This document shows positions 1 through 64,000 of a stretch of DNA of 64,000 nucleotides, piece by piece. Made by a program: the position numbers and the translations under genes. Below the pieces are notes generated by a model. That model ran no database searches. It was given only the letters and a program-made list of their open reading frames with translations, and was not told the DNA's origin. Every line of letters starts with the position of its first letter. The stretch's first letter is position 1. The stretch is taken from IMG/VR virus record IMGVR_UViG_3300048837_000398, positions 1 to 64,000 of that record. One strand, given 5' to 3'. Origin of the DNA: a virus.

Positions 1-2
1 CT

Positions 3-3000
3 AGCGAAGAAGAATATATGTCGCTAAAGGAGATCATTAGCTCAGAGTCTACTCTAGTTAGTAATCTCGTTCAGATGCTCAACAACAACTCTTCGCTTAT
101 CGAGAACTCGAGCTACCGGCGTGGTGATGGTAAGAGCGCATATCCTTTTAAAGATAACTCGTGACAATCACTTCTTCTTACGCAGCTTAATCCGCCTGAA
201 GCTCAACGCAAAGATGCGCGTGCTACCCTCAATCGTGATAACAAGCTAACGACTAACGACATCTTCTTGCGAGATAATCTCTTCGCAGTACCAGGTCCGT
301 CCAAGCTTCTTGGTTTCATAGACCACGACTCGCTCAAGACTAAGGGTAAAGATGAGTATGCTCGCTTCTTACGTAGAGAAGGTACGCGCGACTACTATCG
401 TCGTAACATAGTGAACGGCTTCTTAGATGCGTTTCGTTCTTCGTTAGGTGGAAGCTACATACAGTTCCTTCCTAATCCTTCTAATCGCCGCACTATCTCT
501 GGAGTAAGAGTTACTCCGCTAAATGCTAAGCAAGCTGAAGCTGCTCTTTTAAAGACAATCGAGGCTCAACGCAAGCGTCCTGATCCAGCTTTCAATCCGA
601 AGCTCGCTAACGACAAGCACTACACGAAGAAAGATAAGAACGGTGTCGCTAACTGGCAGAAGTTTAAGATCCCTGGTCTTTCAGGCATCCTCATTACTGA
701 CAAGCGTACGAACGCTCAACTTCTTGAGATCGCTCTCAAGCACCATGCTACACGTTCTAAGGAACTGCACGAACGCTTCTATTCAGAGATCAAGCAAGCT
801 AATACCCCTGTCGATATTTCGAAGCTAGAGTATATGGCTGAGCATCTAAAGTTCTTACCGTCTAGCTACGTAAAAGATAAAGTCTACACCAAAGCTTTGC
901 GTAAAGCTAAGAAGGCTAAGCAAGACACTACTAAAATGGTAGCAGACCGTGCTAAAGTAATCGAAGAGATGACTGCGAAAATGCTCGATCTTTTCTATAT
1001 CAACCACACGGTCAATCAGTATGCGCTCTCGCAATGGCTCTATGGTGACGAAGCTTTCTTCGCTTCTAAAGAAGTAGAGACTAAGCGTATTCAAGTTGCT
1101 ACTGCTACTTCTAAGAAAGTTCTTGTCGACGAAAAGTATGGACTTCCACTCACCTCAAGAGTTGGTGTGTTTGCTGACATCAAGACAACTGTACCAGAGT
1201 TAGAGGGCATGCGCAAAGACTCGTTAGGAGATAGCTTTGACTCTACTGATGCTGAAGGGTTTATGCTACCTTCTTTCTATTCGAAACTAGCATCTGCAGC
1301 AGGTATCGAGTCTGACACAGACATCGTGCTTAAGCCAGTTTACTACGCGATCAAAGACGGCATTCCGACCGCCATCAAGTATTCTGCCAAAGTTCTTACT
1401 GACGAGCTCACTTCTAAGTTTCCACACCTTAGGGCACTTCGTGATTTTATGGAGTCTAACAAACTCGATCAGATGGTAGCTGAGTCTGCTGTTAAAGTAG
1501 GTACTCCTAAGACGCTACTAAAGACTGACGAGTTCGGGCTCATAGATCCTATGTCCTTTGACGATAAAGCGATCATCACGATCGACAACGAGTTCTTAGG
1601 CCTACAGCTTAATCCTGCACACGCAGTAGAAACGTCAGTTGCTAACCCTTCGCAAGGAACGTCAGTAATTAACACTAATGGGCAGAACGAAGCTGAGACT
1701 GCTCAACTCTACGATCTTAATTCGCTAGTTATTGATCTGGGTCTTCGCGATCTAACACGTCGACTCAAGCTCACTCGCAAAGGAACGCTCACTCAAAAGT
1801 CCCTGTTCGAGATTCGGAGAGCACTTCTAAAGACAGCTGAATCTATACCTGGTAACCGAGATCTCTATTATCTTCTTTCGCATAAGGATGAGAATGGTCG
1901 CTACGACGTACCGATGTCTCTGCCACTCATCGCTAACAAAGTAATTTCTAATCTTTCGTCTATATTCTCGAAAGACTCTGTAGCATTCCGTTTCGCAGGA
2001 TCTAAGCTCGTACTTCAATCAGACGTAGGTACGCGTAAGTTCTACGACGACGAAGGTAATTTAGTAGACTCTTCGCTCAAATTCAAGGATGAAGAAGGCT
2101 ACACCGAAGTGTTTTTACCGCACCACTATCGCGAGTTCTTTTCGACTGGTGACAAGATCCAGATGTCTGGTAAAGGCAAGGACGCTATGGTCGGCTTCCG
2201 TATCCCTTCATCTAACTATCACTCGCTGCTCGCTATCAAGGTAAAAGGATTCTATCCGGCTCCTACTGCTTCAGAAGGTAACATCGTGATAGCGCCTTCT
2301 CCTATCGTCTACTATCATGGTTCTGACTACGATGTAGACACACTCTTCATCATTCGTAAAGAACTACAGAAAGAAGCTACTGACTTACAACTACTCGTAG
2401 CAGAAGTTAGGGATACCACCAACCTCGATCTTTCGATAGCAGCTAACGAGGTAATCGGCTTCAAAGGCGAAGAGTCTCACCGTGTAGAAGGTAAATATCT
2501 ACACTACTTCTTAGAAGACATCATCATATTGTACGATCAGAAGATAGAGACTCTTCGAGCTAACGTCCTCAATCAGACTCTTACGATACAAGAACGTAAG
2601 CAGCTCAATAACCAATTAGACGTCCTAACCGATTCAGCCAAGAAGCTAACAGACATCGCGCGTACGTCAGCTAAGAATCACATCGTCTCGCTATTCTCTG
2701 AGAACTTACGCGATCCTAAGAATCGTACTGACCTTCTTACTCCTATCTCGTTCGAGCAAGTAGCGTCACTTAAGTCTCGAAAAGTTACTGAAGAGAATGT
2801 CGAAAGCTTACGTGAAGCTGACGACTCGTTAATGGAAATGTGGGCTAAGCTCGAAGCTGAGAAGCGAGGAGTCACGATCTCTGAGTTCCCTACTCAAGAA
2901 GAAGTTGACGAGCTTATTTATCCTGAAGGTGAGTTGACAGACTTCCTTACGCAAGGAGAGATCAAATCTAACACCGACTCTGGTGGCATGGGTATCGGTA

Positions 3001-6000
3001 TCGCAGCTAACACCCTAGGCGCTGTAGCTCGAGCATTCTCTCAAGAGCGCATTACTTCGATTAAAGACACCACTACGGGCGAGATCTTCCTCGAGAAATC
3101 GCTAGAAGCACAGCAACTGTTGAAGGCTAACAAGGCTACAGATTTCGAGAATCTTATAAAGGGATCTGATCGTTATGTAGTCGAGACACGTGCTACTCCT
3201 AAGTTGCGTCCACCTACTAAAGGTAGAAGCGAACTAGATCTGCGTGTAGACGGGCACAAGCTCTCAGAGTTCAGGCGTAAAGCACTAAACTTAGAGACTG
3301 GCGAAGTTCTGACACACAACGGCTACGACGTCAACATCTTCGAGACTTTCGATACAATCGAGAACTTAGCGATAGACAACGTCAAAGAACAGAAGCTCTT
3401 TATACTTGGCTTCAATAATAACAATGCTAACGCGTTTCTCTCGGCTCTTGCTTTTGGCATACCTCTGAAGAATGTTTCGAAAATATTTAGAACACCATTC
3501 ATCGAAGGACTGTTCTCAGCTGGACGTATTTACGACGACAAGTACACCTATCATTTCGACGATATGATTAACGAGTTGGCAACATCTTTCTTAGAAGATC
3601 GTGGAGCTTTCGAAAAAGGATTGACTCAAGCTACTAACAAGCCTTCGCTATTCAAGTCGATAGAGAATGCGTACAACGCCGGGAACGATCTCAAAGCTAC
3701 TCTTAAAGTAGAGCTGTCTAAAGTACACACGTACTCAGCAATACTCGATGGTGTTTACACAGGCAAGATCACTGGTGTAGCTAAAATGGTTTCAGACTAC
3801 GCAGCTCTAAACAACGTCTTCAAGCTTTCGCAGATCGGGCAACAGCTCTTTAAGCACGCGCAGATCCTGTCGATGTTGAAGCGCTATCCTAACTCTAAGC
3901 ACAAGATAGATGGTGTGCTTAATGCTGTAGACAGCCTCGTAGAGTTCGAAGCTACAGAGCAAATGCACAAGCAGATCTTCAAAGACTACGGCTACAAACT
4001 TCGCGAGCACTTAGCTGCAACCTCTCAAGAGTATATTGAACTAGCTAAGCGCGATCAAGCTGCTGCAGATAGCTACTTAGATAAACTGATGAGAGAGCTT
4101 AAGAACTCAGATCTGTATGCTGCTATGCCTACAAAGCTAGCGAATGCTTCGTTCACTAACGCTCTTCTACGTCGCTCTATCGCTAAGCGCATGGTGCCTA
4201 CTTCGTCTAACATATTCGAAGACAACAATATCTTACGCATGCCGCACGTATTCTCTGCGTATCGTGGACTTGTTCAGCTTAAAGCACTTATCGAGAACAC
4301 GTTTGCTATGCACTATCCAGAAGTACGTGAGTTCGCTGAGCACACCTTAGATCGTTCGCGTCTGTACGTACTTCCGTTCAAGCGCTACCAAACTATCGAG
4401 CGTATCCAAGAGAACTATCTGAACTTCATTTCGTCAGGCATGACTCTCTACTTCGGAGATAACAGCTTCGAGCTCTCGATAAAAGACACTACGATTAACG
4501 AAGAGCAATGGACACAAAGCTTTGTCTCACGCTTTCAAACGATGGCTGCAGAACATCCTAACAACTTAGTGCTCAACTCGACCGAGATTATTACGAGCGA
4601 TGTTGGTGTCAAGAGTTTAGCAATCACTGCTGACAAAGTAAAGAACGAAGAGTCTGTCGAACGTTTACGTGATTCCTTCAGAGAGCTCATGCGAATCGAT
4701 CATGCCTTCGCTCTAGACTGGTTTAAATATGCGCTCATAACTAAGGGCTTGTTCTTCGATCGTACGAGCTTCTCGCTACTCTTTCCTGAATCGTGGGCAG
4801 TTGCATATGGCAAGTCTCTTAATGATCGCTTAGAAACCTTGGTCCCTCGCGACAATCCAGCGTACACACGCCATACGGCTAAGATTTTAGCAGACGAGTT
4901 TCTGTTCCAATATCTGCGGCGTAAACAAGAATCACTTCGTTATGTGAGTGGTATTTCACCTAAAGAAATGAGCGAGTACGTCGACGCTAAAGGCTACACA
5001 AAAAAAGTACTTAGCGGAACAGATGTTTTCGAGGATCGCACTATACATTTTGATCTCAAGTTTTTGACTACAGAAGGCACTCCTGATTTCATCCGTACCT
5101 TTGACAAAGCAGTTTATGCTAAGCACGCAACTTGGGATGGAGCCTCCTACTATCGAAAGATCGCGATGGGCTCTAAAGACAACCTGCTGAAGTTCAACAT
5201 CAACTCTCTACAGACTGGAGCACTTAGCCTCGCCAAGCTACTCGATCCTTCGATCAAAGTCATAGACTCTGCATCGATAGTAGATGGTAAGCTGCGCACA
5301 GGAGAAGCACTAGAGATAGGCACAGAATTCTACATTCACAACATGAACGAAGCTTCTCCTCGCTCTCTAACGAAAGCTAAGGTGACTGCTAGACTAGGAG
5401 ACTTCCACGGACTCTACCAATTTAAATGGAAGAACGAAGGCTCTTATTCGATCACTAATTCAGAACTAATCGAAGCTTCAGCAGCTGATCTTGCTCCTCT
5501 GCAAAGTGCTGATAACGCTAGAGCTGCGATAGTTGGAAACGCTTCAGCTAGCTTACGGGCTGCTAAGAATAGTGCTCGTGAAAATGCGATCGCTCTAGTT
5601 AGACTAGACCAGATGACTGATCCAGCAAAATCCTTAGGGCTCGACATAAAAGATGTGTCTGAACTCTCTGATGAGCTGCTCACTACGTATGTCTTAGATA
5701 TCGAAAAGAAGATAGCGTCTATTCCTAACAACACTCTAGTCTATATTAGCCAAGACTTGCTTACCCCGCTAATGGAGAACAGTCCGTCTATCGCTCAGAG
5801 ATTTGCTCAAGCCATCTTCAACAAGACTAAGTTCGCTCTTCCTATTCTTAACGAGGACGTGCAAGACACTGTTTCAGCTACAGCTAAGCTCATGATTAAG
5901 CGAGCGACTTTCTTAAAAGCTGTCCTGTCTAATCCAGTGCACATGGTGAAAACTGGTGACGCCTGGACGATCGATATCAAAGCTGCTAAGGCTGACGGTT

Positions 6001-6209
6001 CGATAATGCTAGGTACCATCAGAGACGGAGATTCGATTGGCATAGGTAAGGACGGTCTCAACAAAGAGCGTTACGCATATGTCTTTAGCGTAGAAAAAGG
6101 CATCGCGACAGTTATACCGTATTCAGAAGAAGTGTTCGAAAGCATGACCGAGACTAACTACTCGTCGACTGACTTCATGGCACTAGCGACTAAAAAAACA
6201 AAATGTTAA
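3..6209 (+). CDS. Virion-packaged multisubunit-type RNA polymerase (crAss-like), 5' truncated by window edge
   Basis: More than 2000 aa. Has the RIPSSNYHS motif and a catalytic DxDxD loop (HGSDYDVD). The frame stays open to the window start if the TGA at 162-164 is read through. Confidence 0.88.
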
Positions 6210-9200
6210 ATGATTTGCCCAAATAAAAACTCAAAAGAGTGGCAAGCTTTAGTAGACAGGGTGGGCGAAGATTACGCTCACCTTGTTTTTGAAGCTGAAA
6301 ACACGCCACTAAGCCCGAGCTCTATTCTAATGACTATGCGCGACCCACTCTTACGTGAGATCGAAGCTAAAGTGTTAGCAGCTCCACAATATTTCGTAGC
6401 TAAGTATTCTGACTACGGTTTCAAAGCTCTCGGTAAAATAGCGACTGCCGAAGAGCTCATTCAGCTTTTTTATGCTCGCGCAAAGAATATCGGTGGTACG
6501 CTAGAAGGAGACGTCATCAAAAAAGATAACGCTAACTTCTTGTTGTTCCCCGAAACAAAGCAGACGTTTCAGGCTGTTCCTAATAAGGATGTGCCAGCTA
6601 GGCTAAAGGAGTCTCTCGAGAATCTGTTCGAGCGTTCTGGAGTTCCGTTTGTCGTGATAAACGATGAAGAACAAAAGTTCAAAGGGCGCTTCATTAACGA
6701 CGGAGATGATCGCATAGTGATTATCAATTTAGCGTATGCCGAAAGTTCTACTCCTTTTCACGAGTACTATCACCCTTTCGTACGCGCGCTATCACTCACT
6801 AACCCGATACTGTTCGATACAATTTTAACCAAAGCTAAGACGCTAGCCGTAAAGCCAGACACTGATCCTGAAGAGTTGGTTGTCGAATACCTCGCTAAGC
6901 TCAAGGACTCTGAGAGCACTCTCCAAAGGTTTAAGCAGTGGGTGATGTCTTTCATCGCTCGAACGTTCGGTAAACCCAAAGTAACTGGGGCCCTCAACAA
7001 TCTTTCGGATCTTCTGACTTTCTTAGAGACAGATCTCGAGAAGGTTACGCTTTCAGAGACTACGCTTACACGTGCTGACTCTGATGTCGAGAACATTCTT
7101 AAGAGCTTGAGGGAAGGCGGAGTTTCCTACAAGTTCAACAAAGACACTACTAACACAAACTATATCGATGCGATCACTAAGCTTTCGAAAGAGCAGAACC
7201 TGACTACGGACGATACTTCTCTTTACTATCGAAACGAAGCTGGGGAAGAAGTGGCGATACGTCTTTCTTCTTTCGTAGGTGACAAAGAGATGGGAGAGTT
7301 CTCGCGTAAGTTCGCGAATAAACCTTATCCGTGGCCAGAGTATCAGGCTCGTCAGATCTTCAAGGGTCAAGGCTTCGATGTAGGCGATACACCTAAAGAA
7401 GACATAACTGCGACTATCTTACTTAACGGTAAGCAAGTTTCGTTTAGCGATATTCTTACTAGCCTTGAGAAGCAGTTCGGGCTCAACCGTATTTACGGTA
7501 AGATGGTGCATGCATTCCTTCAATTTAAGATGGAGCAAGATCCTGCTAAGAAAGCTCAAGCTCGTCTAGAAGCTAACAAGTGGGCTCTAGAACTAGGCAC
7601 TCCTTTTGCTACGCTCGAAACTCACACTGAGCTGGTCGAATACGAAGAAAACTTCGACAAGGTTCTAGCAGCTGCCCAAATTAACTTAGAAGGAGCTCGT
7701 CCAGACAAAGTGACTCCAGAGGTTACAGTGATGTCGAAGATTCTTAAAGATTCGTCAGGTAAGTTCATAGGTACTACCATCGACTCGTTGGTTCAGCACC
7801 CTAATAACGACGTCTCACTACTCGACTGGAAGACAGGTGATCTTCTTAAAGACGTCAACACTACGATCATGATGCAATATGGCGAGCGCTTAGGCATCGA
7901 AGACTCGAAGCTGAATAGGGCATACTTAGAAGTAGCGATACGTGCGATCATTCTTAAAGAGCACTTCCCGAACATGCGCTTCAGGAAGGTAGCGATTATC
8001 AAGCTTTCGAAAAAAGGTAAGCACTCGAGGTTGGAGGTAGATCTTAACCCGTTCTTCAGAATGCTCGAGATCTACTATAACGAGACTAATCCTGAGATAG
8101 CTAAGCAACTAAAAGATAGTGGGCTCCTAGAAACTGAAAAGTACTTAGGCACTAAGGGAGCACTCCTTTCTGCAATTCCCGGACAGCTACAATACGCTCC
8201 ACTAGGAGAGCAAATTCAGCACGTGCAAGCTAGGCTCGAAGGTATATACGCTCGAAACACAGAATTAGAGATAAAAAAAGATCCTGAGCTTTCACGTCAA
8301 GTTAAGATGTATTCGGATGCTCTTCTAGAACTCAAGAAGTTACCAGGTGTAGACTTGGATGCGGACCTCGAAGATATTCCTGCTACTACTGGAACACTCA
8401 AGAACTTATCAGACATAAAGAACGCTAAGATTCAAGTTCTTCATCGCGACATCTTGAAGGCTCGTCACAACGCTAACAAGCGTATTCAGTCGATAGTCGA
8501 TGAACACGACAAGCTCTCGCTGCAAGTTGTTGCTGAAGCTACGTCAAGACCTATCAAGATACTTCGTAAGCTAGCTGATGCAGGGTTTATTGCAGGACTG
8601 TTCGTTTCTCCGGGTATGGTAGTCACTTCGCTTGCTCTAGGCTTGCTACTGCGTCGACTCGATACTAACACAACTAAAGTGTTCGGATTCATGTGGAAGA
8701 AGTCTGAAGACCCTGGTCGCCAAGGATACTTCTTGAACACGACAGATTTCCACGACGGTAAGCAGCTAACTCCTACGCAACGTAAGTATCGCGACTACTA
8801 CGTCAGTCGGATGCACGAAGTCTACGCGTCTACTATGGAAGAAAAAATAGCTGAATTCGAAGGTGGGTTCGTACAGACACGTGGCGAAGTAAACAAGCTT
8901 CCGCCTACTCTTCCGCCCGACTTCATGCCTCGTGTACCAGCTACTCTTTCAGAGCTTCGCGAGAACGAAGGCTTCTTTTCTAACTTCATGGGCTTTCGAA
9001 CATCTTTACGCTACGTAATACGCAAGCACCTAGGAGACTACACTAAGCAGACTTCTAACTACGACGATCGCCAAGCTCTACCAGTCAAGTATGTTGCACA
9101 CTCTGGAGACCTCAACGTAGAAAGTGCTAATCACTCTTTCGACCCTACACGAGCTTTCGCGCTTTTCCTAGGTAACCTCGTCCACAAGCAAGAGTTCGAT

Positions 9201-10763
9201 CATCTCTATCCGATGGCTCAAGGAGTTATGCGCTCGCTCGAAGACGAAACTAATCCAGACGGTAAGCCCACATACCCGACACTCGTCAAGTTCTTAGACA
9301 ATCAGATCTACAATCAGATACTTCAGAAGCGTAAAGAAGGGCAGTTCACTACGAAGCCTATCGTCGTTACTGGTAGTATGGCCAAGATCTTAGGCATGAC
9401 TGAAGGAGAGTCGATACGCATATCTCAAGATAACCTTATCGATTTAGCGCGCTCAGGTACAGCCTACATGGTGATGTCGTTTAAGTTGGTGCGCGCTGCT
9501 GCTAACGGACTTCTTATTGCGACACTCAACGTTCAACAAGGAACTAAGAGTGCGCTCGCTAAAATAATGGGGGTACCGCCAGACGACTATACGCCTAATG
9601 CTAAAGCAACTGCCCTAGCTGCAGCAGATCTTCGTACTTTCTTCGCAGACAAAATGATGGGGCGAGAAGACAACAACAAGCTTTGGTTGTTAGCTAAGGA
9701 GCTCGACTTCATGCCAGACAACTACTACTTCACAGAAGACAAGACTAACTTCTATTCGGACTCTATCAAGTTCGCACCGATGTCCTATGCGTTCATGTTT
9801 CACAACATCGTCGAAACATATGGAGCGATCATGCACCTATCTATTCTTCTACGCTCTCTCAACTTAGAGAATGCGGCAGGAGAACGTTTCACAGCTTACG
9901 ATGCGTACTCTGTTAAAGATGGCAAACTAGTGTGGACTAAAGGCGTACGAGGCAAAAAAGAAATTGCTGAAGGAGTGTTCGAAGACTTGAAAGAGTTAGA
10001 CTTGTTCGAAGCTAAAAACATACGGCGAGCTTACGAGCGTCTACAAGGTTCGTACCGGACCGAAGAAAAGACAGCTGCTGAAGCGACAGTAATGGGAGCA
10101 TTCTTATTTCAGTTCAAGAAGTTCTTCGTGCGCTACTTGAAAGACTGGATAGCTTCTCCATACAAAGATGTGACTGTTGGTCACTACATTAAAAATCAAA
10201 ATATAGAACGACCAGATGGCGTACCAGTTTGGAAGTGGGAAAGCGAGGTTATGCAAGGCCGTCTTTCAGTTATGGCTGGAAGTATAGTTGCTGGGCTTCA
10301 AGGTAAGAAAGCTCTCGAACAATATATGGGGCAAGTAGACGTAGAAGGTAGAAAAGGTTCTCGCAAGAAATTGATGATGGAACTTACGAACACTCTTCTA
10401 TGGATGATTGCTCTTTACGTAGCTTTTATAATTGGCTTTCCTGACGATGAAGACAAGGGTACGTACACTGGTCGCTTAATGAAACGCCTCTGGCTAGACT
10501 CGTCTATGTCGTTGAACCCGATGGATCTGTTCGAAACTCTGAAAACACCTGTCGTAGCTTTTTCACGTGTGCCTGCGCTAGGAGAGAACTTTTGGAATTT
10601 CATGACATCAGGTATAACAGGCAAGACGACTCGGGAAGGTTGGCTAGTAGGGTCAAAACCACTACTGAAATCTATTCCTGGTGTCGGAGGTGGTATGCAG
10701 TTAATCGAATTATTAGAAGATTACGATGTCGAATCTCAATTCTTAAGCACACCCTTACGTTAA
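6210..10763 (+). CDS. Giant crAss-like virion/ejection protein with zincin-like and PD-(D/E)XK nuclease domains
   Basis: 1517 aa. N-terminus MICPNKNSKEW, HExxH motif (HEYYH), PD-(D/E)XK signature (TIDSL...LLDWKTG). Abuts the RNAP gene as in crAss-like phages. Confidence 0.75.
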   Translation: MICPNKNSKEWQALVDRVGEDYAHLVFEAENTPLSPSSILMTMRDPLLREIEAKVLAAPQYFVAKYSDYGFKALGKIATAEELIQLFYARAKNIGGTLEGDVIKKDNANFLLFPETKQTFQAVPNKDVPARLKESLENLFERSGVPFVVINDEEQKFKGRFINDGDDRIVIINLAYAESSTPFHEYYHPFVRALSLTNPILFDTILTKAKTLAVKPDTDPEELVVEYLAKLKDSESTLQRFKQWVMSFIARTFGKPKVTGALNNLSDLLTFLETDLEKVTLSETTLTRADSDVENILKSLREGGVSYKFNKDTTNTNYIDAITKLSKEQNLTTDDTSLYYRNEAGEEVAIRLSSFVGDKEMGEFSRKFANKPYPWPEYQARQIFKGQGFDVGDTPKEDITATILLNGKQVSFSDILTSLEKQFGLNRIYGKMVHAFLQFKMEQDPAKKAQARLEANKWALELGTPFATLETHTELVEYEENFDKVLAAAQINLEGARPDKVTPEVTVMSKILKDSSGKFIGTTIDSLVQHPNNDVSLLDWKTGDLLKDVNTTIMMQYGERLGIEDSKLNRAYLEVAIRAIILKEHFPNMRFRKVAIIKLSKKGKHSRLEVDLNPFFRMLEIYYNETNPEIAKQLKDSGLLETEKYLGTKGALLSAIPGQLQYAPLGEQIQHVQARLEGIYARNTELEIKKDPELSRQVKMYSDALLELKKLPGVDLDADLEDIPATTGTLKNLSDIKNAKIQVLHRDILKARHNANKRIQSIVDEHDKLSLQVVAEATSRPIKILRKLADAGFIAGLFVSPGMVVTSLALGLLLRRLDTNTTKVFGFMWKKSEDPGRQGYFLNTTDFHDGKQLTPTQRKYRDYYVSRMHEVYASTMEEKIAEFEGGFVQTRGEVNKLPPTLPPDFMPRVPATLSELRENEGFFSNFMGFRTSLRYVIRKHLGDYTKQTSNYDDRQALPVKYVAHSGDLNVESANHSFDPTRAFALFLGNLVHKQEFDHLYPMAQGVMRSLEDETNPDGKPTYPTLVKFLDNQIYNQILQKRKEGQFTTKPIVVTGSMAKILGMTEGESIRISQDNLIDLARSGTAYMVMSFKLVRAAANGLLIATLNVQQGTKSALAKIMGVPPDDYTPNAKATALAAADLRTFFADKMMGREDNNKLWLLAKELDFMPDNYYFTEDKTNFYSDSIKFAPMSYAFMFHNIVETYGAIMHLSILLRSLNLENAAGERFTAYDAYSVKDGKLVWTKGVRGKKEIAEGVFEDLKELDLFEAKNIRRAYERLQGSYRTEEKTAAEATVMGAFLFQFKKFFVRYLKDWIASPYKDVTVGHYIKNQNIERPDGVPVWKWESEVMQGRLSVMAGSIVAGLQGKKALEQYMGQVDVEGRKGSRKKLMMELTNTLLWMIALYVAFIIGFPDDEDKGTYTGRLMKRLWLDSSMSLNPMDLFETLKTPVVAFSRVPALGENFWNFMTSGITGKTTREGWLVGSKPLLKSIPGVGGGMQLIELLEDYDVESQFLSTPLR

Positions 10764-10996
10764 TGAACCCAGAATTCCAATCAATTATCTCGACCTTTCT
10801 GACTCCATTTTTAATAGCGATTGTAGCGTTCTTTCTCAAAGGACTCATGGAGCGCTTCAATAAGTTAGAGCAAGAACTCAGAACGTTTCTCATACAGAAC
10901 GCACACTTTGAGCAACGACTCATAACTCTAGAAAATAGAATGCGAGTCCTAGACGAATTAGTATTAAACGCGATCAAGGCTAGGGTACACGACTAA
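10763..10996 (+). CDS. Small membrane protein, holin-like (one TM helix plus coiled coil)
   Basis: ATG overlaps the upstream TAA (TAATG). Sequence MNPEFQSIISTFLTPFLIAIVAFFLKG followed by a heptad pattern. Confidence 0.55.
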   Translation: MNPEFQSIISTFLTPFLIAIVAFFLKGLMERFNKLEQELRTFLIQNAHFEQRLITLENRMRVLDELVLNAIKARVHD

Positions 10997-11011
10997 ACTG
11001 GCCAGCGAAGC

Positions 11012-11058
11012 AAAAAATAGGGGGACCACCATCATAGGCGATCCCCCTTTTGCTTTTT
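11012..11058. terminator. Bidirectional intrinsic terminator between convergent modules
   Basis: AAAAAA-TAGGGGGA...TCCCCCT-TTTGCTTTTT hairpin between + strand and - strand gene blocks. Confidence 0.7.
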
Positions 11059-11073
11059 AAAAAATAACGCGGA

Positions 11074-11149
11074 AACGAGACGTAGGAATCGAACCTACCT
11101 TATCGAGATTTCACCTCGGCGCTATCACCAGATTTAGCAGCTATCTCAA
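11074..11149 (-). tRNA. Degenerate tRNA-Phe(GAA)-like sequence
   Basis: Minus strand: D arm GCTA/TAGC, anticodon arm CGAG-GTGAAAT-CTCG, T arm GTAGG-TTCGATT-CCTAC. The acceptor stem is weak and the element overlaps the end of a CDS. Confidence 0.45.
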
Positions 11150-11504
11150 CTAGTCTCTTACGAACGTAACAATAGACAACAATTTCTTCGAGTGAATTGC
11201 CGATGTCCTCAACGATTAATCGACGAAGGTGCTTCGTTACCCTCTTAAGTGGCCAGTTCTTCCACGAGGTTTTGTGAGTCTCTCTGAATTTTTCATAGCT
11301 TAGCATTACAGACGTAAGAAAAGCTTTGAACGATGGGTCGCTTTGTTTAGCGATGTCCATAATCAATTCGTGCTTAGTCATTCCACGTCGACGCAAGATA
11401 TCTTCATATTCTTCTTGCGAAATCGCTAGCGTTCATAGCGCCTCATCGAGAGTCAGAGGCTGCTTATCGAGGAGCCAACTCCTCGCTTTGCTTAGTAGTT
11501 CCAT
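11100..11504 (-). CDS. Hypothetical protein (one in-frame TGA at 11433-11435)
   Basis: ATG at 11504 gives MELLSKARSW...DEAL*TLAISQEEY, in frame with the 11100-11396 ORF. Confidence 0.65.
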
Positions 11505-12015
11505 ACAGTTCGTCTTTTATATTAGGTTTGCTCCACACTTCAGCGTTCTTCGGTAGCTTAGTGCCCAGTTCGTCTTCGATCAGACGCTTAAGGATAGGGC
11601 TCTTATCTAGCACCAAACGATTACCATAGAGACGATGGCCCGGTATGTTCGGAAAATGTTTTACAACATAGTCACGATCGATATCCGAGTATCGTCCTTC
11701 AGTAAATGGTTTAACAATCTTTTCGATCTCTTGCTCACTCAGAGTAAATACATACAGCGTGTCACCCTCTATCGGTGAATATGCCTTTTCAAAGCGCTCA
11801 GAGTTTCGTAAGTAATTGTCGTACATGTCGGTAACAGGTCCGCGAAACGCAACGTAAAGCTTATCCCCTCAGGTCAACTCTTCGGCCATCAAAGTGGCGT
11901 CGCCTAAGTAGGTCCCAATATAGGACGGAGAATGTACAGCCATTTCGATTCCCAACAACGGTCGTAGAAATTTCGCAGTTTTAGTGTCCGTTGGTGGTGT
12001 AAATAACTTTGCCAT
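11464..12015 (-). CDS. Hypothetical protein (in-frame TGA at 11869-11871)
   Basis: ATG at 12015 (MAKLFTPP...) is in frame with ORF 11464-11826 across a single TGA. Confidence 0.7.
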
Positions 12016-12089
12016 AGTAGATAAATTTACGTTTTGAGGTGCCCTAACTAATCACGACACAACCGTTACAGTTAGGGTAGAGATCGTCA

Positions 12090-12311
12090 TTACCTCGAAT
12101 GTTTCTTCGCGATATTGTAGGGTACGGTAATCTTAGAATGTAAGGCCTCCTCTACCTTCTCCAAAGGATGGATGCGACAGAGTGCTGCGTGCGCTTCCTT
12201 GTATTCGTTCTCTAAGCTCTTAAAGACTTTCTTATCTTCAGTTTCAAGGAGCTTCTTATTGAGGGAGGCGAGTTCGTCAATCGCTAAAGCAAATCGTTGC
12301 GCTTTAGTCAT
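12090..12311 (-). CDS. Hypothetical protein
   Basis: Start MTKAQRF overlaps the upstream stop. Fits the co-oriented operon. Confidence 0.55.
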   Translation of the reverse strand: MTKAQRFALAIDELASLNKKLLETEDKKVFKSLENEYKEAHAALCRIHPLEKVEEALHSKITVPYNIAKKHSR

Positions 12312-12612
12312 GTTTGATGAAATGTGTTTTAAGTGTTTGAGAATCGATTGGAAGGGAGTGACCACATATTCCCCAATCGCCTATGAAGCGTTCAGAGTTT
12401 TCGATGCTGTAGATGGTATCGCCTTTCCACACGAGTTGATCGTGCGCGCAGTTAGAGCAGTAATCGTCTTCGAGATAAACCCCGTATTTACATACGTACA
12501 TGGAGGGATCTTCAGACACTTTTCGCTTTACGCAGACGATATCTGCTAGCGTTACGAGCATTATGAGCAACAGCAGGATTATCAAAACTCGATTTAAGAT
12601 AGCTACTATCAT
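12304..12612 (-). CDS. Hypothetical membrane-anchored protein
   Basis: N-terminal hydrophobic helix; ATGA overlap with the upstream gene. Confidence 0.6.
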   Translation of the reverse strand: MIVAILNRVLIILLLLIMLVTLADIVCVKRKVSEDPSMYVCKYGVYLEDDYCSNCAHDQLVWKGDTIYSIENSERFIGDWGICGHSLPIDSQTLKTHFIKHD

Positions 12613-12968
12613 TTGAGAACTTTTATTAGAGATTCGTGGTCATAGAGAAGGATCGAGTAGTCGGGCGTAATTACTCCGTAGTGAATATCGGGATGGCTGT
12701 CTTTCCAACCAGCAACGAAATAATGATCTTCTGGTGAAGGTAACAATATTCCGTTAGGATGATTGTGTAAGAGCAGGCCTCTTCCGTATAACGCTAATGT
12801 AGGAGTGTCGATGATTACGCCCATACTACTAGACTCTAGCGTCAGGTTAATTCTGGGCCGCCAAGAGTGTTGGTCGTAGAACAGGTACGCAGACTCTAGC
12901 TGATCGATGAGTGGCCAGCTAAGGTGATGTTTTCTTAGGGCGGTTTGAATTAAGTGCGCTAGGTGCAT
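12609..12968 (-). CDS. JAB/MPN (RadC-like) domain protein
   Basis: HNHPNG...PSPED matches the JAMM HxHx7Sx2D pattern. Confidence 0.65.
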   Translation of the reverse strand: MHLAHLIQTALRKHHLSWPLIDQLESAYLFYDQHSWRPRINLTLESSSMGVIIDTPTLALYGRGLLLHNHPNGILLPSPEDHYFVAGWKDSHPDIHYGVITPDYSILLYDHESLIKVLK

Positions 12969-13982
12969 TTATCTAAATATTGAAAGTGGGATCTCGCCGT
13001 TAGCTTCGTAGACTTCTTTTGGGAGCTCCCAATAGTCTTTGCTGGAATGCCACCTGTAAGCCCTCAGGAGATCGTTAATACCGTGGTAGTACTTACTCCC
13101 CAAGCTACAGCCTTCAACGCCGCAGAAGCGCTCTGAGGGGCTCGTACGGTAAATTATAGCTGGGTTTACAGCGTCACTCTTCGATTCGACCACAATAAAG
13201 ATGAAATCGAGTACTTCGTAGCCTTCATCCAAGTACTTTCTGATCGGCGACTCTTTCGAATAGAGCGCTATTTCGTAGAACGCACACTGCCGATAGTAGC
13301 CGAAGTGAAGATACGAAGACGAGAATTCCCAGACACTTTTACCCGTAGTCTTTAGGTCGAAGGGCTGGATTGTCTTGGCAGCATGATCGATAAGGATGCC
13401 GTCTAAGAGCCCTTTACATTCAGTAACTTCTCCGTCTAACTCGTAGTCGAAATAGATAGCTACTTGGTGCATCAACTCCTTGTTAGGATCTTTGTTGACG
13501 AAGTAGGGTAGCGTATATTCGTTAGCGCCAATCGTTTCGACAGCCTTCTTGACTTGGAAGTACTCGTCTTTAGATAGCGCAATTTTATTTTCGTCGAGCT
13601 GTGTAAGTCACAAATAGTATTCGACGTGCTTCTCGTTAGTGAGAAACTGATCTACTACCCATGCTAAGCTCTTTTTGTAGCCAGCCTTATCGTAGGCCTC
13701 TTGATAGTCTTCGAGAGGAGATTCTCCAGTCAGTCCTTTAGGTAAGTTCTTGACGAACTTAAACATCAAGCCATAAGGCTTAGAGACGTCTCCTACTACG
13801 AAGTCATCCTTTCAACGCTCAGGGGAAGTTAGCAGACAGTCTACTGCTGAGCCGATACGCAAAGCAGTGTCGTCTTCGTCTTCAAATAGTTCTGGATTAT
13901 TACGTCTGAGTCAAGCCTGCTTAGGGTTGAGCATCGACGATAGTAGAGAGTTGGAGATTCGATTTACTTTGAAGTAGTGCAT
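12969..13982 (-). CDS. PD-(D/E)XK exonuclease (RecE/exonuclease VIII-like), 3 in-frame TGA
   Basis: Motifs ISNSLL, GSAVD, CKGLLD...DLKTT and YYRQCAFY. TGAs at 13911, 13812 and 13608 are in frame. Confidence 0.8.
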
Positions 13983-13993
13983 TTTATAGGTTT

Positions 13994-14188
13994 TTATTTT
14001 AGTCCGAATTCAAACTCCCAAGACTTAGTCGACTCATCGTAGCGAAGCGTTTGCTCGATATAACATTCTTGTTTGTGAGTTTCATAGTATTTGTTCAGGA
14101 GTTCTATCAGATCAGCTCTGAATTTTTTGGCGTCTTCTTCAGTAGGAACGTTTACGGTAACTTCGAATGAAAGGAGTATGCTACCCAT
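13994..14188 (-). CDS. Hypothetical protein
   Basis: ORF tiles between its neighbours. Confidence 0.55.
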   Translation of the reverse strand: MGSILLSFEVTVNVPTEEDAKKFRADLIELLNKYYETHKQECYIEQTLRYDESTKSWEFEFGLK

Positions 14189-14564
14189 GTTGTATAATTT
14201 CTATTGCTTGATCCAGTTCCTTCACGCTTTGCGGCAAGAAGAGCTGGATTTTTTTGTTTTTAAATTTGTGCTTTAGCAGTTTCCACTTGAGATTGAAGTC
14301 AGGTGTACGCATTCCTTTAGTCTCGATTATCCAGCCTTTCCCAACAAAGTCAGGAGTATAAGTGATAGGTCGCACTTTAGTGGAGATCTCTTTGAAAACC
14401 TTTCGATTACGTTCTCAAGAGACTGCTTTAGTTGTGAAACCCTCGACAAGGAGTATTGCGTAAGGTTCGTACTCGAATTCTATGTTAGCGTCTACTAGCT
14501 TTTGGTAGCATAGTGCCTCGAACTTAGAGCGAAATTTCGTAGTCTTCGTGTTCTTGTATTTCAT
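14181..14564 (-). CDS. T7 endonuclease I-like / Holliday junction resolvase (in-frame TGA at 14415-14417)
   Basis: FRSKFE...FEYEP...YTPDF...IIETKG motif set becomes contiguous only with TGA read-through. Confidence 0.8.
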
Positions 14565-14715
14565 AGAGTTGAACTATGTCGTCGAGCTTTACTGAAGCTT
14601 CAGGTAGGTCTAAGCCCTCTTCAATCTCACCTAAAGTTAACGTGAAGTACTCGGCAAGAAGTTCAAGATCAATAGGATCGTCGTGTTCGATAGATATTTG
14701 AATGATTGTAGTCAT
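14524..14715 (-). CDS. Hypothetical acidic protein
   Basis: ORF in operon context. Confidence 0.5.
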   Translation of the reverse strand: MTTIIQISIEHDDPIDLELLAEYFTLTLGEIEEGLDLPEASVKLDDIVQLYEIQEHEDYEISL

Positions 14716-14781
14716 GTCTTATTTAAAATGGGGGGAAAGCCCTTCCTCGTTTGGAAAGACTCTCCCCGGCGGTTTCCAGCC

Positions 14782-15483
14782 TTATTTTCGCATAGCTACC
14801 ATCCGCTGGATAACGGAGGAAGCTGCAAGCGCTGTGTCTTCAGTGAGCCCTGTGGTGACATCGACAACGTAGAATGCGTCAAGGAACCACACCATCTTTA
14901 CGCGAATAAAGTCCGCTTCAAGAGTGAGTGCGATGTCCGTGGCCACTGTCTCCATTGCGACGACAGTATTCTCTGTGGGGTTGTGGTTGCCAGTGAAGGT
15001 CTCGAGGATGTGATCGCGACGTTGCGACCGATGGAGAACCGACTTGTGGCGGGTGCACGTGATCTCGACTTCGTACATGAAATCGTTCACCTGCTTGTAC
15101 ATGACCGACTTCGACCATTCGTGTTCAACCCGGAGAGTTTTTACGAGGTCGCTGTAATTCATGATGGTGTGTGTGCCCACAGGCGTGCGTAAAACAGCGG
15201 TCGAATTTTCGAACTTACGATCGTAAGCCAAGTAATCGAAACCTTCGGGTGTGTAGAGCTTCTCACCTCGCACAAACTCCGGTACAGGAACGTTTGCTTC
15301 CTGAAGTGTGCTGAACAACTCGGCCTTATTGTTGGTCAAGTTGAAGAGTGCGTTCGAATTAACGTTCACACCTTTCCGTTGGGAGGGCTTTATCGGGCTG
15401 TTAAACAGCGCTGAAACGTGGACGCCGTGGCTGCCTAAGGTGCGGGCAGAAACTGGGCACTTTGAATCGATGATAACGTGCAT
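14782..15483 (-). CDS. ATP-grasp-like (RimK-like) protein, divergent
   Basis: NNKAELFSTLQEANVPVPEF resembles the ATP-grasp N-terminal motif. C-terminal FYVVDVT in place of the usual E-x-N. Confidence 0.5.
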   Translation of the reverse strand: MHVIIDSKCPVSARTLGSHGVHVSALFNSPIKPSQRKGVNVNSNALFNLTNNKAELFSTLQEANVPVPEFVRGEKLYTPEGFDYLAYDRKFENSTAVLRTPVGTHTIMNYSDLVKTLRVEHEWSKSVMYKQVNDFMYEVEITCTRHKSVLHRSQRRDHILETFTGNHNPTENTVVAMETVATDIALTLEADFIRVKMVWFLDAFYVVDVTTGLTEDTALAASSVIQRMVAMRK

Positions 15484-15659
15484 TTGAAAAGATTGATGAA
15501 TGTTTGTGGTATGGATGGTTCGTTAGCCATTGCGAGATAGAAAGAAGGAGCGCGGCGACCCAGAGAGTGGATCAGCACTTCGCACATGATCGCCGCGTCC
15601 GCTTCATTTTCTTTCAGTCTCTTGATGGTTAGTCTTGTCATTAACGCTATTTGAGCCAT
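15435..15659 (-). CDS. Hypothetical protein
   Basis: ORF in operon context. Confidence 0.45.
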   Translation of the reverse strand: MAQIALMTRLTIKRLKENEADAAIMCEVLIHSLGRRAPSFYLAMANEPSIPQTFINLFKCTLSSIQSAQFLPAP

Positions 15660-16276
15660 GTAAATAGAGGAGGAACGTTAAAGTTATTTCCTGATAAAGG
15701 GGCTGGTGAACAACTCCTGAAAGTCGAATGTGAGCTATCGAGAAGATCACTTACGAAATTTTGCACCTTAGATCCTAGCAACACGTGATGAATGTCGTTC
15801 GGAAGCGCCTTAATGATTTCGCTTGTGAACCTCTTCCAATAGAGTAAGTGGCTACCCCCTTCCCCAGCTCGCACTGTGAGTGCAAGGTTGAGCAGAAGGA
15901 CTCCTTTACGAGGAAGCACGGAAAGGTATGAATCAGTTGCTTCGAACAGGTCTAGACCAGAGTCGGCTCGAATCTTGGTCAAGAGTCTGTGAAGTGCAGG
16001 AGCAATAGGATTACGAATGACGTGGTCATACGCTAGCCCATTACCAATGCCGTTAGCATATGGATCGACTCCATAGACAACAGCTTTCACGTCCTCGAAG
16101 GCGCACTCTTTGAACGCTCTAAACACAAGATCTTCCCTCGGATAAATAGTAAATCCTAGATCTTTCTCGTGCTTAAGTTTCGGTGCGATTTCCACAAAAG
16201 CTTCCATCGCAAGAGGCGCAGCATCTGCCCAGTCACCTAGATGGACGCCCAGAAACTGTTTAGTTTTCGGGCTCAT
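15647..16276 (-). CDS. ung: Family 1 uracil-DNA glycosylase homolog with altered catalytic motifs
   Basis: Motifs IYP...VFRAF, VKAVVYGVDPY (canonical GQDPY), GLAY, GVLLLNLALTV and SPAPLS (canonical HPSPLS). Confidence 0.85.
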   Translation of the reverse strand: MSPKTKQFLGVHLGDWADAAPLAMEAFVEIAPKLKHEKDLGFTIYPREDLVFRAFKECAFEDVKAVVYGVDPYANGIGNGLAYDHVIRNPIAPALHRLLTKIRADSGLDLFEATDSYLSVLPRKGVLLLNLALTVRAGEGGSHLLYWKRFTSEIIKALPNDIHHVLLGSKVQNFVSDLLDSSHSTFRSCSPAPLSGNNFNVPPLFTWLK

Positions 16277-16682
16277 CCGAACATCTGAATGTGTCGCTGT
16301 AAAGTACTTGGCTCCCGTAGGAGCAATCGGAGTATAGGGTTACATTAAACGAATCGAGTAGGCCTTCTGTGGTTTCATTTGCTGACAGCCAGTAGTCGAA
16401 CTCTCCTACCGCCTTCTGTAATGCGAGGTCATAATTCGTGTAGCTAAATTCGCGTGTCTTTGTGTAGGCCGTCGGTGAATCTCTCCACCAGACAGTTGTT
16501 TCGTAGAAGTAAGAGCAGTTGTTAGCTGCGGCTTCGAGTTCGTCTACCTTATTACAAGTAGCGATGCCTACTCCAAGTAGTAGAATGATAGTTGTGGCAA
16601 TTGCCCACAACAAGCTAGTAGGGGACATCGACTGTTGTTCTTGTCGAGAGGGTTCGTCCAAGGGCTTTTTTGATAAGCTCAT
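16260..16682 (-). CDS. Hypothetical membrane-anchored protein
   Basis: Hydrophobic segment LLWAIATTIILLLGVGIA. Confidence 0.55.
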   Translation of the reverse strand: MSLSKKPLDEPSRQEQQSMSPTSLLWAIATTIILLLGVGIATCNKVDELEAAANNCSYFYETTVWWRDSPTAYTKTREFSYTNYDLALQKAVGEFDYWLSANETTEGLLDSFNVTLYSDCSYGSQVLYSDTFRCSDEPEN

Positions 16683-17595
16683 ACGTTCTGCGTCTTTTGT
16701 ACCTTTTAAAATAGTCTGAAATGTCTTTGGGCCCTCGCGTAGCGATGTACGGGATTCTCAAAGATTCAGACAGAGAGATGTTCGACCGCATGCCAGCTTC
16801 ATCCGAGTCCATAAAAAGGAACACATGGGCATACGACTCTTTTAGGCTCTTAACTGTCCGCCTGACTACTTCACTCTTAGCACTAACGATTTCACTGTTG
16901 AAACATACTGCAGGAAAGCCAAGTTCCCACAGTACCATTACGTCTTTTAACGATGAAGTTATGAAAACGAGTTTACCTCGTCTTGCCAAGCTTTCTAGCC
17001 CGCCAATATCTTCTGCCCCCGCGTTACCGAACCATTTCTGTTGAGATTTGGAAGCGAGCGGACGGTAGATTTTCAGATGACTGGAAGGAAATGCGTACGC
17101 GAAAACAGGGTTTGCTTTCGTTCCGCGCATAAAAAGGTTGCCATTCACGTAGACCGATCGTAACGAATGAACGTTAAATTTTGCTAGTGTCGGTGCAGTA
17201 ATGCCGTAAGCATTTCAGTACCATCTATCCTCTTCCGACTCTTTGCGGATGGCCTCGATGATTAAATCTTTTGCTTTAGGCGCGTCGAGTGGCTTGTTCG
17301 TCTCTAATTTAGGAGCCACATCTCTCAAGATCTTAATTGCAGAAGCGAAGTTGACCTTGTACTTCTCGATAATAACGTCGATGACACTGTACATTTTACC
17401 TGTACCAAAGTCGTGCAGGTATAGGATGCCTCTAGGCGACTCTCAGAATGAGCACGTAGGATTATCGTCCTTTCGAAAAGGGGAACGCACTAGACCAGTG
17501 CCTACCTTCTCGTTAAGGAAATACTCCATGAGTGCTACTTGCCCAACCGACTTCATAAGTTCGAACGGGTCCGTATAGTTAGAAGCCTTTATCAT
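16615..17595 (-). CDS. dnaG: DNA primase (N-terminal Zn-finger-like region plus TOPRIM), 2 in-frame TGA
   Basis: SPFRKDDNPTCSF*...HDFGTG N-terminus, then ITSSLKDVM, FMDSDEAG and PKDISDY. TGAs at 17443 and 17215. Confidence 0.85.
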
Positions 17596-17836
17596 CGATT
17601 TGTAGATGTACGATTTTTTCGAATTTGTAGGTAGTAATCAAGTGGCACTCAATCTGCCAGATATCGTCTAGCTCTGTGTTGATTGCGAGCGTTACCTTTT
17701 GGACAGTAACTTTGGACTTAGAATCTTCCTTGTTCCGTAAGCCCGTAGCCGTAAAGGTAACTAGCCGAACGTTCTTGAGGTACATCCCAAGCTCTGCAAT
17801 CTTACCGCTATTTATTAGTTTGTCTATTCTTGACAT
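17579..17836 (-). CDS. Hypothetical protein
   Basis: ORF overlaps both neighbours by a few bases. Confidence 0.55.
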   Translation of the reverse strand: MSRIDKLINSGKIAELGMYLKNVRLVTFTATGLRNKEDSKSKVTVQKVTLAINTELDDIWQIECHLITTYKFEKIVHLQIDDKGF

Positions 17837-18099
17837 TTGTCTAGACGTTTCTCAAGAATCTCTGCGTGAAGCTTCCAAGAATTCAACAAGCGATTTGCTC
17901 TTAGTAAATCATTTGAAAGCTTTGCATTCTTTTCATTTAAAGCTTGAATTGTGTTTCCATCTGAAGTGCGTCCTAACGAATAGACCAGTGTTGAAGCCGC
18001 TAGGAAAACAGCAGCTAAGCTAGTGTTATGGATAAACGCAAAAGTAGCAGCTGCGCACAAGGTCAGTATTAATCCGAGTATAGATATAAATATTCTCAT
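17824..18099 (-). CDS. Small protein with two TM helices plus coiled coil
   Basis: Two hydrophobic helices followed by a heptad repeat. Confidence 0.55.
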   Translation of the reverse strand: MRIFISILGLILTLCAAATFAFIHNTSLAAVFLAASTLVYSLGRTSDGNTIQALNEKNAKLSNDLLRANRLLNSWKLHAEILEKRLDKCQE

Positions 18100-18165
18100 A
18101 GATTGATTTGTTTAGTTGAGAGTCTAGTGTCGAACTGTAAGCCCTTACTAAAGCTGACTCCCACC

Positions 18166-18193
18166 AATAAAAAAGGGTGGTTGCCCACCCCTC
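18166..18193 (-). terminator. Intrinsic terminator after the SSB-like gene
   Basis: Minus strand GGGTGG-GCAA-CCACCC followed by TTTTTT. Confidence 0.7.
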
Positions 18194-18200
18194 TTCATCG

Positions 18201-18731
18201 CTATGCTGCAATGCCAGCAGCTTCAAGTTTCTCTTTCTCCTTCTTCGTCCAGTAGAGCGAAGTAGGGAACCCTTTCATATAAGAGTCGATGAACTTGTAG
18301 TCTGGAATCTTCGCGTAAGTTTTGTCGCCCTTCTTATCGGGCATGACTTTTAGACAGACTGCTACGCCTTGCCATGCTTCGAGTTCTTTAGAAGCAAGCT
18401 CCATAAAGCTGTCGTAATCCTCTGCTTCGAGGGTGCCAGCGGCTTCTCCTAAGAATACTCGTAAGACGTCTACTACGATGCGCACGTTCTTATCGATCGA
18501 GCGCTGGAGAGCTTCAGAAGGAGACTCACCGTCGTTAATAAAGTTGGCGTTAGGTTCGAACAGTCGTTTGTGAATGAATTGGCCGGCCTCGTTACCGAAG
18601 CGTAAATCCCAGTAGTTAGGGCCTGACTGAAGGCCTAAGAATTGCAGGTCACCTTTATCGTGGATGCCCGCTTGAATACCTGCTCCGGAAGAAGGTAGTT
18701 CATTGTCGAAGTATAATTTCGCTTGGATCAT
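18201..18731 (-). CDS. Putative single-stranded DNA-binding protein
   Basis: Lies next to ERF and DnaB, is followed by a terminator, and is predicted beta-rich. Function inferred from context. Confidence 0.45.
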   Translation of the reverse strand: MIQAKLYFDNELPSSGAGIQAGIHDKGDLQFLGLQSGPNYWDLRFGNEAGQFIHKRLFEPNANFINDGESPSEALQRSIDKNVRIVVDVLRVFLGEAAGTLEAEDYDSFMELASKELEAWQGVAVCLKVMPDKKGDKTYAKIPDYKFIDSYMKGFPTSLYWTKKEKEKLEAAGIAA

Positions 18732-18742
18732 GATCGTGTAGA

Positions 18743-19141
18743 TTATCGAGTGAAAGTTTTGTTAGAGGCTGCGTTACCATCGTCGTCGTCTTCGATGTTG
18801 AGTCCTAAGACTGCACCGAGTGCGTAGCGACGCATATAAGTGATTGCTGAGCCGATAGCTTGTGGGTCGTTCTTAACTGGTTGGGTATTCACCGTGTCTT
18901 CTAGATACTCTCCTGAAGAGTGCATAAGAATAGTAGTGAGCCCGTTATCTCCTGACGGAAATTGTGCGAACGAAAGCCCGTGCTTAGCAAGTGGTGCGCG
19001 GATGCCTTTGATGATTGCGTTTAAGCTTACGTATTTTGATTTAAAGAAAGGATTTTTAGCGTCTTTGACGATAGCCTCTACTTCACCTTGAAACAGAGCT
19101 AGCGACTTGGCTAGATTAGCGATAGATTCGGATTTGTTCAT
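18743..19141 (-). CDS. erf: ERF-family ssDNA annealing protein
   Basis: KDAKNPFFKSKY and QAIGSAITYMRRYAL...DDDGN signatures. Confidence 0.92.
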   Translation of the reverse strand: MNKSESIANLAKSLALFQGEVEAIVKDAKNPFFKSKYVSLNAIIKGIRAPLAKHGLSFAQFPSGDNGLTTILMHSSGEYLEDTVNTQPVKNDPQAIGSAITYMRRYALGAVLGLNIEDDDDGNAASNKTFTR

Positions 19142-20106
19142 TATGCCTGTATAAGTTTCGCGTTCTTAAAGTCTTCGACGAATGCAAGGATCTGCTGTTC
19201 TCCGAAGCGTTCTTTTATGATGTGCCAATAGACCATGCTTTTAGTGGTATGTACTGGCGAATATACTGGTCGACCTTTAGGGTAGCCCTTGTCTGGTGGA
19301 CCATAGAAATCGCGCATCCCTGTTACTACGGCTGGACGATGCGTAATTATTACGTAGTCCGAACACGTGTAAATTGCTGATGACGCAAAGATATCGTTTC
19401 TATTTGGAAACTGAAGAAATTGATTTTGTACGCGCTCTGGCTTCTCGATGTCTCTGTTCAACTGCGAAAGGACTACAAAGATAATCTTAAGTCCTTTAGA
19501 AGCAAAGAGTTTTTTTAGATCGACAAACTTTCTCATGAGTTCATCGATAATAACTTTCTCTAAGTCAGTCTGCTTTCCTTTCGTTAGCAGAGCGTGGTCC
19601 AAAGTTACGACTAATCCATCGTCTTTAGAAACTTTCGCAGAGAAATCTAAGATCGTGCTACTAATTTCTTCGACAGTACCAGCAGTATCCACATAGTAAA
19701 TAGGTGTCGACGCTATCTCGTCTAAGACCTTGTTAGCTTGCTGCTCTAGCTCTGAGGAGAGCGGTGAGAAAGCTGAATAAAGATCTTTCGTAGTTGCTGA
19801 TACTTTAGACGACACTGAACGAGTTAGTGAATCTTCGATAAGCATTTCGAACTCGAATGAAAGTATGTGAAACTTCTGGTCTTTGTTGAGTGCTACGAAG
19901 TCTTGCTTAAGCTCCTCAAGGAGCGTACTCTTACCTGAGCCCGATAGTCCTGCAAAGGTAACTATTCGATTTCAGTCTATCCCATTCATCAGGGCCGAAT
20001 TAAAATTTTCTTTCGAAGTTTTTAGCGAGCGCACAACTCCGTTCTTACGATCTGCAATCGCTTTTCGCGTAAGTTCTACGCCCTTCGATATGTGCGAGTA
20101 TTTCAT
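19141..20106 (-). CDS. dnaB: DnaB-like replicative helicase (in-frame TGA at 19972-19974)
   Basis: Walker A GLSGSGKST lies just downstream of the TGA. Also FEFEM, TLDH, LSQLNR and KERFG motifs. Confidence 0.9.
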
Positions 20107-20604
20107 TTAGCGATATTTGGAATAGTGTTTTTCCCTAAGGAAGTTTAGTGGGCCCTTCATATACTTGTAGGGTGAGTGTGAGAGTGGTCCCGAAGATTGA
20201 TTTTCGAACGAGCTTACGTAATTAGCAGCTGCTCGCACTAGATCTTGCCACGGTACTTCGTTAGAGGCTTCTCTGTATGCAGCTTTCACTTCGCCATGCT
20301 TGCAGCGTATTGGTCGTGACTTCGGGAAGAAAGGTAAGTACTCGTCTGAAAGTGGAAACGTTTTGTAGAACTCTTCGAAACCTTCGTCCGAGGATGTTGG
20401 AGCTGACGACAAAGATACGATAAAACTTTTACCAGCATCTGTCAACTCGTTGTTTTTTCAGAAGCCTAGTTTTTCTAGTTTCCGAAACGCTTCGAGCGTG
20501 AGTGGTATGTCTAACCCTGTACCGTGCAGATTAGAGTGCAGAAAGAAATACTCGTTGAGATCAAGTGCATTCTCTCGAATGATGTTGTAAGTAGTCTTAT
20601 CCAT
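20107..20604 (-). CDS. Putative replication initiator/loader (wHTH plus 'FEEFYKTFP' domain; in-frame TGA at 20458-20460)
   Basis: FEEFYKTFP...YMKGPLNFL pattern seen in phage replication proteins that precede DnaB. Confidence 0.55.
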
Positions 20605-20857
20605 TGTTAAAAAAATCTTTGGTTCGTACGTTATTTTTAGAGTAGAAGAGCTCTCGTAGAGCGGAATCGTTGAGTATTTGTAGAAGTGCGTCTAAGATAG
20701 CTTCAGTCATCGACTCGAAAGGACCTTCTAAATGCGAGTCTCGTATTGCTTTAGACGAAGACCGTTCACGCACTAAGTAAAAGATTCCTTCAGAACTTTC
20801 GAATGCTGCGAAAGACAGCGACTTACCGAAGCGCTTACGCTTGAAGATTGGTTTCAT
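20597..20857 (-). CDS. Small hypothetical protein, tandem paralog family
   Basis: C-terminal helix MTEAILDALLQI. Confidence 0.6.
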   Translation of the reverse strand: MKPIFKRKRFGKSLSFAAFESSEGIFYLVRERSSSKAIRDSHLEGPFESMTEAILDALLQILNDSALRELFYSKNNVRTKDFFNNG

Positions 20858-21080
20858 AAAGAACTTTAATTAGAGCTCTATATCCATCTAAAATTACGTC
20901 TATTAGCTCCCATTCGTCGAGCGAGTAGTAGAGAGTCTTTACGTTCTCCATCGCCATTATACCTGGGCCTCTTGTTATTCGCAAGATTACGAATTGATTA
21001 GACGAAGCCATTCGAAGGACAAACCGAATCAAGCCGCCTTTGTGTGGTATAAACTTCTGGATGAGTAACTTAGGCTCCAA
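20835..21080 (-). CDS. Small hypothetical protein, tandem paralog family
   Basis: C-terminal helix LIDVILDGYRALI. Confidence 0.6.
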   Translation of the reverse strand: MEPKLLIQKFIPHKGGLIRFVLRMASSNQFVILRITRGPGIMAMENVKTLYYSLDEWELIDVILDGYRALIKVLYETNLQA

Positions 21081-21246
21081 TTGTCTTGAGGACTGCGTGA
21101 AGAATTACGTCGATAGCGTTTCCGGTTTTACCGTAACTGACTATTTCTTGTCGAGTTTCTACTGCAGCTTTGTAAAGACCGTTGCTAGTAGACTCGAGTA
21201 GTATTTTGAACTCTCCTATTTGGATTGCTCTTGCTTTGACTGCCAT
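21070..21246 (-). CDS. Small hypothetical protein, tandem paralog family (58 aa, not in ORF track)
   Basis: MAVKARAIQIGEF...NAIDVILHAVLKTIGA*; fills the gap exactly. Confidence 0.6.
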   Translation of the reverse strand: MAVKARAIQIGEFKILLESTSNGLYKAAVETRQEIVSYGKTGNAIDVILHAVLKTIGA

Positions 21247-21425
21247 GTGGCTATGATTTTATAGGCGCTTAACATTGCGTTGAAGGCTGAGTCTTGCATA
21301 CCAGTGTTCCATTTGTCGGAACCCTCGCTCGTATGTCTGATAATACAAAAGTACGAGCCCTTATATCGCCAAGTAGTACAAAGGTACACACCATTAACCG
21401 TAAACTGTGCTAACTGCTCGGCCAT
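21216..21425 (-). CDS. Small hypothetical protein, tandem paralog family
   Basis: C-terminal helix AFNAMLSAYKII. Confidence 0.6.
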   Translation of the reverse strand: MAEQLAQFTVNGVYLCTTWRYKGSYFCIIRHTSEGSDKWNTGMQDSAFNAMLSAYKIIATWQSKQEQSK

Positions 21426-21625
21426 TTGTTATTTTTTATTTCGAGGTAGGCCCCGAGCACACAGTCTACAAGATTTTCGTAAGTTCTCGATATCCTCTCT
21501 TCGACAGGATCGCCATGAACAATCACATAGTGATACGACTCGTGACCAATTTGTGAGACTACGTACGCAATCGTGTTCTTGAGTGGTGTGTTCAACTGGA
21601 GGACCTCACCCTTAGTCAGATCCAT
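21410..21625 (-). CDS. Small hypothetical protein, tandem paralog family
   Basis: C-terminal helix LVDCVLGAYLEI. Confidence 0.65.
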   Translation of the reverse strand: MDLTKGEVLQLNTPLKNTIAYVVSQIGHESYHYVIVHGDPVEERISRTYENLVDCVLGAYLEIKNNKWPSS

Positions 21626-21827
21626 AAAGCATGACCTTTATGTGAAGAAATGCGGCGAGTATGCAGTCCATCTGCGAAAGAAATGTCTTCGAGGAAACTG
21701 CTGAAGTCGGACTCTTACGCGCGATCCTATACATATAGTGCGTAACTAAAGACGAGTTAGTCGCCTCTATCCGATGTATCCAGCAGTCGAGTTGCTTAGA
21801 CGTATAGACGTTAAAAGGGTAGTCCAT
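21612..21827 (-). CDS. Small hypothetical protein, tandem paralog family
   Basis: C-terminal helix QMDCILAAFLHI. Confidence 0.65.
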   Translation of the reverse strand: MDYPFNVYTSKQLDCWIHRIEATNSSLVTHYMYRIARKSPTSAVSSKTFLSQMDCILAAFLHIKVMLYGSD

Positions 21828-21993
21828 CTAATTGTATGATTTTTAAATAAGCACTTAGTATGCAATCGTGTATCGTGTTGAAAATAGCGCCCGAATTGTG
21901 CGTATGAAACGGCACTATGACACTGTAGCGGTACCAGCCTTCATTTTCGACGACAATCGAACGAGTGCGGTCAATCGTGATTACGAGGGTCAT
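21811..21993 (-). CDS. Small hypothetical protein, tandem paralog family
   Basis: C-terminal helix IHDCILSAYLKI. Confidence 0.65.
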   Translation of the reverse strand: MTLVITIDRTRSIVVENEGWYRYSVIVPFHTHNSGAIFNTIHDCILSAYLKIIQLDGLPF

Positions 21994-23060
21994 AAGGCTA
22001 ATCTAGAACTGTGATCCGGAGTGTCTTTGTAGAGGTTTAAGATTATGTCGTAGATGTCACCTTCTACGATCTTCGACTTTATTTCGCCCGTAGGAAAGTA
22101 CGAGTTGATCTTCAGACGCTCACCTTCTTTATAGAGTCTGATAATAAGTCCTTTCACGTGTAGAGCGACTAACGGCCCATCAGTACCGGATGCACAAGCA
22201 TCGCACATCAACTTCTTGTTAGAAGAGAGGTGCCACTTGTAGAGCACAGTACGTTCGATGGTCGCGTCTACTAAAAACTTGTCGTCGCAATATTCACACA
22301 CATGCTGTATGAAACGGCGCGTGCGATCTTCAGTGTTGAGGATTCTACATGGAGCAGAATCAACGACTTGATCTTGGACGCACTCTGGGCACATGTGAAG
22401 ACCCACTGTGCCAGGCTTGATGTGGCGATACTCTATTTCGTAGGTGTCGATAAGGTATGAACTCGTGCAGACTGGGCACCGAACTAGCTGTGACGCGCCC
22501 ATAATGTCGAGAGGCTCGTGAGCAGACTTACCGAAAGATACTTCACATTCTGTTCTGCACGATGCACACATACGCACAGTTCCACCAGTAAAATGGTCTG
22601 CATCACTTCTCACTGGAGTGTGGATGTGAGCGTAGTCTTCGAGAGCAGCTTCCTTACAGAAGTAACACGTCTTAGATGACGGTGAATCAGAGTGCTCGTA
22701 GTGATAGTCTACAGAGGCATCGAACTTACCGTAGCGATAGTAGGCTGTTAATCTAGCGGACGTAGTGTCTTCCATTTCGTCGAAGAGCCCGCCTTTAGCT
22801 TTGGGCCCATTTAAGTCGTTCTCCATGAGGAGTATATCTTCTGCGCAGTCCCAACAAGTGAACGTAGTGGTGAAGGTAGCCCCCACCGTCGCGCCCCTCA
22901 CAGCATATTTAACCAGAGGTTGTCCAGTGTGAGGGCTATCGCAGAAAACGCACATGTAAGACTTGTCTCCTCGCGGTTTAAAGTCGTCGATGTTCTTCGG
23001 AAGTATGAGTCCCTTAGAACTCAGGTAACGTTTTAGCGCTTCCTTCATGCCAGCTGACAT
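21990..23060 (-). CDS. Cys-rich multi-zinc-finger protein
   Basis: Eight CxxC pairs. C-terminal IYDIILNLY resembles the adjacent paralog family. Confidence 0.7.
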   Translation of the reverse strand: MSAGMKEALKRYLSSKGLILPKNIDDFKPRGDKSYMCVFCDSPHTGQPLVKYAVRGATVGATFTTTFTCWDCAEDILLMENDLNGPKAKGGLFDEMEDTTSARLTAYYRYGKFDASVDYHYEHSDSPSSKTCYFCKEAALEDYAHIHTPVRSDADHFTGGTVRMCASCRTECEVSFGKSAHEPLDIMGASQLVRCPVCTSSYLIDTYEIEYRHIKPGTVGLHMCPECVQDQVVDSAPCRILNTEDRTRRFIQHVCEYCDDKFLVDATIERTVLYKWHLSSNKKLMCDACASGTDGPLVALHVKGLIIRLYKEGERLKINSYFPTGEIKSKIVEGDIYDIILNLYKDTPDHSSRLAL

Positions 23061-24135
23061 TTTTTAAAGGTAAAGTTTTCTTTCGTACCCACTTCTCTTC
23101 TTGAGAGTCAGGTATATACAGATTTATAAAGAGAGCTTTCTTTCCCTCTTTGTGTCGCAGGATTCGACCTAACGACTGTATCTGTACGAGCTCTGTAGAG
23201 ACCGCTGACACGCAGATCGCACCATCAGCATCAGGTACGTTAAGTCCTTCAGTGAGTGCGTCTACAGAAATCAGCAGGTTAGAGTTCGCGAAGTCTTCGA
23301 GTACTTTAGCTCGCTCCTTAGTAGAAAGTTCAGAATGGTAAAGTAGCCCGCCGATTAGCTCGTGAAGTTCCTTCGCGAATTTGATAGACTTCGTAAAGAT
23401 AATTCATTTCTTGTTAGGGAACCGCTCGATGATTTCCTTTACCGCCCCCATTTTCTCTGGAGCATTGTAGAGCACTCCTTTGCGCAGTGTCATAGACGAC
23501 CAATACGCTTTGGCTTCGGACGAGTAGGGTCCATCACGTTTAGACTCGAAGCGAGCTAGATCGAATATGGACTTGTACGATGTCTCGCGCCACACACGTG
23601 CTAACTTGATGTTAGCAGCTTTAAACATGTTGTCGAAAGCTCGATAACGTGCTGAAGTAGTGCGATTCATCTTAACAGGGACGTTGAAAACTTGGTAGGG
23701 AGCTGATGCGTCTGGAGCATCGTCTATCGTCTTAGTGTAGACCACAGGTGCCTTAGACGTAAGGAAAGCGGCTCGCTCGTCAGAAGGTAGTGTCGCAGTT
23801 AAACAAAGTAAATACTTGTGCTTAATGTTGAATACCCTCGAGAAGGTAGGAGCAGTAGCTCGGTGCGCTTCGTCGATAACGAGAAGATCACACTCTAGAT
23901 CAGACTTGGCAGCCGTGTTAATTACGTAGACATCAGCTGGGACATCGCCAAGTTCATCTAGTCACTGCTTTACGAGTGGGACACGAGACGTAACTATGAT
24001 TGTCTTTCCGTTTACGACCTTAGCAGCCATTACTCCGAAGCGCGTCTTACCTAGGCCCGTACCAAGTAGTACAGTCCCACGTTTTTCAATTGACCACGCA
24101 GCTAAGGCCTCTTCTTGAATCTGTGTTTTAGTCAT
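23014..24135 (-). CDS. SF2 DEAH helicase (UvsW/Rad25-like), 2 in-frame TGA
   Basis: Motifs GTGLGKT, LVKQ*L (motif Ia LxxQW), VIDEAH, CLTAT, EGLNVP and QSLGRILR, joined in one frame across TGAs at 23962 and 23404. Confidence 0.9.
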
Positions 24136-24169
24136 CTTTTTTAAAATGGCCGGAGCCAAACTCTTTTGT

Positions 24170-25153
24170 CTAGCCCCGGCACTCTTCGCATACTATTTGT
24201 GAGTAGTCTAAATTTTGTCGCTTACATGAAGGGCACTCAAACTTAGAGTTCCTACATTCTTCACAAACTTCGTTGGGCGCATCTACTGGAGCTTTTTTAC
24301 ATCTCGAGCAAATGTACGGTGTACCAACATACGCTTCATCGAGGCAGTCAAAACACTGTCCTGTCTCCGTATCTGGGACTTCGTCAGCATTCTTCTTGCA
24401 GCTCGTGCAGATGCCTTTGCGTTTATATGCAGTACAGTCGTCACAAATTTGCTCTCCTCTGAACTCAGGCACGAACTTATCTTTGCATCCTGCACACGTA
24501 GGTAAGCACTCGTCACACTGCCACTGTCTAGAGGATGAAGCTATGAAGCTTTGGTCACAGTCCGCACAGTTTCGCTTCGATTCTCTATGCGCATTACACA
24601 GGTCTTCAGAAGAAGGTATGAAAGTGTCACAGAGTGCACACGTGTGTAGACTACGTAAGAAAGGAGATGTCGAACGTTTGAGTGCTTCTTCAGTGAAGCA
24701 CGTCTGACAATAACCTTCTTTGTTACGTATCCTATAGAGTTTACAGGAAACGCATTCACCAGCACGGAGCGTATCTTTAGGATATTCGTGCCAGTTCTTA
24801 GAGAAGGTGCAAGTTACGCACACACCATTGGTCAGCGTAACATCGACAGACGATTTACATTCGAGGCAAACCGTTGGCGTACGCTTTTCGCAATCAGGGC
24901 ATAGCAAAACCCATTTAGTCTGCTTGAGCGGTCGCACACAATCTCTGCACATACCTTCAGCATTGACCCAATCTTGGTTAGTGCAGTCCTTACACGTGTT
25001 TTGTTCGTGCGCCTGGAACGGTACGATGAACGTCGTGAACTTCTTGCGTAACAAGGAACTGCTTACTTGCTCGAGGCATACTTCACATTCCTGAAGTGGA
25101 CCGGCTGTGTTAAACTTACAACCCTCTTTAGAGCACGATCTTGGAGTGTCCAA
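24170..25153 (-). CDS. Extremely Cys-rich poly-zinc-ribbon protein
   Basis: About 20 CxxC pairs arranged as CxxC-x(8-12)-CxxC units over 327 aa. Confidence 0.75.
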   Translation of the reverse strand: MDTPRSCSKEGCKFNTAGPLQECEVCLEQVSSSLLRKKFTTFIVPFQAHEQNTCKDCTNQDWVNAEGMCRDCVRPLKQTKWVLLCPDCEKRTPTVCLECKSSVDVTLTNGVCVTCTFSKNWHEYPKDTLRAGECVSCKLYRIRNKEGYCQTCFTEEALKRSTSPFLRSLHTCALCDTFIPSSEDLCNAHRESKRNCADCDQSFIASSSRQWQCDECLPTCAGCKDKFVPEFRGEQICDDCTAYKRKGICTSCKKNADEVPDTETGQCFDCLDEAYVGTPYICSRCKKAPVDAPNEVCEECRNSKFECPSCKRQNLDYSQIVCEECRG

Positions 25154-25185
25154 GTAATGCTCGCAAGTGGGGTCTACACAGCCGT

Positions 25186-26298
25186 CTATCCGTTTTTTGC
25201 TTTGAGAGTCATTCCTAAGCCGCCATTGCGTGGGGATTTACGTAACGACTCGATGATCTTGGCGTCGAGAGCGACTTTCTCTGTTTTATCCTTGCCAGAT
25301 GATTTCCATTTCTCGATCTCGAGAATGATGTTGCCGAGTGACTGCGCGATATCGCTCTGGTTCTCGAGCTTGAGATCCTTATTATTGAGAACCTTGAGCG
25401 CACTCTTGCGAACACTCTCGAGGTGGTCATCTTCGTAACCCAGGAACTTGAGGATTGTGCGCAGGACTTCGGATGAAGCCTCTTCTTTAGGTTCCTCCTT
25501 TTTAGCGTCCTTCTCCTCTTTCTTCGAATCTTTGGACTCCTCTTTCTTAGGCGACTCCTCTTTCTTAGGCGACTCCTCTTTCTTAGGGTCAGTGGCCTGG
25601 TCTGAATTTAGCACATCTCGAGTAGACTCGCGTCTCGAGCGCGCGATCTTAAGTGCTTCCCACATTACGAGAAGAATATGTACGAGGGTGCCGCCAAGAG
25701 TAGCAATCATGATACCATCTAGCTCCTGGAAGCTAGAGTACGTTGCGATGTCGAACCCGTTTCCATAGACCTCTGCATGATACGAGCGCATCGTACGAAT
25801 GTGTAAGGACGAGAGAATCCTGTGCCAGAGGAGAGATACATGATTGATCTGGTTCAAGTTATTCGCAATGACGATTAGGTTGAGGATCGGCGTAAAGAAC
25901 GTAAGAAAGAACGTTATCGCTACTAATCCAATCGAAATAAAGGCATCAGTAACCGATTTAGCTTTGACGGCAGACGCAAAATTATTGATTTCTTTTATCC
26001 ACACCATTCCGGCGAAGACAGAAAGTAGGCCCATTACGGAGTGCATGAGCATTCGCGCTAGTGGGGAGACTTCAGACGATGCGAACGACGCCGCAAGAAT
26101 TGCTTCAGCAACGTTAATAGCTAGTAGAAAGGTAAAGAACCAGGACATTGGGTAGGCAATCATAAGTTCGCCTATTACAAGCCCTATCTCTTTTCCTTTG
26201 TTTTTCGGGTCCTTCATCAGTTTACCGATGAAGAAAGCGAGTGCAATGATAAACCCCACTCCGAGAAGTAAGATTATCACTTGGTTGGTAAGAACCAT
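25186..26298 (-). CDS. Polytopic membrane protein with charged repeat tail
   Basis: About 5 TM helices followed by (PKKEES)x3. Confidence 0.75.
   Translation of the reverse strand: MVLTNQVIILLLGVGFIIALAFFIGKLMKDPKNKGKEIGLVIGELMIAYPMSWFFTFLLAINVAEAILAASFASSEVSPLARMLMHSVMGLLSVFAGMVWIKEINNFASAVKAKSVTDAFISIGLVAITFFLTFFTPILNLIVIANNLNQINHVSLLWHRILSSLHIRTMRSYHAEVYGNGFDIATYSSFQELDGIMIATLGGTLVHILLVMWEALKIARSRRESTRDVLNSDQATDPKKEESPKKEESPKKEESKDSKKEEKDAKKEEPKEEASSEVLRTILKFLGYEDDHLESVRKSALKVLNNKDLKLENQSDIAQSLGNIILEIEKWKSSGKDKTEKVALDAKIIESLRKSPRNGGLGMTLKAKNG
25534..25587 (-). repeat. Three 18-bp tandem repeats encoding PKKEES
   Basis: GACTCCTCTTTCTTAGGC repeated on the + strand. Confidence 0.85.
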
Positions 26299-26299
26299 T

Positions 26300-28126
26300 T
26301 TATTTATTCCAGATTTTCGTTACTACTGATTCTGCAGGTATCACTAAGTCAGAGTAAACTGACGCAGCTTCTACCATACAGCGTTCGAGAATGTCTTTCA
26401 CGTAGGGCGCATCCTCTTCTTTACATAGGAGAATCCATTCGTCGTGCACTAGTAAGATTATTTCGAACTTCGAAGAATACTTGCGAAGTAGTACACCAGC
26501 AAGCTTCGATATTGAGGCTCCGTTGCCTTGTGGGCGATAGTTCTGAGCCTTTCTCTGGTATTCGGCCCTTAGAGTTTTGTAAGTAGAGTGGTAGGTCGGT
26601 ACGTCTAAGTGTAGATGACGCTCGCAAAACTTAAAAATATCCCACTTAGGTAGGTATGAGCGGCGTTTGACGATGTTATCGATAAGTATGTAGCCTCGTT
26701 CGCGAGCTAAGTCTCCTTGCTCTTCGAAGTATGCTTTCAGACGCGGATAGACTTCGAAGTAACGCTTGACAAGATCTTTAGCGCGGTCGAGCCGAACTTT
26801 GTAGCGTTGATGTATAGTAGCAGCTCCACCACCAAAAGCAATAGCGAACCCCGTGTTCTTAGCTAGCTTTCTTTCGGGTGACTCTTTAGTTAGCGTAGGA
26901 TCTCCAAAAGCTTTCTTAGCAGTCTCTAAGTGATAGTCTAGACCGTCGTAAAACATCTGGAGAAATGTAGGATCTTGCGAAAGATGAGCGAGAAGACGTG
27001 CTTCTTGTTGCGAGTAGTCAGCTACTACGAAAGTGTAGCCTTCAGGGGCTTCGAATGCTGCTCGATACTCCTTATCGTTCGGTATATTCTGTAAGTTAGG
27101 AGTACCTGATGAAGTACGTCCTGTATCCTTTATCTGGAAGAGTGAAGTATGGATACGCCCTGTAGCAGGATTAACGTGATCTAAGAAAGCTTCCCCATAC
27201 GTAGAGCTCTGCTTAGAGGTAGCCTTGTAATCGAGATAGAGCTTGACTAGTGAGTCAGTAACGTCTGCAAGCACTGTCTTAGAGACCGACTCTTTGATTG
27301 TGCCCGTCTTCTTGTCGAAGAACTCGATAGGAATAGAGCGCTCTTTAAAGACTTTAGACACTTGTTGCCACGAATTTCAGTTGATAGGAGCGATCTCGTT
27401 AAGAAGGGAGAGTTGGTGGGCTGCCTTCTCTCGAGCTTTGGACGCTAGCTTCAGCCATGCTGATTGATTGATAGGCATACCGTTTATCGAGATGTCTGCC
27501 GCTACCTTGAGGAAGTCGTTCTCGAGTGCAGCCGTCTTAGTTAGCTCGGCCTCTTCTAATAGTGTGGAGAGTATGGGGTAGAGTGCGTACGCAAAATAGA
27601 CGTCGAATGCTGCATATATCAGATGCTCAGTAGTAAGCTCGTCGAAATTAGCGAAAGAGTCCCTAACCTTCTTAGTTACGTGCGGCGTGCCTATATACGT
27701 TTGAGACGAATATGCGTACGGATCGTAATAACGGCGTGTAGTAGACTCGAGCGTAAAGTGCCCTTTCTTAACAGGCAGCCCACACTCTAAGATTTGAGCG
27801 GCTAGCATCGTGTCGAACAGATTCTCTATCTTGAGTCCGAAAGTGTGAAAAATTACTTGATAGTCGTACGAAAGATTGTGCCCGATTATCAGGTTGTTGT
27901 TCTTTATTAGTAGCCCGATGAGTGACTTAGCTTCTTCGTAGTGTGTGACTGCGTTGATGACATACTGCCGAGTATTGTCGCCAATCTGCAGTAAGACGAC
28001 AGAATGGTTCTTAGTCTCTGTATCGAGGGAAAGCCTGGGCGTCTTTCGCACCCAGGCCTTAGCTTTCAAGAAGTCACTTGGTGTATCGAGGAGAATAACC
28101 TCTAGAAGAGGAGTTGTAATTGACAT
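26300..28126 (-). CDS. polA: Family A DNA polymerase with 3'-5' exonuclease (in-frame TGA at 27377-27379)
   Basis: Exonuclease motifs LDTET, GHNLSYD and YAAFDV; IN*NSWQQV; polymerase motifs DYSQQE, RKLAKNTGF and VHDE. Confidence 0.93.
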
Positions 28127-28241
28127 CGGTCGTTGTCTTAGTAGGTGGACGATTTTTCTTTGGGGGAGGAGAGGGCGCACGCTCTAGTCTACGAATGGAG
28201 AGCAAAGATACGATAACTACTAACGCCATTAGGTAATACAT

Positions 28242-28559
28242 CTAATAAATTTGTTTGCCGTCAACAGATAAGAACACATCATCTAGGCCTTTGCGGGGTG
28301 CGGGCTTTTCGAGATTAGACTTCTTTCCTCTTTTTAAAAGGAACGCAATCTTAGCCACTCGAACATGTTGGTCAGTCCGCACTCGCCACAACTCCCAAGT
28401 GTATATGCGCTGTTTAGAAGGACAAGCAGATTCAGTTAAAATGAAAGGAAGCCCATCCGAGACTTTCTCGATGAGCTCCCCTTCTGTGTATTCCCCTATC
28501 CGTCTTTGCCAGTCGGTGTAAAGTTTTACTTTTACACCCTTTTTTGGTTTGTTACGCAT
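28242..28559 (-). CDS. Hypothetical protein
   Basis: ORF in operon context. Confidence 0.55.
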   Translation of the reverse strand: MRNKPKKGVKVKLYTDWQRRIGEYTEGELIEKVSDGLPFILTESACPSKQRIYTWELWRVRTDQHVRVAKIAFLLKRGKKSNLEKPAPRKGLDDVFLSVDGKQIY

Positions 28560-29161
28560 AGATGTATATGGTCACCTGTGGCTTCGGGGTTAAAAAAGAC
28601 GAACTCTTTGGTCGGGCCCTTCAAGTATTTTGCTACCTTCTTTGAGCCGGGCTTCCCCTCGATGTAAAACATGAGGTTGTGGTCCTTTATCCATTGAGCG
28701 CCTTCTGAAGACAGAAGCCACTGTACCAAGTTGTCAGATAATTCGAAGTCAGCTGCTTTGCCATGATAGTGGGCTGAGGCCTTGTTTGTGTGGCGGCGTA
28801 GAGAGTTGATCTTTACGGTAGGCCCACTATAGGTGGCAAGTGCTGACTTGAACGTGTTACAAATAGTAGTATCCACTGGAGTGTAGAGCAGGAACCCAAA
28901 GAAGGTCCCCTCTGAGCATCATTTCCTTTTCTTAGAAGCTGCTTTCCACGGGTGGATATTCAGAAGTGTGTCTATCTGACGCGATTGATACTGCATCAGT
29001 GACCGGAGCGTGTCTTGTGAATTGTTCAACCGATCTACTTCAGACTGCAGATATTGCAGCTTAGAAGCGTTCCAGTTGATTACGTGGTCTACCGTTGTTT
29101 TGGTGAAGTAGCCAAGAGCGAATAGACCAATCACAAGCAACGCTCGTTTGACATTTTCCAT
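28532..29161 (-). CDS. Membrane-anchored peptidase M15-like cell wall hydrolase (in-frame TGA at 28919-28921)
   Basis: TM helix and coiled coil (29161-28922) are in frame with a domain carrying INSLRR, SAHYHGKAADF and DHIHL. Confidence 0.75.
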
Positions 29162-29228
29162 ATATTATATGTTAAATGTTCGATAAGTGTGGTGATTACG
29201 AGGACCACACTAGTATGAGTCTTATCCT

Positions 29229-29543
29229 TTAATAGAGCAGGCGCATTGCCTTATCTATCCACGTAAATTCGACGACCTGAGCTTTTTCTGTGTTGTGGTT
29301 GATCGGAACAAAAGGTTCGATCACTACGTCATCAGAGAGCGAAAGATTCCCTACTATCTTGCCTCGTTTTATGAAGGCTCTTTTATAGAGAAGCGCTCGG
29401 CCCAGTTTATTCGCAGTTCATTGGAGACCGTAAGGGGAGTAAGAGACGTTTAGCGCGTACTTATCCTTCTTCCTGCGGAGTACCCATAGCTTCTTCGCTG
29501 CTATATGGGCAATTAGTTCTGGTGTGATTTCTCGAATTACCAT
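29229..29543 (-). CDS. Hypothetical protein (in-frame TGA at 29418-29420; absent from ORF track)
   Basis: MVIREITPEL...YGLQ*TANKLG...AMRLLY* fills an otherwise empty 300-bp gap. Confidence 0.6.
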
Positions 29544-29958
29544 GCTTTACTTGTAGTACCTCATCATATTCGATGGGTAGGTGAACGTTAGTGATTTTTT
29601 CTTCGTAGACTCTTTCGAAGAGAAGCGCGATTTGCACCTTTTTGTAGTAGGTGTCTAGCAGCTCCACCTTAAAGATCTCGGTGGATGCCTTAGCGATATC
29701 CAGCAAGGTGTCAACATAGTGTCGCAGCTCGATAAGCTTAAGATACTTGTTGTCGAGGCCTTTCGTAGGAAGCGCGTAAGTGTTTCCACGTCGTCCCATT
29801 GCTGTTCCATCGACCGCTCCATATTCGAGTACCGTTGTTGGTGTGTAGCCAGCTAGTGAGCTCGAGAAAACTAAGATCTCATTCTCACCTACTTCGCTAG
29901 ACGTCAGCGGTGTCGTTAATTGGAGTTCAAAGTTAGACGTTTTTTTTGACATATCCAA
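29461..29958 (-). CDS. Phage macro-like protein ('IFVFGSNLAG...G..YAIPT' family)
   Basis: EILVFSSSLAG...YGAVDG...GRRGNTYALPTK. Confidence 0.55.
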   Translation of the reverse strand: MDMSKKTSNFELQLTTPLTSSEVGENEILVFSSSLAGYTPTTVLEYGAVDGTAMGRRGNTYALPTKGLDNKYLKLIELRHYVDTLLDIAKASTEIFKVELLDTYYKKVQIALLFERVYEEKITNVHLPIEYDEVLQVKHGNSRNHTRTNCPYSSEEAMGTPQEEG

Positions 29959-29991
29959 CCTTTTGGCTAACTATTTGTTAAAAAATATTTT

Positions 29992-30618
29992 TCAGAGCTC
30001 AGGGACTTCCGAAAAGTTCGGCTTTTCCTCGACTACTTTGTTGTGTTCACCTCTTGTGAGTGGGGCGATTGGTCGATTAGCGAGCTCCTCAACGAGGGCT
30101 TCGTTGTCTCGAATTCGCTGACGATACAGCTTGTGGACGATACGATAGAAATCGACGTCATCAGGCATTTCGATGAGTCCGCTAACGTGTGAGCTCAGGA
30201 AGTTGCGCCCAGATCCGTTCTCGAACAGAGCCTTCTTGTCGTCTTTAACAGGAAGCAACTCTCCTTCTTCGTAGCAGATCTTACCACCTAGCACAGAGTC
30301 CCAAAGGAGAAGCGCAGAAGTGCCGATACCAACCATCGGTATCTTTTTCTGGATGTACCACTGAAGAGAGTAGACTCGGAATGCTTCGTACCACTGGTCT
30401 TGGCCAGGTACGGCTGGTGGAGTCTTAAATGTCGGGTAGAATCCTGATGTCGTGCAATTGATTCCGCCCGTGTCGAGCAAGATGAGAACGTCTACGTTGA
30501 CCCGTTTATGTGGATTAATAGAGAAGGCGTTATCGCCCTCCATCAAGAATAGTAGCTTGAGACGATGCTCCTCAGCTAGAAGAGCAGGATTTGACGCAGT
30601 TAAAAGTCCTATGGTCAT
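29992..30618 (-). CDS. Class I glutamine amidotransferase-like protein, catalytic Cys absent
   Basis: DVLILLDTGG and KKIPMVGIGTSA (canonical PxxGIC). Confidence 0.5.
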   Translation of the reverse strand: MTIGLLTASNPALLAEEHRLKLLFLMEGDNAFSINPHKRVNVDVLILLDTGGINCTTSGFYPTFKTPPAVPGQDQWYEAFRVYSLQWYIQKKIPMVGIGTSALLLWDSVLGGKICYEEGELLPVKDDKKALFENGSGRNFLSSHVSGLIEMPDDVDFYRIVHKLYRQRIRDNEALVEELANRPIAPLTRGEHNKVVEEKPNFSEVPEL

Positions 30619-30965
30619 CGTTTCTTGTTTCGTGCTGTGAGGTAGCGGTTAAGCGCTTTACCTAAGGTCTCTACAAAAGACATTGTAGCAGCTTCTCCAG
30701 CTATTTTTACGAAGTACGGACGTTCCCCTCGCTTGAGATCGCGTATGACCATTACCTTACCTGACAGGATGATCTGGTGCATCGTACCAGTAGTCAGGTC
30801 AGTATGTGAGTACTCGTAAGCGACACCATCAGTGCGTTGTAGGTGCACGAACACGTCGCTCCATGTGGGCCTACGGTCGTATGAGACGCAGAAGATATCG
30901 TTATCCCACAGCTTTTTCCAGATTGCTTTTGGCACTTGACGCCTTAGCATCAACTTCTGCAACAT
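30615..30965 (-). CDS. Hypothetical protein
   Basis: ATGA overlap with the next gene. Confidence 0.6.
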   Translation of the reverse strand: MLQKLMLRRQVPKAIWKKLWDNDIFCVSYDRRPTWSDVFVHLQRTDGVAYEYSHTDLTTGTMHQIILSGKVMVIRDLKRGERPYFVKIAGEAATMSFVETLGKALNRYLTARNKKR

Positions 30966-31356
30966 AGGTCTTCAGTTTAACAGTAAAAGATATTATCGCG
31001 AGCTCGAGAGCTCTGTGCATGTGGTAGTGGTAGATGCACACAGGTAGGACATCAGCATCCTGTAAGGAGTAGCGAACTTCTACACTGTTGAAGTAAGGCC
31101 GGGCAACCCATAGGCGCCCATCTTTACGCAGTTCGAAGCTAATTCGCGCTAAGTCCCAATACATCTCGAGGAGCTCTCTAAAGGTAGAGCACCTTGGCAT
31201 GAGTGCAGACGGTAGTTGGCTTTCGCCCCAATCGGGCTTTAGCTCTCGTTCGCAAATAATAAGTGACACTGACTCCCACCGTGAGTGTTTCATGTTGTTT
31301 GATTGCGGAGCGTCGCAGTGCTTTGATTTGAGCTTTTCGGCCCACCTCTTTAGCAC
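30901..31356 (-). CDS. Hypothetical protein (start uncertain)
   Basis: ORF in operon context. Confidence 0.5.
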   Translation of the reverse strand: MLKRWAEKLKSKHCDAPQSNNMKHSRWESVSLIICERELKPDWGESQLPSALMPRCSTFRELLEMYWDLARISFELRKDGRLWVARPYFNSVEVRYSLQDADVLPVCIYHYHMHRALELAIISFTVKLKTYVAEVDAKASSAKSNLEKAVG

Positions 31357-31450
31357 GATTAAATTTATCGATAGGTAACTGTTCTTGTATGTCTTCGTGA
31401 AGATCGTACAGATCCTCTAGGTATTGTTCTACTAACTTCCAACGGTCCAT
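31178..31450 (-). CDS. Hypothetical protein
   Basis: TAATG overlap with the upstream gene. Confidence 0.5.
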   Translation of the reverse strand: MDRWKLVEQYLEDLYDLHEDIQEQLPIDKFNRAKEVGRKAQIKALRRSAIKQHETLTVGVSVTYYLRTRAKARLGRKPTTVCTHAKVLYL

Positions 31451-31671
31451 TATCGCGAGGTTGTTACCTTGTAATTATACGTCGAATCGTTCGTGAAGGT
31501 GATCTCGATGACCACTTTCTTCGGCTTGAGTTTCTGTTGTTCCCAGATGACGGAGCCCGGTATAATAACCAGGTCCTCCTTCTTTTCTTGACGAAGCATG
31601 GGCATGTAGGACGTATCTTCTTGAGAGCATCCTACGAACAGCAGTGCTAGTATTACTAGTAATTTCCGCAT
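31450..31671 (-). CDS. Putative lipoprotein
   Basis: MRKLLVILALLFVGC lipobox. Confidence 0.6.
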   Translation of the reverse strand: MRKLLVILALLFVGCSQEDTSYMPMLRQEKKEDLVIIPGSVIWEQQKLKPKKVVIEITFTNDSTYNYKVTTSR

Positions 31672-32273
31672 TTGTATTTGAAATACTGGTGAGGAGTAAT
31701 TTTCGGAGGGATACTTTTAGGTATAGGTAGAGTAGCCATAAAGACGTTGACTACGTAGTCAATCTTCCTCAGGGTTATGTTCGGCTTGAGCAGCTCAATA
31801 CAACGTGTTGCATCCGATATCACTGCAGCTGGGTCAGTGAATATCTTGAATGCATCTAGCCGTTGGATAGGCGCTCGCTTCGATACTATAGACGCTTGCC
31901 AATACAGGTCTTTAGGCACGTGCTCTTGGCGAAGCATTGAAAAAGCCTCTTCGTCTGAGACGATAGAGGTGTAGAATGCGGACGAGGGGATATACAGATG
32001 AGCCTCCTTCTTAGAGAAAGCTTCAAGGATAGAGTCGAACACACGATCGCGCGATTCACGATCTTCGAAACGAATAGAGCGCATCACTCCCTTAGGAGTA
32101 AGGCACCCAATCGCTGGATGACTCTTTAGTGGTCGCTTGACCAGAAAGTCGTCATCCTTGTGCACTCGTATTACGCCTTCGAGCTGAGTAACAACTATGT
32201 TACCAGATTTCAGGCCGTAAGTGTGAGGGAATATGATTAACATATGAACGTATGATCTAAGATTAACTCGCAA
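31656..32273 (-). CDS. Hypothetical protein
   Basis: 205-aa ORF in operon context. Confidence 0.6.
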   Translation of the reverse strand: MRVNLRSYVHMLIIFPHTYGLKSGNIVVTQLEGVIRVHKDDDFLVKRPLKSHPAIGCLTPKGVMRSIRFEDRESRDRVFDSILEAFSKKEAHLYIPSSAFYTSIVSDEEAFSMLRQEHVPKDLYWQASIVSKRAPIQRLDAFKIFTDPAAVISDATRCIELLKPNITLRKIDYVVNVFMATLPIPKSIPPKITPHQYFKYKCGNY

Positions 32274-32833
32274 TACTGCGAGAAACCTACAAGGATAGTT
32301 AGACGTTTCTTTAGAGTTACGCGGTTCACTAAGACTTCGTAGACTTCTTCGTCCTCTACAAAAATAGCTTGTACTACGCCCTTACAATGCTCTCCGACAA
32401 TAGTAGCCTTGTTTAAGACTAAGTTGTGCAGAACAGTTGTTACGTAGTATTCTGACGCTGGGAGAGTATCGAGAAGGCGTGTTTCTTTTTCGAACGAGAG
32501 CTTGAATGCTCCAGTCAGATAGAAGTCTTTGGGCAGGATTAGTATGCCACGCAGTCCTAACTTAGGTAGATACACGATATTTTGTGCTTCTTTGACGTAA
32601 GTCGCAAAGTGTTCGTGCGACTTAGGCAGGTGTGTAGGATGTACGTACGGATGTGGAAATGGTCCCAACTTAAAAGCTGGAAACGATATTGGAAGATGGA
32701 ATGTTATCTTGTCTACTGCATCGTGGACAAGGTAAGCTTCGCATCCTACCACACCCTTATTTACGTCGAACGAGACAGGGTGAAAGTCTAGTGCAAAACT
32801 TACCTTATCCCCGACTCTGTAGTGTTTACGCAA
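32237..32833 (-). CDS. Hypothetical protein
   Basis: 198-aa ORF overlapping its neighbours. Confidence 0.6.
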   Translation of the reverse strand: MRKHYRVGDKVSFALDFHPVSFDVNKGVVGCEAYLVHDAVDKITFHLPISFPAFKLGPFPHPYVHPTHLPKSHEHFATYVKEAQNIVYLPKLGLRGILILPKDFYLTGAFKLSFEKETRLLDTLPASEYYVTTVLHNLVLNKATIVGEHCKGVVQAIFVEDEEVYEVLVNRVTLKKRLTILVGFSQYCELILDHTFIC

Positions 32834-34220
32834 CTTTCCTCAAGTTTGGTGTAGCGCGATACTTGTAGAACTTCTCTTTCCACTTCTGTACAGAAGTTTG
32901 CGGAGAGAATGTTCCCCACACCTCAGCCAGAGTGGCACTTCCCTTCTTCGTGAGTTCAGCCAAAGCGGCGTGATTTATCACTAAATCCGAATTCTTTTCA
33001 ATCCAAGCTGCGAGAGCCGTGATTGTGTGCGGTTTGAGTAGGGAAAGCTCGATCAAGTTGTGCGCTCGGCCCGGACGACGAAGTGCTGGATCGATCTCAG
33101 CAATCGGCTTATTCATAGCAGCGATGGTAGATGTTTTGATGCCCTCGATCTTGAGCCCATCCATGAGCTCGAGAAGTGTAGTCAGCACACCGGACTCTGC
33201 AACACTTTGGCCCTCGTCAACATAGAAGACAACCGTCTCTACGCCAACAGCCTTCTGCTGCTCCAAGAAAGAATGCAGAGAACTGCGACCGGCTGGAGAA
33301 GTGAGTAATTTTATGGCCGAGTAGTCGAGCTTTACGATAGACTGCTTAGGGTCTTTCGAAACGCTGGCCAGAATATTGCTGATGAGGGAGGTCTTCCCTG
33401 TTCCAGTTGTCCCGACCATGAGCACGTTGCGTCCAGACACCAGTTCGTCGGCAAAGTACTCTTGCACTTTTCCAACAGGAATGGAATAGGCCTCGTCGCC
33501 CAACTTGATCGAGATTGGGTTAAACGACAGACTTGCGAGCGTGCTATCCATCTCCGAATACGTGTACGACGTACGTTGGAAGGAGAGCCGCCCACCGATC
33601 TCGTAGAGCTCAAAGATGTTGAGCCTGTTCGGACCACGACCACTGTCCACTGACGTGACTTCCGCAAGATCGACGCACTCCTTTATCAGGTCAAGTAGCG
33701 ACGCTTGACACACTTCTTCACACTCTTTGTGTGGGAGTAAGAGTCGAATGTTATCTGTCAGCGAGATTCTGTCGTCCTTCACCCACTCTGCGACATCAAA
33801 TTTCTCTGAGGTCAGCTTAGCACTTTTGTAGTCCATAGCATTCAAGATGATAGCGTGGGTAACGCCATCTTCTATTACAGAATAGATTTGCCGGTCCTCA
33901 AAGTCTCCACTCGAAATTCTGAGGAGATCAACTATGCCAAGCCTGTTTTTGAGTAGTTCGACAAAGTAATTCGTCGCTACAAGCTTCTTAAAGTTGATGG
34001 TAGTGTACGACCGCGTGCCCATGACTTCTTGGGCGACATCGATGTCCTTCTCTCCAATGGTCTTCACTTTTTCCACTGCTTTCGAAATTGTACTTGCTGT
34101 AGCGGCCTCGCTTTTCGTTTGTGCGTCGAGACTCTTCGAGAAAAGATCTTTGAGAATTGAGATCAGATACCCCAACACAAGCAGGATACCTACAATGGAT
34201 ACGACATCAAATAAAGTCAT
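32826..34220 (-). CDS. Membrane-anchored AAA+ ATPase
   Basis: N-terminal TM helix, GTTGTGKT, FYVDE and second region of homology DPALRRPGR. Confidence 0.85.
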   Translation of the reverse strand: MTLFDVVSIVGILLVLGYLISILKDLFSKSLDAQTKSEAATASTISKAVEKVKTIGEKDIDVAQEVMGTRSYTTINFKKLVATNYFVELLKNRLGIVDLLRISSGDFEDRQIYSVIEDGVTHAIILNAMDYKSAKLTSEKFDVAEWVKDDRISLTDNIRLLLPHKECEEVCQASLLDLIKECVDLAEVTSVDSGRGPNRLNIFELYEIGGRLSFQRTSYTYSEMDSTLASLSFNPISIKLGDEAYSIPVGKVQEYFADELVSGRNVLMVGTTGTGKTSLISNILASVSKDPKQSIVKLDYSAIKLLTSPAGRSSLHSFLEQQKAVGVETVVFYVDEGQSVAESGVLTTLLELMDGLKIEGIKTSTIAAMNKPIAEIDPALRRPGRAHNLIELSLLKPHTITALAAWIEKNSDLVINHAALAELTKKGSATLAEVWGTFSPQTSVQKWKEKFYKYRATPNLRKVA

Positions 34221-34363
34221 AATTTAGTTTGAAAATTGCGCTGCCCTTACTCTAGTCGCTACCACAAAAGTCTTTCGCGTGGGTCCAGCCACGATACTCG
34301 TCTTTAAGGTCCTCCCGGGAGTGCTTCTAGAGCAGGGCGAGCGCAGGTTCACCGCTTAATCAA

Positions 34364-34894
34364 CTACTCAGGGAGCGCGGCTAGCTCCCTGAGCTTGAGT
34401 TTTGTTTCGTGTATTCTCTTCCTGTAGTGCGGATCTTCAGCATACTTTACCTTGATGAGCATGTCGATATAATCATCTTCACTCTTCACCCAAGGATTCT
34501 GCTTAAGCCGCATTCGCTGCCAGTCTCGGTAATCGAGTACAGAACTTTTGAAGTCTCTGTACTTTGCGTGTCCCCGATGCGCACCTTGATGGTACTTTCT
34601 CGAGTTTACCTTCATACCGAACCTGTTGTGATTCTCGCGATATACTGGCGATTTAAACCAGTTGGTTTCGTGTACTTCTTGGGCCATCACAACCCAAGGA
34701 TATTTGAGACTGAACGGAGGGCTCTCGAGAATTTTGATGTGCTCGAGTACCACGTTTCTATTGTCTAACGGGCGTTCTAACTCCTTGACAGTGTCAAGCC
34801 TAGCGTAGTTGTCGTGAATAAACGCTAAGAGCGCTCCTACGATAACAACTAACTGGAGTAGCCCCCATACTAGTCTAAGCAGGCATGAACCCAT
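34364..34894 (-). CDS. GH73 glucosaminidase-domain protein, membrane-anchored
   Basis: AQEVHETNW, NHNRFGMK and YAEDPHY motifs; N-terminal hydrophobic helix. Confidence 0.85.
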   Translation of the reverse strand: MGSCLLRLVWGLLQLVVIVGALLAFIHDNYARLDTVKELERPLDNRNVVLEHIKILESPPFSLKYPWVVMAQEVHETNWFKSPVYRENHNRFGMKVNSRKYHQGAHRGHAKYRDFKSSVLDYRDWQRMRLKQNPWVKSEDDYIDMLIKVKYAEDPHYRKRIHETKLKLRELAALPE

Positions 34895-35306
34895 GAGGCG
34901 TCGCCTTTAGCCTGCCCTGCTCCAGTAATGTCACGACGTCTTCGAGCACTGCTAAGCACTCTTTAAACACCACGTTTAGATTGTGCGCAGTGAGATCAGA
35001 TGGCACAGTCCACGAGTTCACTCCAAGTTCAAACATCCCGGCATTTACAGAGACTTCTGTAGGCGGAGTTAAGTTGAACCGAGTAAGGGACCATGCAGCC
35101 TTAGTCCGATTCTTATCGAGGTGCTTCACTATCTCCGCCCTTAAAGAAGGGTAGGTGTGTGAGTTCTCTAACTGAATGGCGCGAATACGCAGCAGCAGGG
35201 CTTTAGGCATCCGCCTCGATTTGCTCAAGTTGAACCGCACTTTCAGATCGTGATCCTGCGAAATGGTGAGACTGCACTTGCGGAATGTAGTCTTGATGCT
35301 CCTCAT
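34875..35306 (-). CDS. Hypothetical protein
   Basis: ATGA overlap with the upstream gene. Confidence 0.6.
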   Translation of the reverse strand: MRSIKTTFRKCSLTISQDHDLKVRFNLSKSRRMPKALLLRIRAIQLENSHTYPSLRAEIVKHLDKNRTKAAWSLTRFNLTPPTEVSVNAGMFELGVNSWTVPSDLTAHNLNVVFKECLAVLEDVVTLLEQGRLKATPHGFMPA

Positions 35307-36178
35307 GGTATGTAGAGTTCATCGTCATCGAAATCGGGGATCTGCGGGATAACCTCGTCGCTATCGTCTTCGAAATCAGGAATCTCGGGAATAGCCAGCA
35401 CGAACACTTTTGGTGTCGGTGCAGGCAAGTGCAGAACTTCTCCGCGTGCCTTACCCAGTTGTGCGAACAGGAGCTCGAGCTGGTGCGTCGTTGCGCGCGC
35501 ACTGTAATCCTGGATTTGCGGGATTACGTTCATACCGCGACTTTTAATCGAGGCGGTTTCGAGCAGGGAGGTTAGTCCCCGGTAAGCCTCGGTGACGTCG
35601 CTGAAGGTGTAGCCAAACATTTCGAATTTTCCGGACGTAGCGACAAGTGAATCCTCTATGTACGCTCCGTAGTGGGAGTGCTGGACAGTTACGGTCGTGA
35701 TTCCAGACAAAGATGCTACGGGCGTGTTCACCCGCGCTTCGATGAAAGTACTCATCTTCACATGTCTTGCGTAAGTGCGGAGATCCTCGCCCATTACGAG
35801 CAGAGTCGGAGATGCGTGGGACACACGAAGAGGTGCCCGTAGGATGAAATTCTCAGGGTTATACCCGTCGAATTTCTGCCCACGACGAGTGTGCAAACGG
35901 ATATCCTGAAGTTGCTGTTGAGCGAAGTGCTGTTCGAAAGCCACGGGCACCCGCCATTCACTTTTAAAGACGTTACCCCGGTCAGGGTACACGATCTTTA
36001 CGAAGCCCCGCAGCTCATTTTTCTGGACAGCGAGTCGAATCCACGTACCGCCAGTAGGGTCCCAGATTACGCCGCCTTGGAGCTCGTAGCCCTCCTTCGG
36101 AAGAAATACCGTTTTATGTTGCTCGGGCAAGTACTGCCTCAGAGCGTAGATGGCTGCAGCCAAGTTTTTATTTTCCAT
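35303..36178 (-). CDS. Hypothetical protein with acidic tail
   Basis: 291-aa ORF ending IPDFEDD...IPDFDDD. Confidence 0.7.
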   Translation of the reverse strand: MENKNLAAAIYALRQYLPEQHKTVFLPKEGYELQGGVIWDPTGGTWIRLAVQKNELRGFVKIVYPDRGNVFKSEWRVPVAFEQHFAQQQLQDIRLHTRRGQKFDGYNPENFILRAPLRVSHASPTLLVMGEDLRTYARHVKMSTFIEARVNTPVASLSGITTVTVQHSHYGAYIEDSLVATSGKFEMFGYTFSDVTEAYRGLTSLLETASIKSRGMNVIPQIQDYSARATTHQLELLFAQLGKARGEVLHLPAPTPKVFVLAIPEIPDFEDDSDEVIPQIPDFDDDELYIP

Positions 36179-36198
36179 TGTTGAGATGTGTAGAACAT

Positions 36199-36239
36199 TA
36201 AAAAAGAAAAGTCCCCGACTCTTTTGCCGAGGACTTTTG
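36199..36239 (-). terminator. Intrinsic terminator
   Basis: Minus strand AAAAGTCCTCGGC...GTCGGGGACTTTT followed by CTTTTTT. Confidence 0.65.
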
Positions 36240-36252
36240 TGAGCTGGAGGGA

Positions 36253-37494
36253 TTAGTTGGCTAGGATGGCCTCTTCTACGTTGGCCGCTACTTGCGGGGT
36301 TGCGACGTTGAGAAGCGTTTCAGCCACTTTCAGTGACTTCTCGAAACGGCTCTCGGCCAGCTGAGCGTCTTCGTTGAAGCGTTGGTTGGCGAGTTCCCGG
36401 TCTGCCTTCGCTTGCTCGGCTGCGTCGCGTACCAAGCTTGCTGCAATTTTCACGACTTCAGGGGTTGCTGGCACCTGGTCAGCGAGCTGCACGACGATTT
36501 CTCCTTTGGGCTCGGTCACTTCTTCTGCTGGAGCAGTCTCGAGGAGCTCATCGGCTGGCACTCCTTCTGCGATCGGCTGTTGGTTTTCGACCAGGGCCTC
36601 AGCAAGTGCGGTAACATCGATTGCCGGGGTGCCTTCTTCAGGAGCCGTTTCAGGTACAGCAGGAGCTTCTTCTTGGGCGATAACTTCGAAGCCCTCACCA
36701 TTCCAGGTGGCCTCCATATTGCCAAAGCGGTTCGTGATTGCCAGGTTTGCAGCCTCACGTGTTTCCGGTGTCGAGGACAGCAATGCCGCGAGTTCAGCCG
36801 TGATGGCTGGGACATCCTTGTCGTCGGTCATATCGACCAGCAGTGCACCGGCTGTTTCGCCATAAGCAGCGTCCAGGATTTCAGCGATGTCAGCTTTCGC
36901 TGCAGCAATCGCAGCCTTGCCCAACTGAGCAGCCCATTTGGCCGCGTTCTTGACGGCCTTCTCGTCGGTGGATTCAGTGGCGACCCAGTTCTGGGCCACC
37001 GTCATCAAGCCTGCAAAATCCTCGGGGAGTCCTTCGACCGTCAAGGGTTTGCCGTCTTTCAGAACGAGTCCGAATTTGGTTTTGAGCTCGTCAGAGGTGA
37101 GGGATGTAGATGCTGCGTACTCTGCAGCGTTCGTGAGGAGAAATACGCCTGCAGGCGTGAGACCAAAACACTGTACTTTTTTCATGTTAAAAGAATGTGT
37201 TGTTAGATGATAATGCCTTGTGTTTACGTTAAACTTCCGCTCAAATCTCTTGGTGTCGATAGTTAAGTAGCCACCCACTACGTTGTTGTAGCGGAGAGCC
37301 TCTTGATTCGACGCCAAGGTAACATACTTTTTCCCTTGAGTTGCAAAATGACCTGAGCAGCAAGGGCCTGCCAGTATCATGTAGTTTGTTCTCGGTTTGA
37401 CGCTCGTAAGGACAAAGAGTTTATTCTCGATCCTGAATCCTGGACGCATCTTTCCTTCGTTGAACGCATCCAGGTATGAATATAAAGGTATCAT
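36253..37494 (-). CDS. Ala/Glu-rich protein; likely main start at 37185 (MKKVQCFG)
   Basis: Long ORF. An AT-rich leader precedes ATG 37185 and a terminator follows the stop. Confidence 0.65.
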   Translation of the reverse strand: MIPLYSYLDAFNEGKMRPGFRIENKLFVLTSVKPRTNYMILAGPCCSGHFATQGKKYVTLASNQEALRYNNVVGGYLTIDTKRFERKFNVNTRHYHLTTHSFNMKKVQCFGLTPAGVFLLTNAAEYAASTSLTSDELKTKFGLVLKDGKPLTVEGLPEDFAGLMTVAQNWVATESTDEKAVKNAAKWAAQLGKAAIAAAKADIAEILDAAYGETAGALLVDMTDDKDVPAITAELAALLSSTPETREAANLAITNRFGNMEATWNGEGFEVIAQEEAPAVPETAPEEGTPAIDVTALAEALVENQQPIAEGVPADELLETAPAEEVTEPKGEIVVQLADQVPATPEVVKIAASLVRDAAEQAKADRELANQRFNEDAQLAESRFEKSLKVAETLLNVATPQVAANVEEAILAN

Positions 37495-38648
37495 ACGTTG
37501 TAGTACTTCCCGCCTGAGCTCTTACACAATTCTTCGAGCGCAGAGTTTGACCGCTCGATAGAGATTGCGTGGACGGGAGCGGTGGTCTTGACAGGCGTGA
37601 TTCGATCTTGCCCATCATTAACGATAATGAGTTCGGGCTCAGAACCTAGAGGTATTTCGAAGGGACCCAACTTAGAGAGGGCTAGATCAGCTTGCGCAGA
37701 AACTATGCACTCACCAACTTGGGTTTCACCACCTCTGGGTTCCTTCCAATTCTTGTAAGTAAGGTTTGCCTCCTCAGCTGTTTCGATCTTCTGCCAGCCA
37801 TCGATAGATTCCTCGAAAGTAGAGACGTAAACGATCGCCTCGCCTTTACGTACTTCTTCGAAAAGAGTGATGAGCATAGCGCGAACTATCCCCATCTTTT
37901 TGTAGGTGTTCATAGAACCGGAACGGTCGATGAGGAGTCCATAGACCTTCTTTTCACCCTCTTCAAGGCGGAATGTTTCGGAAACTTGGAAAGAGTGATC
38001 GCCCAAGCGTTGACGAAAGTCAGGCATCTTGAACTCGGTAGGATCGAGCAGGCTAATGTCGTCGAAAGATTCCATCTGACGAAAGTCGAACTCTGAACCT
38101 TCGTTCTTCACCTTCTTCTTAGAACGCCCTTTGAGAGCGAACTTAAGTTTTTTGAGAAGGGCTAGGCCGAGTAGGACGTGTAGATCGGTAGGATCGAGAT
38201 CATTCGACATCAGTTTCTCTGACGTAGGTAAGTGGCCCCCACCGAAGTGATTACCTGACTCCTCGAGCTCGGACATAGCTTCAGAGATCTCGTTGATCTC
38301 TTGCATCGTTTGCTCGAGTATTTCGGCTTTCGACTCTTGAGAGCCCCATGGAGGTATCCATGGGTCTTTCGCTTTGTATAATTTCGCGAAAGCAGCTGCT
38401 TTCTCCTCTGGAGTCTTACCAGGAAGGTTATCGACGTTCAATCTGCCAAGTGCATTCTGGTAATTGAGTGCGTCGGCCAGCTCACCCGCCTTTATCTGAG
38501 AACCCGGCGTTAGTGCGAGCTCCTTATCCATGTTGGATAAGGTGAAGGTAGCCATGTCTGCTACACCCTGTACGAGAGGTTGCGGGACGTTGCGAACCTG
38601 CTCGGGAGCAGGGCGCACTTTAAACGGATTACTGCTGGTTATTTCCAT
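37491..38648 (-). CDS. vWA-domain protein (ViaA-like partner of MoxR ATPase)
   Basis: MIDAS motifs LIDRSGSM, GGET and VNDG; adjacent to a MoxR-type AAA gene. Confidence 0.85.
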   Translation of the reverse strand: MEITSSNPFKVRPAPEQVRNVPQPLVQGVADMATFTLSNMDKELALTPGSQIKAGELADALNYQNALGRLNVDNLPGKTPEEKAAAFAKLYKAKDPWIPPWGSQESKAEILEQTMQEINEISEAMSELEESGNHFGGGHLPTSEKLMSNDLDPTDLHVLLGLALLKKLKFALKGRSKKKVKNEGSEFDFRQMESFDDISLLDPTEFKMPDFRQRLGDHSFQVSETFRLEEGEKKVYGLLIDRSGSMNTYKKMGIVRAMLITLFEEVRKGEAIVYVSTFEESIDGWQKIETAEEANLTYKNWKEPRGGETQVGECIVSAQADLALSKLGPFEIPLGSEPELIIVNDGQDRITPVKTTAPVHAISIERSNSALEELCKSSGGKYYNV

Positions 38649-39663
38649 AGAGGGTTTTCGCAAGGAAGTCAGACTCGAGCTTCTCCAGCTGTTGCCGGAG
38701 TTCAACAAGGATAGTCGTCATCTGTTGATCTAGCTTGGGCGAATAACGCGTGAGCTCATCGATAACCATTTTCAGGTCACCGGCAGACGCCTTGCGCACA
38801 TTCTTATGGAGGATTTTCGCCTCTTTTTCCCATGCGAGCTGATGCTCGAGCTGCTCCTTACGAGCGTCCATCATCTTAAACTCAGAGTAGAGCCCCTTGT
38901 CGATCCCTTTCAGGTTCTGAAGCGATTCGATCGGCTTGAGTGTTGGGTCAGTAGACGGCGTAAGGTAGGCTCTCGCAGCTATTACTGCCGTGCGGGGCGA
39001 TATTGTTTTTCCTTGAGTATGCGCATACTCCATCATCTCGCAGAAGGTGTCCGACCTAGTCTTGAGTACCTTCTCGACGAGATCCGCATAGGCGCTAGAT
39101 GAGTGATCGTTCCAGGAAACCTCTTGCTGAAACGGAAAGCGCTCGGAGAAAGCCTCGAACACAGCTTTACGCGTGTCGTCAGCAGCTGCTATCCACTCTT
39201 CGGGCACAATGTTGGTGCACGCGATGATGTATTTGCATTGCGACTTGTAACATACGTTACCTTCGACGCAATACTCGCCAGACATAAGAATATCGATGAG
39301 CACTGCGAGTACGTGAGGAGGAGCGTTGAACATCTCCTCAAAAATTGCGACGGGATGGCTGATGAAGCTGGAGTCAATGTTCATCGTTATTTTCCCTTCG
39401 TCGAGGTCTTTCAGCTTCATCATGCCGATGAGAGACTGGATCGATGTGCCAGCCGAAAACTGGTGTTTTTTCGGGGAAGGGTGGCCCATGACTTCGAGGA
39501 AGCCTTTAGCCACTTGAGACTTAGCGTAACCTGGAGGCCCGTAGAGAATCACGTTAGAGAGAACTCCCGCCTGGGAGAGCTCGTAGGTACGGTAAAGAAG
39601 CGCGATGGTGCGCTCCATTTGGACGAGGTGAGAAAGCTCACTTTTTACTGCCGATAATGTCAT
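38629..39663 (-). CDS. MoxR/RavA-type AAA+ ATPase
   Basis: GPPGYAKS, AIFEEMF, IIACTN, ERF and SPRT motifs. Confidence 0.85.
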   Translation of the reverse strand: MTLSAVKSELSHLVQMERTIALLYRTYELSQAGVLSNVILYGPPGYAKSQVAKGFLEVMGHPSPKKHQFSAGTSIQSLIGMMKLKDLDEGKITMNIDSSFISHPVAIFEEMFNAPPHVLAVLIDILMSGEYCVEGNVCYKSQCKYIIACTNIVPEEWIAAADDTRKAVFEAFSERFPFQQEVSWNDHSSSAYADLVEKVLKTRSDTFCEMMEYAHTQGKTISPRTAVIAARAYLTPSTDPTLKPIESLQNLKGIDKGLYSEFKMMDARKEQLEHQLAWEKEAKILHKNVRKASAGDLKMVIDELTRYSPKLDQQMTTILVELRQQLEKLESDFLAKTLYGNNQQ

Positions 39664-39991
39664 CAGCTATTTTTTTACGTTGATAAAGATATCCGAGCAA
39701 CGCACTGTTAACCGCGATGTGCAGCTTGCGATGCGAAACTCTCATTTGAATTGTATGATAACTCATTTTGCCTGCGTAGAAGATCGGGAGAGTGCCGCTC
39801 ATGACGACAACGTGTTCCCCATCCTTGTGGTAGTACCACGTCTCACACTTCTCGCGGTCTGCGAGAGACTGGAAGAGCTGATACTTGGTAATATGCGTCG
39901 GATCGGGCATCCACCTTGTAAGTTCGAGCAGCCGTACTTGCCGTCTCGTGAGAAGTGTGGTAGCTATGAAAGCTTTAAACTTTTCTTCCAT
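39638..39991 (-). CDS. Hypothetical protein, paralog of next gene
   Basis: Shares W..DP...TK.Q..Q.L.D.EK and H.AVN.A.L.YL with 39975-40319. Confidence 0.65.
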   Translation of the reverse strand: MEEKFKAFIATTLLTRRQVRLLELTRWMPDPTHITKYQLFQSLADREKCETWYYHKDGEHVVVMSGTLPIFYAGKMSYHTIQMRVSHRKLHIAVNSALLGYLYQRKKIADDIIGSKK

Positions 39992-40319
39992 TGGTAGAGC
40001 TAATTATGAATGCACGCTGTTTGAGATAGGCGAGAATAGCCTGGTTGACGGCAACGTGCTTTATAGAATGGAAACGCTTAACTTCGATAGGAAAGTGCGT
40101 CGTTCTTCCGTTAAAGAAGACAGATACGACACCCTCCATCGAGAAGACATGTTCGCTAAAAAATTCGGAGTAGTGGTAGCTCCAACGTACTTTCTCGAGA
40201 TCTCCTAATACTTGGAGAAACTGGAGCTTGGTTAGGAGCGACGGATCGCGTGACCACTTAGTATCGCTGAGATAGCGTAAGTGGACTTTGGATAAGCGCG
40301 TTTGTACTAGATGTTTCAA
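39975..40319 (-). CDS. Hypothetical protein, paralog of previous gene
   Basis: Same shared motifs as 39638-39991. Confidence 0.65.
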   Translation of the reverse strand: MKHLVQTRLSKVHLRYLSDTKWSRDPSLLTKLQFLQVLGDLEKVRWSYHYSEFFSEHVFSMEGVVSVFFNGRTTHFPIEVKRFHSIKHVAVNQAILAYLKQRAFIISSTNGRKV

Positions 40320-40329
40320 TGTTTCATAG

Positions 40330-40364
40330 AAAAAAGCTAGGGCAATCCTTTTGGACGCCCTAGC
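40330..40364 (-). terminator. Intrinsic terminator
   Basis: Minus strand GCTAGGGC...GCCCTAGC followed by TTTTTT. Confidence 0.7.
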
Positions 40365-40370
40365 CTGATG

Positions 40371-40631
40371 TTACTTTAATAGATTCCGGATTTCACGCAT
40401 CATCCGGTCATCGACCTCGTGCGCGTTGATTGTTTTGTAGGGAGCCTTCTCTATTGTTCTTCCGACTCTCCACGTCAGAGCAATCAGCCCTATGTGGAAC
40501 AGGATAAGGAAAACAGATATTGCTCCAGCGAGGGCCCGGCTAATCCGCATAGACAAAAGCTTTTCCCTGATAGGTAGGGCGGGCTGAGAGTTGAAGCTCA
40601 TTACTGAGCCGCACTTTAACGAAGTTCCCAT
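40371..40631 (-). CDS. Small membrane protein (start probably about 40550)
   Basis: One TM helix. Confidence 0.45.
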   Translation of the reverse strand: MGTSLKCGSVMSFNSQPALPIREKLLSMRISRALAGAISVFLILFHIGLIALTWRVGRTIEKAPYKTINAHEVDDRMMREIRNLLK

Positions 40632-41019
40632 TGTTGGTCGTAATTAAGTCGTTAGTAGTAAGCCTACAGGGTGCGAGAAACACAATTTTAGACGGCGTGA
40701 GTTCCCCGTTTTCATCTTGAGCCACCAGGACACCTTCATATAAGAAGTAATGGCCTACTTCGGTGGGACACACCACTTGGCGCACACGGCGCAGTTCGTA
40801 TTCACCGTCAGGTCGTAGCTCGGTAGACTCGAAACAATTGCTCCACATAGAAACGGAATCTCCGAGAGGCTGCGGGTCGACCGCTACTGCGATGGTGAAA
40901 GTAGAGTCGGTATCCACGTTCTCCGCACTAGGCGGGATAACGTTTACGCGTGAGAGATTGTCCCTTTGACAGGAGATCAGTGCAAGTGCGAGCAGGGCAA
41001 AAAGAATAATGTTCTTCAT
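40540..41019 (-). CDS. Putative lipoprotein
   Basis: MKNIILFALLALALISC lipobox. Confidence 0.7.
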   Translation of the reverse strand: MKNIILFALLALALISCQRDNLSRVNVIPPSAENVDTDSTFTIAVAVDPQPLGDSVSMWSNCFESTELRPDGEYELRRVRQVVCPTEVGHYFLYEGVLVAQDENGELTPSKIVFLAPCRLTTNDLITTNNGNFVKVRLSNELQLSARPTYQGKAFVYAD

Positions 41020-41052
41020 GTTGTGTGGAAGAATTTAGAAATGTGTGAATAA

Positions 41053-41976
41053 TCAATCTGTTGTAGTGTACGAACGGTTGATGGCTGGCTTTGCTGTAGT
41101 AGCGATCCCGGCTTCAACTACTCGTGTGTTGTTAAGTTTCTTGGTGGGTTTGGGTAACTTACCACTATCGTATTTGGCGAGACCGTGCGTTTCGATCACG
41201 CCAATAAGCGTAAGGTGATATTCGCGATCTGTCGCGTAAGTTGCGTCGCGCAGTCCAACGGCCCATTTACGATAGTTTTTACCGTATGTGAAGCACTTTT
41301 TGTACCGTTTGTTATTGACGAGAAGTTGCGAGTGTGCCCTCCATGACTCCCAAGCAGAGGAAAATTTGCGGAAGAAATCCTTGTGGCTGTCGTCGCTGTG
41401 ATTCGTACAATGCCCCACTCGACAGTTTTTCTTGTGGCATTTGATGCCAAAGTGATTGTTATTTTGTACCGCCAACTTAGACGTACCATAACGCGACTCG
41501 ACCAAGCCTTGTGCAAGGCTAATAGACGCGGGAATACCGTACTTCTCCATTTCGCTAATGGCGAGTGGTGCGTATCGTTTGATGTACTCTTGTGTAGACG
41601 TAGTTTTACCTACGTAGACAGGAGCCGTGTCCGAAACTGGAGCCGGTTTGGCTTTGAGTTTCTTAACGGGCTTCACACGCTCTTTAGGTGGAGGTGGGGG
41701 AGTCTCCTCTTCGAGAACAGGCGCAATCGTGACTGGTGCTGGATCATCGTAAGGCTGTACGACACATTGAACAGGGTAGCTATTCGCTATCCCCGTGATT
41801 TTGTTTTCTTCGAGCGAGTTGCGGAATGCCCATATGCAGACCGAGATTACAAGAAGTGAGAAAAATGAGAAGTGTAGGGTGGTCACCGGCCGTTTCATGA
41901 ACGAAGTGAAGGCCGTTTTGAAGGCGGCAACTTTAAGGTTAACACCTTCGACGATTAATTGATTTGGTGTCGGCAT
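41053..41976 (-). CDS. GH73 (FlgJ-like) peptidoglycan hydrolase with TM anchor and Pro-rich linker
   Basis: YGIPASISLAQGLVES, NNHFGIKC, FRKF and YATD motifs. Confidence 0.9.
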   Translation of the reverse strand: MPTPNQLIVEGVNLKVAAFKTAFTSFMKRPVTTLHFSFFSLLVISVCIWAFRNSLEENKITGIANSYPVQCVVQPYDDPAPVTIAPVLEEETPPPPPKERVKPVKKLKAKPAPVSDTAPVYVGKTTSTQEYIKRYAPLAISEMEKYGIPASISLAQGLVESRYGTSKLAVQNNNHFGIKCHKKNCRVGHCTNHSDDSHKDFFRKFSSAWESWRAHSQLLVNNKRYKKCFTYGKNYRKWAVGLRDATYATDREYHLTLIGVIETHGLAKYDSGKLPKPTKKLNNTRVVEAGIATTAKPAINRSYTTTD

Positions 41977-42115
41977 GACGAATGCTTTTGTTTGTTAAGA
42001 AAATCTGGCCCCTCTCTAGAGCGAGATAGGGAGGTTTAGGCCAGGTGTGTGCTGTGTGAGACCCCCCGTTCTTTAACGAAGAATCTCACTACTCGCTCGA
42101 CTTCTAATTAAAATA

Positions 42116-42346
42116 TTAGTTTCGAGGCGGACTCAACGGGTTGTCTCCGAAGATGACTTCCCACGCTTCCGCAAGTTTCTGTAGCTTGGCCTGCACCCCT
42201 TCAGGTGGGCCGTAGACGATCTGCCCAAGTTTCTCTTTGAGCAGTGTGGATGGGGTGATAGCCTTTCGAACTTTCACTAAAGACCCAAGAATGAGTCCTA
42301 AGATGAAAGCAAGAACGGCGAAACCCCCTGCGTAGATTGGTTCCAC
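42116..42346 (-). CDS. Small membrane protein
   Basis: N-terminal TM helix. Confidence 0.55.
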   Translation of the reverse strand: MEPIYAGGFAVLAFILGLILGSLVKVRKAITPSTLLKEKLGQIVYGPPEGVQAKLQKLAEAWEVIFGDNPLSPPRN

Positions 42347-42552
42347 TTTACAAGAGCGTTATACTCTGCTTGTGTTATTACGATGGACGCAGAATAGACG
42401 AACCTATCTTTGTCGAGGTCGTAATACATTAGCGAGAGTTGTGTGCGAATACCCATTATGTTTACGGGTAACGCAGCGTGACCACCAAGATCACGTTCGC
42501 GTACTACCTCGATAAACCCAAAGGGCGTGTAGACGAGTATCAGGGTCCCCAT
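42298..42552 (-). CDS. Hypothetical protein
   Basis: ORF in operon context. Confidence 0.5.
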   Translation of the reverse strand: MGTLILVYTPFGFIEVVRERDLGGHAALPVNIMGIRTQLSLMYYDLDKDRFVYSASIVITQAEYNALVKWNQSTQGVSPFLLSS

Positions 42553-42983
42553 CTGGAATTGAATAAGGTAAGCAAGTATGCACGTGCCTTATCAACTTGT
42601 GTCTTAGCACGTGCGGCCTTCCAGGCTGTGATGGGGGCGGGTTCATCTGCGAAATACAGGAGATAAGAGTCTCCGTAAATGAGATGGATACCGTAATTCG
42701 GCATATCGACCTCTAGAACGATATGTTCGTTGATCGATACTATTCTGTAGTAGAAGTTAGAGTCTAGCCCCCATACTTGGCGACCAAACTGCAACTTTTG
42801 TTCGAAACGTGTCGGAGAGCCCACCACAAATGTGTTGAGCTCGCCGGGCAGCGAGATGTTTAGTGTCGAATCAACTAGTCGAAACTGCGTATAGCAGACC
42901 GACGATTCGCACTTAGTTAACTTTAGAGTGTCCTGTGCTCCGAGCTGGAAGCTCAGGAGTAGGAGTAGGATCGTGTTTTTCAT
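42540..42983 (-). CDS. Secreted protein with SPI signal followed by Gln
   Basis: MKNTILLLLLSFQLGA/QDT, consistent with the Bacteroidota Q-rule. Confidence 0.6.
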   Translation of the reverse strand: MKNTILLLLLSFQLGAQDTLKLTKCESSVCYTQFRLVDSTLNISLPGELNTFVVGSPTRFEQKLQFGRQVWGLDSNFYYRIVSINEHIVLEVDMPNYGIHLIYGDSYLLYFADEPAPITAWKAARAKTQVDKARAYLLTLFNSRWGP

Positions 42984-43230
42984 AGTAAAGGCTGAGCACT
43001 AAAATTGTTAAGACGATTAACAGGATTTTAAGGAAGATGAACTTACGCTCATCTTCCATTATCTGGTAGCGCTCTTTCTCGCCCCGTGAAGAGCGTGAAA
43101 TGAGTGACGACATCTCTTCGTGCTGACGCTTCAGATCAAAGAGCCCGAATCCCGTAAGGAATTTGATGGCCCAGATTGTAGCATAGGCAGCGAAGAACAA
43201 CAGTATTACTTCCCTAGCGGTCTCCAGCAT
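42913..43230 (-). CDS. Membrane protein with two TM helices
   Basis: Two hydrophobic helices. Confidence 0.55.
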   Translation of the reverse strand: MLETAREVILLFFAAYATIWAIKFLTGFGLFDLKRQHEEMSSLISRSSRGEKERYQIMEDERKFIFLKILLIVLTILVLSLYYEKHDPTPTPELPARSTGHSKVN

Positions 43231-43362
43231 ATGCGTTAGAGATGCAGTAAAGGTAGCAAAGGATGAATACTAAGACGAGTAGAGGATTGTTCGCAATGAG
43301 TACTAAGAGCTCCCATACTCTGGAAGCTATGAAGCACATAACGAGTAGTCCGCCGATAACGA

Positions 43363-43617
43363 TCACCCATCGCATAGGATAGCTTTTGCGGCGTTGAGCG
43401 CGCCGTATCCACGTGTAAGAAGCTCAGACTTAGGCATGAACTTGCCCATCTCTGTGTAGAACTCTCGATGATTATCGAAGAGTGCTGTGAGGTAGAGCAC
43501 CCCATACACATCCGCCTCGATAAGATGACGCGAGAGTTTGCGAGCTAGGCGGAGGATGGCCTGCTCTTTCGTTTCGGCATCTACGACGACATAGGTGCCC
43601 ATCAGAAGTATCTGCAT
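43363..43617 (-). CDS. Hypothetical protein
   Basis: ORF in operon context. Confidence 0.55.
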   Translation of the reverse strand: MQILLMGTYVVVDAETKEQAILRLARKLSRHLIEADVYGVLYLTALFDNHREFYTEMGKFMPKSELLTRGYGALNAAKAILCDG

Positions 43618-44081
43618 AGCGTCAAGTACTTGCGGGTGAAGAAATAGAATACTCGGCCGCGAAGTTCGTAGACGAAATAATCCTCGTCTTTGAACATGAT
43701 GTCTGACGGTGTTACACGGTCCAACTTCACACGTTTGCCTTGTGGTGGCAGCGTATAAAGCGTAGATGTCGTAGAGTCGTACTGGAATGCCGTGGTGTAC
43801 GCTGGGTACACCTTGTAGAACACACCATCGTGCGAGGACGTACCAAAGTGGTAAGTCTGGCTACAGAGGGTTGTCGCAAAAAGCAGGAGCGCAAACACGA
43901 CTCCGCACTTAGGGCACGGAATCACTGTGTTGTTAGTCACAAGTAACCCGTCACCGTCAGGCGAACCACAAACCTCGCATGGTGCAGGGAGCTGCTCTTT
44001 TTCTAACTCCTCTGCTGGAGTGGTTGTGAGTGGGTCGGATTTCTCGAAAGAGTCCTCCCAAAATGCTATGATCCTGCTCAT
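43602..44081 (-). CDS. Protein with Zn ribbon, TM helix and exported domain
   Basis: CEVC...CPKC followed by VVFALLLFATTLCS/Q. Confidence 0.6.
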   Translation of the reverse strand: MSRIIAFWEDSFEKSDPLTTTPAEELEKEQLPAPCEVCGSPDGDGLLVTNNTVIPCPKCGVVFALLLFATTLCSQTYHFGTSSHDGVFYKVYPAYTTAFQYDSTTSTLYTLPPQGKRVKLDRVTPSDIMFKDEDYFVYELRGRVFYFFTRKYLTLCRYF

Positions 44082-44347
44082 AGCTCTGAAATTGGAATAC
44101 TTTCGAAGATCGTACGGTGGTACACCGTTTGTTGCTCGTCCTGCGGAATCAGGGCGGTAGTGACGTGACCATCAAAGTCATTGAGGTCACGATCGATCGG
44201 TGCGCCATGTGAAGCCGCAATGGTAGCAGCCTGAATGGCGTTGGCTTGCTGGATAGAGGGGATCTCTTGCGAGACTTCTACCTCTCCAGTTGCAAGGTCG
44301 GCCTTGACTATGACCGCCTTGGGCTTTGACGAGAAGAATTCGAACAT
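44078..44347 (-). CDS. Hypothetical protein downstream of the hammerhead ribozyme
   Basis: ATG follows an AT-rich leader; ATGA overlap with the next gene. Confidence 0.6.
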   Translation of the reverse strand: MFEFFSSKPKAVIVKADLATGEVEVSQEIPSIQQANAIQAATIAASHGAPIDRDLNDFDGHVTTALIPQDEQQTVYHRTIFESIPISEL

Positions 44348-44371
44348 AATCTAAAAATTTTTGAGGAACCT

Positions 44372-44425
44372 GCCATCATCAGTGCGAGTAGGTAATCTCT
44401 CGCAGACGTCTTACGACGTTTCGGC
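44372..44425 (-). ncRNA. Type II hammerhead ribozyme
   Basis: Minus strand GCC-GAAA-CGTC-GTAA-GACG-TC^-TGCGAG-(AGATTACCTA)-CTCGCA-CTGATGA-T-GGC. Complete core, GUC cleavage triplet, three stems. Confidence 0.9.
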
Positions 44426-44759
44426 TAAAATTCGGGCAAGCTGGCGGATTGACTTACTTGTGGCCCTCCCCGATCTTACGACGGGGGAGGGCGCTAACCA
44501 ATAACGTATGTCTTTAAAAAAGCTCTCACCACCCCTCGTTTGGAGCGACGAGAGCTAATCTCATGAATTGTGTGGACAGCAGGGGGAATCGACCCCCTTC
44601 GCACTTATGCACTGTTCTTTCTCTCGTTAGAGAGCATGACTAGTGCGAACAGGCCACGGTTTAGACCCTTAAGCTAAGAGAGCCATCACGGCGTTGTACT
44701 GCGACATGTTAGTGATGAAAAAATGAAGGTTTCAGTATATACGCCTACAACTTAGATGT

Positions 44760-45125
44760 TTATTTCTTGATTTCGATAAGTGGGTAGAGTCCCTGTAACT
44801 CGCGGGAGGGCTCTTCGGCCCACCGTGCAATGATTGCTCCATTGGGCAACCGCTCGGTAGCTACGACGTGGTCGGGGTGATAACCCAGCTCACGGATCTT
44901 GAGACAGAAGTGCCCAAACGCCTCTTTAGACGTTTCTATTGGGGCATTCAACTCGTGGAGTTTTCCGAGTAAGTCTTCGCAGCTTACTGCGGGTGAGCTC
45001 CTAAGGTAGTCCTCTAAGCCAGAGTAGTTCTCCGCAGAGACGATCTTATACTCGTAGCCTGTGAAGTAAATGAACCGGAAGATCTCACGAGCATTGTTGA
45101 AGAATAGTGGTGTGTACATTACCAA
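44760..45125 (-). CDS. Hypothetical protein
   Basis: ORF with AT-rich leader. Confidence 0.55.
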   Translation of the reverse strand: MVMYTPLFFNNAREIFRFIYFTGYEYKIVSAENYSGLEDYLRSSPAVSCEDLLGKLHELNAPIETSKEAFGHFCLKIRELGYHPDHVVATERLPNGAIIARWAEEPSRELQGLYPLIEIKK

Positions 45126-45183
45126 ATACGTTAGTGGTTAGAAAAAAGGGTACTCACGCAAATGCGCTTTCCCCCGTTGTTGT

Positions 45184-45570
45184 TTATGCTATCAATATTT
45201 TGACCAACCTTTCGGGGTTAGTCGCGTGTTCTTGTGGAAAGTCTTTTGGGAGCGCAGCGAGGAATTCAGGATAGACGCCTGCCTGCGCTCCGACTTCTAC
45301 CCATGTTGTAAAGTCTTTTTCGAAAAAGACCCCCTTACCGAGAAACGCGTTGAAGGCCTCTATTGCGATGTTGGGGCTTTGTACAGAAACAACAGCAATT
45401 GCTTCGCCGTTTAGGATAAAGCTGTTACATTGAGCCTTTGTGCACGCTAAGTACAGGTGCGCGTCTGTGTACTTACCATCGACCTTGCGATGGTCAATGT
45501 GTGTTCTGATGTGCATTACCATTGTCCTATTATTTATGAGTTTAGCTATATTATGCGGGTATGGGGGCAA
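45184..45570 (-). CDS. Hypothetical protein
   Basis: ORF in operon context; start uncertain. Confidence 0.55.
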   Translation of the reverse strand: MPPYPHNIAKLINNRTMVMHIRTHIDHRKVDGKYTDAHLYLACTKAQCNSFILNGEAIAVVSVQSPNIAIEAFNAFLGKGVFFEKDFTTWVEVGAQAGVYPEFLAALPKDFPQEHATNPERLVKILIA

Positions 45571-45577
45571 GGTGTGT

Positions 45578-46024
45578 TTATACTTTTATTGCGTTTAATG
45601 TTTCCAGTACTTCGGCTATTGTAGCCGGTTTTGCGTTGCGCAATAGCAACCAAGGTTTTGCGTTTGTACCTTCGCCGATTGTCCCACCTTGCGCGGTGAA
45701 ACTTTTATTTCCCATCGTGAACGCAACTAAATCGCAAGCGTGCAACTTTGTGGAAAACTCTTTTTCGGCCACAACGATTTTGCAATCAAATTTGATTGCA
45801 TACGTGCCGTTTGCATAGTCGCCGTTTGATCCTTCGGTCATCTTCGCAATGGGATTAAGTGCAATTGCGCTCAAAATCTCTACTTCGCGGGTTTGACCTT
45901 CAGCGAACAAAGCAGCAAGTTCGGCAGAATACGCGCCAATGGCGCGGGACTTCGGATTGACTACCAACCCATCTGCCAAAAGGCCGATAATTGAATGACC
46001 AAAACTACCCAGTTGAATATTCAT
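45578..46024 (-). CDS. Hypothetical protein, first gene of the leftward (early) arm
   Basis: 148-aa ORF directly after the divergent noncoding region. Confidence 0.65.
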   Translation of the reverse strand: MNIQLGSFGHSIIGLLADGLVVNPKSRAIGAYSAELAALFAEGQTREVEILSAIALNPIAKMTEGSNGDYANGTYAIKFDCKIVVAEKEFSTKLHACDLVAFTMGNKSFTAQGGTIGEGTNAKPWLLLRNAKPATIAEVLETLNAIKV

Positions 46025-46348
46025 ATGTGTGTATTTAATAAGATGTTAAAAAGTTTGTGAAAACTCTAAACACCCCTACCCCCATTTGTTCCGCAAAAGC
46101 GATAGCGGGGTATGCAGTTGGGGGCCATAATATTTATCGCACACACAATTTAGGCCAGCATATTTATCGCGCGCATAAACTATCAACAATTAACACATAA
46201 AAAATATTATTTGCTAGTTACGAAAAACGCAGAAAAAGGCACCCTACCCCCTCTTTTTGCGCAGAAAAGGGCACCCCGGCTCTCTTTTTTAAGTACCTAC
46301 TCCTCTAATCGAATACACACTAAAAATATTTTAAAAATAGTTGCTCTA

Positions 46349-46384
46349 AAATGCTAGCGTTTAATTTCCTTTTTATTATCTTTG
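46349..46384 (+). promoter_or_regulatory. Bacteroidota sigma-A-type promoter, copy 1
   Basis: -7 box TATCTTTG (46377-46384). Shares AAATGCTA...TAATTTC.TTTT with copy 2. Confidence 0.7.
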
Positions 46385-46389
46385 CACCA

Positions 46390-46734
46390 GTTAAAGTCCC
46401 CACTCTATTAGCATACGAGTGCACGGCCCAGAGAAGGTAATCCGAGGTATGGGTCCAGAAGTCGGTTTAGTAGTTCTAAATAGGAACGAGGTTTTCACCG
46501 ATAGGGCAAAAATGGTTAGTCAAGCAGCTTCTAGTGTTCGTACTGTTTTGCTATCGTTATCAGGGCTCCATATACAAGTGATAACGAAGTACGTAAGGTG
46601 TCTCTCACTGCTAGAAGTCAAGTGCCTAACTCAAGTTACTTTAGCGCCCAAAAATCGCTAGGGGGCTTGCTATATCGTTTTCTAAACTAGCGTCCTACGG
46701 ACGGAGGCGCTTCCGCCTAAATGGGGTGTCTTAA
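46390..46734 (+). ncRNA. Unassigned, highly structured RNA of about 345 nt
   Basis: Starts just after promoter 1. Closed by CCCCA/TGGGG, with nested helices such as TCGTTATCA/TGATAACGA and CTTCTAG/CTAGAAG. Confidence 0.5.
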
Positions 46735-46757
46735 ATTATTTTCCTTAAAAAGCGCGC

Positions 46758-46794
46758 AAATGCTACTACTTCTAATTTCTTTTACGTATCTTTG
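46758..46794 (+). promoter_or_regulatory. Bacteroidota sigma-A-type promoter, copy 2
   Basis: TATCTTTG at 46787-46794, upstream of the rightward operon. Confidence 0.7.
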
Positions 46795-46863
46795 AGGAGC
46801 GTTAAACGAATACGTACATTCTAAGTCTCTACGAAAAGCTCTCGTCTTCTTTCTCTACCTCTA

Positions 46864-47268
46864 ATGTCTCTAACGTTTCCTACACTTTCTCCTAAAGAGT
46901 TTATGACGCTGTTCCTCAGGACTCTCTCGTCTCTACGTAAAGAGAAGCTGTCTCCGCAAGAGTTAGACATGCTCGTGGCTTTCTCGCTTCTTCCTCACAA
47001 GTTTACGTCTTTTCCGTTCTCTACTGTCGGCAAGAAGAAAGTAGCTAAGCAGCTAAAGATTTCTAATCAGGCTCTTCATGCGCGCATCTATTCTCTTCTC
47101 AAGAAAGGGTATCTACGTAAGGATGAAGATGGTGTAGTGCTGCTACCAGCGTTCATACATCAGACCCTTACCTCTTTCTTGAAAGGGTCGTACGCACTAA
47201 ACATTTCGTTTACTCTTGATAACTCAAAAGACTACTCGTCTCTTACACGAGACTTCCCAGCTGACTAG
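46864..47268 (+). CDS. Winged-HTH DNA-binding protein
   Basis: KKVAKQLKISNQALHARIYSLLKKGYL helix-turn-helix with wing. Confidence 0.7.
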   Translation: MSLTFPTLSPKEFMTLFLRTLSSLRKEKLSPQELDMLVAFSLLPHKFTSFPFSTVGKKKVAKQLKISNQALHARIYSLLKKGYLRKDEDGVVLLPAFIHQTLTSFLKGSYALNISFTLDNSKDYSSLTRDFPAD

Positions 47269-47497
47269 CATTCCTTACCATATTATCGAACACGTGATTC
47301 ACCACCAGTTCTTTTGGATTGCTACTCAGCTATCTCTTCCCACCTCTCCGCACTTCAAAGTCTACCGGCTAGGCTCGTTTCATCTGCCTAAGGCCGCGCT
47401 CATCCACAGACTTCGAAAGTCGCTCCTCATACTTAAACGCAAAGCTTCCACTCCTTCTTACGAGGCTTTTATCAGAAAGTTCATCTCTACAACTTGA
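47216..47497 (+). CDS. HU/IHF-like DNA-binding protein (terminal TGA may be read through)
   Basis: Helix-helix region followed by FKVYRLGSFHL. Confidence 0.5.
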   Translation: MITQKTTRLLHETSQLTSIPYHIIEHVIHHQFFWIATQLSLPTSPHFKVYRLGSFHLPKAALIHRLRKSLLILKRKASTPSYEAFIRKFISTT

Positions 47498-47507
47498 CCA
47501 CTTCGAC

Positions 47508-47744
47508 ATGAAGCAAAAAACTTTTCAGACACAGCCCAAATCCGCTATTGATCCACTGCAACTCCAGCTGCTACAGCACAATGTGCACCTCGATACGCTA
47601 AAGGTACTTACAAGCGTACTACAAGCATCTACGCCTAATACCCTTCTTCACGACACTACTTCTACTCTCATTCTTCAATTCTTAGAACCGTTCAAACATG
47701 GAAATAGCGAACCTATCACTGATGGGGAATCGAGTGCTGATTAA
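47508..47744 (+). CDS. Hypothetical protein
   Basis: ORF in operon context. Confidence 0.5.
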   Translation: MKQKTFQTQPKSAIDPLQLQLLQHNVHLDTLKVLTSVLQASTPNTLLHDTTSTLILQFLEPFKHGNSEPITDGESSAD

Positions 47745-48075
47745 GCTCGACGAACACCCAGATCACACCGTCACTTCTACAGGTATAATTGTGCCTGACT
47801 TCACTCCGTCCTACACTGACTCAGGTCGACCAAAAGACGAGCTCTCTAAGCTTAAGCACCTTTTTAAGGGTACTGTCCTCGCTCTCTCGCCCATCGCCGC
47901 CCAGAAGCTCGCTGAAGAGTCTACGCCTCTGTCACCTTCCGACAGAGTCTACATTTCACAACAAGCTTTCTCAGACTCGTACCAGTTTTTTCTGAATCGT
48001 GATGCTATCACTCTTCCTTTCGAAGGTCTCATCGCAATACCTCACTCTCTAATCGAAGCTAAAATCAATGGCTAA
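47698..48075 (+). CDS. groES: GroES-like co-chaperonin
   Basis: LMGNRVLIK...TSTGIIVPD...KGTVLALS; longer than bacterial GroES. Confidence 0.75.
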   Translation: MEIANLSLMGNRVLIKLDEHPDHTVTSTGIIVPDFTPSYTDSGRPKDELSKLKHLFKGTVLALSPIAAQKLAEESTPLSPSDRVYISQQAFSDSYQFFLNRDAITLPFEGLIAIPHSLIEAKING

Positions 48076-48409
48076 AACTATCACTTCACTCACTAAGGAA
48101 CTCTCGACAGCTCAAAAAGAGCTTTCCACCCTTTCTCTTCAGATCTCTACTCTCTCTACTGAGAAAGAGCAACTCACCGCCGTACTCCAAGAACGTCAGC
48201 GTTTGCTCGAGTACGTAGCATCTATTCTTCTCGAGATTCAGACTAACCTCGAAAAGTATCCAGCTCTCTTAAACATTCCGTCTAAAATCAAGATCTTCTG
48301 GGTAATCTCTAATCTTGGCTCAATCATTTCTTTCCTTACTTTCCTCATTTCCAAGATCAAAGAGTTCGCAACAAACATCAAGTTTAATAAGGATGCTCCT
48401 GCTCAATAA
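48068..48409 (+). CDS. Protein with coiled coil and C-terminal TM helix
   Basis: Heptad repeat followed by a hydrophobic helix. Confidence 0.6.
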   Translation: MAKTITSLTKELSTAQKELSTLSLQISTLSTEKEQLTAVLQERQRLLEYVASILLEIQTNLEKYPALLNIPSKIKIFWVISNLGSIISFLTFLISKIKEFATNIKFNKDAPAQ

Positions 48410-48887
48410 CTTTGATCCGTCACAAGACTTTTGGCTCTCTAATCCGCAAGCTCAAATCATCTTCGCTGACTACGTCAACACTCCTTCGTCACACATGTGG
48501 GCGGCTCTGCTCTATGCTCATCCAGAGTCAAAGCTGTTTAACGAGTCGCCCACGTCTCGACGTCTACTCATCATCGAAGACTATTTAAAAGACCCCTCTT
48601 TCGATTGAGACTCTCTTCTTCCACTCATCGAAGCTATCAAAAGGCTAGCTCTTTCTAAGCCTCAACAGCTTCTTCTCAACTGGGAGAAGCGTATGTACGA
48701 ACGAGAAGCTTTCATGGATTCGACCTCCTACTCTCAAGAGACGTATCAGATGAAAGAGCAGATGGCTAAGGAGACTCCTAAGATGTGGCAATCTTTTTTC
48801 CAGATACAAGATCTCCTCTCGAAAGAGAAGGCGTCCGTCACTGAAGGAGATATCGAAGAATCGCTCTCTGAAAAAGGCTTAATCTAA
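48393..48887 (+). CDS. Hypothetical protein of the structural module (in-frame TGA at 48606-48608)
   Basis: MLLLNNFD...DPSFD*DSLL is in frame with ORF 48693-48887. Confidence 0.7.
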
Positions 48888-48892
48888 CGCAC

Positions 48893-49039
48893 ATGAAACG
48901 TCACTATTCTTCGAAACTAGACAAAGATGAAGCTCTAGCTTCGTACTCTCCACCACCCTTACCAAAGTCTCCGACTCCTCCAGCAAAAGATTCTTCTCCT
49001 ACACTTTGGCAAAAGCTAAAAAGGGTCGTATCTTTATAA
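48893..49039 (+). CDS. Small Pro-rich hypothetical protein
   Basis: 48-aa ORF MKRHYSS...WQKLKRVVSL. Confidence 0.4.
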   Translation: MKRHYSSKLDKDEALASYSPPPLPKSPTPPAKDSSPTLWQKLKRVVSL

Positions 49040-49047
49040 CATCAACC

Positions 49048-49279
49048 GGGGATGAACCAGGCTCGACTAGTTAGCTAGTATCTTTTAATCGACAATTACC
49101 ACTTCACTCTTGGCCTCGACATAGATCAAGATCTGCTTCTCTCTGTAGCGGATGAAACAACAGAGACAGTACCGTCCACATTACAAGAAGTTTTAGTTTA
49201 ATCACCACTCACACGCTTACCCACACGCTAGTAAACTAGCCTACTAACTAGGACGCGGGGGCAGTGCCCGCCATCTCCA
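49048..49279 (+). ncRNA. ssrA: tmRNA, compact (about 232 nt)
   Basis: 5' GGGGATGAACCAGGCTCGAC; 3' GGACGCGG-GGGCAGTG-CCCGC-CATCTCC-A; G3.U70 Ala determinant; P2 CTAGTTAG/CTAACTAG; resume context TAATC/GAC. Confidence 0.85.
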
Positions 49280-49814
49280 AGCGCCTATGCGAATTAAAGA
49301 AAAAGTTTGTTCTAATTGTCTTCAAACTTTCAAACCAACGTCGCGGCATCGACTCTGTCCTAAATGCAGAAACTCTCTCTGCAGGAAGGAATGCCAAAAT
49401 TGCGGACGACCTATTCAGTGTAAGTCAAAATATTGCGTACTATGTTCTAACAAATTAGAGCCGCGCAATACTTCACCACTAAAGATCAGAGCCGCAAACC
49501 ACGCTTTGAATAAAGCCCGTTCTCGTCACCACGTAGTAGACATAACTGCTGACTATCTAATAGAATTATTAGAACACCAACAGTCTAGGTGTGCTTATAC
49601 AGGTTTACCGATGTACTTACCTACATCTACTAAGTCTTGTGAAGATAAACGGTTATGCGCATCTTTGGACCGAATCGACTCCACCCTACCATACACAAAA
49701 GGTAACGTACAATGAGTAGTCGTACCAATTAATCTAATGAAAAATACTATGTCTGACCAAGACACTCGTGAATTTATTTCGTGGCTCAAGAATTCTTAGT
49801 GCCCGCCATCTCCA
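49263..49814 (+). mobile_element. Free-standing homing endonuclease cassette flanked by a 17-bp direct repeat of the tmRNA 3' end
   Basis: AGTGCCCGCCATCTCCA occurs at 49263-49279 and 49798-49814; only the distal copy is followed by CCA. Confidence 0.8.
49287..49799 (+). CDS. Cys-rich HNH-like homing endonuclease (in-frame TGA at 49713-49715)
   Basis: N-terminal CxxC pairs; QQSRCAYTG; SLDRIDS...YTKGNVQ*VVVPINLMK. Confidence 0.85.
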
Positions 49815-49816
49815 CC

Positions 49817-50023
49817 ATGACACGACTCGACGCAAATCTCGCAATTATCGACATCATCGCTTCTTACGCTAAGGCCTATCCGACTCTCAGATTCGGACAG
49901 ATCCTTACTAATCTTGACGTAGCGACACATCGCACATCTGACCACGGCTACCTCGACATTTTCAACGAAGAGCCTCAGTCAACACTTCAAAGAGTTACTG
50001 ATAGTTTGCCGAGGATTGACTAG
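49817..50023 (+). CDS. Hypothetical phage protein (YPTLRFGQ family)
   Basis: MTRLDAN...YPTLRFGQIL...DIFNEEP. Confidence 0.6.
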   Translation: MTRLDANLAIIDIIASYAKAYPTLRFGQILTNLDVATHRTSDHGYLDIFNEEPQSTLQRVTDSLPRID

Positions 50024-50115
50024 TGATCGCCTCGAACGCCCGTCCAAGGGACGCTGCCTATCCTAGGCTCACGTTTAAACGAACTAAGGATGACGCTAGG
50101 AAAGACTAGATCTAC

Positions 50116-50198
50116 GGAGAGATGGCAGAGCGGTTTAATGCACTAGTCTTGAAAACTAGCGGTCTCACGATCCCCGAGTTCGAATCTCGGTCTCTCCG
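50116..50198 (+). tRNA. tRNA-Ser(TGA)
   Basis: GGAGAGA/TCTCTCC acceptor, CTAGT-CTTGAAA-ACTAG anticodon arm, variable arm, GTTCGAATC, discriminator G73. Confidence 0.93.
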
Positions 50199-50257
50199 CA
50201 TCACCTGTGTTGGTGCTAAACAGTGTGGTTTAAGTTGTAAAAACTTACCACACACCT

Positions 50258-50343
50258 ACTCTAGTGGCGGAATCGGTAGACGCTATACTAAGCAGCTGAA
50301 GCTAGGCAATTCAGCAGTACAGGTTCGAACCCTGTCTAGAGCA
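50258..50343 (+). tRNA. Leu-like tRNA body with aberrant elongated anticodon arm
   Basis: TGGCGGAATCGGTAGACGC D arm and ACAGG-TTCGAAC-CCTGT T arm. Central arm GCTGAA-GCTAGGCAA-TTCAGC. Confidence 0.55.
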
Positions 50344-50356
50344 CCCTCTCGAGGTA

Positions 50357-50435
50357 TAGTATGTGGTGTACGATGCACGTTCGAATATCCGCGCGGTCAC
50401 TTCGGAAAGAGTAAGTTTAATTCTTATCATACTAA
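50357..50435 (+). ncRNA. tRNA-like RNA with 15-nt 'anticodon' loop
   Basis: Acceptor TAGTATG/CATACTA, D stem GTGT/GCAC, stem TTCGAA/TTCGGA, T arm GTAAG-TTTAATT-CTTAT. Confidence 0.5.
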
Positions 50436-50437
50436 CT

Positions 50438-50647
50438 ATGGATAAAATATACCAATTCTTAGGTGAGTTTGATTCTTCTAAATTAGAAGAGCTTACCGTT
50501 CAAGATCCTGATTGGGTTCTTGCACACTTTAAACATGACAATTGGGGTACTCTAACATCTAGAGAACACTATGAGCAATCTAAAAGATTAGATAAAGAGT
50601 TCAAAGAGTTAGAGGCTTCCCTAACATTCGGAAAGAAACCCACTTAA
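50438..50647 (+). CDS. Hypothetical protein
   Basis: ATG at 50438 (MDKIYQF). Confidence 0.55.
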   Translation: MDKIYQFLGEFDSSKLEELTVQDPDWVLAHFKHDNWGTLTSREHYEQSKRLDKEFKELEASLTFGKKPT

Positions 50648-50648
50648 T

Positions 50649-50888
50649 ATGAAACACGTAGAATACCTTACTAAGGCAGAATTTTTAGAGCGTTTTGGTC
50701 ATCTTTTGTCCGACGAAGAACTTAAGCCTCTAAACTTGAATCCAGAAGATTTAGACCCTTACAGAATACACTTTATTCCTAAGACTGAGCTAGAACTTCG
50801 TCTTAAGAAGTACCCACGAGTTCCTGCTGAATGTTACGACAGCCCTCACACACTAGAAAATGAAGACTTACAAAGTAAAAGTACGTAA
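50649..50888 (+). CDS. Hypothetical protein
   Basis: ORF in operon context. Confidence 0.55.
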   Translation: MKHVEYLTKAEFLERFGHLLSDEELKPLNLNPEDLDPYRIHFIPKTELELRLKKYPRVPAECYDSPHTLENEDLQSKST

Positions 50889-51114
50889 GGGTTACTTAGG
50901 TGACTTTGCCCGCGAATGGTGGACTGATGAAGACCACGTTACATGGGATAAACATGTGGAGCAGTTAAAAGCTGACGGTACTTTTGGCGAAGAATCTACA
51001 GTAGAAATCTCTCTAATACATAATCCTAAACTTGACGCTTGTCAACTATACTCTCCACTTCAAAGTGCTCGATTTGATTTTCTAGATTTTTCTAAACCAC
51101 TACCTAATGAATAA
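50860..51114 (+). CDS. Hypothetical protein
   Basis: ORF in operon context. Confidence 0.55.
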   Translation: MKTYKVKVRKGYLGDFAREWWTDEDHVTWDKHVEQLKADGTFGEESTVEISLIHNPKLDACQLYSPLQSARFDFLDFSKPLPNE

Positions 51115-51481
51115 AGATCTGATAGTTCAACAAGTAATCAATAAGTTTGAAACTCGTTCAGCATTAGGAATCGCTAAGTACGGCACTACGCTACACGACA
51201 ATAATACAGATGATTTCCTTACCCATCTTCAGGAAGAACTGATGGACGCTACCCTTTATGTTGAGAAATTACGTCAGTCCCCCAAACAGCTTTTCATAAA
51301 GAACACGCTCGTCAAAGATTCGGAGGGAATAGTCCTTAGATGTATTGTCGCTGATCGTGAAACAGCTATCTTTGCTCCATATTCAGAGAATCCACAAGAT
51401 GGTTCTTTCTACACTAATTATTCTGAGCTTTCAGCGTACTTTAACGATCCTTCTATACCTAACGATCTAATAATTATCTAG
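51107..51481 (+). CDS. Phage all-alpha NTP pyrophosphohydrolase-like protein
   Basis: RSALGIAKYGTTL...HLQEELMDATLY. Confidence 0.6.
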   Translation: MNKDLIVQQVINKFETRSALGIAKYGTTLHDNNTDDFLTHLQEELMDATLYVEKLRQSPKQLFIKNTLVKDSEGIVLRCIVADRETAIFAPYSENPQDGSFYTNYSELSAYFNDPSIPNDLIII

Positions 51482-51482
51482 C

Positions 51483-51845
51483 ATGGAACAACCACTACTT
51501 ACACCGCTAACACTTGAGGTTAGCATCACTAATAAGCATGGCGATAAGATTCGTCACTATTACGAAGAAATGACTGATTCTAATGGCCACCCCATTGAGC
51601 TTCAGATAATGAATAATTTAGACTACATTTGTGAGTCCATAGCTCACTGGCTAAAATTAGATCGCATAGAATTCGAAACGCGCATTCCACCTAATGATAA
51701 CGACGAGTACGTCGTCAACTACAAGAACGAAGACAGAAAGTTCCCTACAGAAACGGTTGTTTTTGCAGACAATCTTACTAACATTAGAGCTGGCATTATC
51801 AAAGGCACACCTTCTATCACAATTCGAAAAAGTTATGCTACGTAG
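51483..51845 (+). CDS. Hypothetical protein
   Basis: ORF in operon context. Confidence 0.55.
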   Translation: MEQPLLTPLTLEVSITNKHGDKIRHYYEEMTDSNGHPIELQIMNNLDYICESIAHWLKLDRIEFETRIPPNDNDEYVVNYKNEDRKFPTETVVFADNLTNIRAGIIKGTPSITIRKSYAT

Positions 51846-51867
51846 ATTTTCACAAGCTTAATTACTC

Positions 51868-51963
51868 GGGGGTGCTTCACTGTTGCAGAACAGGACTAGT
51901 CTTCAAAACTAGACGACTGGGGTCCAAACTCAGTTTATTCGGGTGCAAGTCCTGACACCCTCG
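51868..51963 (+). tRNA. Opal (UGA)-decoding tRNA, anticodon TCA, Ser/Sec-like body
   Basis: Acceptor GGGGGTG/CACCCTC plus G73; D stem CTGTT-GCAG-AACAG; CTAGT-CTTCAAA-ACTAG (TCA at 51903-51905); long variable arm; T arm TCGGG-TGCAAGT-CCTGA. Confidence 0.85.
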
Positions 51964-51978
51964 CAAAATTCAACAACT

Positions 51979-52221
51979 ATGAACTGTCTAGAATTCGCTC
52001 TTAACGAGTGGCAGAATAATCCTAACGTCATTATTCTTTACGATGCAGACCACGTAGTATGTATTACAGACAAGTGCTACGACCAAAACGGGCCTTGCGC
52101 ATACTTCTTAGATCCTACGAAATATCTTCCACTTAAAGAATATGGTCTAAGACATCTACTCAGCTCTTTCGACTTAACTACACACTATTCGAACATTTTA
52201 AAAGCTTACCTAAATCAATAA
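51979..52221 (+). CDS. Hypothetical protein
   Basis: ATG after the tRNA (MNCLEFAL). Confidence 0.55.
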   Translation: MNCLEFALNEWQNNPNVIILYDADHVVCITDKCYDQNGPCAYFLDPTKYLPLKEYGLRHLLSSFDLTTHYSNILKAYLNQ

Positions 52222-52226
52222 TCACT

Positions 52227-52415
52227 ATGTCACACATGCTAATGGAATCTTCAGCCTCTCCTTGTCCTTGTGAAGAACGCGCTTCAACCGAACTTACTCG
52301 CTACACGATTCGTTTCTCTACTCAAGAGCCCGTTAACTTAACGACAATCCAACATCTAGTAGACACAGCTTTTCCTAACGCTCGCATAGATGCTCTCGAA
52401 ATCAACCGATGGTAA
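52227..52415 (+). CDS. Hypothetical protein
   Basis: ORF in operon context. Confidence 0.5.
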   Translation: MSHMLMESSASPCPCEERASTELTRYTIRFSTQEPVNLTTIQHLVDTAFPNARIDALEINRW

Positions 52416-52660
52416 CAGCCAACCTATCGTTTCTAGACAACGAAGTACTGCTCTATCACTCGACACTCCAACTAGAGAGTGTGAAAGATGTCGACAAAGC
52501 GCTAGACGCAGAGCTCTCAAACTTAAAGATGGCGATATTCGCTCACATCTACAAAAACCGTCCTTCAGAGTGGCACGAACCAACGCCGCTTCCTAACACA
52601 AACTTACTCAATGACAAAGAAAGTTATTACAGGCCCATCACTCCAGACGTCACTACTTAA
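52409..52660 (+). CDS. Hypothetical protein
   Basis: ORF in operon context. Confidence 0.5.
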
Positions 52661-55202
52661 TGGCGTAAATACTATTGCTAATGCAGTAGGATCAACTCTT
52701 GGCCCACTAGGCCGTAACGTAGTTATCGAAACTCCGTATGGCGCAACAACTGTTACTAAAGATGGTGTTACAGTTGCTCAACAAATTACTCTCGAAGATC
52801 CTCTCGAGAACTTAGCTGTTCAAATTATTAAGCAGGCATCAGAGCGCACAGCTTCTATAGCTGGCGACGGACCACAGCCCCTTTATTCGAAAGTTCTCAC
52901 ACCAACTGGGTGGACAACTCTAGGTGAACTAAAAGTTGGAGATACCATTTGTGGTACAAATGGTACTACACAAAAGGTCGTAGGCTTTTACCCTAAAGGA
53001 CCCTTACCTTTATATAAGGTTATTTTTTCGGACGGAAGAACAGTTGAATGTTCGGAAGACCACTTGTGGACCGTGACCACTAATTACGGAAAACAAAAAA
53101 CTCTGCCTCTAAGTGAGCTTATAAATCAAGGTTTGTCGTTAATTAACGACGACGGCCACAATAAGTACAAGTTTTTTGTTCAAACTACTGAAGTAGAATT
53201 TGATGAAAAACCCCTCCCCTTAGATCCTTACTTTCTAGGAGTATTGCTTGGAGATGGTTCCCTAAGTGGAAGTGGTGCAATTGAGCTCTCGTTAGGCCTC
53301 AAGAAGGCACACATACTACAAAAGCTTCTTTTGCCAGAAGGCATGAGTTTTACGATCGCTTTAGATGAATCTAAAAATTATATTAGAGTTAGATTTCAAG
53401 GTGCTGATAAAAATGGGAAAAATCTAAAAGACATTCTTTTAGATTTAAATTTGCTCGGAACACATAGCGCTACAAAATTTATTCCGGACCTATACCTCTA
53501 TTCGAGCTTAAAATCTCGCGAAGCCCTTTTACAGGGTCTCGTAGACACTGATGGCCATGTTAATCTTCGTGGCAAATTCGAGTTTAGTACTATAAGCGAC
53601 CAACTATCTGCCAACTTTCAAGATTTGGTACGCTCACTGGGCATTCAGACGCACTACACAAAGTTAGACCGAACATATTCTGGCGGATATTCTGTAAACC
53701 CAGTCCATCGGATAGTAGAATTAAAAGGGTACAAACACGGCATCAAAATAGTAGATGTTCAACCTCAAAACAGATTTGAGGAGATGGTCTGTATTAAAGT
53801 TTCAAACGATGACCATTTGTACATCACAGATGAATATGTCGTCACACATAATACAACTACTGCAACAGTACTCGCGCAAAAGCTTTATTCCGAAGCACTT
53901 AAACTAGTTAACTCGGGTGTCGCCCCTATCCACATCAAGAACGATTACGAAGCCTACTTAAAAGCTATCGCCCCTCTTATCGACGATAATACGCTCCAGA
54001 TTACGACGCCTCAAGACACGTACCAGATCGCACTTATTTCTGCGAATAACGATCCGACTATTGCATCTCTTATTTCGACAGCTATCGAATACGTAGGCAA
54101 GGATGGCTCGATTACACTCGAAGAGTCTAAGACTGGCGAGTCGTATGTAGAGCTAGTAGACGGTACTTCTTTCGAGCGCCCTTACGCTTCTCCGTACTTC
54201 GTCACTAATCCGCCTAAAGGGACAGCTGAACTCACCAATCCGCTCATCTTTATTACGGATAAGAAACTTCGCTACAATCAAGAGCTTCTTCCCGTACTCA
54301 ACTTAGCAGCCGATAACTCACGTCCACTAGTTATTATTGCAGACGATATCGAAGGTCAAGCTCTTCAGACGCTCGTCATCAACAAGCTTCGCGGTACTAT
54401 CGAGGTGCTAGCTATCAGAGCTCCTTCGTACGGTGAGAACCGTCTCGAAGTACTTAAAGACCTCGCAGCCCTCACTTCAGCGAACCTTATTACAGAGCTC
54501 TCTGGAACACGTATCGAAGATGTTAAGCTCACTGATTTAGGTGAAGCGGCTAAAGTGATTTCTTCGCGTCACCAAACTATCATTGTTGATGGTGTTCAAG
54601 ATCCCACCCAAATCGAAGCTCGTGCGAGTACAATCACACAGCTTCTCGCTCAACATCAGCCAGACTCATATTTCTATAAGCAGCTCTCTACTCGACTAGC
54701 TAAGCTCACTGCTAAGGTTGCAGTGCTCAATGTAGGAGCACCTACAGAAACCGAGCTTAAAGAGCGCAAAGCCCGTGTTGACGACGCACTTCGAGCTACT
54801 ACAGCAGCTATTAAAACTGGTTTCGTAGTTGGTGGCGGTACGCTTCTCGCTAAGCTCTCGACTACCCTCCCTAACGATCTTTCGTCTAAAGCCTTCGCAC
54901 TAGCTCTTCAAGAACCTCTTCGTCGAATAGCTGAAAATGCTGGACAATCTCCGTCTCTCGTCCTTTCAAAAGTACTTGAGAACCCTTCGATTTCATTCGG
55001 TTATAACGCTTTAACTGACTCCTATACAGATCTTATCGAAGACAAGGTTATCGATCCTGCACTCGTAGTGAAGCAAGCGCTACTCTCCGCAGTTTCAGCA
55101 GCAAACATGCTCATCCTATCTTCGACTGCAGTCTACAATGTAGATCGCACTCCTCCTTATTCTCCAGGCTCTCTAAATGATTTTGAATCGCACGAATCCT
55201 AA
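52611..55202 (+). CDS. groEL: GroEL chaperonin precursor containing an intein (536 aa after splicing)
   Basis: [37 protein letters not shown] and VIDPALV motifs. Confidence 0.95.
52872..53852 (+). mobile_element. Class 3 intein with LAGLIDADG endonuclease in GroEL (327 aa)
   Basis: Starts [17 protein letters not shown] triad: EDHLW, MVCIKV, VVTHN/T. Endonuclease motifs GVLLGDG and GLVDTDG. Confidence 0.9.
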
Positions 55203-58200
55203 CGACTTCATAGTCGAGATTCCGCAGCATCATCCGCTTTCTTCAGCATATTTATCGTTCTGACGCGAGCAAAAAAGACGTTCAATAGAAGGTTATTGGG
55301 TAGGTGGCATTTGAATGCCTCCTGCCCTTTACTATTATGCGAACTTCGGAACAATCAAGAAGAACCGCTCTAAGTATTCAGCTTCCTCCAAGATCTATGC
55401 GCGGCCTGACTTACGAGACATCGAATGGGATCTATTCTATCTCTATACAGAAGCGCGAGGATTCTCAGGATTTTCTCTCGACCCCGTCTACTCCTCTAAC
55501 AAAGCTCTACTTGACGCAGAAGTAACTGACGATATTCTTCGACTTCACCTGCCATCTACACTCAAGGCTGACGGATCTCGCAAAACATTCGTTCCAGCTC
55601 GCGAGTATATGCGCGCTCTACACCCTACCCAACTAGGCGCACCTCTTTTCGAAAATGAAAAGCAGAACCTTCTTCTTCTCGGTACTCGAGATCTCGGCAA
55701 GTCGTATGCTGTAGGTGTAGGCATGGTTGGCCACATGTTCCTTTTCGATGGCGCAACTTCTTATTCAGAGTCTCGCGAAGAGCTCTCTCCAGCTGAAGTT
55801 CTTGTAGGAGCATCTGTTTCAGACAAATCTCGAGATCTACTTAAAAAAACAAAAGACTCGTTCGATTTCTTACCGGGCAAGCAAATCATCGCCTCACGCA
55901 CTTACCCTTCTCCTTTCTCTAAACAGTACACAGGCTCGTGAGCAGTTAATGCTGATATCAAGGCCGAATATAAAAAGAAGTCTGATGGGCGATGGGAGAC
56001 AGTGGGCTCCCGCTCTACGATTAAGCATCGCTCTTTCAACGAAAACCCGTTTGCTGCACAAGGTACTCGCCCTGACTTACTTGTCATCGAGGAAGCTGGT
56101 CTAGCTTCAGAGCTCAAAGACATCTTCGTGCACACTGTCGACACACTGCGTCGAGGTCTAACTAAGACTGGGACATTGCTTTGCTTGGGTTGTGTCGTAG
56201 CTGGCACTAAAGTTTGAACATCTAAAGGTAAACTTCTAAACGTCGAAGATCTTACCGTAGAAGATGGAATCTTAGGTTACTCTGGATCAGCAATTGTACC
56301 TCTACCAATCACTAACATTAACCCAATCGCAGTAAAACAGTGTGTCAGAATTACGACCGAAGGTAACAACGTTATCGAAGCCTCTATAGACCACCCATTT
56401 TTAGCCTCTTCTCGTAAAGAACGGCTTTCTAACACAACGTACAATTATAATTTCAAGCAAGCCGCTACACTAAACGTAGGTGATTACTTAGCGCTAGCTA
56501 ACGAAATCCCGTTTTTTGGAGAAGTCGAGGAAAAAGACGCTTACTTAATAGGGCTGATGCTCGGTGACGGCTACTTTAAAGGCTCGTCAGTTTCGATCGA
56601 TAACGACGAAGTCTACAACTTTATTTCGACTAACTACGAAACGTCTACACACAAAAGGTACGAAACTAAAAAAGGGACGCTGTACTACGAGCTCTACATA
56701 AAAGGGATTAGTCAAAAGCTAAAAACTCTAGGGCTAACGGATCTTACTAAAGAACAAAAAGATTTTCCGCTTACAGCACAAGAATTTTCGAAAGAGTCTT
56801 TAGCACTTCTGCTAGCAGGTTGCTTCGACTCAGATGGAAATGTCAATAGGTCTAAAAAGACAACACGTGTTGTTCTAACTAATATTTCGTTAAAACTACT
56901 TCAATCGGTTAAATGGGCCCTTTTAAAATTTGGCATCCATTCTTCGATCTACAAAGAGAAACGAAACACGAAGCCCCCTAAAGGCTACGAAAATCAGCTA
57001 CCGCATATTTACAGACTCTACATTTCTAGAGACGCAGACGTCGCCACGTTTAAGCAGTACATTCCAATTAAGCATTCTAAAAAAGTCGAAACTCTAGGCC
57101 AATTTACTCCAGGTAATCGTCAAGTTGGAAAACACTTAGGAGTCTTCACACTTACAAACCGCCATGAAGACGAAACATTCTTAGCCGATAACTCGTCGAT
57201 TTCTAACTTTAGATTCGTACGCGTGACTTCTGTCGAGGCAATTGGTGAAAAAGAAATCTACAACCTAACTGCAGGAGAATATCATAACTATCTAGCCAAT
57301 GGCTTCATCACCCATAACACAGGTGGAGACATGCAGAAGGGCACGCTCGCAGCTTCCGAAATGTTTTACGAGCCCGAGAAATACGACTTCCTTTCTTTCG
57401 AAGATACTTACGAGTCTCGAGGCAAGATAGCATATTTTGTGCCCGCCTACTATTCTCTCGATAAGTTTCGAGACGATTGGGGTTACGTAGACATTCAAAA
57501 AGCTACAGAAAGCCTACTGCTTAAACGCAAGAAACTAGCTGGTGATTCTGGAGGTTCGTTCGCTCTCGACCAAGAGATGCAGTATCGTCCTCTCGTACCT
57601 TCCGAGATGTTTCTTTCGAAAGCAGCTAACATATTCCCGTTCGCAGAAATACGCCGCCGTCTCTCAGAACTACAGACTACGAAAGAATACGAAATGTACG
57701 AGCACAAGGTCAACCTATATTTTGACCCTTCTTCACAGTATAATGGTGTGTCGTACGCTATCGACCCCTCGCTAAATCCGATCACACGTTTCCCGTGAGA
57801 CTCTGACGACAGAGAAGGTGCAGTAGTTATCTACGACTTCCCGCACTTAGAAGATGGTAAAGTGCCTCCTGGCGCTTATATCATAGGATGCGACCCTTTT
57901 AAAGATGATTCACCTGACGGGCCCTCACTCGCCGCTGTCTACGTCATGAAGACGTCTAAGTACTTTGCGACGATAGGCCACGACGAAATAGTAGCATCTT
58001 ACATAGGTCGTCCATACATGGGTAAGAATGCTGTCAACGAGATCCTGCATAAACTAGCGCTCTTCTACAACGCTAAAATTTACTTCGAAAATTCTGTCGG
58101 CAACGTAAAAGACTACTTCGAAAAAGTTCGACGCCTCGACCTACTCGCTACGCAGCCAACTACAATTTTCAACAAAAAAGCTTCGTTCCTTTCGAATCAA

Positions 58201-58563
58201 TCGTTCATCTATGGCTACCCCATGCCAAACCAAAAAGTTAAGTGGGAAGCTCTGCAGTATCTACGAGCTTGGCTACTTACAGAACGTTCAGACTCTAAAA
58301 GAAACTTAGACCTCATCAAAGATCCAGCCCTTCTTCAAGAACTTATTTCGTTTAACCTCGACGGAAACTTCGACAGAGTCATGGGCCTCACTGGCTGCAT
58401 AATAGGGCTCGAAGAAATATATAACCTACAAAGACGCACCGAGCATTATCAAAAAGAATCTTCGGAGCTAGACAAAGAATTTACTAGACTTATTGTCAAC
58501 AACAAAAAACTTTTCCATGAAAATTTTTCCAAAACAAAGGCTAGCGTACTCTGAGAAAATTAA
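55177..58563 (+). CDS. terL: Terminase large subunit precursor (intein; 6 in-frame TGA)
   Basis: YLSF*REQKRRSIEGY...I*MPPALYYYANF; GTRDLGKS; LVIEEAG; G/TGGDM; GCDPF; GNFDRV. TGAs at 55261, 55312, 55939, 56215, 57796 and 58552. Confidence 0.92.
56191..57318 (+). mobile_element. Class 1 intein with LAGLIDADG endonuclease in TerL (376 aa)
   Basis: Starts CVVAGTKV*T; SIDHPF; GLMLGDG and GCFDSDG; ends YNL...ITHN/T. Confidence 0.92.
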
Positions 58564-60910
58564 GTCGGACTTCAAATGGGCGAAAGAAACTATCGACCAC
58601 TTGCTTCTTAATTTTACTCTCGAGGCTACCGTAGTCAATCAATATCACACTGACTACTTCAGAAAGCTTTCTAATTACCAGCTCTATAACAATCAGCTAA
58701 ACCAAAAAGATTTCGAAAAAGAGTGTAACCCACTCGGCATCGATGTCGGGCAATTTGCTGACGAGATTCAACCGTACAACAAAACGTACAACAAGATTCA
58801 AGTCTTGCTAGGTGAGGAGCTGCGTCGTCCGTTCAACTTCCGAACTATACTTGTCAATTCAGAAGGAGTTCGTTCGAAGATCGCACACCGTAACGCACTA
58901 ATTCGTCAATACGTAGAAACGCAAGTAAAGAAAACTCTAGCTCAATTCTCTGAGCTCTATTCTGAAGAACTGCTAGAAGAAGCTTCGACTCCGACGCTCG
59001 ACCCTTCGCAGATAGATGTCTACATGAAGACTACGTATCTCGACGCACGCGAACGACTTTCTTCGCAGATGCTGCGCTACCTACTCCGTTCACTCGACAT
59101 CAAAGACAAACAGTCTGATGGCTTTAAACACGCATGCATTGCTGGCGAAGAACTTGTCTACGTGTCTTCATTTCGTAACGAACCAGTACTCGAGATCGTT
59201 AATCCGCTCGGATTCTTTTCGCACAAATCACCCGAGACTAAGTGAGTTCAAGACTCTCTTTTCGCAGGCTATCGTACGTATCTCACTCCTTCAGAAGTCC
59301 TAGATCGTTATGGCGACTACTTGACAGAAGAACAACGTAAGACCATCGACTCTACTTCGATGGCACCATCAGGCATCAAGTCTGACACTATCTCTGGAGC
59401 ACATCGTTACGGTCACGAAAACATGGATCGCAACGAATCGACAACTCCTTTCTTCGAAGGTTCGTATTCACCGTCATCCGTAGAAGACTGGCTAGTCGAG
59501 CACGTAGAATGGCGCTCACAACGTAAGGTAGGCTTTCTCATCACCACTCCACTAGACCAAGAACCTTCTGAGCAGATCGTATCTGAAGACTTCGAAGTTC
59601 CGTCTATCGCCTCGAAGACAACTATCTTAAAAGAGTACAATCGAAAGCAAACGTCGTACAATTGGACAGACGAGCTAGGCACTTCTTACTCACTTCACTG
59701 GTCGTGGATTCCTGAAGTTTGGCAAGGTACTCGTATCGGTCGCACTATCTACTGTATGATAGGCCCTAAAGAAGAGCAGTTCCGTTCGCAAGATAATCCG
59801 TACGAAGTAAAGCTCGGTTATCATGGCCTGGTCTATAATGCGATGAACGCTTCGTCTATCTCGATAATGGACCGCATGAAGCCTTTTGCTTATCTCTACT
59901 TTATCGTGATGCACAAGCTCAAAAAGCTCATTGCTCAAGACCAAGGCAAAGTGTTCCCTATCGACGTTTCGATGATAGATCCTAAGATAGGACTCGAGAA
60001 GACACTCTACTACCTAAAAGAACTCAACTTAGACTTCTATAACCCGCTTCAAAATGCTGAAGTTCCTTCAGTAGCTCAGCGTGGTAAAGTTACTTCTGCG
60101 ATCGACATGTCGAACATGCAGCACATACTTAACTACGTATCCTTACTCGGCGCACTAGATCAGCAAATTTCTGAAGTGGCAGGCGTAACGCGCCAACGTG
60201 AAGGGCAGATTCTACCTACTGAAGCTGTTACTAATGCAGCAGCTAACGCACAAATGTCGTCAGTGATTACGCAGATTTATTTTCAGGCTCACGATAAACT
60301 CTGGGAAAAGATTCTCACTTCTCTTCTTCAAGTAACACGCCAAGCTTGGAAAAACAAGAAGATCGTGAAGCAATATGTTCTCGACGATCTATCAGTAGCT
60401 ACTCTCGAAATGTCTGAAGACGCGCTTCAAGATGCAGACTTAGGGGTTTTTGTTACGGACTCTGGTAAAGAAGTCGAAATGTTTGACGCGCTCAAGGGCA
60501 TGGCTGATGGATTACTCAACACAAACCGAGCTACGTTCTCAGACCTCATCAAGATGTACAAATCTAACTCTGCAGAAGAACTTCAAAAGCTTATCGAAGA
60601 TTCTGAAGACAAGATGCGCGAGCAAGAATCTCAAAGTCAACAGCAACAGATCGAAGCTGCTCAACAGGCTCAACAAGCTGAACAACAGTTCGAACTCGAG
60701 AAGCAAGCGCGTGAGCACGAAAATCAAATTACTCTTGCTGAAATTAATTCGTTCCGTTTCCAAGATAACCAAGACATAAATAGCAATCAAGTACCTGACC
60801 AACTTGAAGTAGCTAAGCTTAAATACGACCAAGAATTCAGAAACCGTAAGCTCGACTTAGAAGAACGCTCTGTTAAAGTGAAAGAAAAACAAGCTTCTAA
60901 ACCTAAATAA
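58517..60910 (+). CDS. Portal protein (in-frame TGA at 59243-59245)
   Basis: Follows TerL. FPKQRL start, WIPEVWQGTRIG and AGVTRQREGQI as in crAss-like portals; about 797 aa after read-through. Confidence 0.88.
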
Positions 60911-60979
60911 AGCTATACTCTTCCCAAGTCCTTACATTTTCTCACATCTTATTTTACTCCTGACTCAACTTAATTTTAC

Positions 60980-61972
60980 ATGGACAAGCAAATAACACTC
61001 GACGACATCTTCGACGATAACTATACTTCACCAGAACCAATCGAAGAACCAATCGAAGAACCCATCGAAGAACCCATCGAGCCTACTGACATCGACGACA
61101 CCTCAGAAGTACGCAAAGCATACTTCGATTTCTTAGTCGAAAATGAAGTTCTCGATCTCCCTTCAGAATTCGAATACGACGGTTCTTCCGAGAAACTTCA
61201 AGAAGCGCTAGAGCTAGCCAAAACAAACCAACAGAAAAAGATCGTCGAAAGCTTTTGGAACACTCTTCCCGAGGATCTACGCGAAGCATACGAATTTGTT
61301 TCGGCTAACAACGCAACTCTCGAAGATTACTACGAATCTCGCCTACAAAATCCAGCTACTCTAGACCTTTCGCGTCCAGAGAATCAGCGCAAAATTGTCG
61401 AACGATTCTTAAAAGAAACTACGCGCTTTTCACCCGAAAAGATTAAACGCACCATTACGTCGTACGAAGAAGACGGCATCTTAGATGCTGAAGCGTCGGA
61501 TGCAGCTGCTGAACTCGAAGTGCTTTTCGAACAGCAAAATGAACAGCGTCAACAACAGCTCGCAAAACAAGCTGCAGATGCTGAAAAGCAACGCAAAGAA
61601 TATACTGAAGAGCTAGTGAAAGCTATCAATTCTTCGAGCTTTATTCATCCGACTCGTCGCGAAAAAGTGCGTTCCTTTTTCTTTTCACCGATCAAACAAA
61701 ACAACGAGCAGACAACAGCTTTCAACCTTACAGTGCAGAACATTCTTGCTAACCCAGAACATCAAGCTCAACTCGCAGATTTACTTTTAGATTATTCTGC
61801 GTCGCAAGGATTTTCACTCGAGCGTTTCGAGAAACGTGTTAAAGCTCGCGCAACATCTACGTTTAAAGACGATCTCGATCGAGCTCTCGATCCTAAACGT
61901 AAAGCAGGGACTCCTGCAAAAGTTAATAAAACTGACACTACAGAATTTTTAGAAAACTGACTTAAAAACTAA
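60980..61972 (+). CDS. Acidic scaffold-like protein between portal and capsid
   Basis: Acidic and coiled-coil with PIEE repeats. Reading through TGA at 61958 ends the gene at a TAA overlapping the capsid ATG. Confidence 0.7.
61034..61084 (+). repeat. 12-bp tandem repeats encoding EPIE
   Basis: GAACC(A/C)ATCGAA repeated about four times. Confidence 0.8.
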
Positions 61973-62713
61973 TGCCAACACCACAATCCTCTCTAATTAT
62001 CAAGAAGCTCGAAGGCTTCGGTGGCAACTACGTAGACTCTGACTATCTGTCATCTGCTTACGAAATTGGTAAACCACACCTTATTGAAGGCGCACTAATG
62101 AAGATCTATTCTTCGCGCTCACGTTTCTTCGGCCTCAAGCCCCTGCTCTCTATGACAGGTGGTACAGGTAACGTAATGGAAGTTCCTACTGATATCTATC
62201 GCTGGCGTCTGTCTGGTGCTGACGAGCGCACTTTCCGCTCTGTCGAGAACCTCGAATCAGGCAACACTACTCCAGGTCTCAATGGCACTACTTTCCGCAT
62301 CAAGCTCGACGTAGACTACGTTCACTATCCTGACGTACTTTTCGGCGAAGATAACGAACTGCCTCTCGCTATTGTAGACGGTCCTGTACCAGATGGCACT
62401 GGCTTCGTTTACACCGTGCGTATCCAGTCTGACAATCCTACGCTGTTCTTCCCTTCCTCACTTCTTGAGCCAGGTCGTCAGTTCAACAAAGTTTGGACTT
62501 CGACTCCTTCTGAAGCTAACAAATGGTACGGAACGATGCAAGCTCCTAACACGTTCGAACTCGAATCACAACTCGGTTTCTTCTCACAAGGTATCGAAGT
62601 TACTGACCGCGCTCTTCGTGAAGATGGTCGCCTCTCTATCCAGTTCCTTACGGACGGCGGCGAATCTATCAACAAGTTCGTACCTTACTACGAAGCTAAA
62701 ATGCAGGACGAGT
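61972..62713 (+). CDS. Major capsid protein, exon 1
   Basis: Position after portal and scaffold, highly biased codons. The frame ends where AT-rich intron sequence begins. Confidence 0.8.
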
Positions 62714-62809
62714 TAATTATACAGCTCCATTGCCGCGTAATCGGCATTGCAAATTTCTCTAATTCAAAGATAAATTAGAATATTTTTAATCAAAACCACG
62801 TATAAAAGT

Positions 62810-63253
62810 ATGGTCACTGATTACAATATTACGCAAAAGTTAAAAGATGGGTGGATGTCTGGGATTATAGACGGAGAAGGCTGTTTTTACGCCAAACTTG
62901 GATCTAAAACTAAGACATCAGTTTATTGCAGGTTTACTTTAAGAGTGTGCTCGGTTACAATGATTCAGGCATTTTCAACTGAACTAACCAATAAGAAGAT
63001 AAAACACACTATTAGGGAAATCACTAAAACTCAAAAAGAACATCACAGACCTAGCTTTATGCTAGACATTAATACCAAAGCTAGTCTTTTGAAATTCCTA
63101 AGAATTTACTCTGGTAATTTAATCAACAAGAAAGCTGAGGCCACTATGGTGATGGATTTTTTAGAAAAAGCTGTACTAGTAAAACAGTATAAATGTACAG
63201 ACGAAGATTTAGAAATAGTAAACAAACTAAAACATCTCAAAACAATTGCATAA
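62810..63253 (+). CDS. Single-motif LAGLIDADG homing endonuclease (intron-encoded)
   Basis: WMSGIIDGEGCF motif; LINKKAEA. Confidence 0.88.
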   Translation: MVTDYNITQKLKDGWMSGIIDGEGCFYAKLGSKTKTSVYCRFTLRVCSVTMIQAFSTELTNKKIKHTIREITKTQKEHHRPSFMLDINTKASLLKFLRIYSGNLINKKAEATMVMDFLEKAVLVKQYKCTDEDLEIVNKLKHLKTIA

Positions 63254-63312
63254 TTTATTGCTGGGAACTCCTATAAAGGACAATCAGCAGCGAAGTTCAC
63301 AAATCTTTAAAA

Positions 63313-63924
63313 ATGAAATACCACTTAGGACATACGATAGGAAATTTGACGATCACCGACTGGAACGTCAAAAAAGCGTACTACACGTTCGAATGTACTT
63401 GTGGTAGGAATTTCATCGGAACAACCCAAACCATTAAATTCAAAACTACGCAGTTAAACGAAATTGGGTTTACAGGTTGCAAAGTTTGCACGAATGCTCA
63501 TCGCAGAAAAAGTCTCTCAGATGTAGAACTTTTTAGCGCAGTATTTGGCCTCTATAAAAATGGTGCAAACAGACGTAAAAATGTTCCTTTTGAAATTTCA
63601 CTAGAGCAAGCAATTCCACTCTTTAAGGCAGATTGCCATTACTGTGGAGATGCTCCAGCTAATGTGGTTAAAATAGGTAGACGTATAGTTACATATCAGG
63701 GTATAGATCGCATAGATTCTGCACTTGGATATACTACACTTAACGTAGTTCCATGTTGTAAGAAATGCAATTACGCAAAACATGTTTTGTCTTACTCAGA
63801 GTTTATCAACCACATCAAAAAGATTTATGAAAACGTTCAACGACTAGAGCAACCGCTCGTAGACTCAAGTGAGTCGAAATGGGAAGCTCCCGACCTCGAA
63901 AGAGAGGGAGATGATATAGTCTAA
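63313..63924 (+). CDS. Cys-rich HNH-like homing endonuclease (intron-encoded; 3' end overlaps ribozyme core)
   Basis: CTCG, CKVC, CHYCG and GIDRIDSALGYTTLNVVPCCKKCNYAK motifs. Confidence 0.85.
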   Translation: MKYHLGHTIGNLTITDWNVKKAYYTFECTCGRNFIGTTQTIKFKTTQLNEIGFTGCKVCTNAHRRKSLSDVELFSAVFGLYKNGANRRKNVPFEISLEQAIPLFKADCHYCGDAPANVVKIGRRIVTYQGIDRIDSALGYTTLNVVPCCKKCNYAKHVLSYSEFINHIKKIYENVQRLEQPLVDSSESKWEAPDLEREGDDIV

Positions 63925-64000
63925 TCTGCATGGTAACATGCAGCAGTGGTGTGAATAACTTCCACACATCACGGGGTAGGCCTAACGAACCTATTCGAAT

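Follow-up and report, generated by a model that had tools for sequence, protein, structure and literature searches.

Reassignment of TGA from stop to Trp has been described in crAss-like phages (PMC7886860; 10.1101/2021.08.26.457843; 10.1101/2022.06.29.495998), as an earlier note on the present DNA had pointed out for stop-codon reassignment in general. In these phages the large terminase (TerL) and portal genes carry in-frame TGAs aligned with Trp, part of the genome remains compatible with the standard code, and inteins or introns are combined with recoding. A suppressor tRNA with anticodon UCA is found in some members and is undetectable in others, and its charging by a host synthetase is presumed. 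Only ∼35% of the described members carry such a tRNA, and ∼65% of code 4 phages are reported without one. The phage analysed here resembles them in the TGAs of its TerL and portal genes, in a standard-code block and in the presence of an intein, and is a further member of this group. What is unusual is that its replication genes are the most recoded, that the code boundary lies inside a strand arm, and that its suppressor candidate is non-canonical.

The window, the whole stretch of DNA under study, covers 64,000 nucleotides (positions 1 to 64,000) of record IMGVR_UViG_3300048837_000398, a complete and circularly permuted genome of ∼103 kb with terminal repeats and a GC content of 45%. The genome has two opposed arms and giant ORFs, and its portal, TerL and capsid matched crAss-type PHROGs. 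A search with the portal protein recovered 134 phage records, crAss-like for the most part, at 26–31% identity, and identity to named crAss phages was below 30%. Gene content and layout are crAss-like and the lineage is very divergent; it comes from activated sludge, unlike the described phages, which are from the gut. The clade comprises about 20 IMG/VR genomes, and three relatives (G001, G005 and G003) are collinear with the phage at 25–80% protein identity. A search for related loci with the polymerase returned only two distant loci, and one with the DnaB-like protein returned no locus. A search of sequencing runs identified three DNA runs of one activated-sludge/wastewater study, in which only contigs of a relative (strains ∼95% identical to the phage) were present, and listed no RNA run with a match. 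An 8.4-kb contig of that relative from a sludge run matched positions 55795–59397 with 160 differences and zero gaps, the intein being retained.

The earlier note had listed 24 internal in-frame TGAs, and a TGA was present on the coding strand at 24 of the 24 positions, each within an ORF bounded only by TAA or TAG (Table 1). The interrupting codon was TGA every time and never TAA or TAG, and there were no frameshifts. Genome-wide, Trp codons comprised 308 TGG and 35 internal TGA, a TGA share of ∼10%, which agrees with the note's description of sparse TGA use with TGG as the main Trp codon. TGA was 7–13 times rarer in the coding frame than in the two other frames. Left out of the counts were TGAs at 12052, 14010, 17638, 17852 and 32840, plus 65716 and 79485 beyond the window; these seven lie at most 33 codons from the start of their ORFs and probably precede the true start.

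Table 1. Features of the window bearing on the reading of TGA. Residues opposite the TGAs are those of homologs and relatives.
Feature	Position	Strand	Profile match or other basis	Sense TGA	Residues opposite, remarks
Giant ORF tail (∼2,069 last codons of 5,467)	1-6209	+		162	TGA in G001, Tyr in G003 and G005
ORF, 134 aa	11100-11504	-		11433	Weak support; Ile in G001, sole alignment, 33% identity
ORF, 208 aa	11464-12090	-		11869	TGA at same column in G001 and G005
Exonuclease	12969-14021	-	PHROG 412, aa 16-293	13608, 13812, 13911	W at all three in closest homologs (62-83% identity), bar one Asn at 13911; relatives carry TGA at 13608 and 13812
Holliday-junction resolvase-like gene	14181-14564	-	PHROG 190, aa 1-106	14415	Y in G001; W/Y/I mix among further relatives
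DNA primase	16615-17652	-	PHROG 12622, aa 43-294	17215, 17443	17443: majority F/Y, W in G005
DnaB-like helicase	19141-20106	-	PHROG 19, aa 19-316	19972	W in 18 of 27 relatives; TGA in 5 more, G001 and G005 among them
ORF, 165 aa	20107-20604	-		20458	W in G001 (weak alignment, 26% identity); L, D or K in other relatives
DNA helicase	23014-24159	-	PHROG 16, aa 12-353	23404, 23962	23404: W in 9 of 13, TGA in 3; 23962: W in G001, TGA in G003
Family A DNA polymerase	26300-28180	-	PHROG 17, E = 6e-98, aa 30-622	27377
ORF, 209 aa	28532-29161	-		28919	Ambiguous column in Lys-rich region; G001, G005 and G003 each have TGA a few residues away, alignment uncertain
ORF, 104 aa	29229-29543	-		29418	TGA at same column in G001, G005 and G003
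Standard-code block, 27 ORFs	29960-46050	-		None
ORF, 190 aa	48315-48887	+		48606	F in G001, W in G005, I in G003
HNH endonuclease	49287-49799	+	PHROG 3322, aa 53-169	49713	W in 8, F in 7
tRNA-Ser, anticodon UGA	50116-50199	+	ARAGORN; Rfam tRNA, 59 bits		Reads codon UCA, not UGA
Candidate opal-suppressor tRNA, 96-97 nt	51867-51963	+	Anticodon loop CUUCAAA, anticodon UCA
Large terminase (TerL)	55177-58563	+	PHROG 6681	55261, 55312, 55939, 56215, 57796	W, Y or own TGA in relatives, which align through the TGAs; TGA 58552 two codons ahead of TAA
LAGLIDADG intein in TerL, 376 aa	56191-57318	+	Homologs with intein and LAGLIDADG Pfam domains	56215	W in 4, Y in 3, F in 1
Portal protein	58493-60910	+	PHROG 6547, aa 6-797	59243	W in G001 and G005, Y in six further relatives
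ORF	60980-61972	+			TGA 61958 three codons ahead of a TAA abutting the next ATG
TGAs 2-3 codons from a TAA	21990, 58552, 61958				Act as stop or harmless read-through

The note had proposed tabulating the residue opposite each TGA in homologs. This comparison gave Trp, Tyr/Phe or the relative's own TGA at 22 of the 24 sites, the columns for 11433 and 28919 being uninformative. Trp was found in 104 of 142 sequences at 27377, in 88 of 109 at 13812, in 47 of 65 at 17215 and in all at 55939, and also opposite all four motifs that had been singled out from the sequence (LVKQ*, IN*NS, GNVQ*V and YLSF*). Homolog alignments showed no excess of Gly, Cys or Ser at the TGA columns, with Gly occurring at most once per column. 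Phages using code 25 (those of Absconditabacteria and Gracilibacteria, TGA to Gly) also have hallmark genes with in-frame TGAs; unlike in those phages, the TGA columns here hold W, Y or F and none is Gly-rich. In addition, TGG and TGA swap between the phage and its relatives at conserved Trp columns. Since 22 of the 24 columns carry Trp, another aromatic residue or TGA, and none is rich in Gly, Cys or Ser, the amino acid at TGA is, judged from these alignments, Trp.

Read-through was said to restore a set of replication and virion proteins. Profile matches do cross the TGAs in the exonuclease, resolvase, primase, DnaB-like helicase, helicase, polymerase, portal and TerL. For TerL read-through is one part of the restoration, and protein splicing is required as well, because a 376-aa intein interrupts the protein; the TerL residues flanking the intein are contiguous in the relatives. 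The RNA polymerase that the note had placed among the restored proteins could not be confirmed, as the giant ORFs gave no sequence match in PHROG or PDB. The 5,467-codon ORF starts at genome position 92690, runs across the contig junction and has two in-frame TGAs; it contains a single D-x-D-x-D motif, DYDVD, near position 2325.

The replication block (30 to 11 kb, minus strand) contains 15 TGA and 58 TGG codons, as against 16 TGA and 172 TGG in the virion arm, making the replication genes the most TGA-rich (Fisher p = 0.01). The claim that replication genes are affected besides virion genes was therefore borne out. In the cited work, by contrast, replication genes usually follow the standard code and are 'variably' recoded.

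Between 46 and 30 kb we observed 0 sense TGA against 62 TGG, and TGA was the terminal codon of 10 of 27 genes (at 29992, 30615, 35303, 37491, 39638, 41053, 42540, 43363, 43602 and 44078) compared to 3 of 63 elsewhere; the p values for the absence of sense TGA and for the TGA-ending genes were 5e-5 and 2e-4, respectively. Two of the stops form ATGA stop/start overlaps (35303–35306 and 37491–37494). The GC content of this block is 0.48–0.51, above that of the rest, and its genes include two AAA ATPases and two glucosaminidase-domain proteins. The genome thus holds two codes, with TGA as Trp and, in a 16-kb block, TGA as stop, and the note was right that this is not a full code switch. The same block pattern was present in G001 and G005, the two relatives checked. 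The boundary between the codes lies near 30 kb, within the minus-strand arm, whereas in the described phages it lies at the strand switch. Putative lysis-type glucosaminidases within the standard-code block, and a capsid gene free of TGA, are further differences from those phages. The idea that backup stops closely follow the terminal TGAs was dropped, the classification being circular; moreover, the next TAA or TAG lies 28–71 codons away for 3 of the 13 terminal TGAs.

The note had called the recoding an early stage, and here the relatives point the other way. TGA makes up 9–16% of the Trp codons in G001, G005 and G003. In-frame stops in these genomes were TGA in 59 of 62 cases, with W or TGA in the phage opposite most of them. 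The orthologous genes that carry TGA coincide between the phage and its relatives (odds ratios 23 and 45, p ∼1e-6). Sites are shared as well, with odds ratios of 19, 7.7 and 10.5 compared to 0–1.7 in five control A/G codon pairs. Compared to a shuffle of TGAs within genes, which gave an expectation of 3.2 sites shared with G001, 8 were observed (p = 0.0008); sharing at the level of sites exceeded the shuffle only for this closest relative and was mostly lost for G005 and G003. Because relatives at 25–80% identity share the low TGA level, the block pattern, the genes and part of the columns, the recoded state is an old and stable one.

These observations make it very probable that the phage belongs to a crAss-like clade which decodes UGA as Trp during part of infection. 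Sense UGA occupies about 35 Trp positions in replication, packaging, virion, homing-endonuclease and intein ORFs. The decoder would be a UCA-anticodon tRNA encoded by the phage, here possibly the candidate listed in Table 1. Profiles for RF-1 and class Ib synthetases found no match in the genome, so there is no release factor or TrpRS gene; as the phage brings neither, the UCA tRNA would presumably be charged by the host TrpRS. The standard-code block could be translated by an unmodified host, and genes with one to five UGAs would yield full-length protein only after the suppressor had become abundant. This dependence might act as a timing gate, as the note had suggested. To call the standard-code block 'early' is nevertheless unsafe, because its two glucosaminidase genes look like lysis enzymes.

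The conserved choice of genes would fit such a gate and, equally well, a tendency of highly expressed genes to avoid a weak codon. A serious alternative, which we consider somewhat less probable than not, is that TGA means Trp and that its sparse, gene-specific pattern reflects ordinary codon selection with no timing gate: a weak suppressor competing with RF2 would lead to purging of UGA from highly expressed genes such as those for the capsid and major virion proteins, and UGA would come and go by drift in low-copy genes, for example those for replication enzymes, terminase and portal. TGA is indeed absent from the capsid exons and from several virion genes rich in Trp, in the phage and in its relatives, and low-copy enzymes keep theirs. 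The loss of most site-level conservation with G005 and G003 after the within-gene shuffle is also in line with codon selection, and T follows 3 of 33 sense TGAs but 5 of 13 terminal ones, a hint of competition with a release factor. Codon selection leaves unexplained, however, the 16-kb block of TGA stops with ATGA overlaps found in the phage, G001 and G005, and the sharing of sites with G001 above within-gene expectation.

Evidence on the suppressor itself is centred on a tRNA island. ARAGORN detected no suppressor tRNA in the genome, and even with relaxed settings it missed the plus-strand element at 51867–51963. This is the sole candidate here for a phage-encoded UCA suppressor, and a non-canonical one. 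It scored 26.8 bits against the Rfam tRNA-Sec model, whose gathering score is 47 (E = 0.0018 when 251 nt were searched). Its predicted fold (z = -2.8) has an acceptor stem of 7–8 bp, a long D stem with a 4-nt loop but without the D-loop GG, a long variable arm, and a 5-bp T stem with a non-canonical T loop. A 5-bp hairpin with a CUUCAAA loop occurs once in the whole genome, at this element. The position of the element, within a tRNA island bordered by the same genes, matches that of the UCA tRNAs of G001 and G005, with which it shares the CUUCAAA loop and the 11-mer GTCTTCAAAAC. Those suppressors are ordinary Trp-like tRNAs of 74–75 nt with A1:U72, G73 and a short variable loop, unlike the longer element with its odd T loop, and sequence similarity between them is confined to the anticodon loop. 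BLAST against five relatives found no homologs of the element for covariation, and an exact search of viral_contigs with its 17-nt anticodon arm gave 0 matches. A low-depth contig in sequencing run X2 retains the 5' half of the element's T stem with a different loop, a weak hint. A T-arm/acceptor pattern run against metagenome_contigs gave 13 matches, all in unrelated GC-rich DNA. A promoter and terminator scan of 45.8–52.8 kb did no better than shuffles. Four genes upstream of the candidate tRNA (47216–49799) likewise contain TGA.

The body of the element resembles tRNA-Sec and the allo-tRNA/selC* type (PMC5389517), with which it has in common a long acceptor stem (8 bp possible), the long D stem with a tetraloop and the long variable arm. 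Some allo-tRNA/selC*-type tRNAs have a UCA anticodon, they are present in phages, and they can suppress (PMC5389517). The branch is 8/4 or 9/3 in allo-tRNA/selC* and 8/5 in bacterial tRNA-Sec, as against 7/5 or 8/5 here. It is a tentative and rather unlikely proposition that the clade's Trp-like suppressor was replaced in this phage by a Sec/allo-type tRNA(UCA), either charged with Trp or mis-inserting Ser/Ala at Trp sites, and that selection maintains at least one UGA in a constant group of replication and packaging genes, whose translation would thus wait for this tRNA, gating expression before DNA replication and not before lysis.

A further and very improbable reading is that TGA is decoded as Ser, Ala or Cys, by a Sec/allo-tRNA-like UCA tRNA charged by SerRS, AlaRS or CysRS. 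Because of the long variable arm, with G73 in a 7-bp register or G3:U70 in an 8-bp register, the body of the element points to SerRS or AlaRS and not TrpRS. The element has exactly the same anticodon stem as the phage tRNA-Ser, and in E. coli similarly shaped tRNAs led to insertion of Ser, Ala or Cys (PMC5389517). Whereas tRNA-Sec and allo-tRNAs insert Ser, Ala, Cys or Sec, the codon sites of the phage demand Trp: TGA stands at the near-invariant Trp columns 27377, 13812, 17215, 55939 and 19972, it is no rarer at Trp columns than in the relatives with Trp-like suppressors, and no column has an excess of Ser, Ala or Cys. Selenocysteine recoding was rejected on the lack of Cys columns, the sub-threshold tRNA-Sec score and the ∼35 sites in unrelated proteins.

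We think it still less likely that UGA already means Trp in the host and that the phage merely follows, with no phage-driven switch. Searches of the genome yielded neither a canonical suppressor tRNA nor a release factor or TrpRS, as a recoded host would allow. However, in one block TGA terminates ten genes, in two cases as ATGA overlaps, relatives encode UCA tRNAs themselves, TGA accounts for merely ∼10% of Trp codons although the GC content is 45%, and those hosts of crAss-like phages that are known have the standard code (PMC7886860). That the TGAs arose by mis-assembly or mis-sequencing, or mark dead genes, can practically be dismissed: TGA recurs at the same columns in other samples that were assembled independently, the interrupting codon is invariably TGA without any frameshift, and the genome, with its terminal repeats, is complete.

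Decoding of UGA as Trp during part of infection thus remains the preferred reading. If the window is annotated under code 11, at least 14 of its genes are broken, among them those for the polymerase, primase, helicases, terminase and portal, and any use of the sequence requires the correct code. If the tRNA replacement and the selection for UGA proposed above were true, they would mean a gene-by-gene translational gate ahead of DNA replication instead of ahead of lysis. Suppressors overlooked by standard tRNA finders may account for some of the code 4 phages reported to lack one. For the family, the phage extends TGA-to-Trp recoding to a deep environmental branch of the crAss-like phages, from activated sludge, in which the set of UGA-bearing genes is conserved among relatives down to 25% protein identity, and it indicates that recoding can be heaviest in the replication module.

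The contig totals 103,011 bp and carries a 127-bp terminal repeat, and the genome is therefore complete and circularly permuted, the window being its first 64 kb. The portal, large terminase and capsid matched crAss-type PHROG families, and a portal search returned 134 phage records, mostly crAss-like, at only 26-31% identity; together, these results place the genome on a deeply branching crAss-like lineage. A strain ∼95-96% identical was present in contigs from one activated-sludge/wastewater study. A giant ORF, 5,467 codons long and containing two in-frame TGAs, runs from genome position 92690 across the contig junction to position 6209 of the window, and an ORF of 1,517 codons comes next; neither matched a PHROG family or, by sequence, a solved structure. 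The first ORF of the window, which the earlier note had taken for an RNAP gene, is the tail of this giant ORF. Its frame is indeed open across the TGA, but the RNAP identity was not confirmed by these searches.

All 24 in-frame TGAs reported in the earlier note (162 to 59243) were TGA on the coding strand, each in frame without an interrupting TAA or TAG. Profile matches crossed TGAs in the exonuclease, resolvase, primase, DnaB-like helicase, helicase, family A polymerase and portal, bearing out the restoration of these genes by read-through, and also in an HNH endonuclease and TerL. In TerL, however, read-through alone is insufficient because of a 376-aa LAGLIDADG intein inside the gene. In-frame TGA was found 51 times in 28,036 codons, compared to 372 and 656 times in the other two frames. 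Recalling genes under code 4 (TGA read as Trp) raised the coverage of the replication block by ORFs of at least 100 aa from 0.72 to 0.89. TGG is the main Trp codon, as had been noted, with 308 TGG against 35 internal TGA codons.

We then tabulated alignment columns from 120 exonuclease homologs, 150 polymerase representatives, and homologs of the HNH endonuclease and intein, along with 75 IMG/VR loci and three complete or near-complete collinear relatives (G001, G005 and G003). In agreement with the proposed reading of TGA as Trp, 22 of the 24 columns held Trp, Tyr/Phe or a relative's own in-frame TGA, and only 11433 and 28919 were uninformative. No tabulated TGA column was enriched in Gly, Cys or Ser, which rules out code 25 (TGA read as Gly) and selenocysteine, and argues against Ser as the decoded residue.

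Genome blocks, TGA sites and associated features
Feature	Position	Strand	Observation
Plus-strand arm	46.4 kb through contig junction to 10.8 kb	+	small ORFs and tRNA island, then GroEL-like gene, TerL, portal, capsid, virion genes, giant ORFs
Minus-strand arm	46 kb down to 11 kb	-	
Replication block	30 to 11 kb	-	sense TGA:TGG 15:58; TGA-ended genes 1/28
Standard-code block	46 to 30 kb	-	sense TGA:TGG 0:62; TGA-ended genes 10/27
Virion arm		+	sense TGA:TGG 16:172; TGA-ended genes 2/35
Two glucosaminidase-domain proteins, candidate cell-wall hydrolases	34364-34894, 41056-41976	-	in TGA-as-stop block
HNH endonuclease ORF	63313-63924		first capsid gap
Group I intron-like Rfam matches	63257-63364 and 63731-63943		36 bits; first capsid gap
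275-aa ORF with in-frame TGA			second capsid gap
Group I intron Rfam match	65222-65355		47.9 bits; second capsid gap
TGA site	13608		W in 6/6 homologs of 62-83% identity
TGA site	13812		W 88/109
TGA site	17215		W 47/65
TGA site	19972		W 18/27, TGA in 5
TGA site	23404		W 9/13, TGA in 3
TGA site	27377		W 104/142
TGA site	29418		TGA in 3/3 relatives
TGA site	49713		W 8, F 7
TGA site	55939		W in all
TGA site, inside intein	56215		W 4, Y 3, F 1

An artefact was rejected, since 59 of the 62 in-frame stops inside alignments of the three relatives were TGA, and most of these stops align with TGA, W or Y in this phage. The recoding had also been described as early-stage. The relatives, collinear at 25-80% protein identity, use TGA for 9%, 16% and 10% of Trp codons, against about 10% here. 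Sharing of the choice between TGA and TGG was much stronger (OR 19, 7.7 and 10.5) than that of control A/G-ending synonymous pairs (Lys, Glu, Gln, Leu, Arg) at conserved columns, which were nearly randomised (OR 0-1.7). Most of this signal was at the gene level: at least one TGA was present in both members of 15 orthologs compared with G001, in one only for 5 and 5, and in neither for 38 (OR 23, p = 1e-6), with OR 45 for G005 and p = 0.002 for G003. On shuffling within genes, an excess of shared sites survived for G001 only (8 observed vs 3.2 expected, p = 0.0008). Since relatives this distant have a similar TGA share and the same genes and, partly, sites, an early stage is not supported, and these comparisons indicate that TGA use is old, stable and low-frequency.

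Replication genes are affected as well, as first proposed, and theirs is the most recoded block (Fisher p = 0.01 vs the virion arm). Sense TGA was scarcer in the standard-code block than in the replication block (p = 5e-5), and terminal TGA was more frequent in it than in the other two blocks combined (3/63 in the latter; p = 2e-4); two of its terminal TGAs, at 35303 and 37491, form ATGA stop/start overlaps. The same block pattern was seen in G001 and G005. The two codes meet near 30 kb, within the minus-strand arm and not at the strand switch, which is where Mgcod puts the boundary in gut crAss phages (10.1101/2022.06.29.495998). The standard-code block includes two AAA ATPases and the two candidate hydrolases. 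In recoded phages described so far, genes for lysis rank with the most heavily recoded. The sole ground for calling this block 'early' is its position beside the divergent region at 46 kb. GC content was 0.48-0.51 at 32000-44000, inside the block, and 0.42-0.46 elsewhere; long ORFs occur on both strands around 36-39 kb, and the closest relative has homologs of only about half of the block's genes.

ARAGORN detected one tRNA in the whole genome, a tRNA-Ser with a UGA anticodon, which is not a UGA reader, and genes for a release factor or a class Ib synthetase are absent from the genome. A permissive Rfam scan gave a tRNA-Sec-like element at 51867-51963 (+) (26.8 bits vs a gathering score of 47), whose anticodon loop, CUUCAAA, yields the anticodon UCA. 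In the fold of this element (z = -2.8), the acceptor stem measures 7-8 bp, the D stem is long and its loop has 4 nt, the variable arm is likewise long, and the T stem, of 5 bp, bears a non-canonical loop. No other hairpin in the genome has a 5-bp stem enclosing CUUCAAA. The element sits in a tRNA island between homologs of 48315-48887 and 52409-52660, where G001 and G005 carry ordinary-size UCA tRNAs with A1:U72 and G73, marks that match bacterial tRNA-Trp identity. A search for homologs of the element found none. Its body is similar to tRNA-Sec and to allo-tRNAs, which are charged by SerRS, AlaRS or CysRS (PMC5389517). TGA occupied near-invariant Trp columns as often here as in relatives with Trp-like suppressors, and on this ground we kept Trp as the probable decoded residue despite the Sec/allo-like body. 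Many recoded phages are without a detectable suppressor, and divergent tRNAs are suspected (Yutin et al. PMC7886860; Borges et al. 10.1101/2021.08.26.457843); the element, which we lean towards regarding as functional, would be such a case.

A second tRNA-like element, at 50258-50343 (+), scored 32 bits with the Rfam tRNA model. Its D arm resembles that of tRNA-Leu and its T arm is good, with ∼35 nt lacking a clear anticodon in place of the anticodon and variable arms; this may be a tRNA that has decayed or that carries an intron. At 11082-11138 (-), where the replication arm has its 3' end, there is a partial tRNA-like match (28.6 bits) that covers model positions 10-63 and includes a good T arm. 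No UCA tRNA was detected in TGA-recoded G003; its tRNA-like gene at 78424-78503 (-) (locus L091, 34.5 bits) shows, by eye, the anticodon loop CUUCUAA and a very short D region.

The GroEL-like gene (52611-55202, PHROG 5725) contains a 981-nt in-frame insertion at 52871-53851, which fits an intein. In a related-strain contig from an activated-sludge run, 52870 is joined directly to 53852, so an insertion-free allele exists. The capsid gene, contiguous in G001, appears to be divided here among three exons (61972-62778, 64006-64395 and 65363-65731).

In the model proposed by Borges et al., translation begins with the standard-code genes, and the recoded ones follow only once the suppressor appears (10.1101/2021.08.26.457843). 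The standard-code block and the conserved set of TGA-bearing genes fit this model. Purging of weakly decoded UGA from highly expressed genes would yield the same conserved set. Neither the capsid exons nor several of the Trp-rich virion genes contain TGA, which low-copy enzymes, TerL and portal do carry. T followed 3 of 33 sense and 5 of 13 terminal TGAs, a weak hint of release-factor competition.

CrAss-like phages have already been described with TGA-to-Trp recoding, with partial or dual codes, with suppressor tRNAs, and with inteins and introns in combination with recoding (PMC7886860; 10.1101/2021.08.26.457843). Recoding of replication genes is described as variable, and as the rule in Lak phages. 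The recoding itself is thus already known, and this phage, of the same kind as those described, adds an environmental representative with unusual details.

Follow-up and report, generated by a model that had tools for sequence, protein, structure and literature searches.

The stretch of DNA analysed here (the window; 64,000 nt) comes from a virus record of 103,011 bp that is complete and bears terminal repeats. On its forward strand lies a compact gene with the architecture of a one-piece tmRNA, preceded by a promoter-like element and followed by an HNH/endonuclease VII-like gene (Table 1). Two tRNA-like genes lie further downstream, one with the anticodon UCA. The other (50258-50343), which scores 32.3 bits with Rfam tRNA and has no ARAGORN call, combines a Leu-type D-arm with a 31-nt insert that replaces the normal anticodon arm. 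The window also encodes a GroEL of 863 aa (52611-55202), 3.3 kb downstream of the tmRNA-like gene, whose PF00118 domain is interrupted by an intein with the homing-endonuclease domains PF05204 and PF14528; intein-less relatives of this GroEL are 535-537 aa long and 63-74% identical to it.

Table 1. Features of the tmRNA-like gene and its surroundings (window coordinates)
Feature	Position	Strand	Details
Promoter-like TTTG-N20-TATCTTTA upstream of the RNA	49005..49036	+	Direct reading, motif scan
tmRNA-like gene, one-piece, pseudoknot-free, no encoded CCA	49048..49279	+	232 nt; direct reading, script, scan
Acceptor 5' strand GGGGAUG	49048..49054	+	Pairs with CAUCUCC 49272-49278; G3:U70; discriminator A49279
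D-loop analogue AACCAGGCUCGA	49055..49066	+	Direct reading
P2a 5' strand CUAGUUAG	49067..49074	+	Pairs with CUAACUAG 49244-49251; 8 bp; in MFE fold
A/U-rich single-stranded resume context UAUCUUUUAAUC	49079..49090	+	U at -5, A at -4; direct reading
Candidate tag frame	49091..49201	+	36 codons from GAC 49091, then TAA 49199-49201
7-bp hairpin inside tag frame, loop AGCGGAUGAAACA	49140..49166	+	Kept in the sister phage L128
T-arm GCGGG-GGCAGUG-CCCGC, non-canonical T-loop	49255..49271	+	Abuts acceptor 3' strand
17-nt direct repeat AGTGCCCGCCATCTCCA, proximal copy	49263..49279	+	Completes the tmRNA gene; repeat search
HNH/endonuclease VII-like gene at tmRNA 3' end	49287..49799	+	TGA 49713 read as sense
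Distal repeat copy plus CCA (displaced original 3' end)	49798..49817	+	Second copy 49798-49814, then CCA
tRNA-like gene, CUUCAAA anticodon loop (anticodon UCA)	~51868..51963	+	96 nt, long variable arm; direct reading

Architecture of the tmRNA-like gene

The first-pass annotation, made from the letters of the window, had described an intact tRNA-like domain (TLD) with G3:U70 in an RNA of about 232 nt that leaves little room for pseudoknots, and direct reading together with a script confirmed this. The D-loop analogue resembles the usual tmRNA motif GG.UUCGAC, and the T-loop reads GGCAGUG where the usual tmRNA consensus is UUCGAnU. An architecture scan for a 7-bp acceptor starting with GGG, G3:U70, an adjacent T-arm of 5 bp with a 7-nt loop, a discriminator A and a span of about 125-505 nt had a single match in the 103-kb genome, the element at 49048-49279, at a chance level of 0.04 matches per shuffled genome.

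tmRNAs typically contain four pseudoknots (PMC11915505). All four (PK1-PK4) are absent from 49048-49279, in which only simple hairpins are predicted. The usual set is impossible here because only 12 nt, from the last P2 pairs to the GAC that opens the candidate tag frame, and about 42 nt, from the stop codon to the P2a 3' strand, flank the frame within P2. PK1 is normally important for tmRNA; in E. coli, PK2-4 are replaceable and a hairpin can substitute for PK1.

The TTTG-N20-TATCTTTA element upstream of the gene is a putative promoter of the RNA. Further copies of its (C)GTATCTTT(G/A) motif were found by motif scan at about 46377 and about 46785, and a simple sigma-70 scan of 49005-49036 listed TTGGCA-17-TATCTT.

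A covarying homolog in a sister phage

An intein-less GroEL, 67% identical to that of the window, led to IMGVR_UViG_3300013121_000016 (L128, the same as L167 and G403), a complete 103,169-bp DTR phage that is syntenic with the window. In L128, the counterpart of the gene upstream of the element is followed directly by a 245-nt homolog (8645-8889) with the acceptor GGGCCUG...CAGGUCC-A-CCA, the discriminator A8886 and an encoded CCA. The T-arm geometry (5 bp, 7-nt loop) is present in both phages, with the T-loop GGCAGUG in the window and the canonical UUCGACU in L128.

All seven acceptor pairs form in both phages; positions 4 and 5 are changed on both sides in L128, while G3:U70 and A73 are kept. 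The 8 pairs of P2a show two compensatory changes and one one-sided change relative to L128, and the hairpin at 49140-49166 shows three compensatory pairs around the invariant loop AGCGGAUGA, with no pair broken in either helix. Over the four helices together (acceptor, T-stem, P2a and mid-hairpin), 27 pairs include seven compensatory changes and one one-sided change, and none is broken. This covariation is the principal sign that selection acts on the RNA fold, and the conservation of a hairpin inside the frame shows selection on RNA structure at that position as well.

Relative to shuffled sequences, the alignment of the two elements scored z=13.8 over the whole element and z=8.1 over the inner region (165-173 nt). 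Identity was 71% over the aligned inner columns versus 65-68% for the flanking genes; between these two phages, the element is at least as conserved as its neighbours. Elsewhere in the 13-kb comparison, a 94-nt block (window 46426-46518, L128 6221-6314) is 86% identical and is the best-conserved DNA of the comparison.

Searches for more family members, using the tag end and the mid-hairpin in viral contigs and a two-block pattern in metagenomes, returned only chance matches apart from the sister contig. Blastn of 3 kb around the element against GenBank phages matched the tRNA-Ser and nothing else, and ARAGORN found no tmRNA in 28 other GroEL-carrying phage loci (among L129-L162).

The candidate tag reading frame

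The frame opening at GAC 49091 translates to DNYHFTLGLDIDQDLLLSVADETTETVPSTLQEVLV, and the other two frames are closed. Both the resume context and the run of 36 codons to the TAA at 49199-49201 are as the first-pass annotation had them, and the context, U(-5)A(-4), is host-like. The same two bases precede GAC in L128; in E. coli, A86, at position -4, is the main frame determinant (PMC2481249). In L128 the GAC frame runs for 41 codons (DESLSFAASIPSWAVTYIQAAPLTSTADDQVEAPELLEVLV) and ends in TAG, again with the other two frames closed. A conventional small open reading frame was ruled out in both phages, as the interval from the preceding in-frame stop to GAC contains no start codon; in the window, no ATG, GTG or TTG occurs between the in-frame TAG at 49076-49078 and GAC 49091.

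Conservation of the tag frame in related phages had been suggested as a check, and the single relative identified does keep the frame, with 41 codons against 36 in the window and EVLV and a stop closing both. Both peptides lack Lys and Arg, contain 7-8 acidic residues and share the C-terminus L-x-E-V-L-V, which we treat as solid. The nucleotide block encoding this end, GAAGUUUUAGU(U/A)UA(A/G), differs between the phages by one synonymous and one stop-to-stop change, and the indels relative to L128, 21 nt between GAC and the hairpin and 6 nt between the hairpin and the stop, are both multiples of three. L128 contains an apparent 21-nt internal duplication of the resume-context block at 8677-8720 (AAUCUUUAAAUGAC... 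then UUUCUUUUGCUGCC...), which appears to account for most of its longer frame. In shuffled sequences, the interval between GAC and the hairpin was open by chance with p=0.26 (window) and p=0.35 (L128), and these frame statistics are modest because the element is present in just two genomes. Conservation is lacking in the middle of the peptide, where the two phages read one homologous nucleotide block in different frames.

The tag could be short with the same C-terminus, because the frame encloses a conserved hairpin and, in L128, relaxed ARAGORN has the tag begin right after it, resuming at a GCA that begins on the last base of the hairpin stem to give APELLEVLV. The homologous codon of the window is ACA (Thr), and the bases upstream of it are paired. 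We judge the long tag to be roughly twice as probable as the short one. Of the earlier description of a long, non-canonical tag, the conserved and acidic frame stands, but length is not a unique feature, since Gracilibacteria have tags of 22-25 residues. The accompanying suggestion of a "non-degron" tag is unsupported because EVLV, the candidate tag end, would be a hydrophobic C-terminus, though not an Ala-rich one.

An HNH gene inserted at the 3' end

Between the two repeat copies (49263-49817) lies a 535-bp insertion that contains only the HNH/endonuclease VII-like gene, and the distal copy overlaps the next ATG. The sister phage L128 has no insertion and encodes CCA. CCA is missing from the window element because this insertion, with its 17-nt duplication, displaced the original 3' end. 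The duplication leaves a complete gene, to which CCA would have to be added post-transcriptionally; it is likewise not encoded in the phage tRNA-Ser and tRNA-like genes that were read. The PHROG score of the HNH frame was 47.9 bits when the frame was cut at its TGA, 71.9 bits with TGA read as Trp and 67.2 bits with TGA read as Gly.

Neither an integrase nor a group I intron signature was found in the 535-bp insertion. A group I intron was rejected, as no Rfam Intron_gpI match reached the gathering threshold and no repeat boundary gives a -1 U together with a terminal (omega) G. An attP site or integration remnant was also ruled out, as the tRNA-like domain retains its two halves and these covary.

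Phage identity, UGA recoding and host

The virus is a distant crAss-like phage, with a portal about 29% identical to those of Crassvirales. TGA is read as sense in the PolA, primase, helicase and DnaB-like genes (window 11-29 kb) and in the HNH gene (49713); the exonuclease and polymerase domains of PolA span a TGA. Profile scores favour Trp over Gly at most sites, the difference (Trp minus Gly) being +7.6 bits for primase, +4.7 for HNH, +4.5 for ResIII, +1.4 for PolA, +1.0 for DUF3799 and -1.0 for DnaB_C.

The first-pass annotation had placed a UCA tRNA 2.6 kb from the element. Such a gene is visible by eye at about 51868-51963, but neither ARAGORN nor Rfam calls it. L128 has an ordinary 75-nt tRNA(UCA) at 9159-9233, 270 nt downstream of its tmRNA. 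The UGA readers of the window (96 nt) and L128 (75 nt) look unrelated. The first-pass annotation had also suggested rescue at UGA and a translation-control module formed with the UCA tRNA; what speaks for such a link is the shared neighbourhood, with a tRNA(UCA) near the element in each phage.

Clues to the host conflict. A 25-mer covering the T-arm and acceptor strand was searched in one genome per prokaryotic species and occurred exactly in seven species, six of them Candidatus Gracilibacteria, which suggests a possible Gracilibacteria host. Gracilibacteria read UGA as Gly. Such a host is contested because Trp is the better-scoring reading of the phage TGAs, the virion genes are of crAss-like type, and upstream of the element lies a TAnnTTTG-like motif, which we take to be of Bacteroidota type.

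Detection by standard tools

ARAGORN and the Rfam tmRNA model, proposed earlier as checks, did not return the element. ARAGORN called no tmRNA at 49048-49279, relaxed thresholds included, and no Rfam tmRNA model matched at the gathering threshold; the T-arm alone matched alpha_tmRNA (11.2 bits, E=1). These negative calls are not decisive because the T-loop GGCAGUG replaces UUCGAnU and ARAGORN misses Rfam-validated examples too: its defaults overlook tmRNAs with the variant T-loop GGCAGUG that Rfam scores well above threshold. With thresholds at 95% (-ps only), ARAGORN called the L128 homolog a tmRNA at exactly 8645-8889, and RF00023 matched the T-arm alone in this homolog (18.5 bits).

Comparison with known tmRNAs

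The 3' 28 nt of the window element recur exactly in 11 IMG/VR contigs, where they form the acceptor piece of permuted two-piece tmRNAs that score 104-110 bits with RF04321 and carry the canonical tags ANDSKFALAA, ANDNYYTEELRLAA and ANDSVYALAA. Exact and degenerate 5'-end patterns also returned chiefly permuted tmRNAs; on viral contigs, 84 of the 124 matches to the degenerate pattern were permuted genes, mostly with the T-loop GGCAGUR. Permuted phage tmRNAs (RF04321) resemble the window element in their near-identical tRNA-like domain, their T-loop and their phage-borne location; in one Rfam-validated viral example (L033), the 5' 19 nt differ from those of the window element by 1 nt. They differ in gene order, with the acceptor piece upstream of the coding piece, whereas the window has the 5' half, the message and then the 3' half, and RF04321 does not hit the window because of this standard order. 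Unlike the permuted genes, the window element also passes from P2 to the frame with neither a hairpin nor a pseudoknot, and its frame encodes an acidic EVLV tag of 36-41 codons across the two phages instead of an ANDSKFALAA-type tag. With the architecture scan and the covarying sister homolog, the 3'-end identity supports the earlier view of a tmRNA-derived gene with an intact tRNA-like domain.

Compact permuted tmRNAs are known from aquatic phages, such as Melnitz and pelagimyophages (PMC9004378). Among Crassvirales, the uncultured phage cr50_1 (MT774375.1) carries a permuted tmRNA that scores 60.3 bits with RF04321. The candidate tag of this gene (L209 1500-1870; MT774375.1 39410-39778) is GNNFVTDYTAIGA, and within its intervening sequence is a T-arm-like GAGGTTCGACTCCTC that may belong to an embedded tRNA-like unit. 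In L033 (minus strand, about 500-760) and L126, a partial tandem duplication of the permuted tmRNA puts the 5' TLD half upstream of the acceptor piece, which creates a 122-nt one-piece TLD-only unit beside the intact permuted gene. Through such a duplication, a permuted gene could perhaps return to the standard order.

The one-piece tmRNAs of Gracilibacteria (RF00023) share with the window element G3:U70, A73, P2, U(-5)A(-4), the identical 25 nt in six species and long tags. Four of their loci scored 53-94 bits with RF00023. In the Gracilibacteria MAGs (L186-L191), the T-loop is GGCAGUG or GGCAGUA, and the four tmRNAs measured are 430-449 nt long with basic tags of 22-25 residues. ARAGORN defaults miss the Gracilibacteria genes, and one was found only at 80% thresholds, mislabelled as permuted. 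In contrast to them, the window element measures 232 nt, lacks pseudoknots, has an acidic rather than a basic tag and gives no full-length RF00023 match.

Other known forms are more distant. The TLD-only tmRNA of mycobacteriophage DS6A is also a phage-encoded, drastically reduced ssrA derivative (PMC4131195), but it has essentially no message domain, whereas the window element keeps about 165 nt of conserved inner sequence that includes an open frame. Group I introns occur in the T-loops of tmRNA genes, some with LAGLIDADG homing endonucleases (PMC11915505). These intron-interrupted genes and the window share an endonuclease gene at the T-loop or 3' end; the window differs in that no group I intron was detected in it, a 17-nt duplication flanks the insertion and the enzyme is of HNH type. 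Work by Gur and Sauer in 2008 reportedly showed that long Mycoplasma ssrA tags are recognised by Lon. Mycoplasma tags are likewise much longer than 10 residues, with a degradation signal unlike the LAA of ClpXP, and they differ from the phage EVLV tag in sequence and organism. What is new in the element, as read here, is the combination of standard gene order without a pseudoknot or hairpin before the frame, an acidic EVLV frame of 36-41 codons, and an HNH insertion with a repaired 3' end, in a gene unseen by both tools.

Discussion

We propose that the element is a functional one-piece phage tmRNA, consisting of a tRNA-like domain, P2 and a message, in its long-tag form, and we give this reading slightly less than an even chance. 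It is read as host-dependent because SmpB is absent from both phage genomes and neither encodes a CCA-adding enzyme. The RNA would be transcribed from a host-type promoter, cut at its 5' end by RNase P and trimmed at A49279, where the host CCA-adding enzyme would supply CCA. Host AlaRS would then charge it with alanine via G3:U70 and A73, and host SmpB and EF-Tu would bring it to ribosomes that have stalled on mRNAs that are broken or lack a stop codon. Translation would most likely resume at GAC 49091, set by U(-5)A(-4) directly after P2, and would append an acidic tag without Lys or Arg, 36 residues long (41 in the sister phage), with a hydrophobic L-x-E-V-L-V end. Such an RNA may serve ribosome recycling during infection and place a phage-specified end on rescued proteins, probably a protease signal unlike that of the host.

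Several observations speak against a functional long-tag tmRNA. Its resume codon would lie at nt 44, far nearer the 5' end than the typical position at about nt 85-110, and the misses by standard tools, the absent pseudoknots, the non-canonical T-loop, the unconserved peptide middle and the lack of a phage SmpB weigh in the same direction. Alternatively, the same functional tmRNA could resume just after the hairpin at 49140-49166, with the hairpin replacing PK1 and the upstream open frame being coincidental. Resumption at nt 119 or 140 and the resulting tag length would fit ordinary tmRNAs. This possibility, which we consider unlikely, predicts about 10-11 residues in the window (T/V-PSTLQEVLV) and APELLEVLV in L128; the commonest tmRNA tag length is 10 aa (PMC11915505). 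It draws on the choice by relaxed ARAGORN of the GCA right after the hairpin in L128, on the three compensatory pairs of the hairpin, and on the bases before the post-hairpin site, U(-5)A(-4) in L128 and C(-5)A(-4) in the window. However, to our knowledge, known tmRNA resume codons start with G, and the window codon is ACA (Thr); moreover, the bases upstream of it sit in the 7-bp stem and are not single-stranded. Resumption after the hairpin would also leave unexplained the 25 and 32 upstream in-frame open codons, the 21-nt indel and the conserved GAC with its U(-5)A(-4).

Two further explanations would dispense with translation of the message. By analogy with DS6A, which carries little beyond the TLD and where a similar molecule strongly inhibits tmRNA, perhaps by SmpB titration (PMC4131195, PMC11915505), the tRNA-like domain may act as a decoy that binds host SmpB, and perhaps AlaRS and EF-Tu, and so blocks host trans-translation. 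Besides this TLD-only precedent, the lack of a phage SmpB agrees with such a role, and pseudoknot loss with a very short linker from P2 to the frame could disable message loading. We consider it quite improbable: a TLD alone would suffice, yet the inner region of 165-173 nt is conserved (z=8.1), the start-less frame stays open with its end and stop conserved, and the A86-type context before GAC is kept. We think it equally improbable that the element is a decaying or co-opted ssrA remnant from the host or another phage, damaged by the HNH gene and serving at most as a tRNA-like processing signal or a homing site for the endonuclease. The HNH gene in the 3' end with its 17-nt duplication, the missing CCA, the rejection by standard tools and the restriction of the family to two genomes after pattern scans of viral contigs and metagenomes would fit decay. 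Against it, all 27 checked pairs are intact and seven are compensatory, the duplication restores a complete gene instead of breaking it, and the element is conserved at least as well as the neighbouring genes (71% versus 65-68%). In addition, the sister copy, which carries no insertion, is reduced in the same way, so the reduction must be older than the HNH insertion.

A broader proposal, which we regard as very unlikely, would join the tmRNA and the tRNA(UCA) into a UGA-recoding toolkit. With UGA suppressed by the phage tRNA(UCA), ribosomes would pass the UGA stops of host and early genes and reach mRNA ends, where a pseudoknot-independent phage tmRNA would rescue them, and the long acidic EVLV tag put on the aberrant products would be routed unlike the host tag. 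If this were true, phage and host rescue products would meet different fates.

In sum, if the functional one-piece tmRNA that we favour is active, it would be a natural tmRNA working without pseudoknots, with about 16 nt between P2a and the resume codon. It would then set a much smaller lower bound for trans-translation than current models assume and give experimenters a minimal scaffold that is ready to use. A tmRNA is present in about 2.3% of phage genomes (PMC9004378). One class of phage tmRNAs escapes both ARAGORN and Rfam, and ARAGORN defaults also miss the Gracilibacteria tmRNAs with the T-loop GGCAGUG, so the proportion of phages that encode a ribosome-rescue RNA is probably underestimated. 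Finally, the conserved, non-host EVLV tag end in a TGA-recoding crAss-like phage would offer a direct way to ask about the fate of rescued proteins.

Follow-up and report, generated by a model that had tools for sequence, protein, structure and literature searches.

UGA is read as tryptophan in Mycoplasma and in mitochondria by tRNA-Trp(UCA) molecules, which are short class I tRNAs served by their own TrpRS, adapted to U34. In bacteria, the identity of tRNA-Trp resides in G73, C34, C35 and A36, together with the 1-72 base pair (PMC9976931). Among phages, studies on code 4 genomes (Borges et al., 10.1101/2021.08.26.457843; Yutin et al., PMC7886860, on crAss-like phages) describe a phage-encoded suppressor tRNA(UCA) and TGA codons at Trp positions, in viruses that infect standard-code hosts, still stop their early genes at TGA and lack a TrpRS of their own. 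According to the first of these studies, a suppressor tRNA was detectable in just about 35% of the TGA-recoded phage genomes, and how phage suppressors are charged by host synthetases is a question that it leaves open (10.1101/2021.08.26.457843). In an E. coli extract, insertion of Trp was reported for thirteen phage UCA tRNAs (PMC12636597).

Hairpins that imitate an anticodon arm have also been described. In a synthetic system, a His pseudo-anticodon was carried on the variable arm of an allo-tRNA chassis and gave a modest gain in charging (Mukai 2020, PMC7590224), a gain that came with HisRS variants bearing an added anticodon-binding domain. The thrS operator and viral tRNA-like structures likewise contain hairpins that copy an anticodon loop and are bound by the cognate synthetase; these are located in mRNAs or viral genomes and serve regulation or 3'-end aminoacylation (PMC9976931). 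Finally, tRNA-Sec, the allo-tRNAs and selC* combine a UCA anticodon with a long D stem and small D loop, a long variable arm and G73 (Mukai et al. 2017, PMC5389517; Krahn et al. 2020, PMC7609411).

The phage tRNA analysed here resembles the code 4 suppressors in being a phage gene with a UCA anticodon, accompanied by TGA at Trp positions, by genes that apparently still stop at TGA and by the absence of a phage TrpRS. It differs from these suppressors, as described in those papers, in its second, CCA-bearing hairpin and in being of a kind that evades detectors. With the tRNAs of Mycoplasma and mitochondria it would share the reading of UGA as Trp through UCA, and it has Trp-type acceptor features, but it would rely on the synthetase of a standard-code host and it contains an extra CCA arm. 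It departs from the canonical bacterial tRNA-Trp in having UCA rather than CCA as its anticodon, a variable region of 26 nt, and G1-C72 as its first pair where bacterial tRNA-Trp has A1-U72. As in the engineered pseudo-anticodon tRNAs, a hairpin mimicking an anticodon arm occupies the variable position; the design is, however, natural and Trp-specific, and is presumably used by an unmodified host TrpRS. In contrast to the thrS and viral mimics, the CCA arm is built into a decoding tRNA as a further arm. The accessible literature on suppressor tRNAs, pseudo-anticodons and phage TGA recoding was found to contain no account of a natural tRNA built in this way. The phage opal suppressor tRNA is an already known kind of molecule; a CCA pseudo-anticodon arm on it has, to our knowledge, not been reported from nature. 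We favour, with a probability of about 0.6, the reading that this RNA is a Trp-inserting opal suppressor which would be charged by the host TrpRS, its extra arm serving as a pseudo-anticodon handle.

The complete virus record comprises 103,011 bp with direct terminal repeats of 127 bp, and the window, that is, the whole stretch of DNA that was analysed, corresponds to its first 64 kb. Genes matching phage families include those for the portal, major head protein, DNA polymerase, primase and helicase. As the best matches of the portal are crAss-like phages with identities of at most 31%, the genome belongs to a divergent environmental crAss-like phage. The tRNA gene lies in a clean intergenic gap between the ORFs at 51483-51845 and 51979-52221, and its position is syntenic in relatives. 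A first-pass annotation of the DNA had described a 96-nt tRNA with a TCA anticodon, a long variable arm, G73 and a long D stem with a 4-nt loop, and all of these elements are present (Table 1).

Table 1. Coordinates of the UCA tRNA elements and of two genes used for comparison (positions within the window)
Feature	Coordinates	Strand	Remarks
Acceptor stem, 5' strand GGGGGTG	51868..51874	+	pairs with 51956-51962; G1-C72, G2.U71
D arm	51877..51895	+	5-bp core CTGTT/AACAG, 7 bp with a bulged A; loop GCAG
Anticodon arm CTAGT-CTTCAAA-ACTAG	51896..51912	+	UCA at 51903-51905, reads UGA
Extra (variable) arm GACTGGG-GTCCAAA-CTCAGTT	51915..51935	+	CCA at 51924-51926; read as a putative pseudo-anticodon arm
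T arm TCGGG-TGCAAGT-CCTGA	51939..51955	+	aberrant T loop, G55 instead of U
Acceptor 3' strand CACCCTC plus G73	51956..51963	+	CCA not encoded; G73 at 51963
Phage tRNA-Ser(UGA), for comparison	50116..50199	+	ordinary; short variable arm, unlike the extra arm
Large terminase gene (with intein)	55177..58563	+	example of a putative client of the UCA tRNA

With regard to the body of the molecule, the 7/5 layout of acceptor and T stems is fixed by the homolog L242, which encodes CCA directly after its G73. Long D stems like the one seen here occur in the relatives L242, L018, L047, L121, L151 and L189. The 4-nt D loop has no usual GG, and this, together with G55 in the T loop, may give the tRNA an unusual fold. 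The extra arm forms a 7-bp hairpin whose loop, GUCCAAA, agrees with the anticodon loop of tRNA-Trp (CUCCAAA) in six of the seven bases, a likeness that the first-pass annotation had not mentioned. The Trp-type bases G73, C35 and A36 are kept.

Standard searches do not recognise the gene. ARAGORN failed to call the UCA tRNA even with relaxed settings and reported the tRNA-Ser alone, and the Rfam tRNA model gave no match to the RNA at 51868-51963. Such results, along with G55 and the missing D-loop GG, would be expected of a decaying or non-translational tRNA-like element, in which case UGA would be read by the host tRNA-Trp(CCA) through near-cognate readthrough or in some other way. We consider this decidedly improbable. 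A covariance model of the family (R2), which was built without the window sequence, L242 and L033, scored the UCA tRNA over its full length with 54.9 bits (E of about 3e-13), while its second-best match in the window was the tRNA-Ser with 34 bits. The clean intergenic gap and the conserved gene position argue against decay as well, and essential genes contain up to five in-frame TGAs each, for which readthrough alone would hardly be enough. Folding by minimum energy gives a cloverleaf to which an extra arm is added (-34.2 kcal/mol, z = -2.7). In that fold the anticodon stem has a shifted register of 4 bp, which was rejected since the canonical register is the one that covaries.

The ortholog in L033 bears on the same question. 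It aligns to the UCA tRNA in two pieces with 97% and 90% identity and has the same aberrant T loop, and its extra-arm stem carries a compensatory change from A-U to G-C. A group I intron (Rfam RF00028, 50 bits), which contains an ORF for an HNH endonuclease, splits its anticodon loop. The compensatory change and the intron in the anticodon loop both indicate that the gene is under selection. Judged from these comparisons, the 96-nt RNA is a real tRNA gene. Other searches returned little: a scan for promoters and terminators around the gene gave nothing above shuffled sequences, the exact sequence of the anticodon arm had no match in viral contigs, and blastn against GenBank phages produced a single unrelated match of 106 nt.

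Treating TGA as a sense codon restores broken genes in the phage genome. In-frame TGAs number one in the DNA polymerase gene, two in the helicase gene, three in the exonuclease gene, two in the primase gene, one in the portal gene and five, all internal, in the terminase gene. TGA apparently terminates many genes at about 30-46 kb. The terminase (TerL) TGAs are located at 55261, 55312, 55939, 56215 and 57796 and correspond to Trp, Tyr or Phe in homologs. In the alignment with 76 TerL homologs, site 29 is Trp in 68 of 69 sequences, site 46 is Trp in 36, Tyr in 28 and Phe in 6, and site 255 is Trp in 50 of the 76. Across 15 TGA sites in seven genes compared with related loci, we counted Trp encoded by TGG 272 times, Trp encoded by TGA 39 times (311 Trp in all), Tyr 86 times, Phe 37 times and Leu 33 times; Ser, Gly and Cys occurred at none of the approximately 490 aligned positions. 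The annotation had remarked that the TGA sites look like Trp, and the alignments confirm that they are Trp or aromatic positions in the relatives.

It had also raised the option that UGA is decoded as Ser at ancestral Trp sites, in which case SerRS would charge the tRNA by way of G73 and the long variable arm. Both features are present, and a C11-G24 pair is possible in the D stem. SerRS is described as reading the size of the arm and not its sequence, and as not reading the anticodon (PMC9976931; PMC7609411). Recognition of this type would not predict a conserved loop sequence. The arm layout is also unlike that of the phage's own tRNA-Ser: the UCA tRNA has a 7-bp stem, a 7-nt loop and a 3' spacer of 3 nt, whereas in tRNA-Ser the stem has about 4 bp, the loop 4 nt and the spacer 1 nt. 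Furthermore, TGG falls as TGA rises in heavily recoded carriers of such tRNAs, and Ser is never seen at the TGA sites: all 80 relatives have Trp, written TGG or TGA, at TerL W29, and Trp is found in 10 of 10 at the site in the DNA polymerase. Because the TGA sites are nearly invariant Trp positions, a reading of UGA as Ser is implausible, and we regard charging by SerRS as the main route as improbable; some mischarging with Ser may nevertheless take place through the long variable arm together with G73.

The resemblance of the anticodon arm to that of tRNA-Ser, which the first-pass annotation had pointed out, is real in so far as the two arms differ by a single base (tRNA-Ser arm at 50142-50158). 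An ordinary phage tRNA-Trp(CCA) in L113, with the arm CTAGT-CTCCAAA-ACTAG, is also one base away, by a change of C34 to U. Since the arm is equally close to both, the likeness to tRNA-Ser is not diagnostic. The description of the body as Ser/Sec-like appears to hold only for the long D stem, the variable arm having 7 bp and a Trp-anticodon-like loop, unlike tRNA-Ser.

As to the Sec side of this resemblance, tRNA-Sec (RF01852) is the best Rfam match, in keeping with the UCA anticodon, the long D stem with its 4-nt loop, the long variable arm as well as G73, but the score is 26.8 bits, below the cut-off of 47. The 7/5 layout differs from the 8/5, 8/4 or 9/3 layouts described for tRNA-Sec, allo-tRNAs and selC*, and falls short of the 13-bp acceptor/T branch of tRNA-Sec (8/5 in bacteria); the arm loop, which copies the Trp anticodon, is a further difference. 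The phage genome encodes no SelA or SelB, and the TGAs are Trp positions spread over many genes and give no hint of a selenoprotein context. True tRNA-Sec genes recovered in our scan of viral contigs have different arms, of 8-9 bp with loops of 3-5 nt. A role as selenocysteine tRNA is accordingly extremely improbable.

The UCA tRNA had been reported as the only UGA-reading tRNA in the window, and the statement extends to the complete genome of 103,011 bp, in which no second UCA tRNA was found with the Rfam tRNA model, the Rfam tRNA-Sec model, ARAGORN or a direct scan of the whole genome for UCA hairpins with a T loop after them. The idea that another tRNA beyond the window does the decoding is refuted by this result, and the search that had been proposed for another UCA tRNA or a synthetase in the rest of the genome returned no such tRNA and no TrpRS. 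The absence of selA, selB, TrpRS and release factor genes, noted for the window, also applies to the complete genome, which encodes no TrpRS-type synthetase and no class I release factor. As the phage encodes no TrpRS, charging would require a host enzyme. Among the explanations that the annotation had considered, charging of an unusual scaffold by TrpRS is best supported, given the TGA sites, the bases G73, C35 and A36, and the CCA loop of the arm.

The extra arm of the UCA tRNA turned out to be shared with many other phage tRNAs. We scanned viral contigs for a UCA anticodon loop followed by a long gap and a T loop, leaving the loop of the arm free. This yielded 38 distinct long UCA tRNAs, of which 24 have TCCAA in the arm and one (L242) has TCCAT; the remaining 13 are ordinary tRNA-Sec types lacking the TCCAA motif. 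When all fetched loci are combined, the distinct phage UCA tRNAs with the CCA-arm design number 30. The loops of the arm are GUCCAAA (13), CUCCAAA (9), UUCCAAA (3) and single variants for the rest, with the bases U-C-C-A invariant in all 30, on 27 distinct stems of 5-7 bp. G73 is found in 29 of the 30 and A1-U72 in 19. All five loop-proximal pairs of the arm helix have been changed on both sides across the family, and the anticodon helix covaries across the 30 members with 96.7% of cells paired. The covariation score of three helices was 0.736, compared with 0.21 in shuffled alignments, and none of 500 shuffles reached as high a value.

The loops of the arm show a spectrum like that of genuine Trp anticodon loops. 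In ordinary phage tRNA-Trp(CCA) genes from the same loci, the loop is CUCCAAA in 31 of 39, with UUCCAAA and UUCCAAC among the others, and these loops mostly sit on a GGU/ACC stem end. A TCCAA motif in the variable region was found in 30 of 45 long UCA tRNAs as opposed to approximately 3 of 217 long tRNAs with other anticodons. By isotype, the controls gave 0 of 26 for Ser(UGA), 0 of 29 for Leu(UAA), 0 of 22 for Tyr, 0 of 18 for Leu(UAG) and 1 of 31 for Ser(GCU). Long tRNA-Arg(UCU) genes caught by an amber-suppressor pattern, a small negative control, contained no TCCAA. Among long tRNAs, the CCA loop is thus specific to those with a UCA anticodon. It is carried by different bodies, including Trp-like ones, ones with class-II-like D arms and ones with Sec-like long D stems. 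The 96-nt tRNA is best explained as a member of a widespread class of phage UCA tRNAs with two anticodon-type hairpins.

Many carriers of these tRNAs are themselves heavily TGA-recoded. In L245, the coverage by open frames rises from 0.19 to 0.79 when TGA is taken as sense and shows no gain when TAG is. Many CCA-arm loci gain open frames only under TGA as sense, in contrast to the tRNA-Sec carriers, which show no gain. Carriers with strong recoding show a depletion of TGG where TGA is common. No TrpRS was found in any of the 34 carrier or sister records, seven of which are at least 90% complete.

On the basis of these comparisons, we propose the following mechanism. The anticodon arm (UCA) would decode UGA where this codon stands in frame in genes for replication and for the virion. 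The change of C34 to U, which is needed for decoding UGA, would cost the tRNA one of the major identity bases for TrpRS. The arm in the variable position would present the loop N-U-C-C-A-A-A, copied from the anticodon loop of tRNA-Trp, on a stem of 5-7 bp. Along with G73, C35 and A36, this additional CCA hairpin could then restore or strengthen recognition by the host TrpRS, so that UGA would be translated as Trp. Reasoning from sequence, we infer that the gene is expressed, that its transcript is processed and receives its CCA end, that it is charged with Trp and that the arm acts as a handle for TrpRS. The handle reading also presumes that a hairpin in the variable position is within reach of TrpRS when the active site of the enzyme is occupied by the acceptor end.

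A Trp-inserting suppressor without such a handle, charged through C35, A36 and G73 alone, is an alternative that we hold to be possible but rather unlikely. The conserved loop would then be a site for a modification enzyme that acts on A36-A37-A38 loops, a structural or ribosomal contact, or a decoy for an anticodon nuclease or another host factor aimed at tRNA-Trp. This view gains from the sister phages, which are served by short UCA tRNAs lacking the arm, from the Trp insertion by phage UCA tRNAs in E. coli extract (PMC12636597), and from the fact that the geometry of TrpRS on a variable-position hairpin is a presumption. It sits less well with the copying of the Trp anticodon arm over the entire 7-nt loop and its closing pairs, and with the confinement of the motif to UCA tRNAs, which are exactly those that have lost C34. 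The carriers encode no TrpRS of their own, and the occurrence of the motif on several different tRNA bodies argues for selection on Trp identity itself. We therefore retain TrpRS recognition as the more probable function of the arm. In view of the short UCA tRNAs of the sisters and the charging in E. coli extract, the arm would be at most an enhancer or a requirement of particular hosts. The G1-C72 pair, the D loop without GG, G55 in the T loop and the CCA-free variable region of L056 also weigh against the handle reading.

The two anticodon-type hairpins could also be put to use in other ways. The tRNA might be a two-headed adaptor whose UCA and CCA arms stack alternately on the D arm, decoding both UGA and UGG, or its CCA hairpin might act in trans on host systems that sense tRNA-Trp. 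We consider these ideas improbable. In the trans variant, which would involve TrpRS titration, attenuators or anticodon nucleases, Trp decoding of the host would be rewired beyond suppression.

Charging by the host TrpRS with the arm as handle would be of interest beyond this phage. Recoded phages in standard-code hosts need their UCA tRNA to be charged by an enzyme that normally reads CCA, and the spare CCA hairpin, if it is a handle, would divide decoding and identity between two arms and provide an answer to the charging question. The UCA tRNA, being invisible to ARAGORN and under the Rfam cut-offs, shows why such tRNAs escape notice, and with the covariance models from this work it could become possible to find suppressor tRNAs that lie hidden in the genomes of recoded phages. 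CCA-arm tRNAs may also offer parts for genetic-code engineering. With respect to what is new, we report a CCA-arm tRNA from an environmental crAss-like phage whose D arm is Sec-like, whose T loop is aberrant and which standard detectors miss, an ortholog of it split by a group I intron, the exchange of short and CCA-arm forms within one terminase clade, and control counts against tRNA-Trp and other long tRNAs.

The exchange became visible in 80 related viral loci, which were retrieved by terminase alignment. In the same TerL clade, UCA tRNAs are located 2.4-5.3 kb upstream of TerL. Some of them are short, with 71-77 nt and no extra arm (L009, L010/L052, L025 and L028), and others are long, with 93-100 nt (the L015 group, L035, L018/L020 and L047). 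Every long form of the clade has UCCAA in the arm loop, on stems that differ. In a quick TerL tree the present phage was grouped with L009, which has a short tRNA, with 100% support; on this grouping, short and CCA-arm forms have been exchanged within the clade. The close homolog in L242 has a normal T loop and the arm loop GTCCATA, and a more distant homolog in L056 has a variable region of 60 nt without CCA.

An origin of the CCA arm as a recent duplicate of the UCA arm, or by gene conversion, found no support in a permutation test on stem identity, in which the two stems were as similar within a tRNA (4.03 of 10 positions) as between tRNAs (4.00, p = 0.48). Among at least 120 matches in genome contigs that were listed, two are UCA tRNAs: one is of the CCA-arm type and lies on a 6.6-kb MAG contig, and the other is a genuine tRNA-Sec that has, by chance, UCCAA in the loop of its arm.

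The window's UCA tRNA, the presumed TGA-to-Trp opal suppressor, carries an extra hairpin in the variable position (the CCA arm), the loop of which resembles a tRNA-Trp anticodon loop. Six phages (L113, L193, L243, L271, L278 and L290) were found to possess both an ordinary tRNA-Trp(CCA) and a CCA-arm UCA tRNA, and in all six the CCA-arm loop and the anticodon loop of the ordinary tRNA-Trp read CUCCAAA. The true 8/5 tRNA-Sec of Skermanella stibiiresistens, in which the variable-arm loop reads UCCAAAA by chance, was picked up because our scan pattern demanded a UCCAA-type motif. This shows that such a motif is not diagnostic without a Trp-type context. Phage tRNA-Arg(UCU) genes at L444, L445, L448, L459, L464, L505, L507 and L539 measure 86-94 nt, which is unusual for tRNA-Arg, and their variable regions are long; the TCCAA loop was found in none of them.

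With regard to homologs of the UCA tRNA, the anticodon loop of its ortholog at locus L033 is interrupted by a group I intron, within which an HNH endonuclease ORF is located. Directly upstream of this tRNA, at L033:4500-4566, the Rfam tmRNA model matched only weakly, its score of 18.6 bits lying below the cut-off of 47. In the genome of the window's phage, including window positions 49048-49279, the ARAGORN tmRNA search detected no tmRNA. The more distant homolog at locus L056 exhibits a UCA anticodon, a long D stem and the T loop GTCGGCA; its variable region spans about 60 nt and contains no CCA.

Coordinates of the features described in the text
Feature	Location	Strand	Details
Group I intron	L033:4691-5408		RF00028, 50 bits
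HNH endonuclease ORF	L033:4883-5401		
Homolog of the window's UCA tRNA, more distant	L056:5197-5331		
True 8/5 tRNA-Sec	L361:914-1006	-	S. stibiiresistens
tRNA-like element	window 11074-11159	-	Rfam tRNA, 28.6 bits; family model (built from CCA-arm UCA tRNAs), 20 bits
Second non-canonical tRNA gene	window 50258-50343	+	Rfam tRNA, 32.3 bits
GroEL-like gene with intein	window 52611-55202	+	
Large terminase gene with intein	window 55177-58563	+	

The second non-canonical tRNA gene, which adjoins the tRNA-Ser gene and was not called by ARAGORN, combines a tRNA-Leu-like D arm and a good T arm with an A1.C72 mismatch. The normal anticodon arm is absent; in its place are 11 nt followed by a hairpin with a 9-nt loop (GCTGAA-GCTAGGCAA-TTCAGC). 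In the tRNA-like element, which scores slightly below the Rfam tRNA cut-off of 29 bits, an acceptor stem is present and the T arm is canonical (GTAGGTTCGATTCCTAC), but the middle part is odd.

As for the intein-containing terminase, insert-free homologs match residues 1-338 and 715-1128 in the alignment, and LAGLIDADG or intein Pfam domains are present in the homologs having the insert.

Follow-up and report, generated by a model that had tools for sequence, protein, structure and literature searches.

The stretch of DNA analysed here, hereafter called the window, covers the initial 64 kb of a source record of 103,011 bp that carries direct terminal repeats and is rated complete. Portals of crAss-like phages of Bacteroidota share 27-31% identity with its portal protein, and the source is an uncultured crAss-like phage with its own GroEL chaperonin gene. 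This gene (52611..55202, plus strand) encodes a precursor of 863 aa and ends in a TAA stop, and genes for the large terminase, the portal and the major head protein lie directly downstream. This place, at the front of the module of late packaging and head genes, is compatible with a role in head morphogenesis, as is a second phage contig (L082, see below), where GroEL again adjoins terminase and portal genes. The terminase gene was read with TGA as a sense codon; recoded TGA codons within the insert described below were considered as well and rejected, since the GroEL gene lacks TGA and its two Trp codons are both TGG.

The open reading frame matches GroEL in two stretches, with 520.9 bits (3e-156, cut-off 397) for the NCBIfam model PRK00013 and 520.6 bits (cut-off 352) for PRK12849. 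The stricter equivalog TIGR02348 gives 513 bits, under its cut-off of 582, as expected for a diverged phage copy. The two stretches are an N-extein of 87 aa (52611..52871, plus strand), which ends in SIAGDG and thus in the first half of the GDGTTT nucleotide-binding loop, and a C-extein of 449 aa (53853..55199, plus strand), which begins with TTTATVLA. Their counterparts in a sister phage contig, L096, lie at 3740-4000 and 4001-5350, with 71% and 68% amino acid identity, respectively. Between them stands an insert of 327 aa, from Pro1 to Thr-His-Asn327 (52872..53852, plus strand, 981 bp), which makes up precursor residues 88-414 and is flanked by residues 87 and 415. The first-pass annotation had placed a 327-aa insertion between AGDG and TTTATVLA and had expected a GroEL of 536 aa to be left on its removal, and the DNA confirms both: the frame is unbroken across the insert, the junctions are exact, and setting the insert aside (863 - 327 = 536 aa) makes the AGDG/TTTATVLA motif whole again and leaves a full-length match to GroEL, a group I chaperonin. 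In the mature protein the insertion point falls between Gly87 and Thr88, in the GDG/TTT phosphate-binding loop of the equatorial domain.

Splicing residues of the insert

The first residue of the insert is Pro (codon CCA, 52872-52874), not Cys, Ser or Thr. Block B reads Cys60-Ser61-Glu-Asp-His64-Leu-Trp66 (53049..53069, plus strand), in which His64-Leu-Trp66 spans 53061-53069; His64 occupies block B position 10 and Trp66 position 12, the latter being the W of the WCT triplet. Block F reads Met-Val-Cys307-Ile-Lys-Val, and Cys307 (53790..53792, plus strand), the C of WCT and the predicted initiating nucleophile, is invariant in the family and lines up with the corresponding Cys of the inteins MP-Be and MchDnaB1. 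Block G provides Thr325, the T of WCT, followed by His326, Asn327 and the C-extein residue Thr+1 (53844..53855, plus strand, with Thr+1 at 53853-53855). These residues were read directly from the DNA, and the Pro start, the Trp-Cys-Thr triad and the HN/T end listed in the first-pass annotation are all present.

Class 3 inteins are marked by a non-nucleophilic residue 1, by Thr or Ser (rarely Cys) at +1, by a C-terminal His-Asn and by three residues that co-vary, a Trp in block B (position 12), a Cys in block F (position 4) and a Thr in block G (position 5) (PMC2807308). In this class the block F Cys is the nucleophile that splicing obligately starts from, and it gives rise to a branched intermediate that is thiol-labile. 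Trp66, Cys307 and Thr325 complete this triplet, in register with the block B, F and G residues of the prototype, and judged by its sequence the insert is an intein that bears every mark of class 3. Alignments spanning its full length were obtained with inteins in 617 phage records (E down to 3e-36), so the resemblance is not due to chance. The Pfam model Intein_splicing scores this copy under its threshold and matches just two of 45 relatives. An engineered WCT triplet alone left a class 1 intein still unable to splice (PMC7664689), and the triplet is therefore taken as a marker of the class, not as proof of the mechanism.

Endonuclease domain and predicted structure

LAGLIDADG homing endonucleases have two LAGLIDADG helices, each of which ends in a catalytic acidic residue. 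Such a domain had been proposed for the insert, and the Pfam models Hom_end and LAGLIDADG_3 both find it above their cut-offs, at about residues 112-288 (53205..53735, plus strand; the borders are approximate and come from the structure model). The first motif is LLGDG, with Asp128 at 53253-53255, and the second is LVDTDG, with Asp227 at 53550-53552. The endonuclease of this copy could nevertheless be inactive, though its motifs are intact.

An AlphaFold model built from 45 family members reached a pLDDT of 93.9 and a pTM of 0.90, and its top fold matches in Foldseek were the intein endonucleases TliVMA, PI-SceI and PI-PfuI (E 8e-17 to 4e-10). The middle domain of the model matches I-DmoI and the endonuclease domain of PI-SceI, and the remaining part matches the HINT domains of inteins, class 3 mini-inteins included, and of Hedgehog proteins. 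A HINT fold is thus present in the insert as modelled.

Relation to known inteins and phage chaperonins

The prototype of class 3, which has been characterised experimentally, is the intein of mycobacteriophage Bethlehem, with Pro1, Ser62, His65, Trp67, Cys320, Thr339-His-Asn341 and Thr+1 (PMC2807308). The window intein aligns with Bethlehem gp11 (AY500153) from end to end at 27% identity (E 2e-33), and both splice junctions, the H-x-W motif, the block F Cys and THN/T are in register. This alignment and the full signature bear out the first-pass reading of a class 3 intein in the ATP-binding loop of a phage GroEL. The Bethlehem "DnaB" intein (MP-Be) and the window intein share Pro1, the Ser, His and Trp of block B, the Cys of block F, Thr-His-Asn and Thr+1, and they are likewise of similar size (341 and 327 aa), carry a nested LAGLIDADG domain, reside in phages and interrupt a nucleotide-binding loop of an ATPase. 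They differ in the host protein, which is a terminase or helicase-type P-loop ATPase for MP-Be and a chaperonin here, and in the site, the Walker A P-loop as opposed to the GDG/TTT loop of GroEL.

Among solved structures, the best sequence relatives are the class 3 inteins MchDnaB1 (6rix/6riy) and MsmDnaB1 (6bs8), as well as gp41-1. H-x-W and C-x-x-V...HLY...THN of the two DnaB1 inteins align with the window intein, and the HINT part of the model matches them with a TM of 0.71-0.80 (normalised to the target), whereas both are mini-inteins that lack an endonuclease, have Ala as their first residue and reside in a bacterial replicative helicase. PI-SceI, TliVMA and PI-PfuI have the same architecture of a HINT domain with a nested LAGLIDADG domain, but their first residue is Cys, they splice in the four standard steps of class 1, and they have no WCT triplet.

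Outside the chaperonins, the nearest relatives found are inteins in PhoH and PIN-PhoH proteins of uncultured phages (profile E down to about 1e-131, P0249). They share the N-terminal xQPLxxxVLTPxG and a C-terminal THN followed by T or S, with junctions of the types GxGK/AQPL...THN/T and LPG/PQPL...THN/T. They differ from the window intein in host protein and sites, in that many of them start with Ala, and in that two or more inteins often occur in one protein. On the side of the host protein, the GroEL-like chaperonins of phages such as OBP and AR9 (cited in PMC5434244 and bioRxiv 10.1101/2020.12.14.422802) are also phage-borne group I chaperonins, but free of inteins.

Distribution at the chaperonin site

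The insert is not an isolated oddity: the same intein was found at the same GDG/TTT site in at least 271 distinct chaperonin genes, all from metagenomes. Its first residue is Pro in 268 of these 271 and Cys in the other three. Among the 120 best full-length relatives in a set of 5.8 billion proteins, about 113 are GroELs of 822-930 aa that carry the insert at the identical point, with a nearly invariant start after GDG and the end THN/TT(T/S). A search of the viral contig collection with the junction DNA pattern matched at least 80 contigs, every one at a chaperonin junction, with inteins mostly of 311-340 aa and one of 263 aa. Several mini-inteins of 139-150 aa, which lack the endonuclease, also occupy the chaperonin site; an endonuclease-less mini-intein is the usual stage of decay.

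A profile of 45 members gave 7,348 matches at E <= 1e-30 among 1.84 billion cluster representatives. Within the best 150 of these, about 100 are built like a chaperonin, as proteins of 800-1,020 aa in which the intein begins at residue 82-109, and the other top matches are proteins with several inteins, PhoH and PIN-PhoH among them. The GroEL intein is thus one branch of a large clade of phage class 3 inteins.

Conservation was assessed in 154 unique members, whose overall identity is just about 50%. Cys307 and His64 are present in all 154, Pro1 and Thr325 in 153 each and Trp66 in 151, with Phe in its place in the other three, while His326 and Asn327 were required by the extraction pattern, so that their constancy is not independent evidence. 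The catalytic Asp residues of the endonuclease are kept in about 95% of members (Asp128 in 145/150, Asp227 in 146/151). Conservation of these residues at so low an overall identity points to purifying selection, on those for splicing as well as on those of the endonuclease. All members also have Cys60, and 149 of the 154 have Cys27. The Phe substitutions at Trp66 (3/154) and the Cys starts (3/271) mean that the family is not uniform.

The GenBank phages present another picture. No nearly identical DNA was found in that collection, and none of its 50,697 records contains an intein at the chaperonin site or covers at least 80% of the 863-aa query; the GroEL matches examined there are uninterrupted, at about 1.56-1.61 kb. 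The search of viral GroEL sets for insertions at this site, which the first-pass annotation had proposed, thus yielded many in metagenomes, but none in GenBank phages.

Evidence for mobility of the intein, and cellular groEL genes

Within the viral contig collection, the closest viral relative is a contig of 103,169 bp, L096, which is collinear with the window at about 67% nucleotide identity. Its GroEL gene lacks exactly these 981 bp, such that window positions 52871/53853 correspond to L096 4000/4001, and it also lacks a second intein, of class 1 type, that interrupts the neighbouring terminase gene of the window. This double presence and absence between sister phages and the intein in the adjacent terminase gene are contributions of the present analysis. 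The six closest GroEL exteins (65-75% identity) are intein-free, eight further viral GroELs with 37-51% C-extein identity are empty at the insertion point, and the nearest intein-bearing GroEL has exteins just 51% identical to those of the window.

On average, the inteins are 52% identical to the window copy and the exteins 36%, with a weak correlation between the two (r = 0.21). The GC content of the intein is 0.394, compared with 0.44-0.47 in the exteins, and is thus 5-7 points lower. The pattern fits horizontal transfer, by homing, between GroEL genes of phages that had diverged, with the endonuclease lost afterwards in the mini-inteins. Presence/absence polymorphism and inteins more conserved than their exteins are also an indirect pointer to site-specific cleavage. 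Among the relatives compared by intein identity, none exceeded 59% identity to the window copy, and recent homing of this particular copy is therefore not documented.

As far as is known, cellular GroELs hardly vary at the GDG/TTT site, and the first-pass annotation had suggested that the target of the endonuclease may resemble the conserved site in host groEL. When one genome from each of 185,579 prokaryotic species was searched with the junction pattern, 14 places matched. Eleven of these, in Streptomyces, Mycobacterium, Acidobacteriota and others, were discarded as chance matches in unrelated frames, and two are thermosome fragments (L084 and L087, see below). The only GroEL match, in "Bacterium M50B98" (L082), lies on a 7.8-kb phage contig with genes for the small and large terminase subunits, the intein-bearing GroEL and the portal. 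No bacterial chromosomal groEL with an intein was found among these genomes, and the uninvaded chromosomal genes argue, indirectly, against host groEL as a target.

Intein-bearing thermosome genes

The two thermosome fragments are located on contigs of metagenome-assembled genomes (MAGs) assigned to Nanoarchaeia (L084) and Woesearchaeota (L087). Both encode N-exteins of group II chaperonins that end in VGDG, followed by PQPLY(S/A)K and then by the end of the contig. A search seeded with L084 recovered three complete proteins of 854-865 aa (P0123, P0124 and P0125), which match thermosome alpha with 644-678 bits (cut-off 450) and contain an intein of 320-329 aa between GDG and TTTAV or TTSVV. 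The three inteins have Pro1, H-x-W, the block F Cys, THN/T and both LAGLIDADG Asp residues. The occurrence of the same intein at the homologous GDG/TTT site of three full-length archaeal-type thermosome genes is a new observation of this analysis.

In a FastTree phylogeny of 211 inteins, the three thermosome inteins form one clade (support 0.81) that lies 14 nodes deep among the GroEL inteins; the tree was rooted on two PhoH inteins, which is an assumption, and supports along the path are moderate. A single transfer from group I into group II chaperonins is suggested by this nested position. Both MAGs hold an uninterrupted thermosome gene on another contig. The neighbours of the intein-bearing genes on L084 and L171 show neither a cellular nor a viral hallmark, as Pfam and PHROG gave no informative match there and tRNA genes were absent, and the viral contig collection yielded no close relative. 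The carriers may be DPANN chromosomes, strain variants or archaeal viruses; thermosome subunits are known to be encoded by some archaeal viruses (PMC5434244).

Proposed splicing route and alternative explanations

Very probably, the insert is a mobile intein of class 3 that retains its LAGLIDADG homing endonuclease intact and is lodged in the GDG/TTT loop of GroEL. The intein is real and probably active; that it splices, that Cys307 has the role assigned to it and that the endonuclease cuts is what we infer from homology. By analogy with the Bethlehem intein, Cys307, aided by His64 and Trp66, would attack the bond between Gly87 and Pro1 and give a thioester-branched intermediate, from which the N-extein would be handed to the side chain of Thr+1. 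Cyclisation of Asn327 would then free the intein, and an O-to-N shift would yield the 536-aa GroEL with its GDG/TTT loop restored. The GDGTTT loop of GroEL binds nucleotide phosphates, and as the ATP site is physically split by 327 residues, chaperonin activity should require splicing. Known GroEL biochemistry predicts no more than this broken ATP site in the unspliced protein, and the proposal of the first-pass annotation that capsid folding depends on splicing goes beyond it. The endonuclease, for its part, should cut this motif in the intein-free GroEL alleles of related phages that infect the same cell, with repair copying the intein in (homing). The element is best read as a selfish passenger that is tolerated for its splicing, not as an adaptation of the phage.

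Two accounts that differ on whether or how the intein splices are given little weight. That the insert is dead, so that the gene would in effect be a pseudogene or its ATP site permanently split, is very improbable. Close phage relatives use an uninterrupted GroEL, so that the intein brings no visible benefit, but the 863-codon frame is intact, the exteins still score highly as GroEL, and all catalytic residues are present, with purifying selection apparent on them throughout the family. A class 2-like route, in which the +1 residue would attack the N-terminal junction directly and leave the block F Cys unused, shares with the observed intein the absence of an N-terminal nucleophile, but class 2 (KlbA) inteins have Cys+1 and no WCT triplet (PMC2807308), whereas the +1 residue here is Thr, the triplet is complete and conserved, and the nearest solved and characterised relatives belong to class 3; it is rated a shade lower still.

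More deserving of attention, although also unlikely, is the idea that splicing is held back until a signal such as redox state, zinc, temperature or late infection is received, with Cys307, Cys60 and Cys27 as the sensor, and that the chaperonin would thus become active just when head proteins are made. It would supplement the homing intein described above and not replace it. The invariance of Cys60 and the near-constancy of Cys27, in addition to the catalytic Cys307, are compatible with such a switch, as is the place of the GroEL gene at the front of the late module, and oxidative stress and zinc are reported to inhibit a mycobacterial class 3 DnaB intein reversibly (PMC6195587, PMC7360933). 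Against it, the sequence bears no sign of regulation, and a Cys at the position of Cys60 is also found in the gp41-1 intein (CSEEHL), whose host is unrelated, so that Cys60 is a trait of the lineage and not specific to chaperonins. Sister phages, moreover, manage without the intein, and its patchy presence is that expected of a parasite. 

A wider proposal joins this switch to the thermosome carriers: a chaperonin-adapted lineage would have crossed between phage GroEL and archaeal-type thermosome by way of the shared GDG/TTT site, with conditional, redox- or metal-sensitive splicing (Cys307, Cys60, Cys27) timing the activation of a virus-encoded folding machine. As a whole it is unlikely; the sequences at hand appear to support the crossing between chaperonin groups, but not the conditional switch.

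Significance for intein host range

Inteins are catalogued mainly in proteins of replication, repair, nucleotide metabolism and packaging. The first-pass annotation knew of no chaperonin as an established intein host, and this agrees with a literature search, which did not cover most subscription journals, in that no paper was found to name a native intein in GroEL, Hsp60/Cpn60 or a thermosome; the candidate papers mention GroEL and inteins separately. In mechanism, architecture and evolutionary behaviour the insert conforms to known class 3 inteins, and what is new is the chaperonin as host protein. No new mechanism follows from this copy, and for the specialist the noteworthy part is the host range.

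The chaperonin-site inteins account for "GroEL" gene calls of 850-930 aa in viral metagenomes, and their several hundred natural class 3 sequences are a resource for protein engineering. Their absence from the bacterial chromosomal groEL genes of the 185,579 species searched also raises a testable question, namely what shields from invasion a protein that is essential, strongly expressed and made of 14 subunits. The existence of a large family at the GDG/TTT loop extends the host range of inteins to a protein-folding machine and indicates that a nucleotide-binding loop other than the P-loop can act as a homing site.

Genomic context of the intein-bearing GroEL gene

The crAss-like phage of the window encodes its own GroEL (52611..55202), which heads the packaging and head module. 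The crAss-like phages matched by the portal search were absent from the GroEL matches listed for the GenBank phage collection. The next gene, encoding the large terminase subunit (55177..58563, + strand, read with TGA as Trp), contains a second intein of 376 aa (56191..57318, + strand). This is a class 1-type element, which starts with Cys-Val-Val-Ala-Gly after a host sequence ending in LLCLG and has the C-terminal junction Thr-His-Asn/Thr-Gly-Gly, and in which both the LAGLIDADG_3 and Intein_splicing Pfam domains are detected. It shares 28% identity with the GroEL intein, has a GC content of 0.40 and includes one TGA(Trp) codon. The collinear sister phage L096 precisely lacks it, with window positions 56188/57319 corresponding to L096 positions 6347/6349. 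Genes for the small and large terminase subunits, an intein-bearing GroEL and a portal protein are found on L082, a 7.8-kb contig (JAGYLR010000027.1, "Bacterium isolate M50B98") that is binned in a bacterial MAG and is phage DNA.

Distribution of the intein family

In archaeal-type thermosome genes, which encode group II chaperonins, the homologous GDG/TTT site is also occupied by the GroEL-type class 3 intein family. This is seen in the metagenomic proteins P0123, P0124 and P0125, at 3443-6007 of contig L171, and in gene fragments on two MAG contigs, namely L084:2-520 (- strand; Nanoarchaeia) and L087:3-419 (- strand; Woesearchaeota). The three full-length thermosome inteins form a single clade nested within the GroEL inteins, and both MAGs bearing an intein-thermosome fragment also have an uninterrupted thermosome.

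Close relatives of the GroEL intein are likewise found outside chaperonins, with at least two in each of six PhoH or PIN-PhoH proteins encoded by uncultured phages (P0130, P0144, P0249, P0252, P0261 and P0266), where one site lies in the Walker A loop (GxGK/AQPL) and another at LPG/PQPL. In the metagenomic proteins P0215 (1662 aa) and P0218 (1896 aa), the intein profile matches 5-6 separate stretches and THN junctions occur two and four times, respectively; each protein therefore contains several inteins.

Size variants and conserved cysteines

At the same GroEL site, seven viral contigs (L002, L044, L056, L058, L061, L074 and L077) carry mini-inteins of 139-150 aa without the endonuclease domain, and on contig L035 the intein is 263 aa long and its endonuclease is truncated. 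Apart from the predicted catalytic Cys307, the family has conserved cysteines at two more positions: Cys27 (52950-52952), in 149 of the 154 aligned members, and Cys60 (53049-53051), which adjoins block B, in all 154. The gp41-1 intein likewise has a cysteine at the Cys60 position. The first residue is Cys, not Pro, in 3 of the 271 chaperonin-site inteins, that is, in P0107 (N-terminal junction GDG/[11 protein letters not shown]) and two other proteins, and in this they resemble a small number of WCT inteins on record that have a nucleophile as their first residue (PMC2807308).
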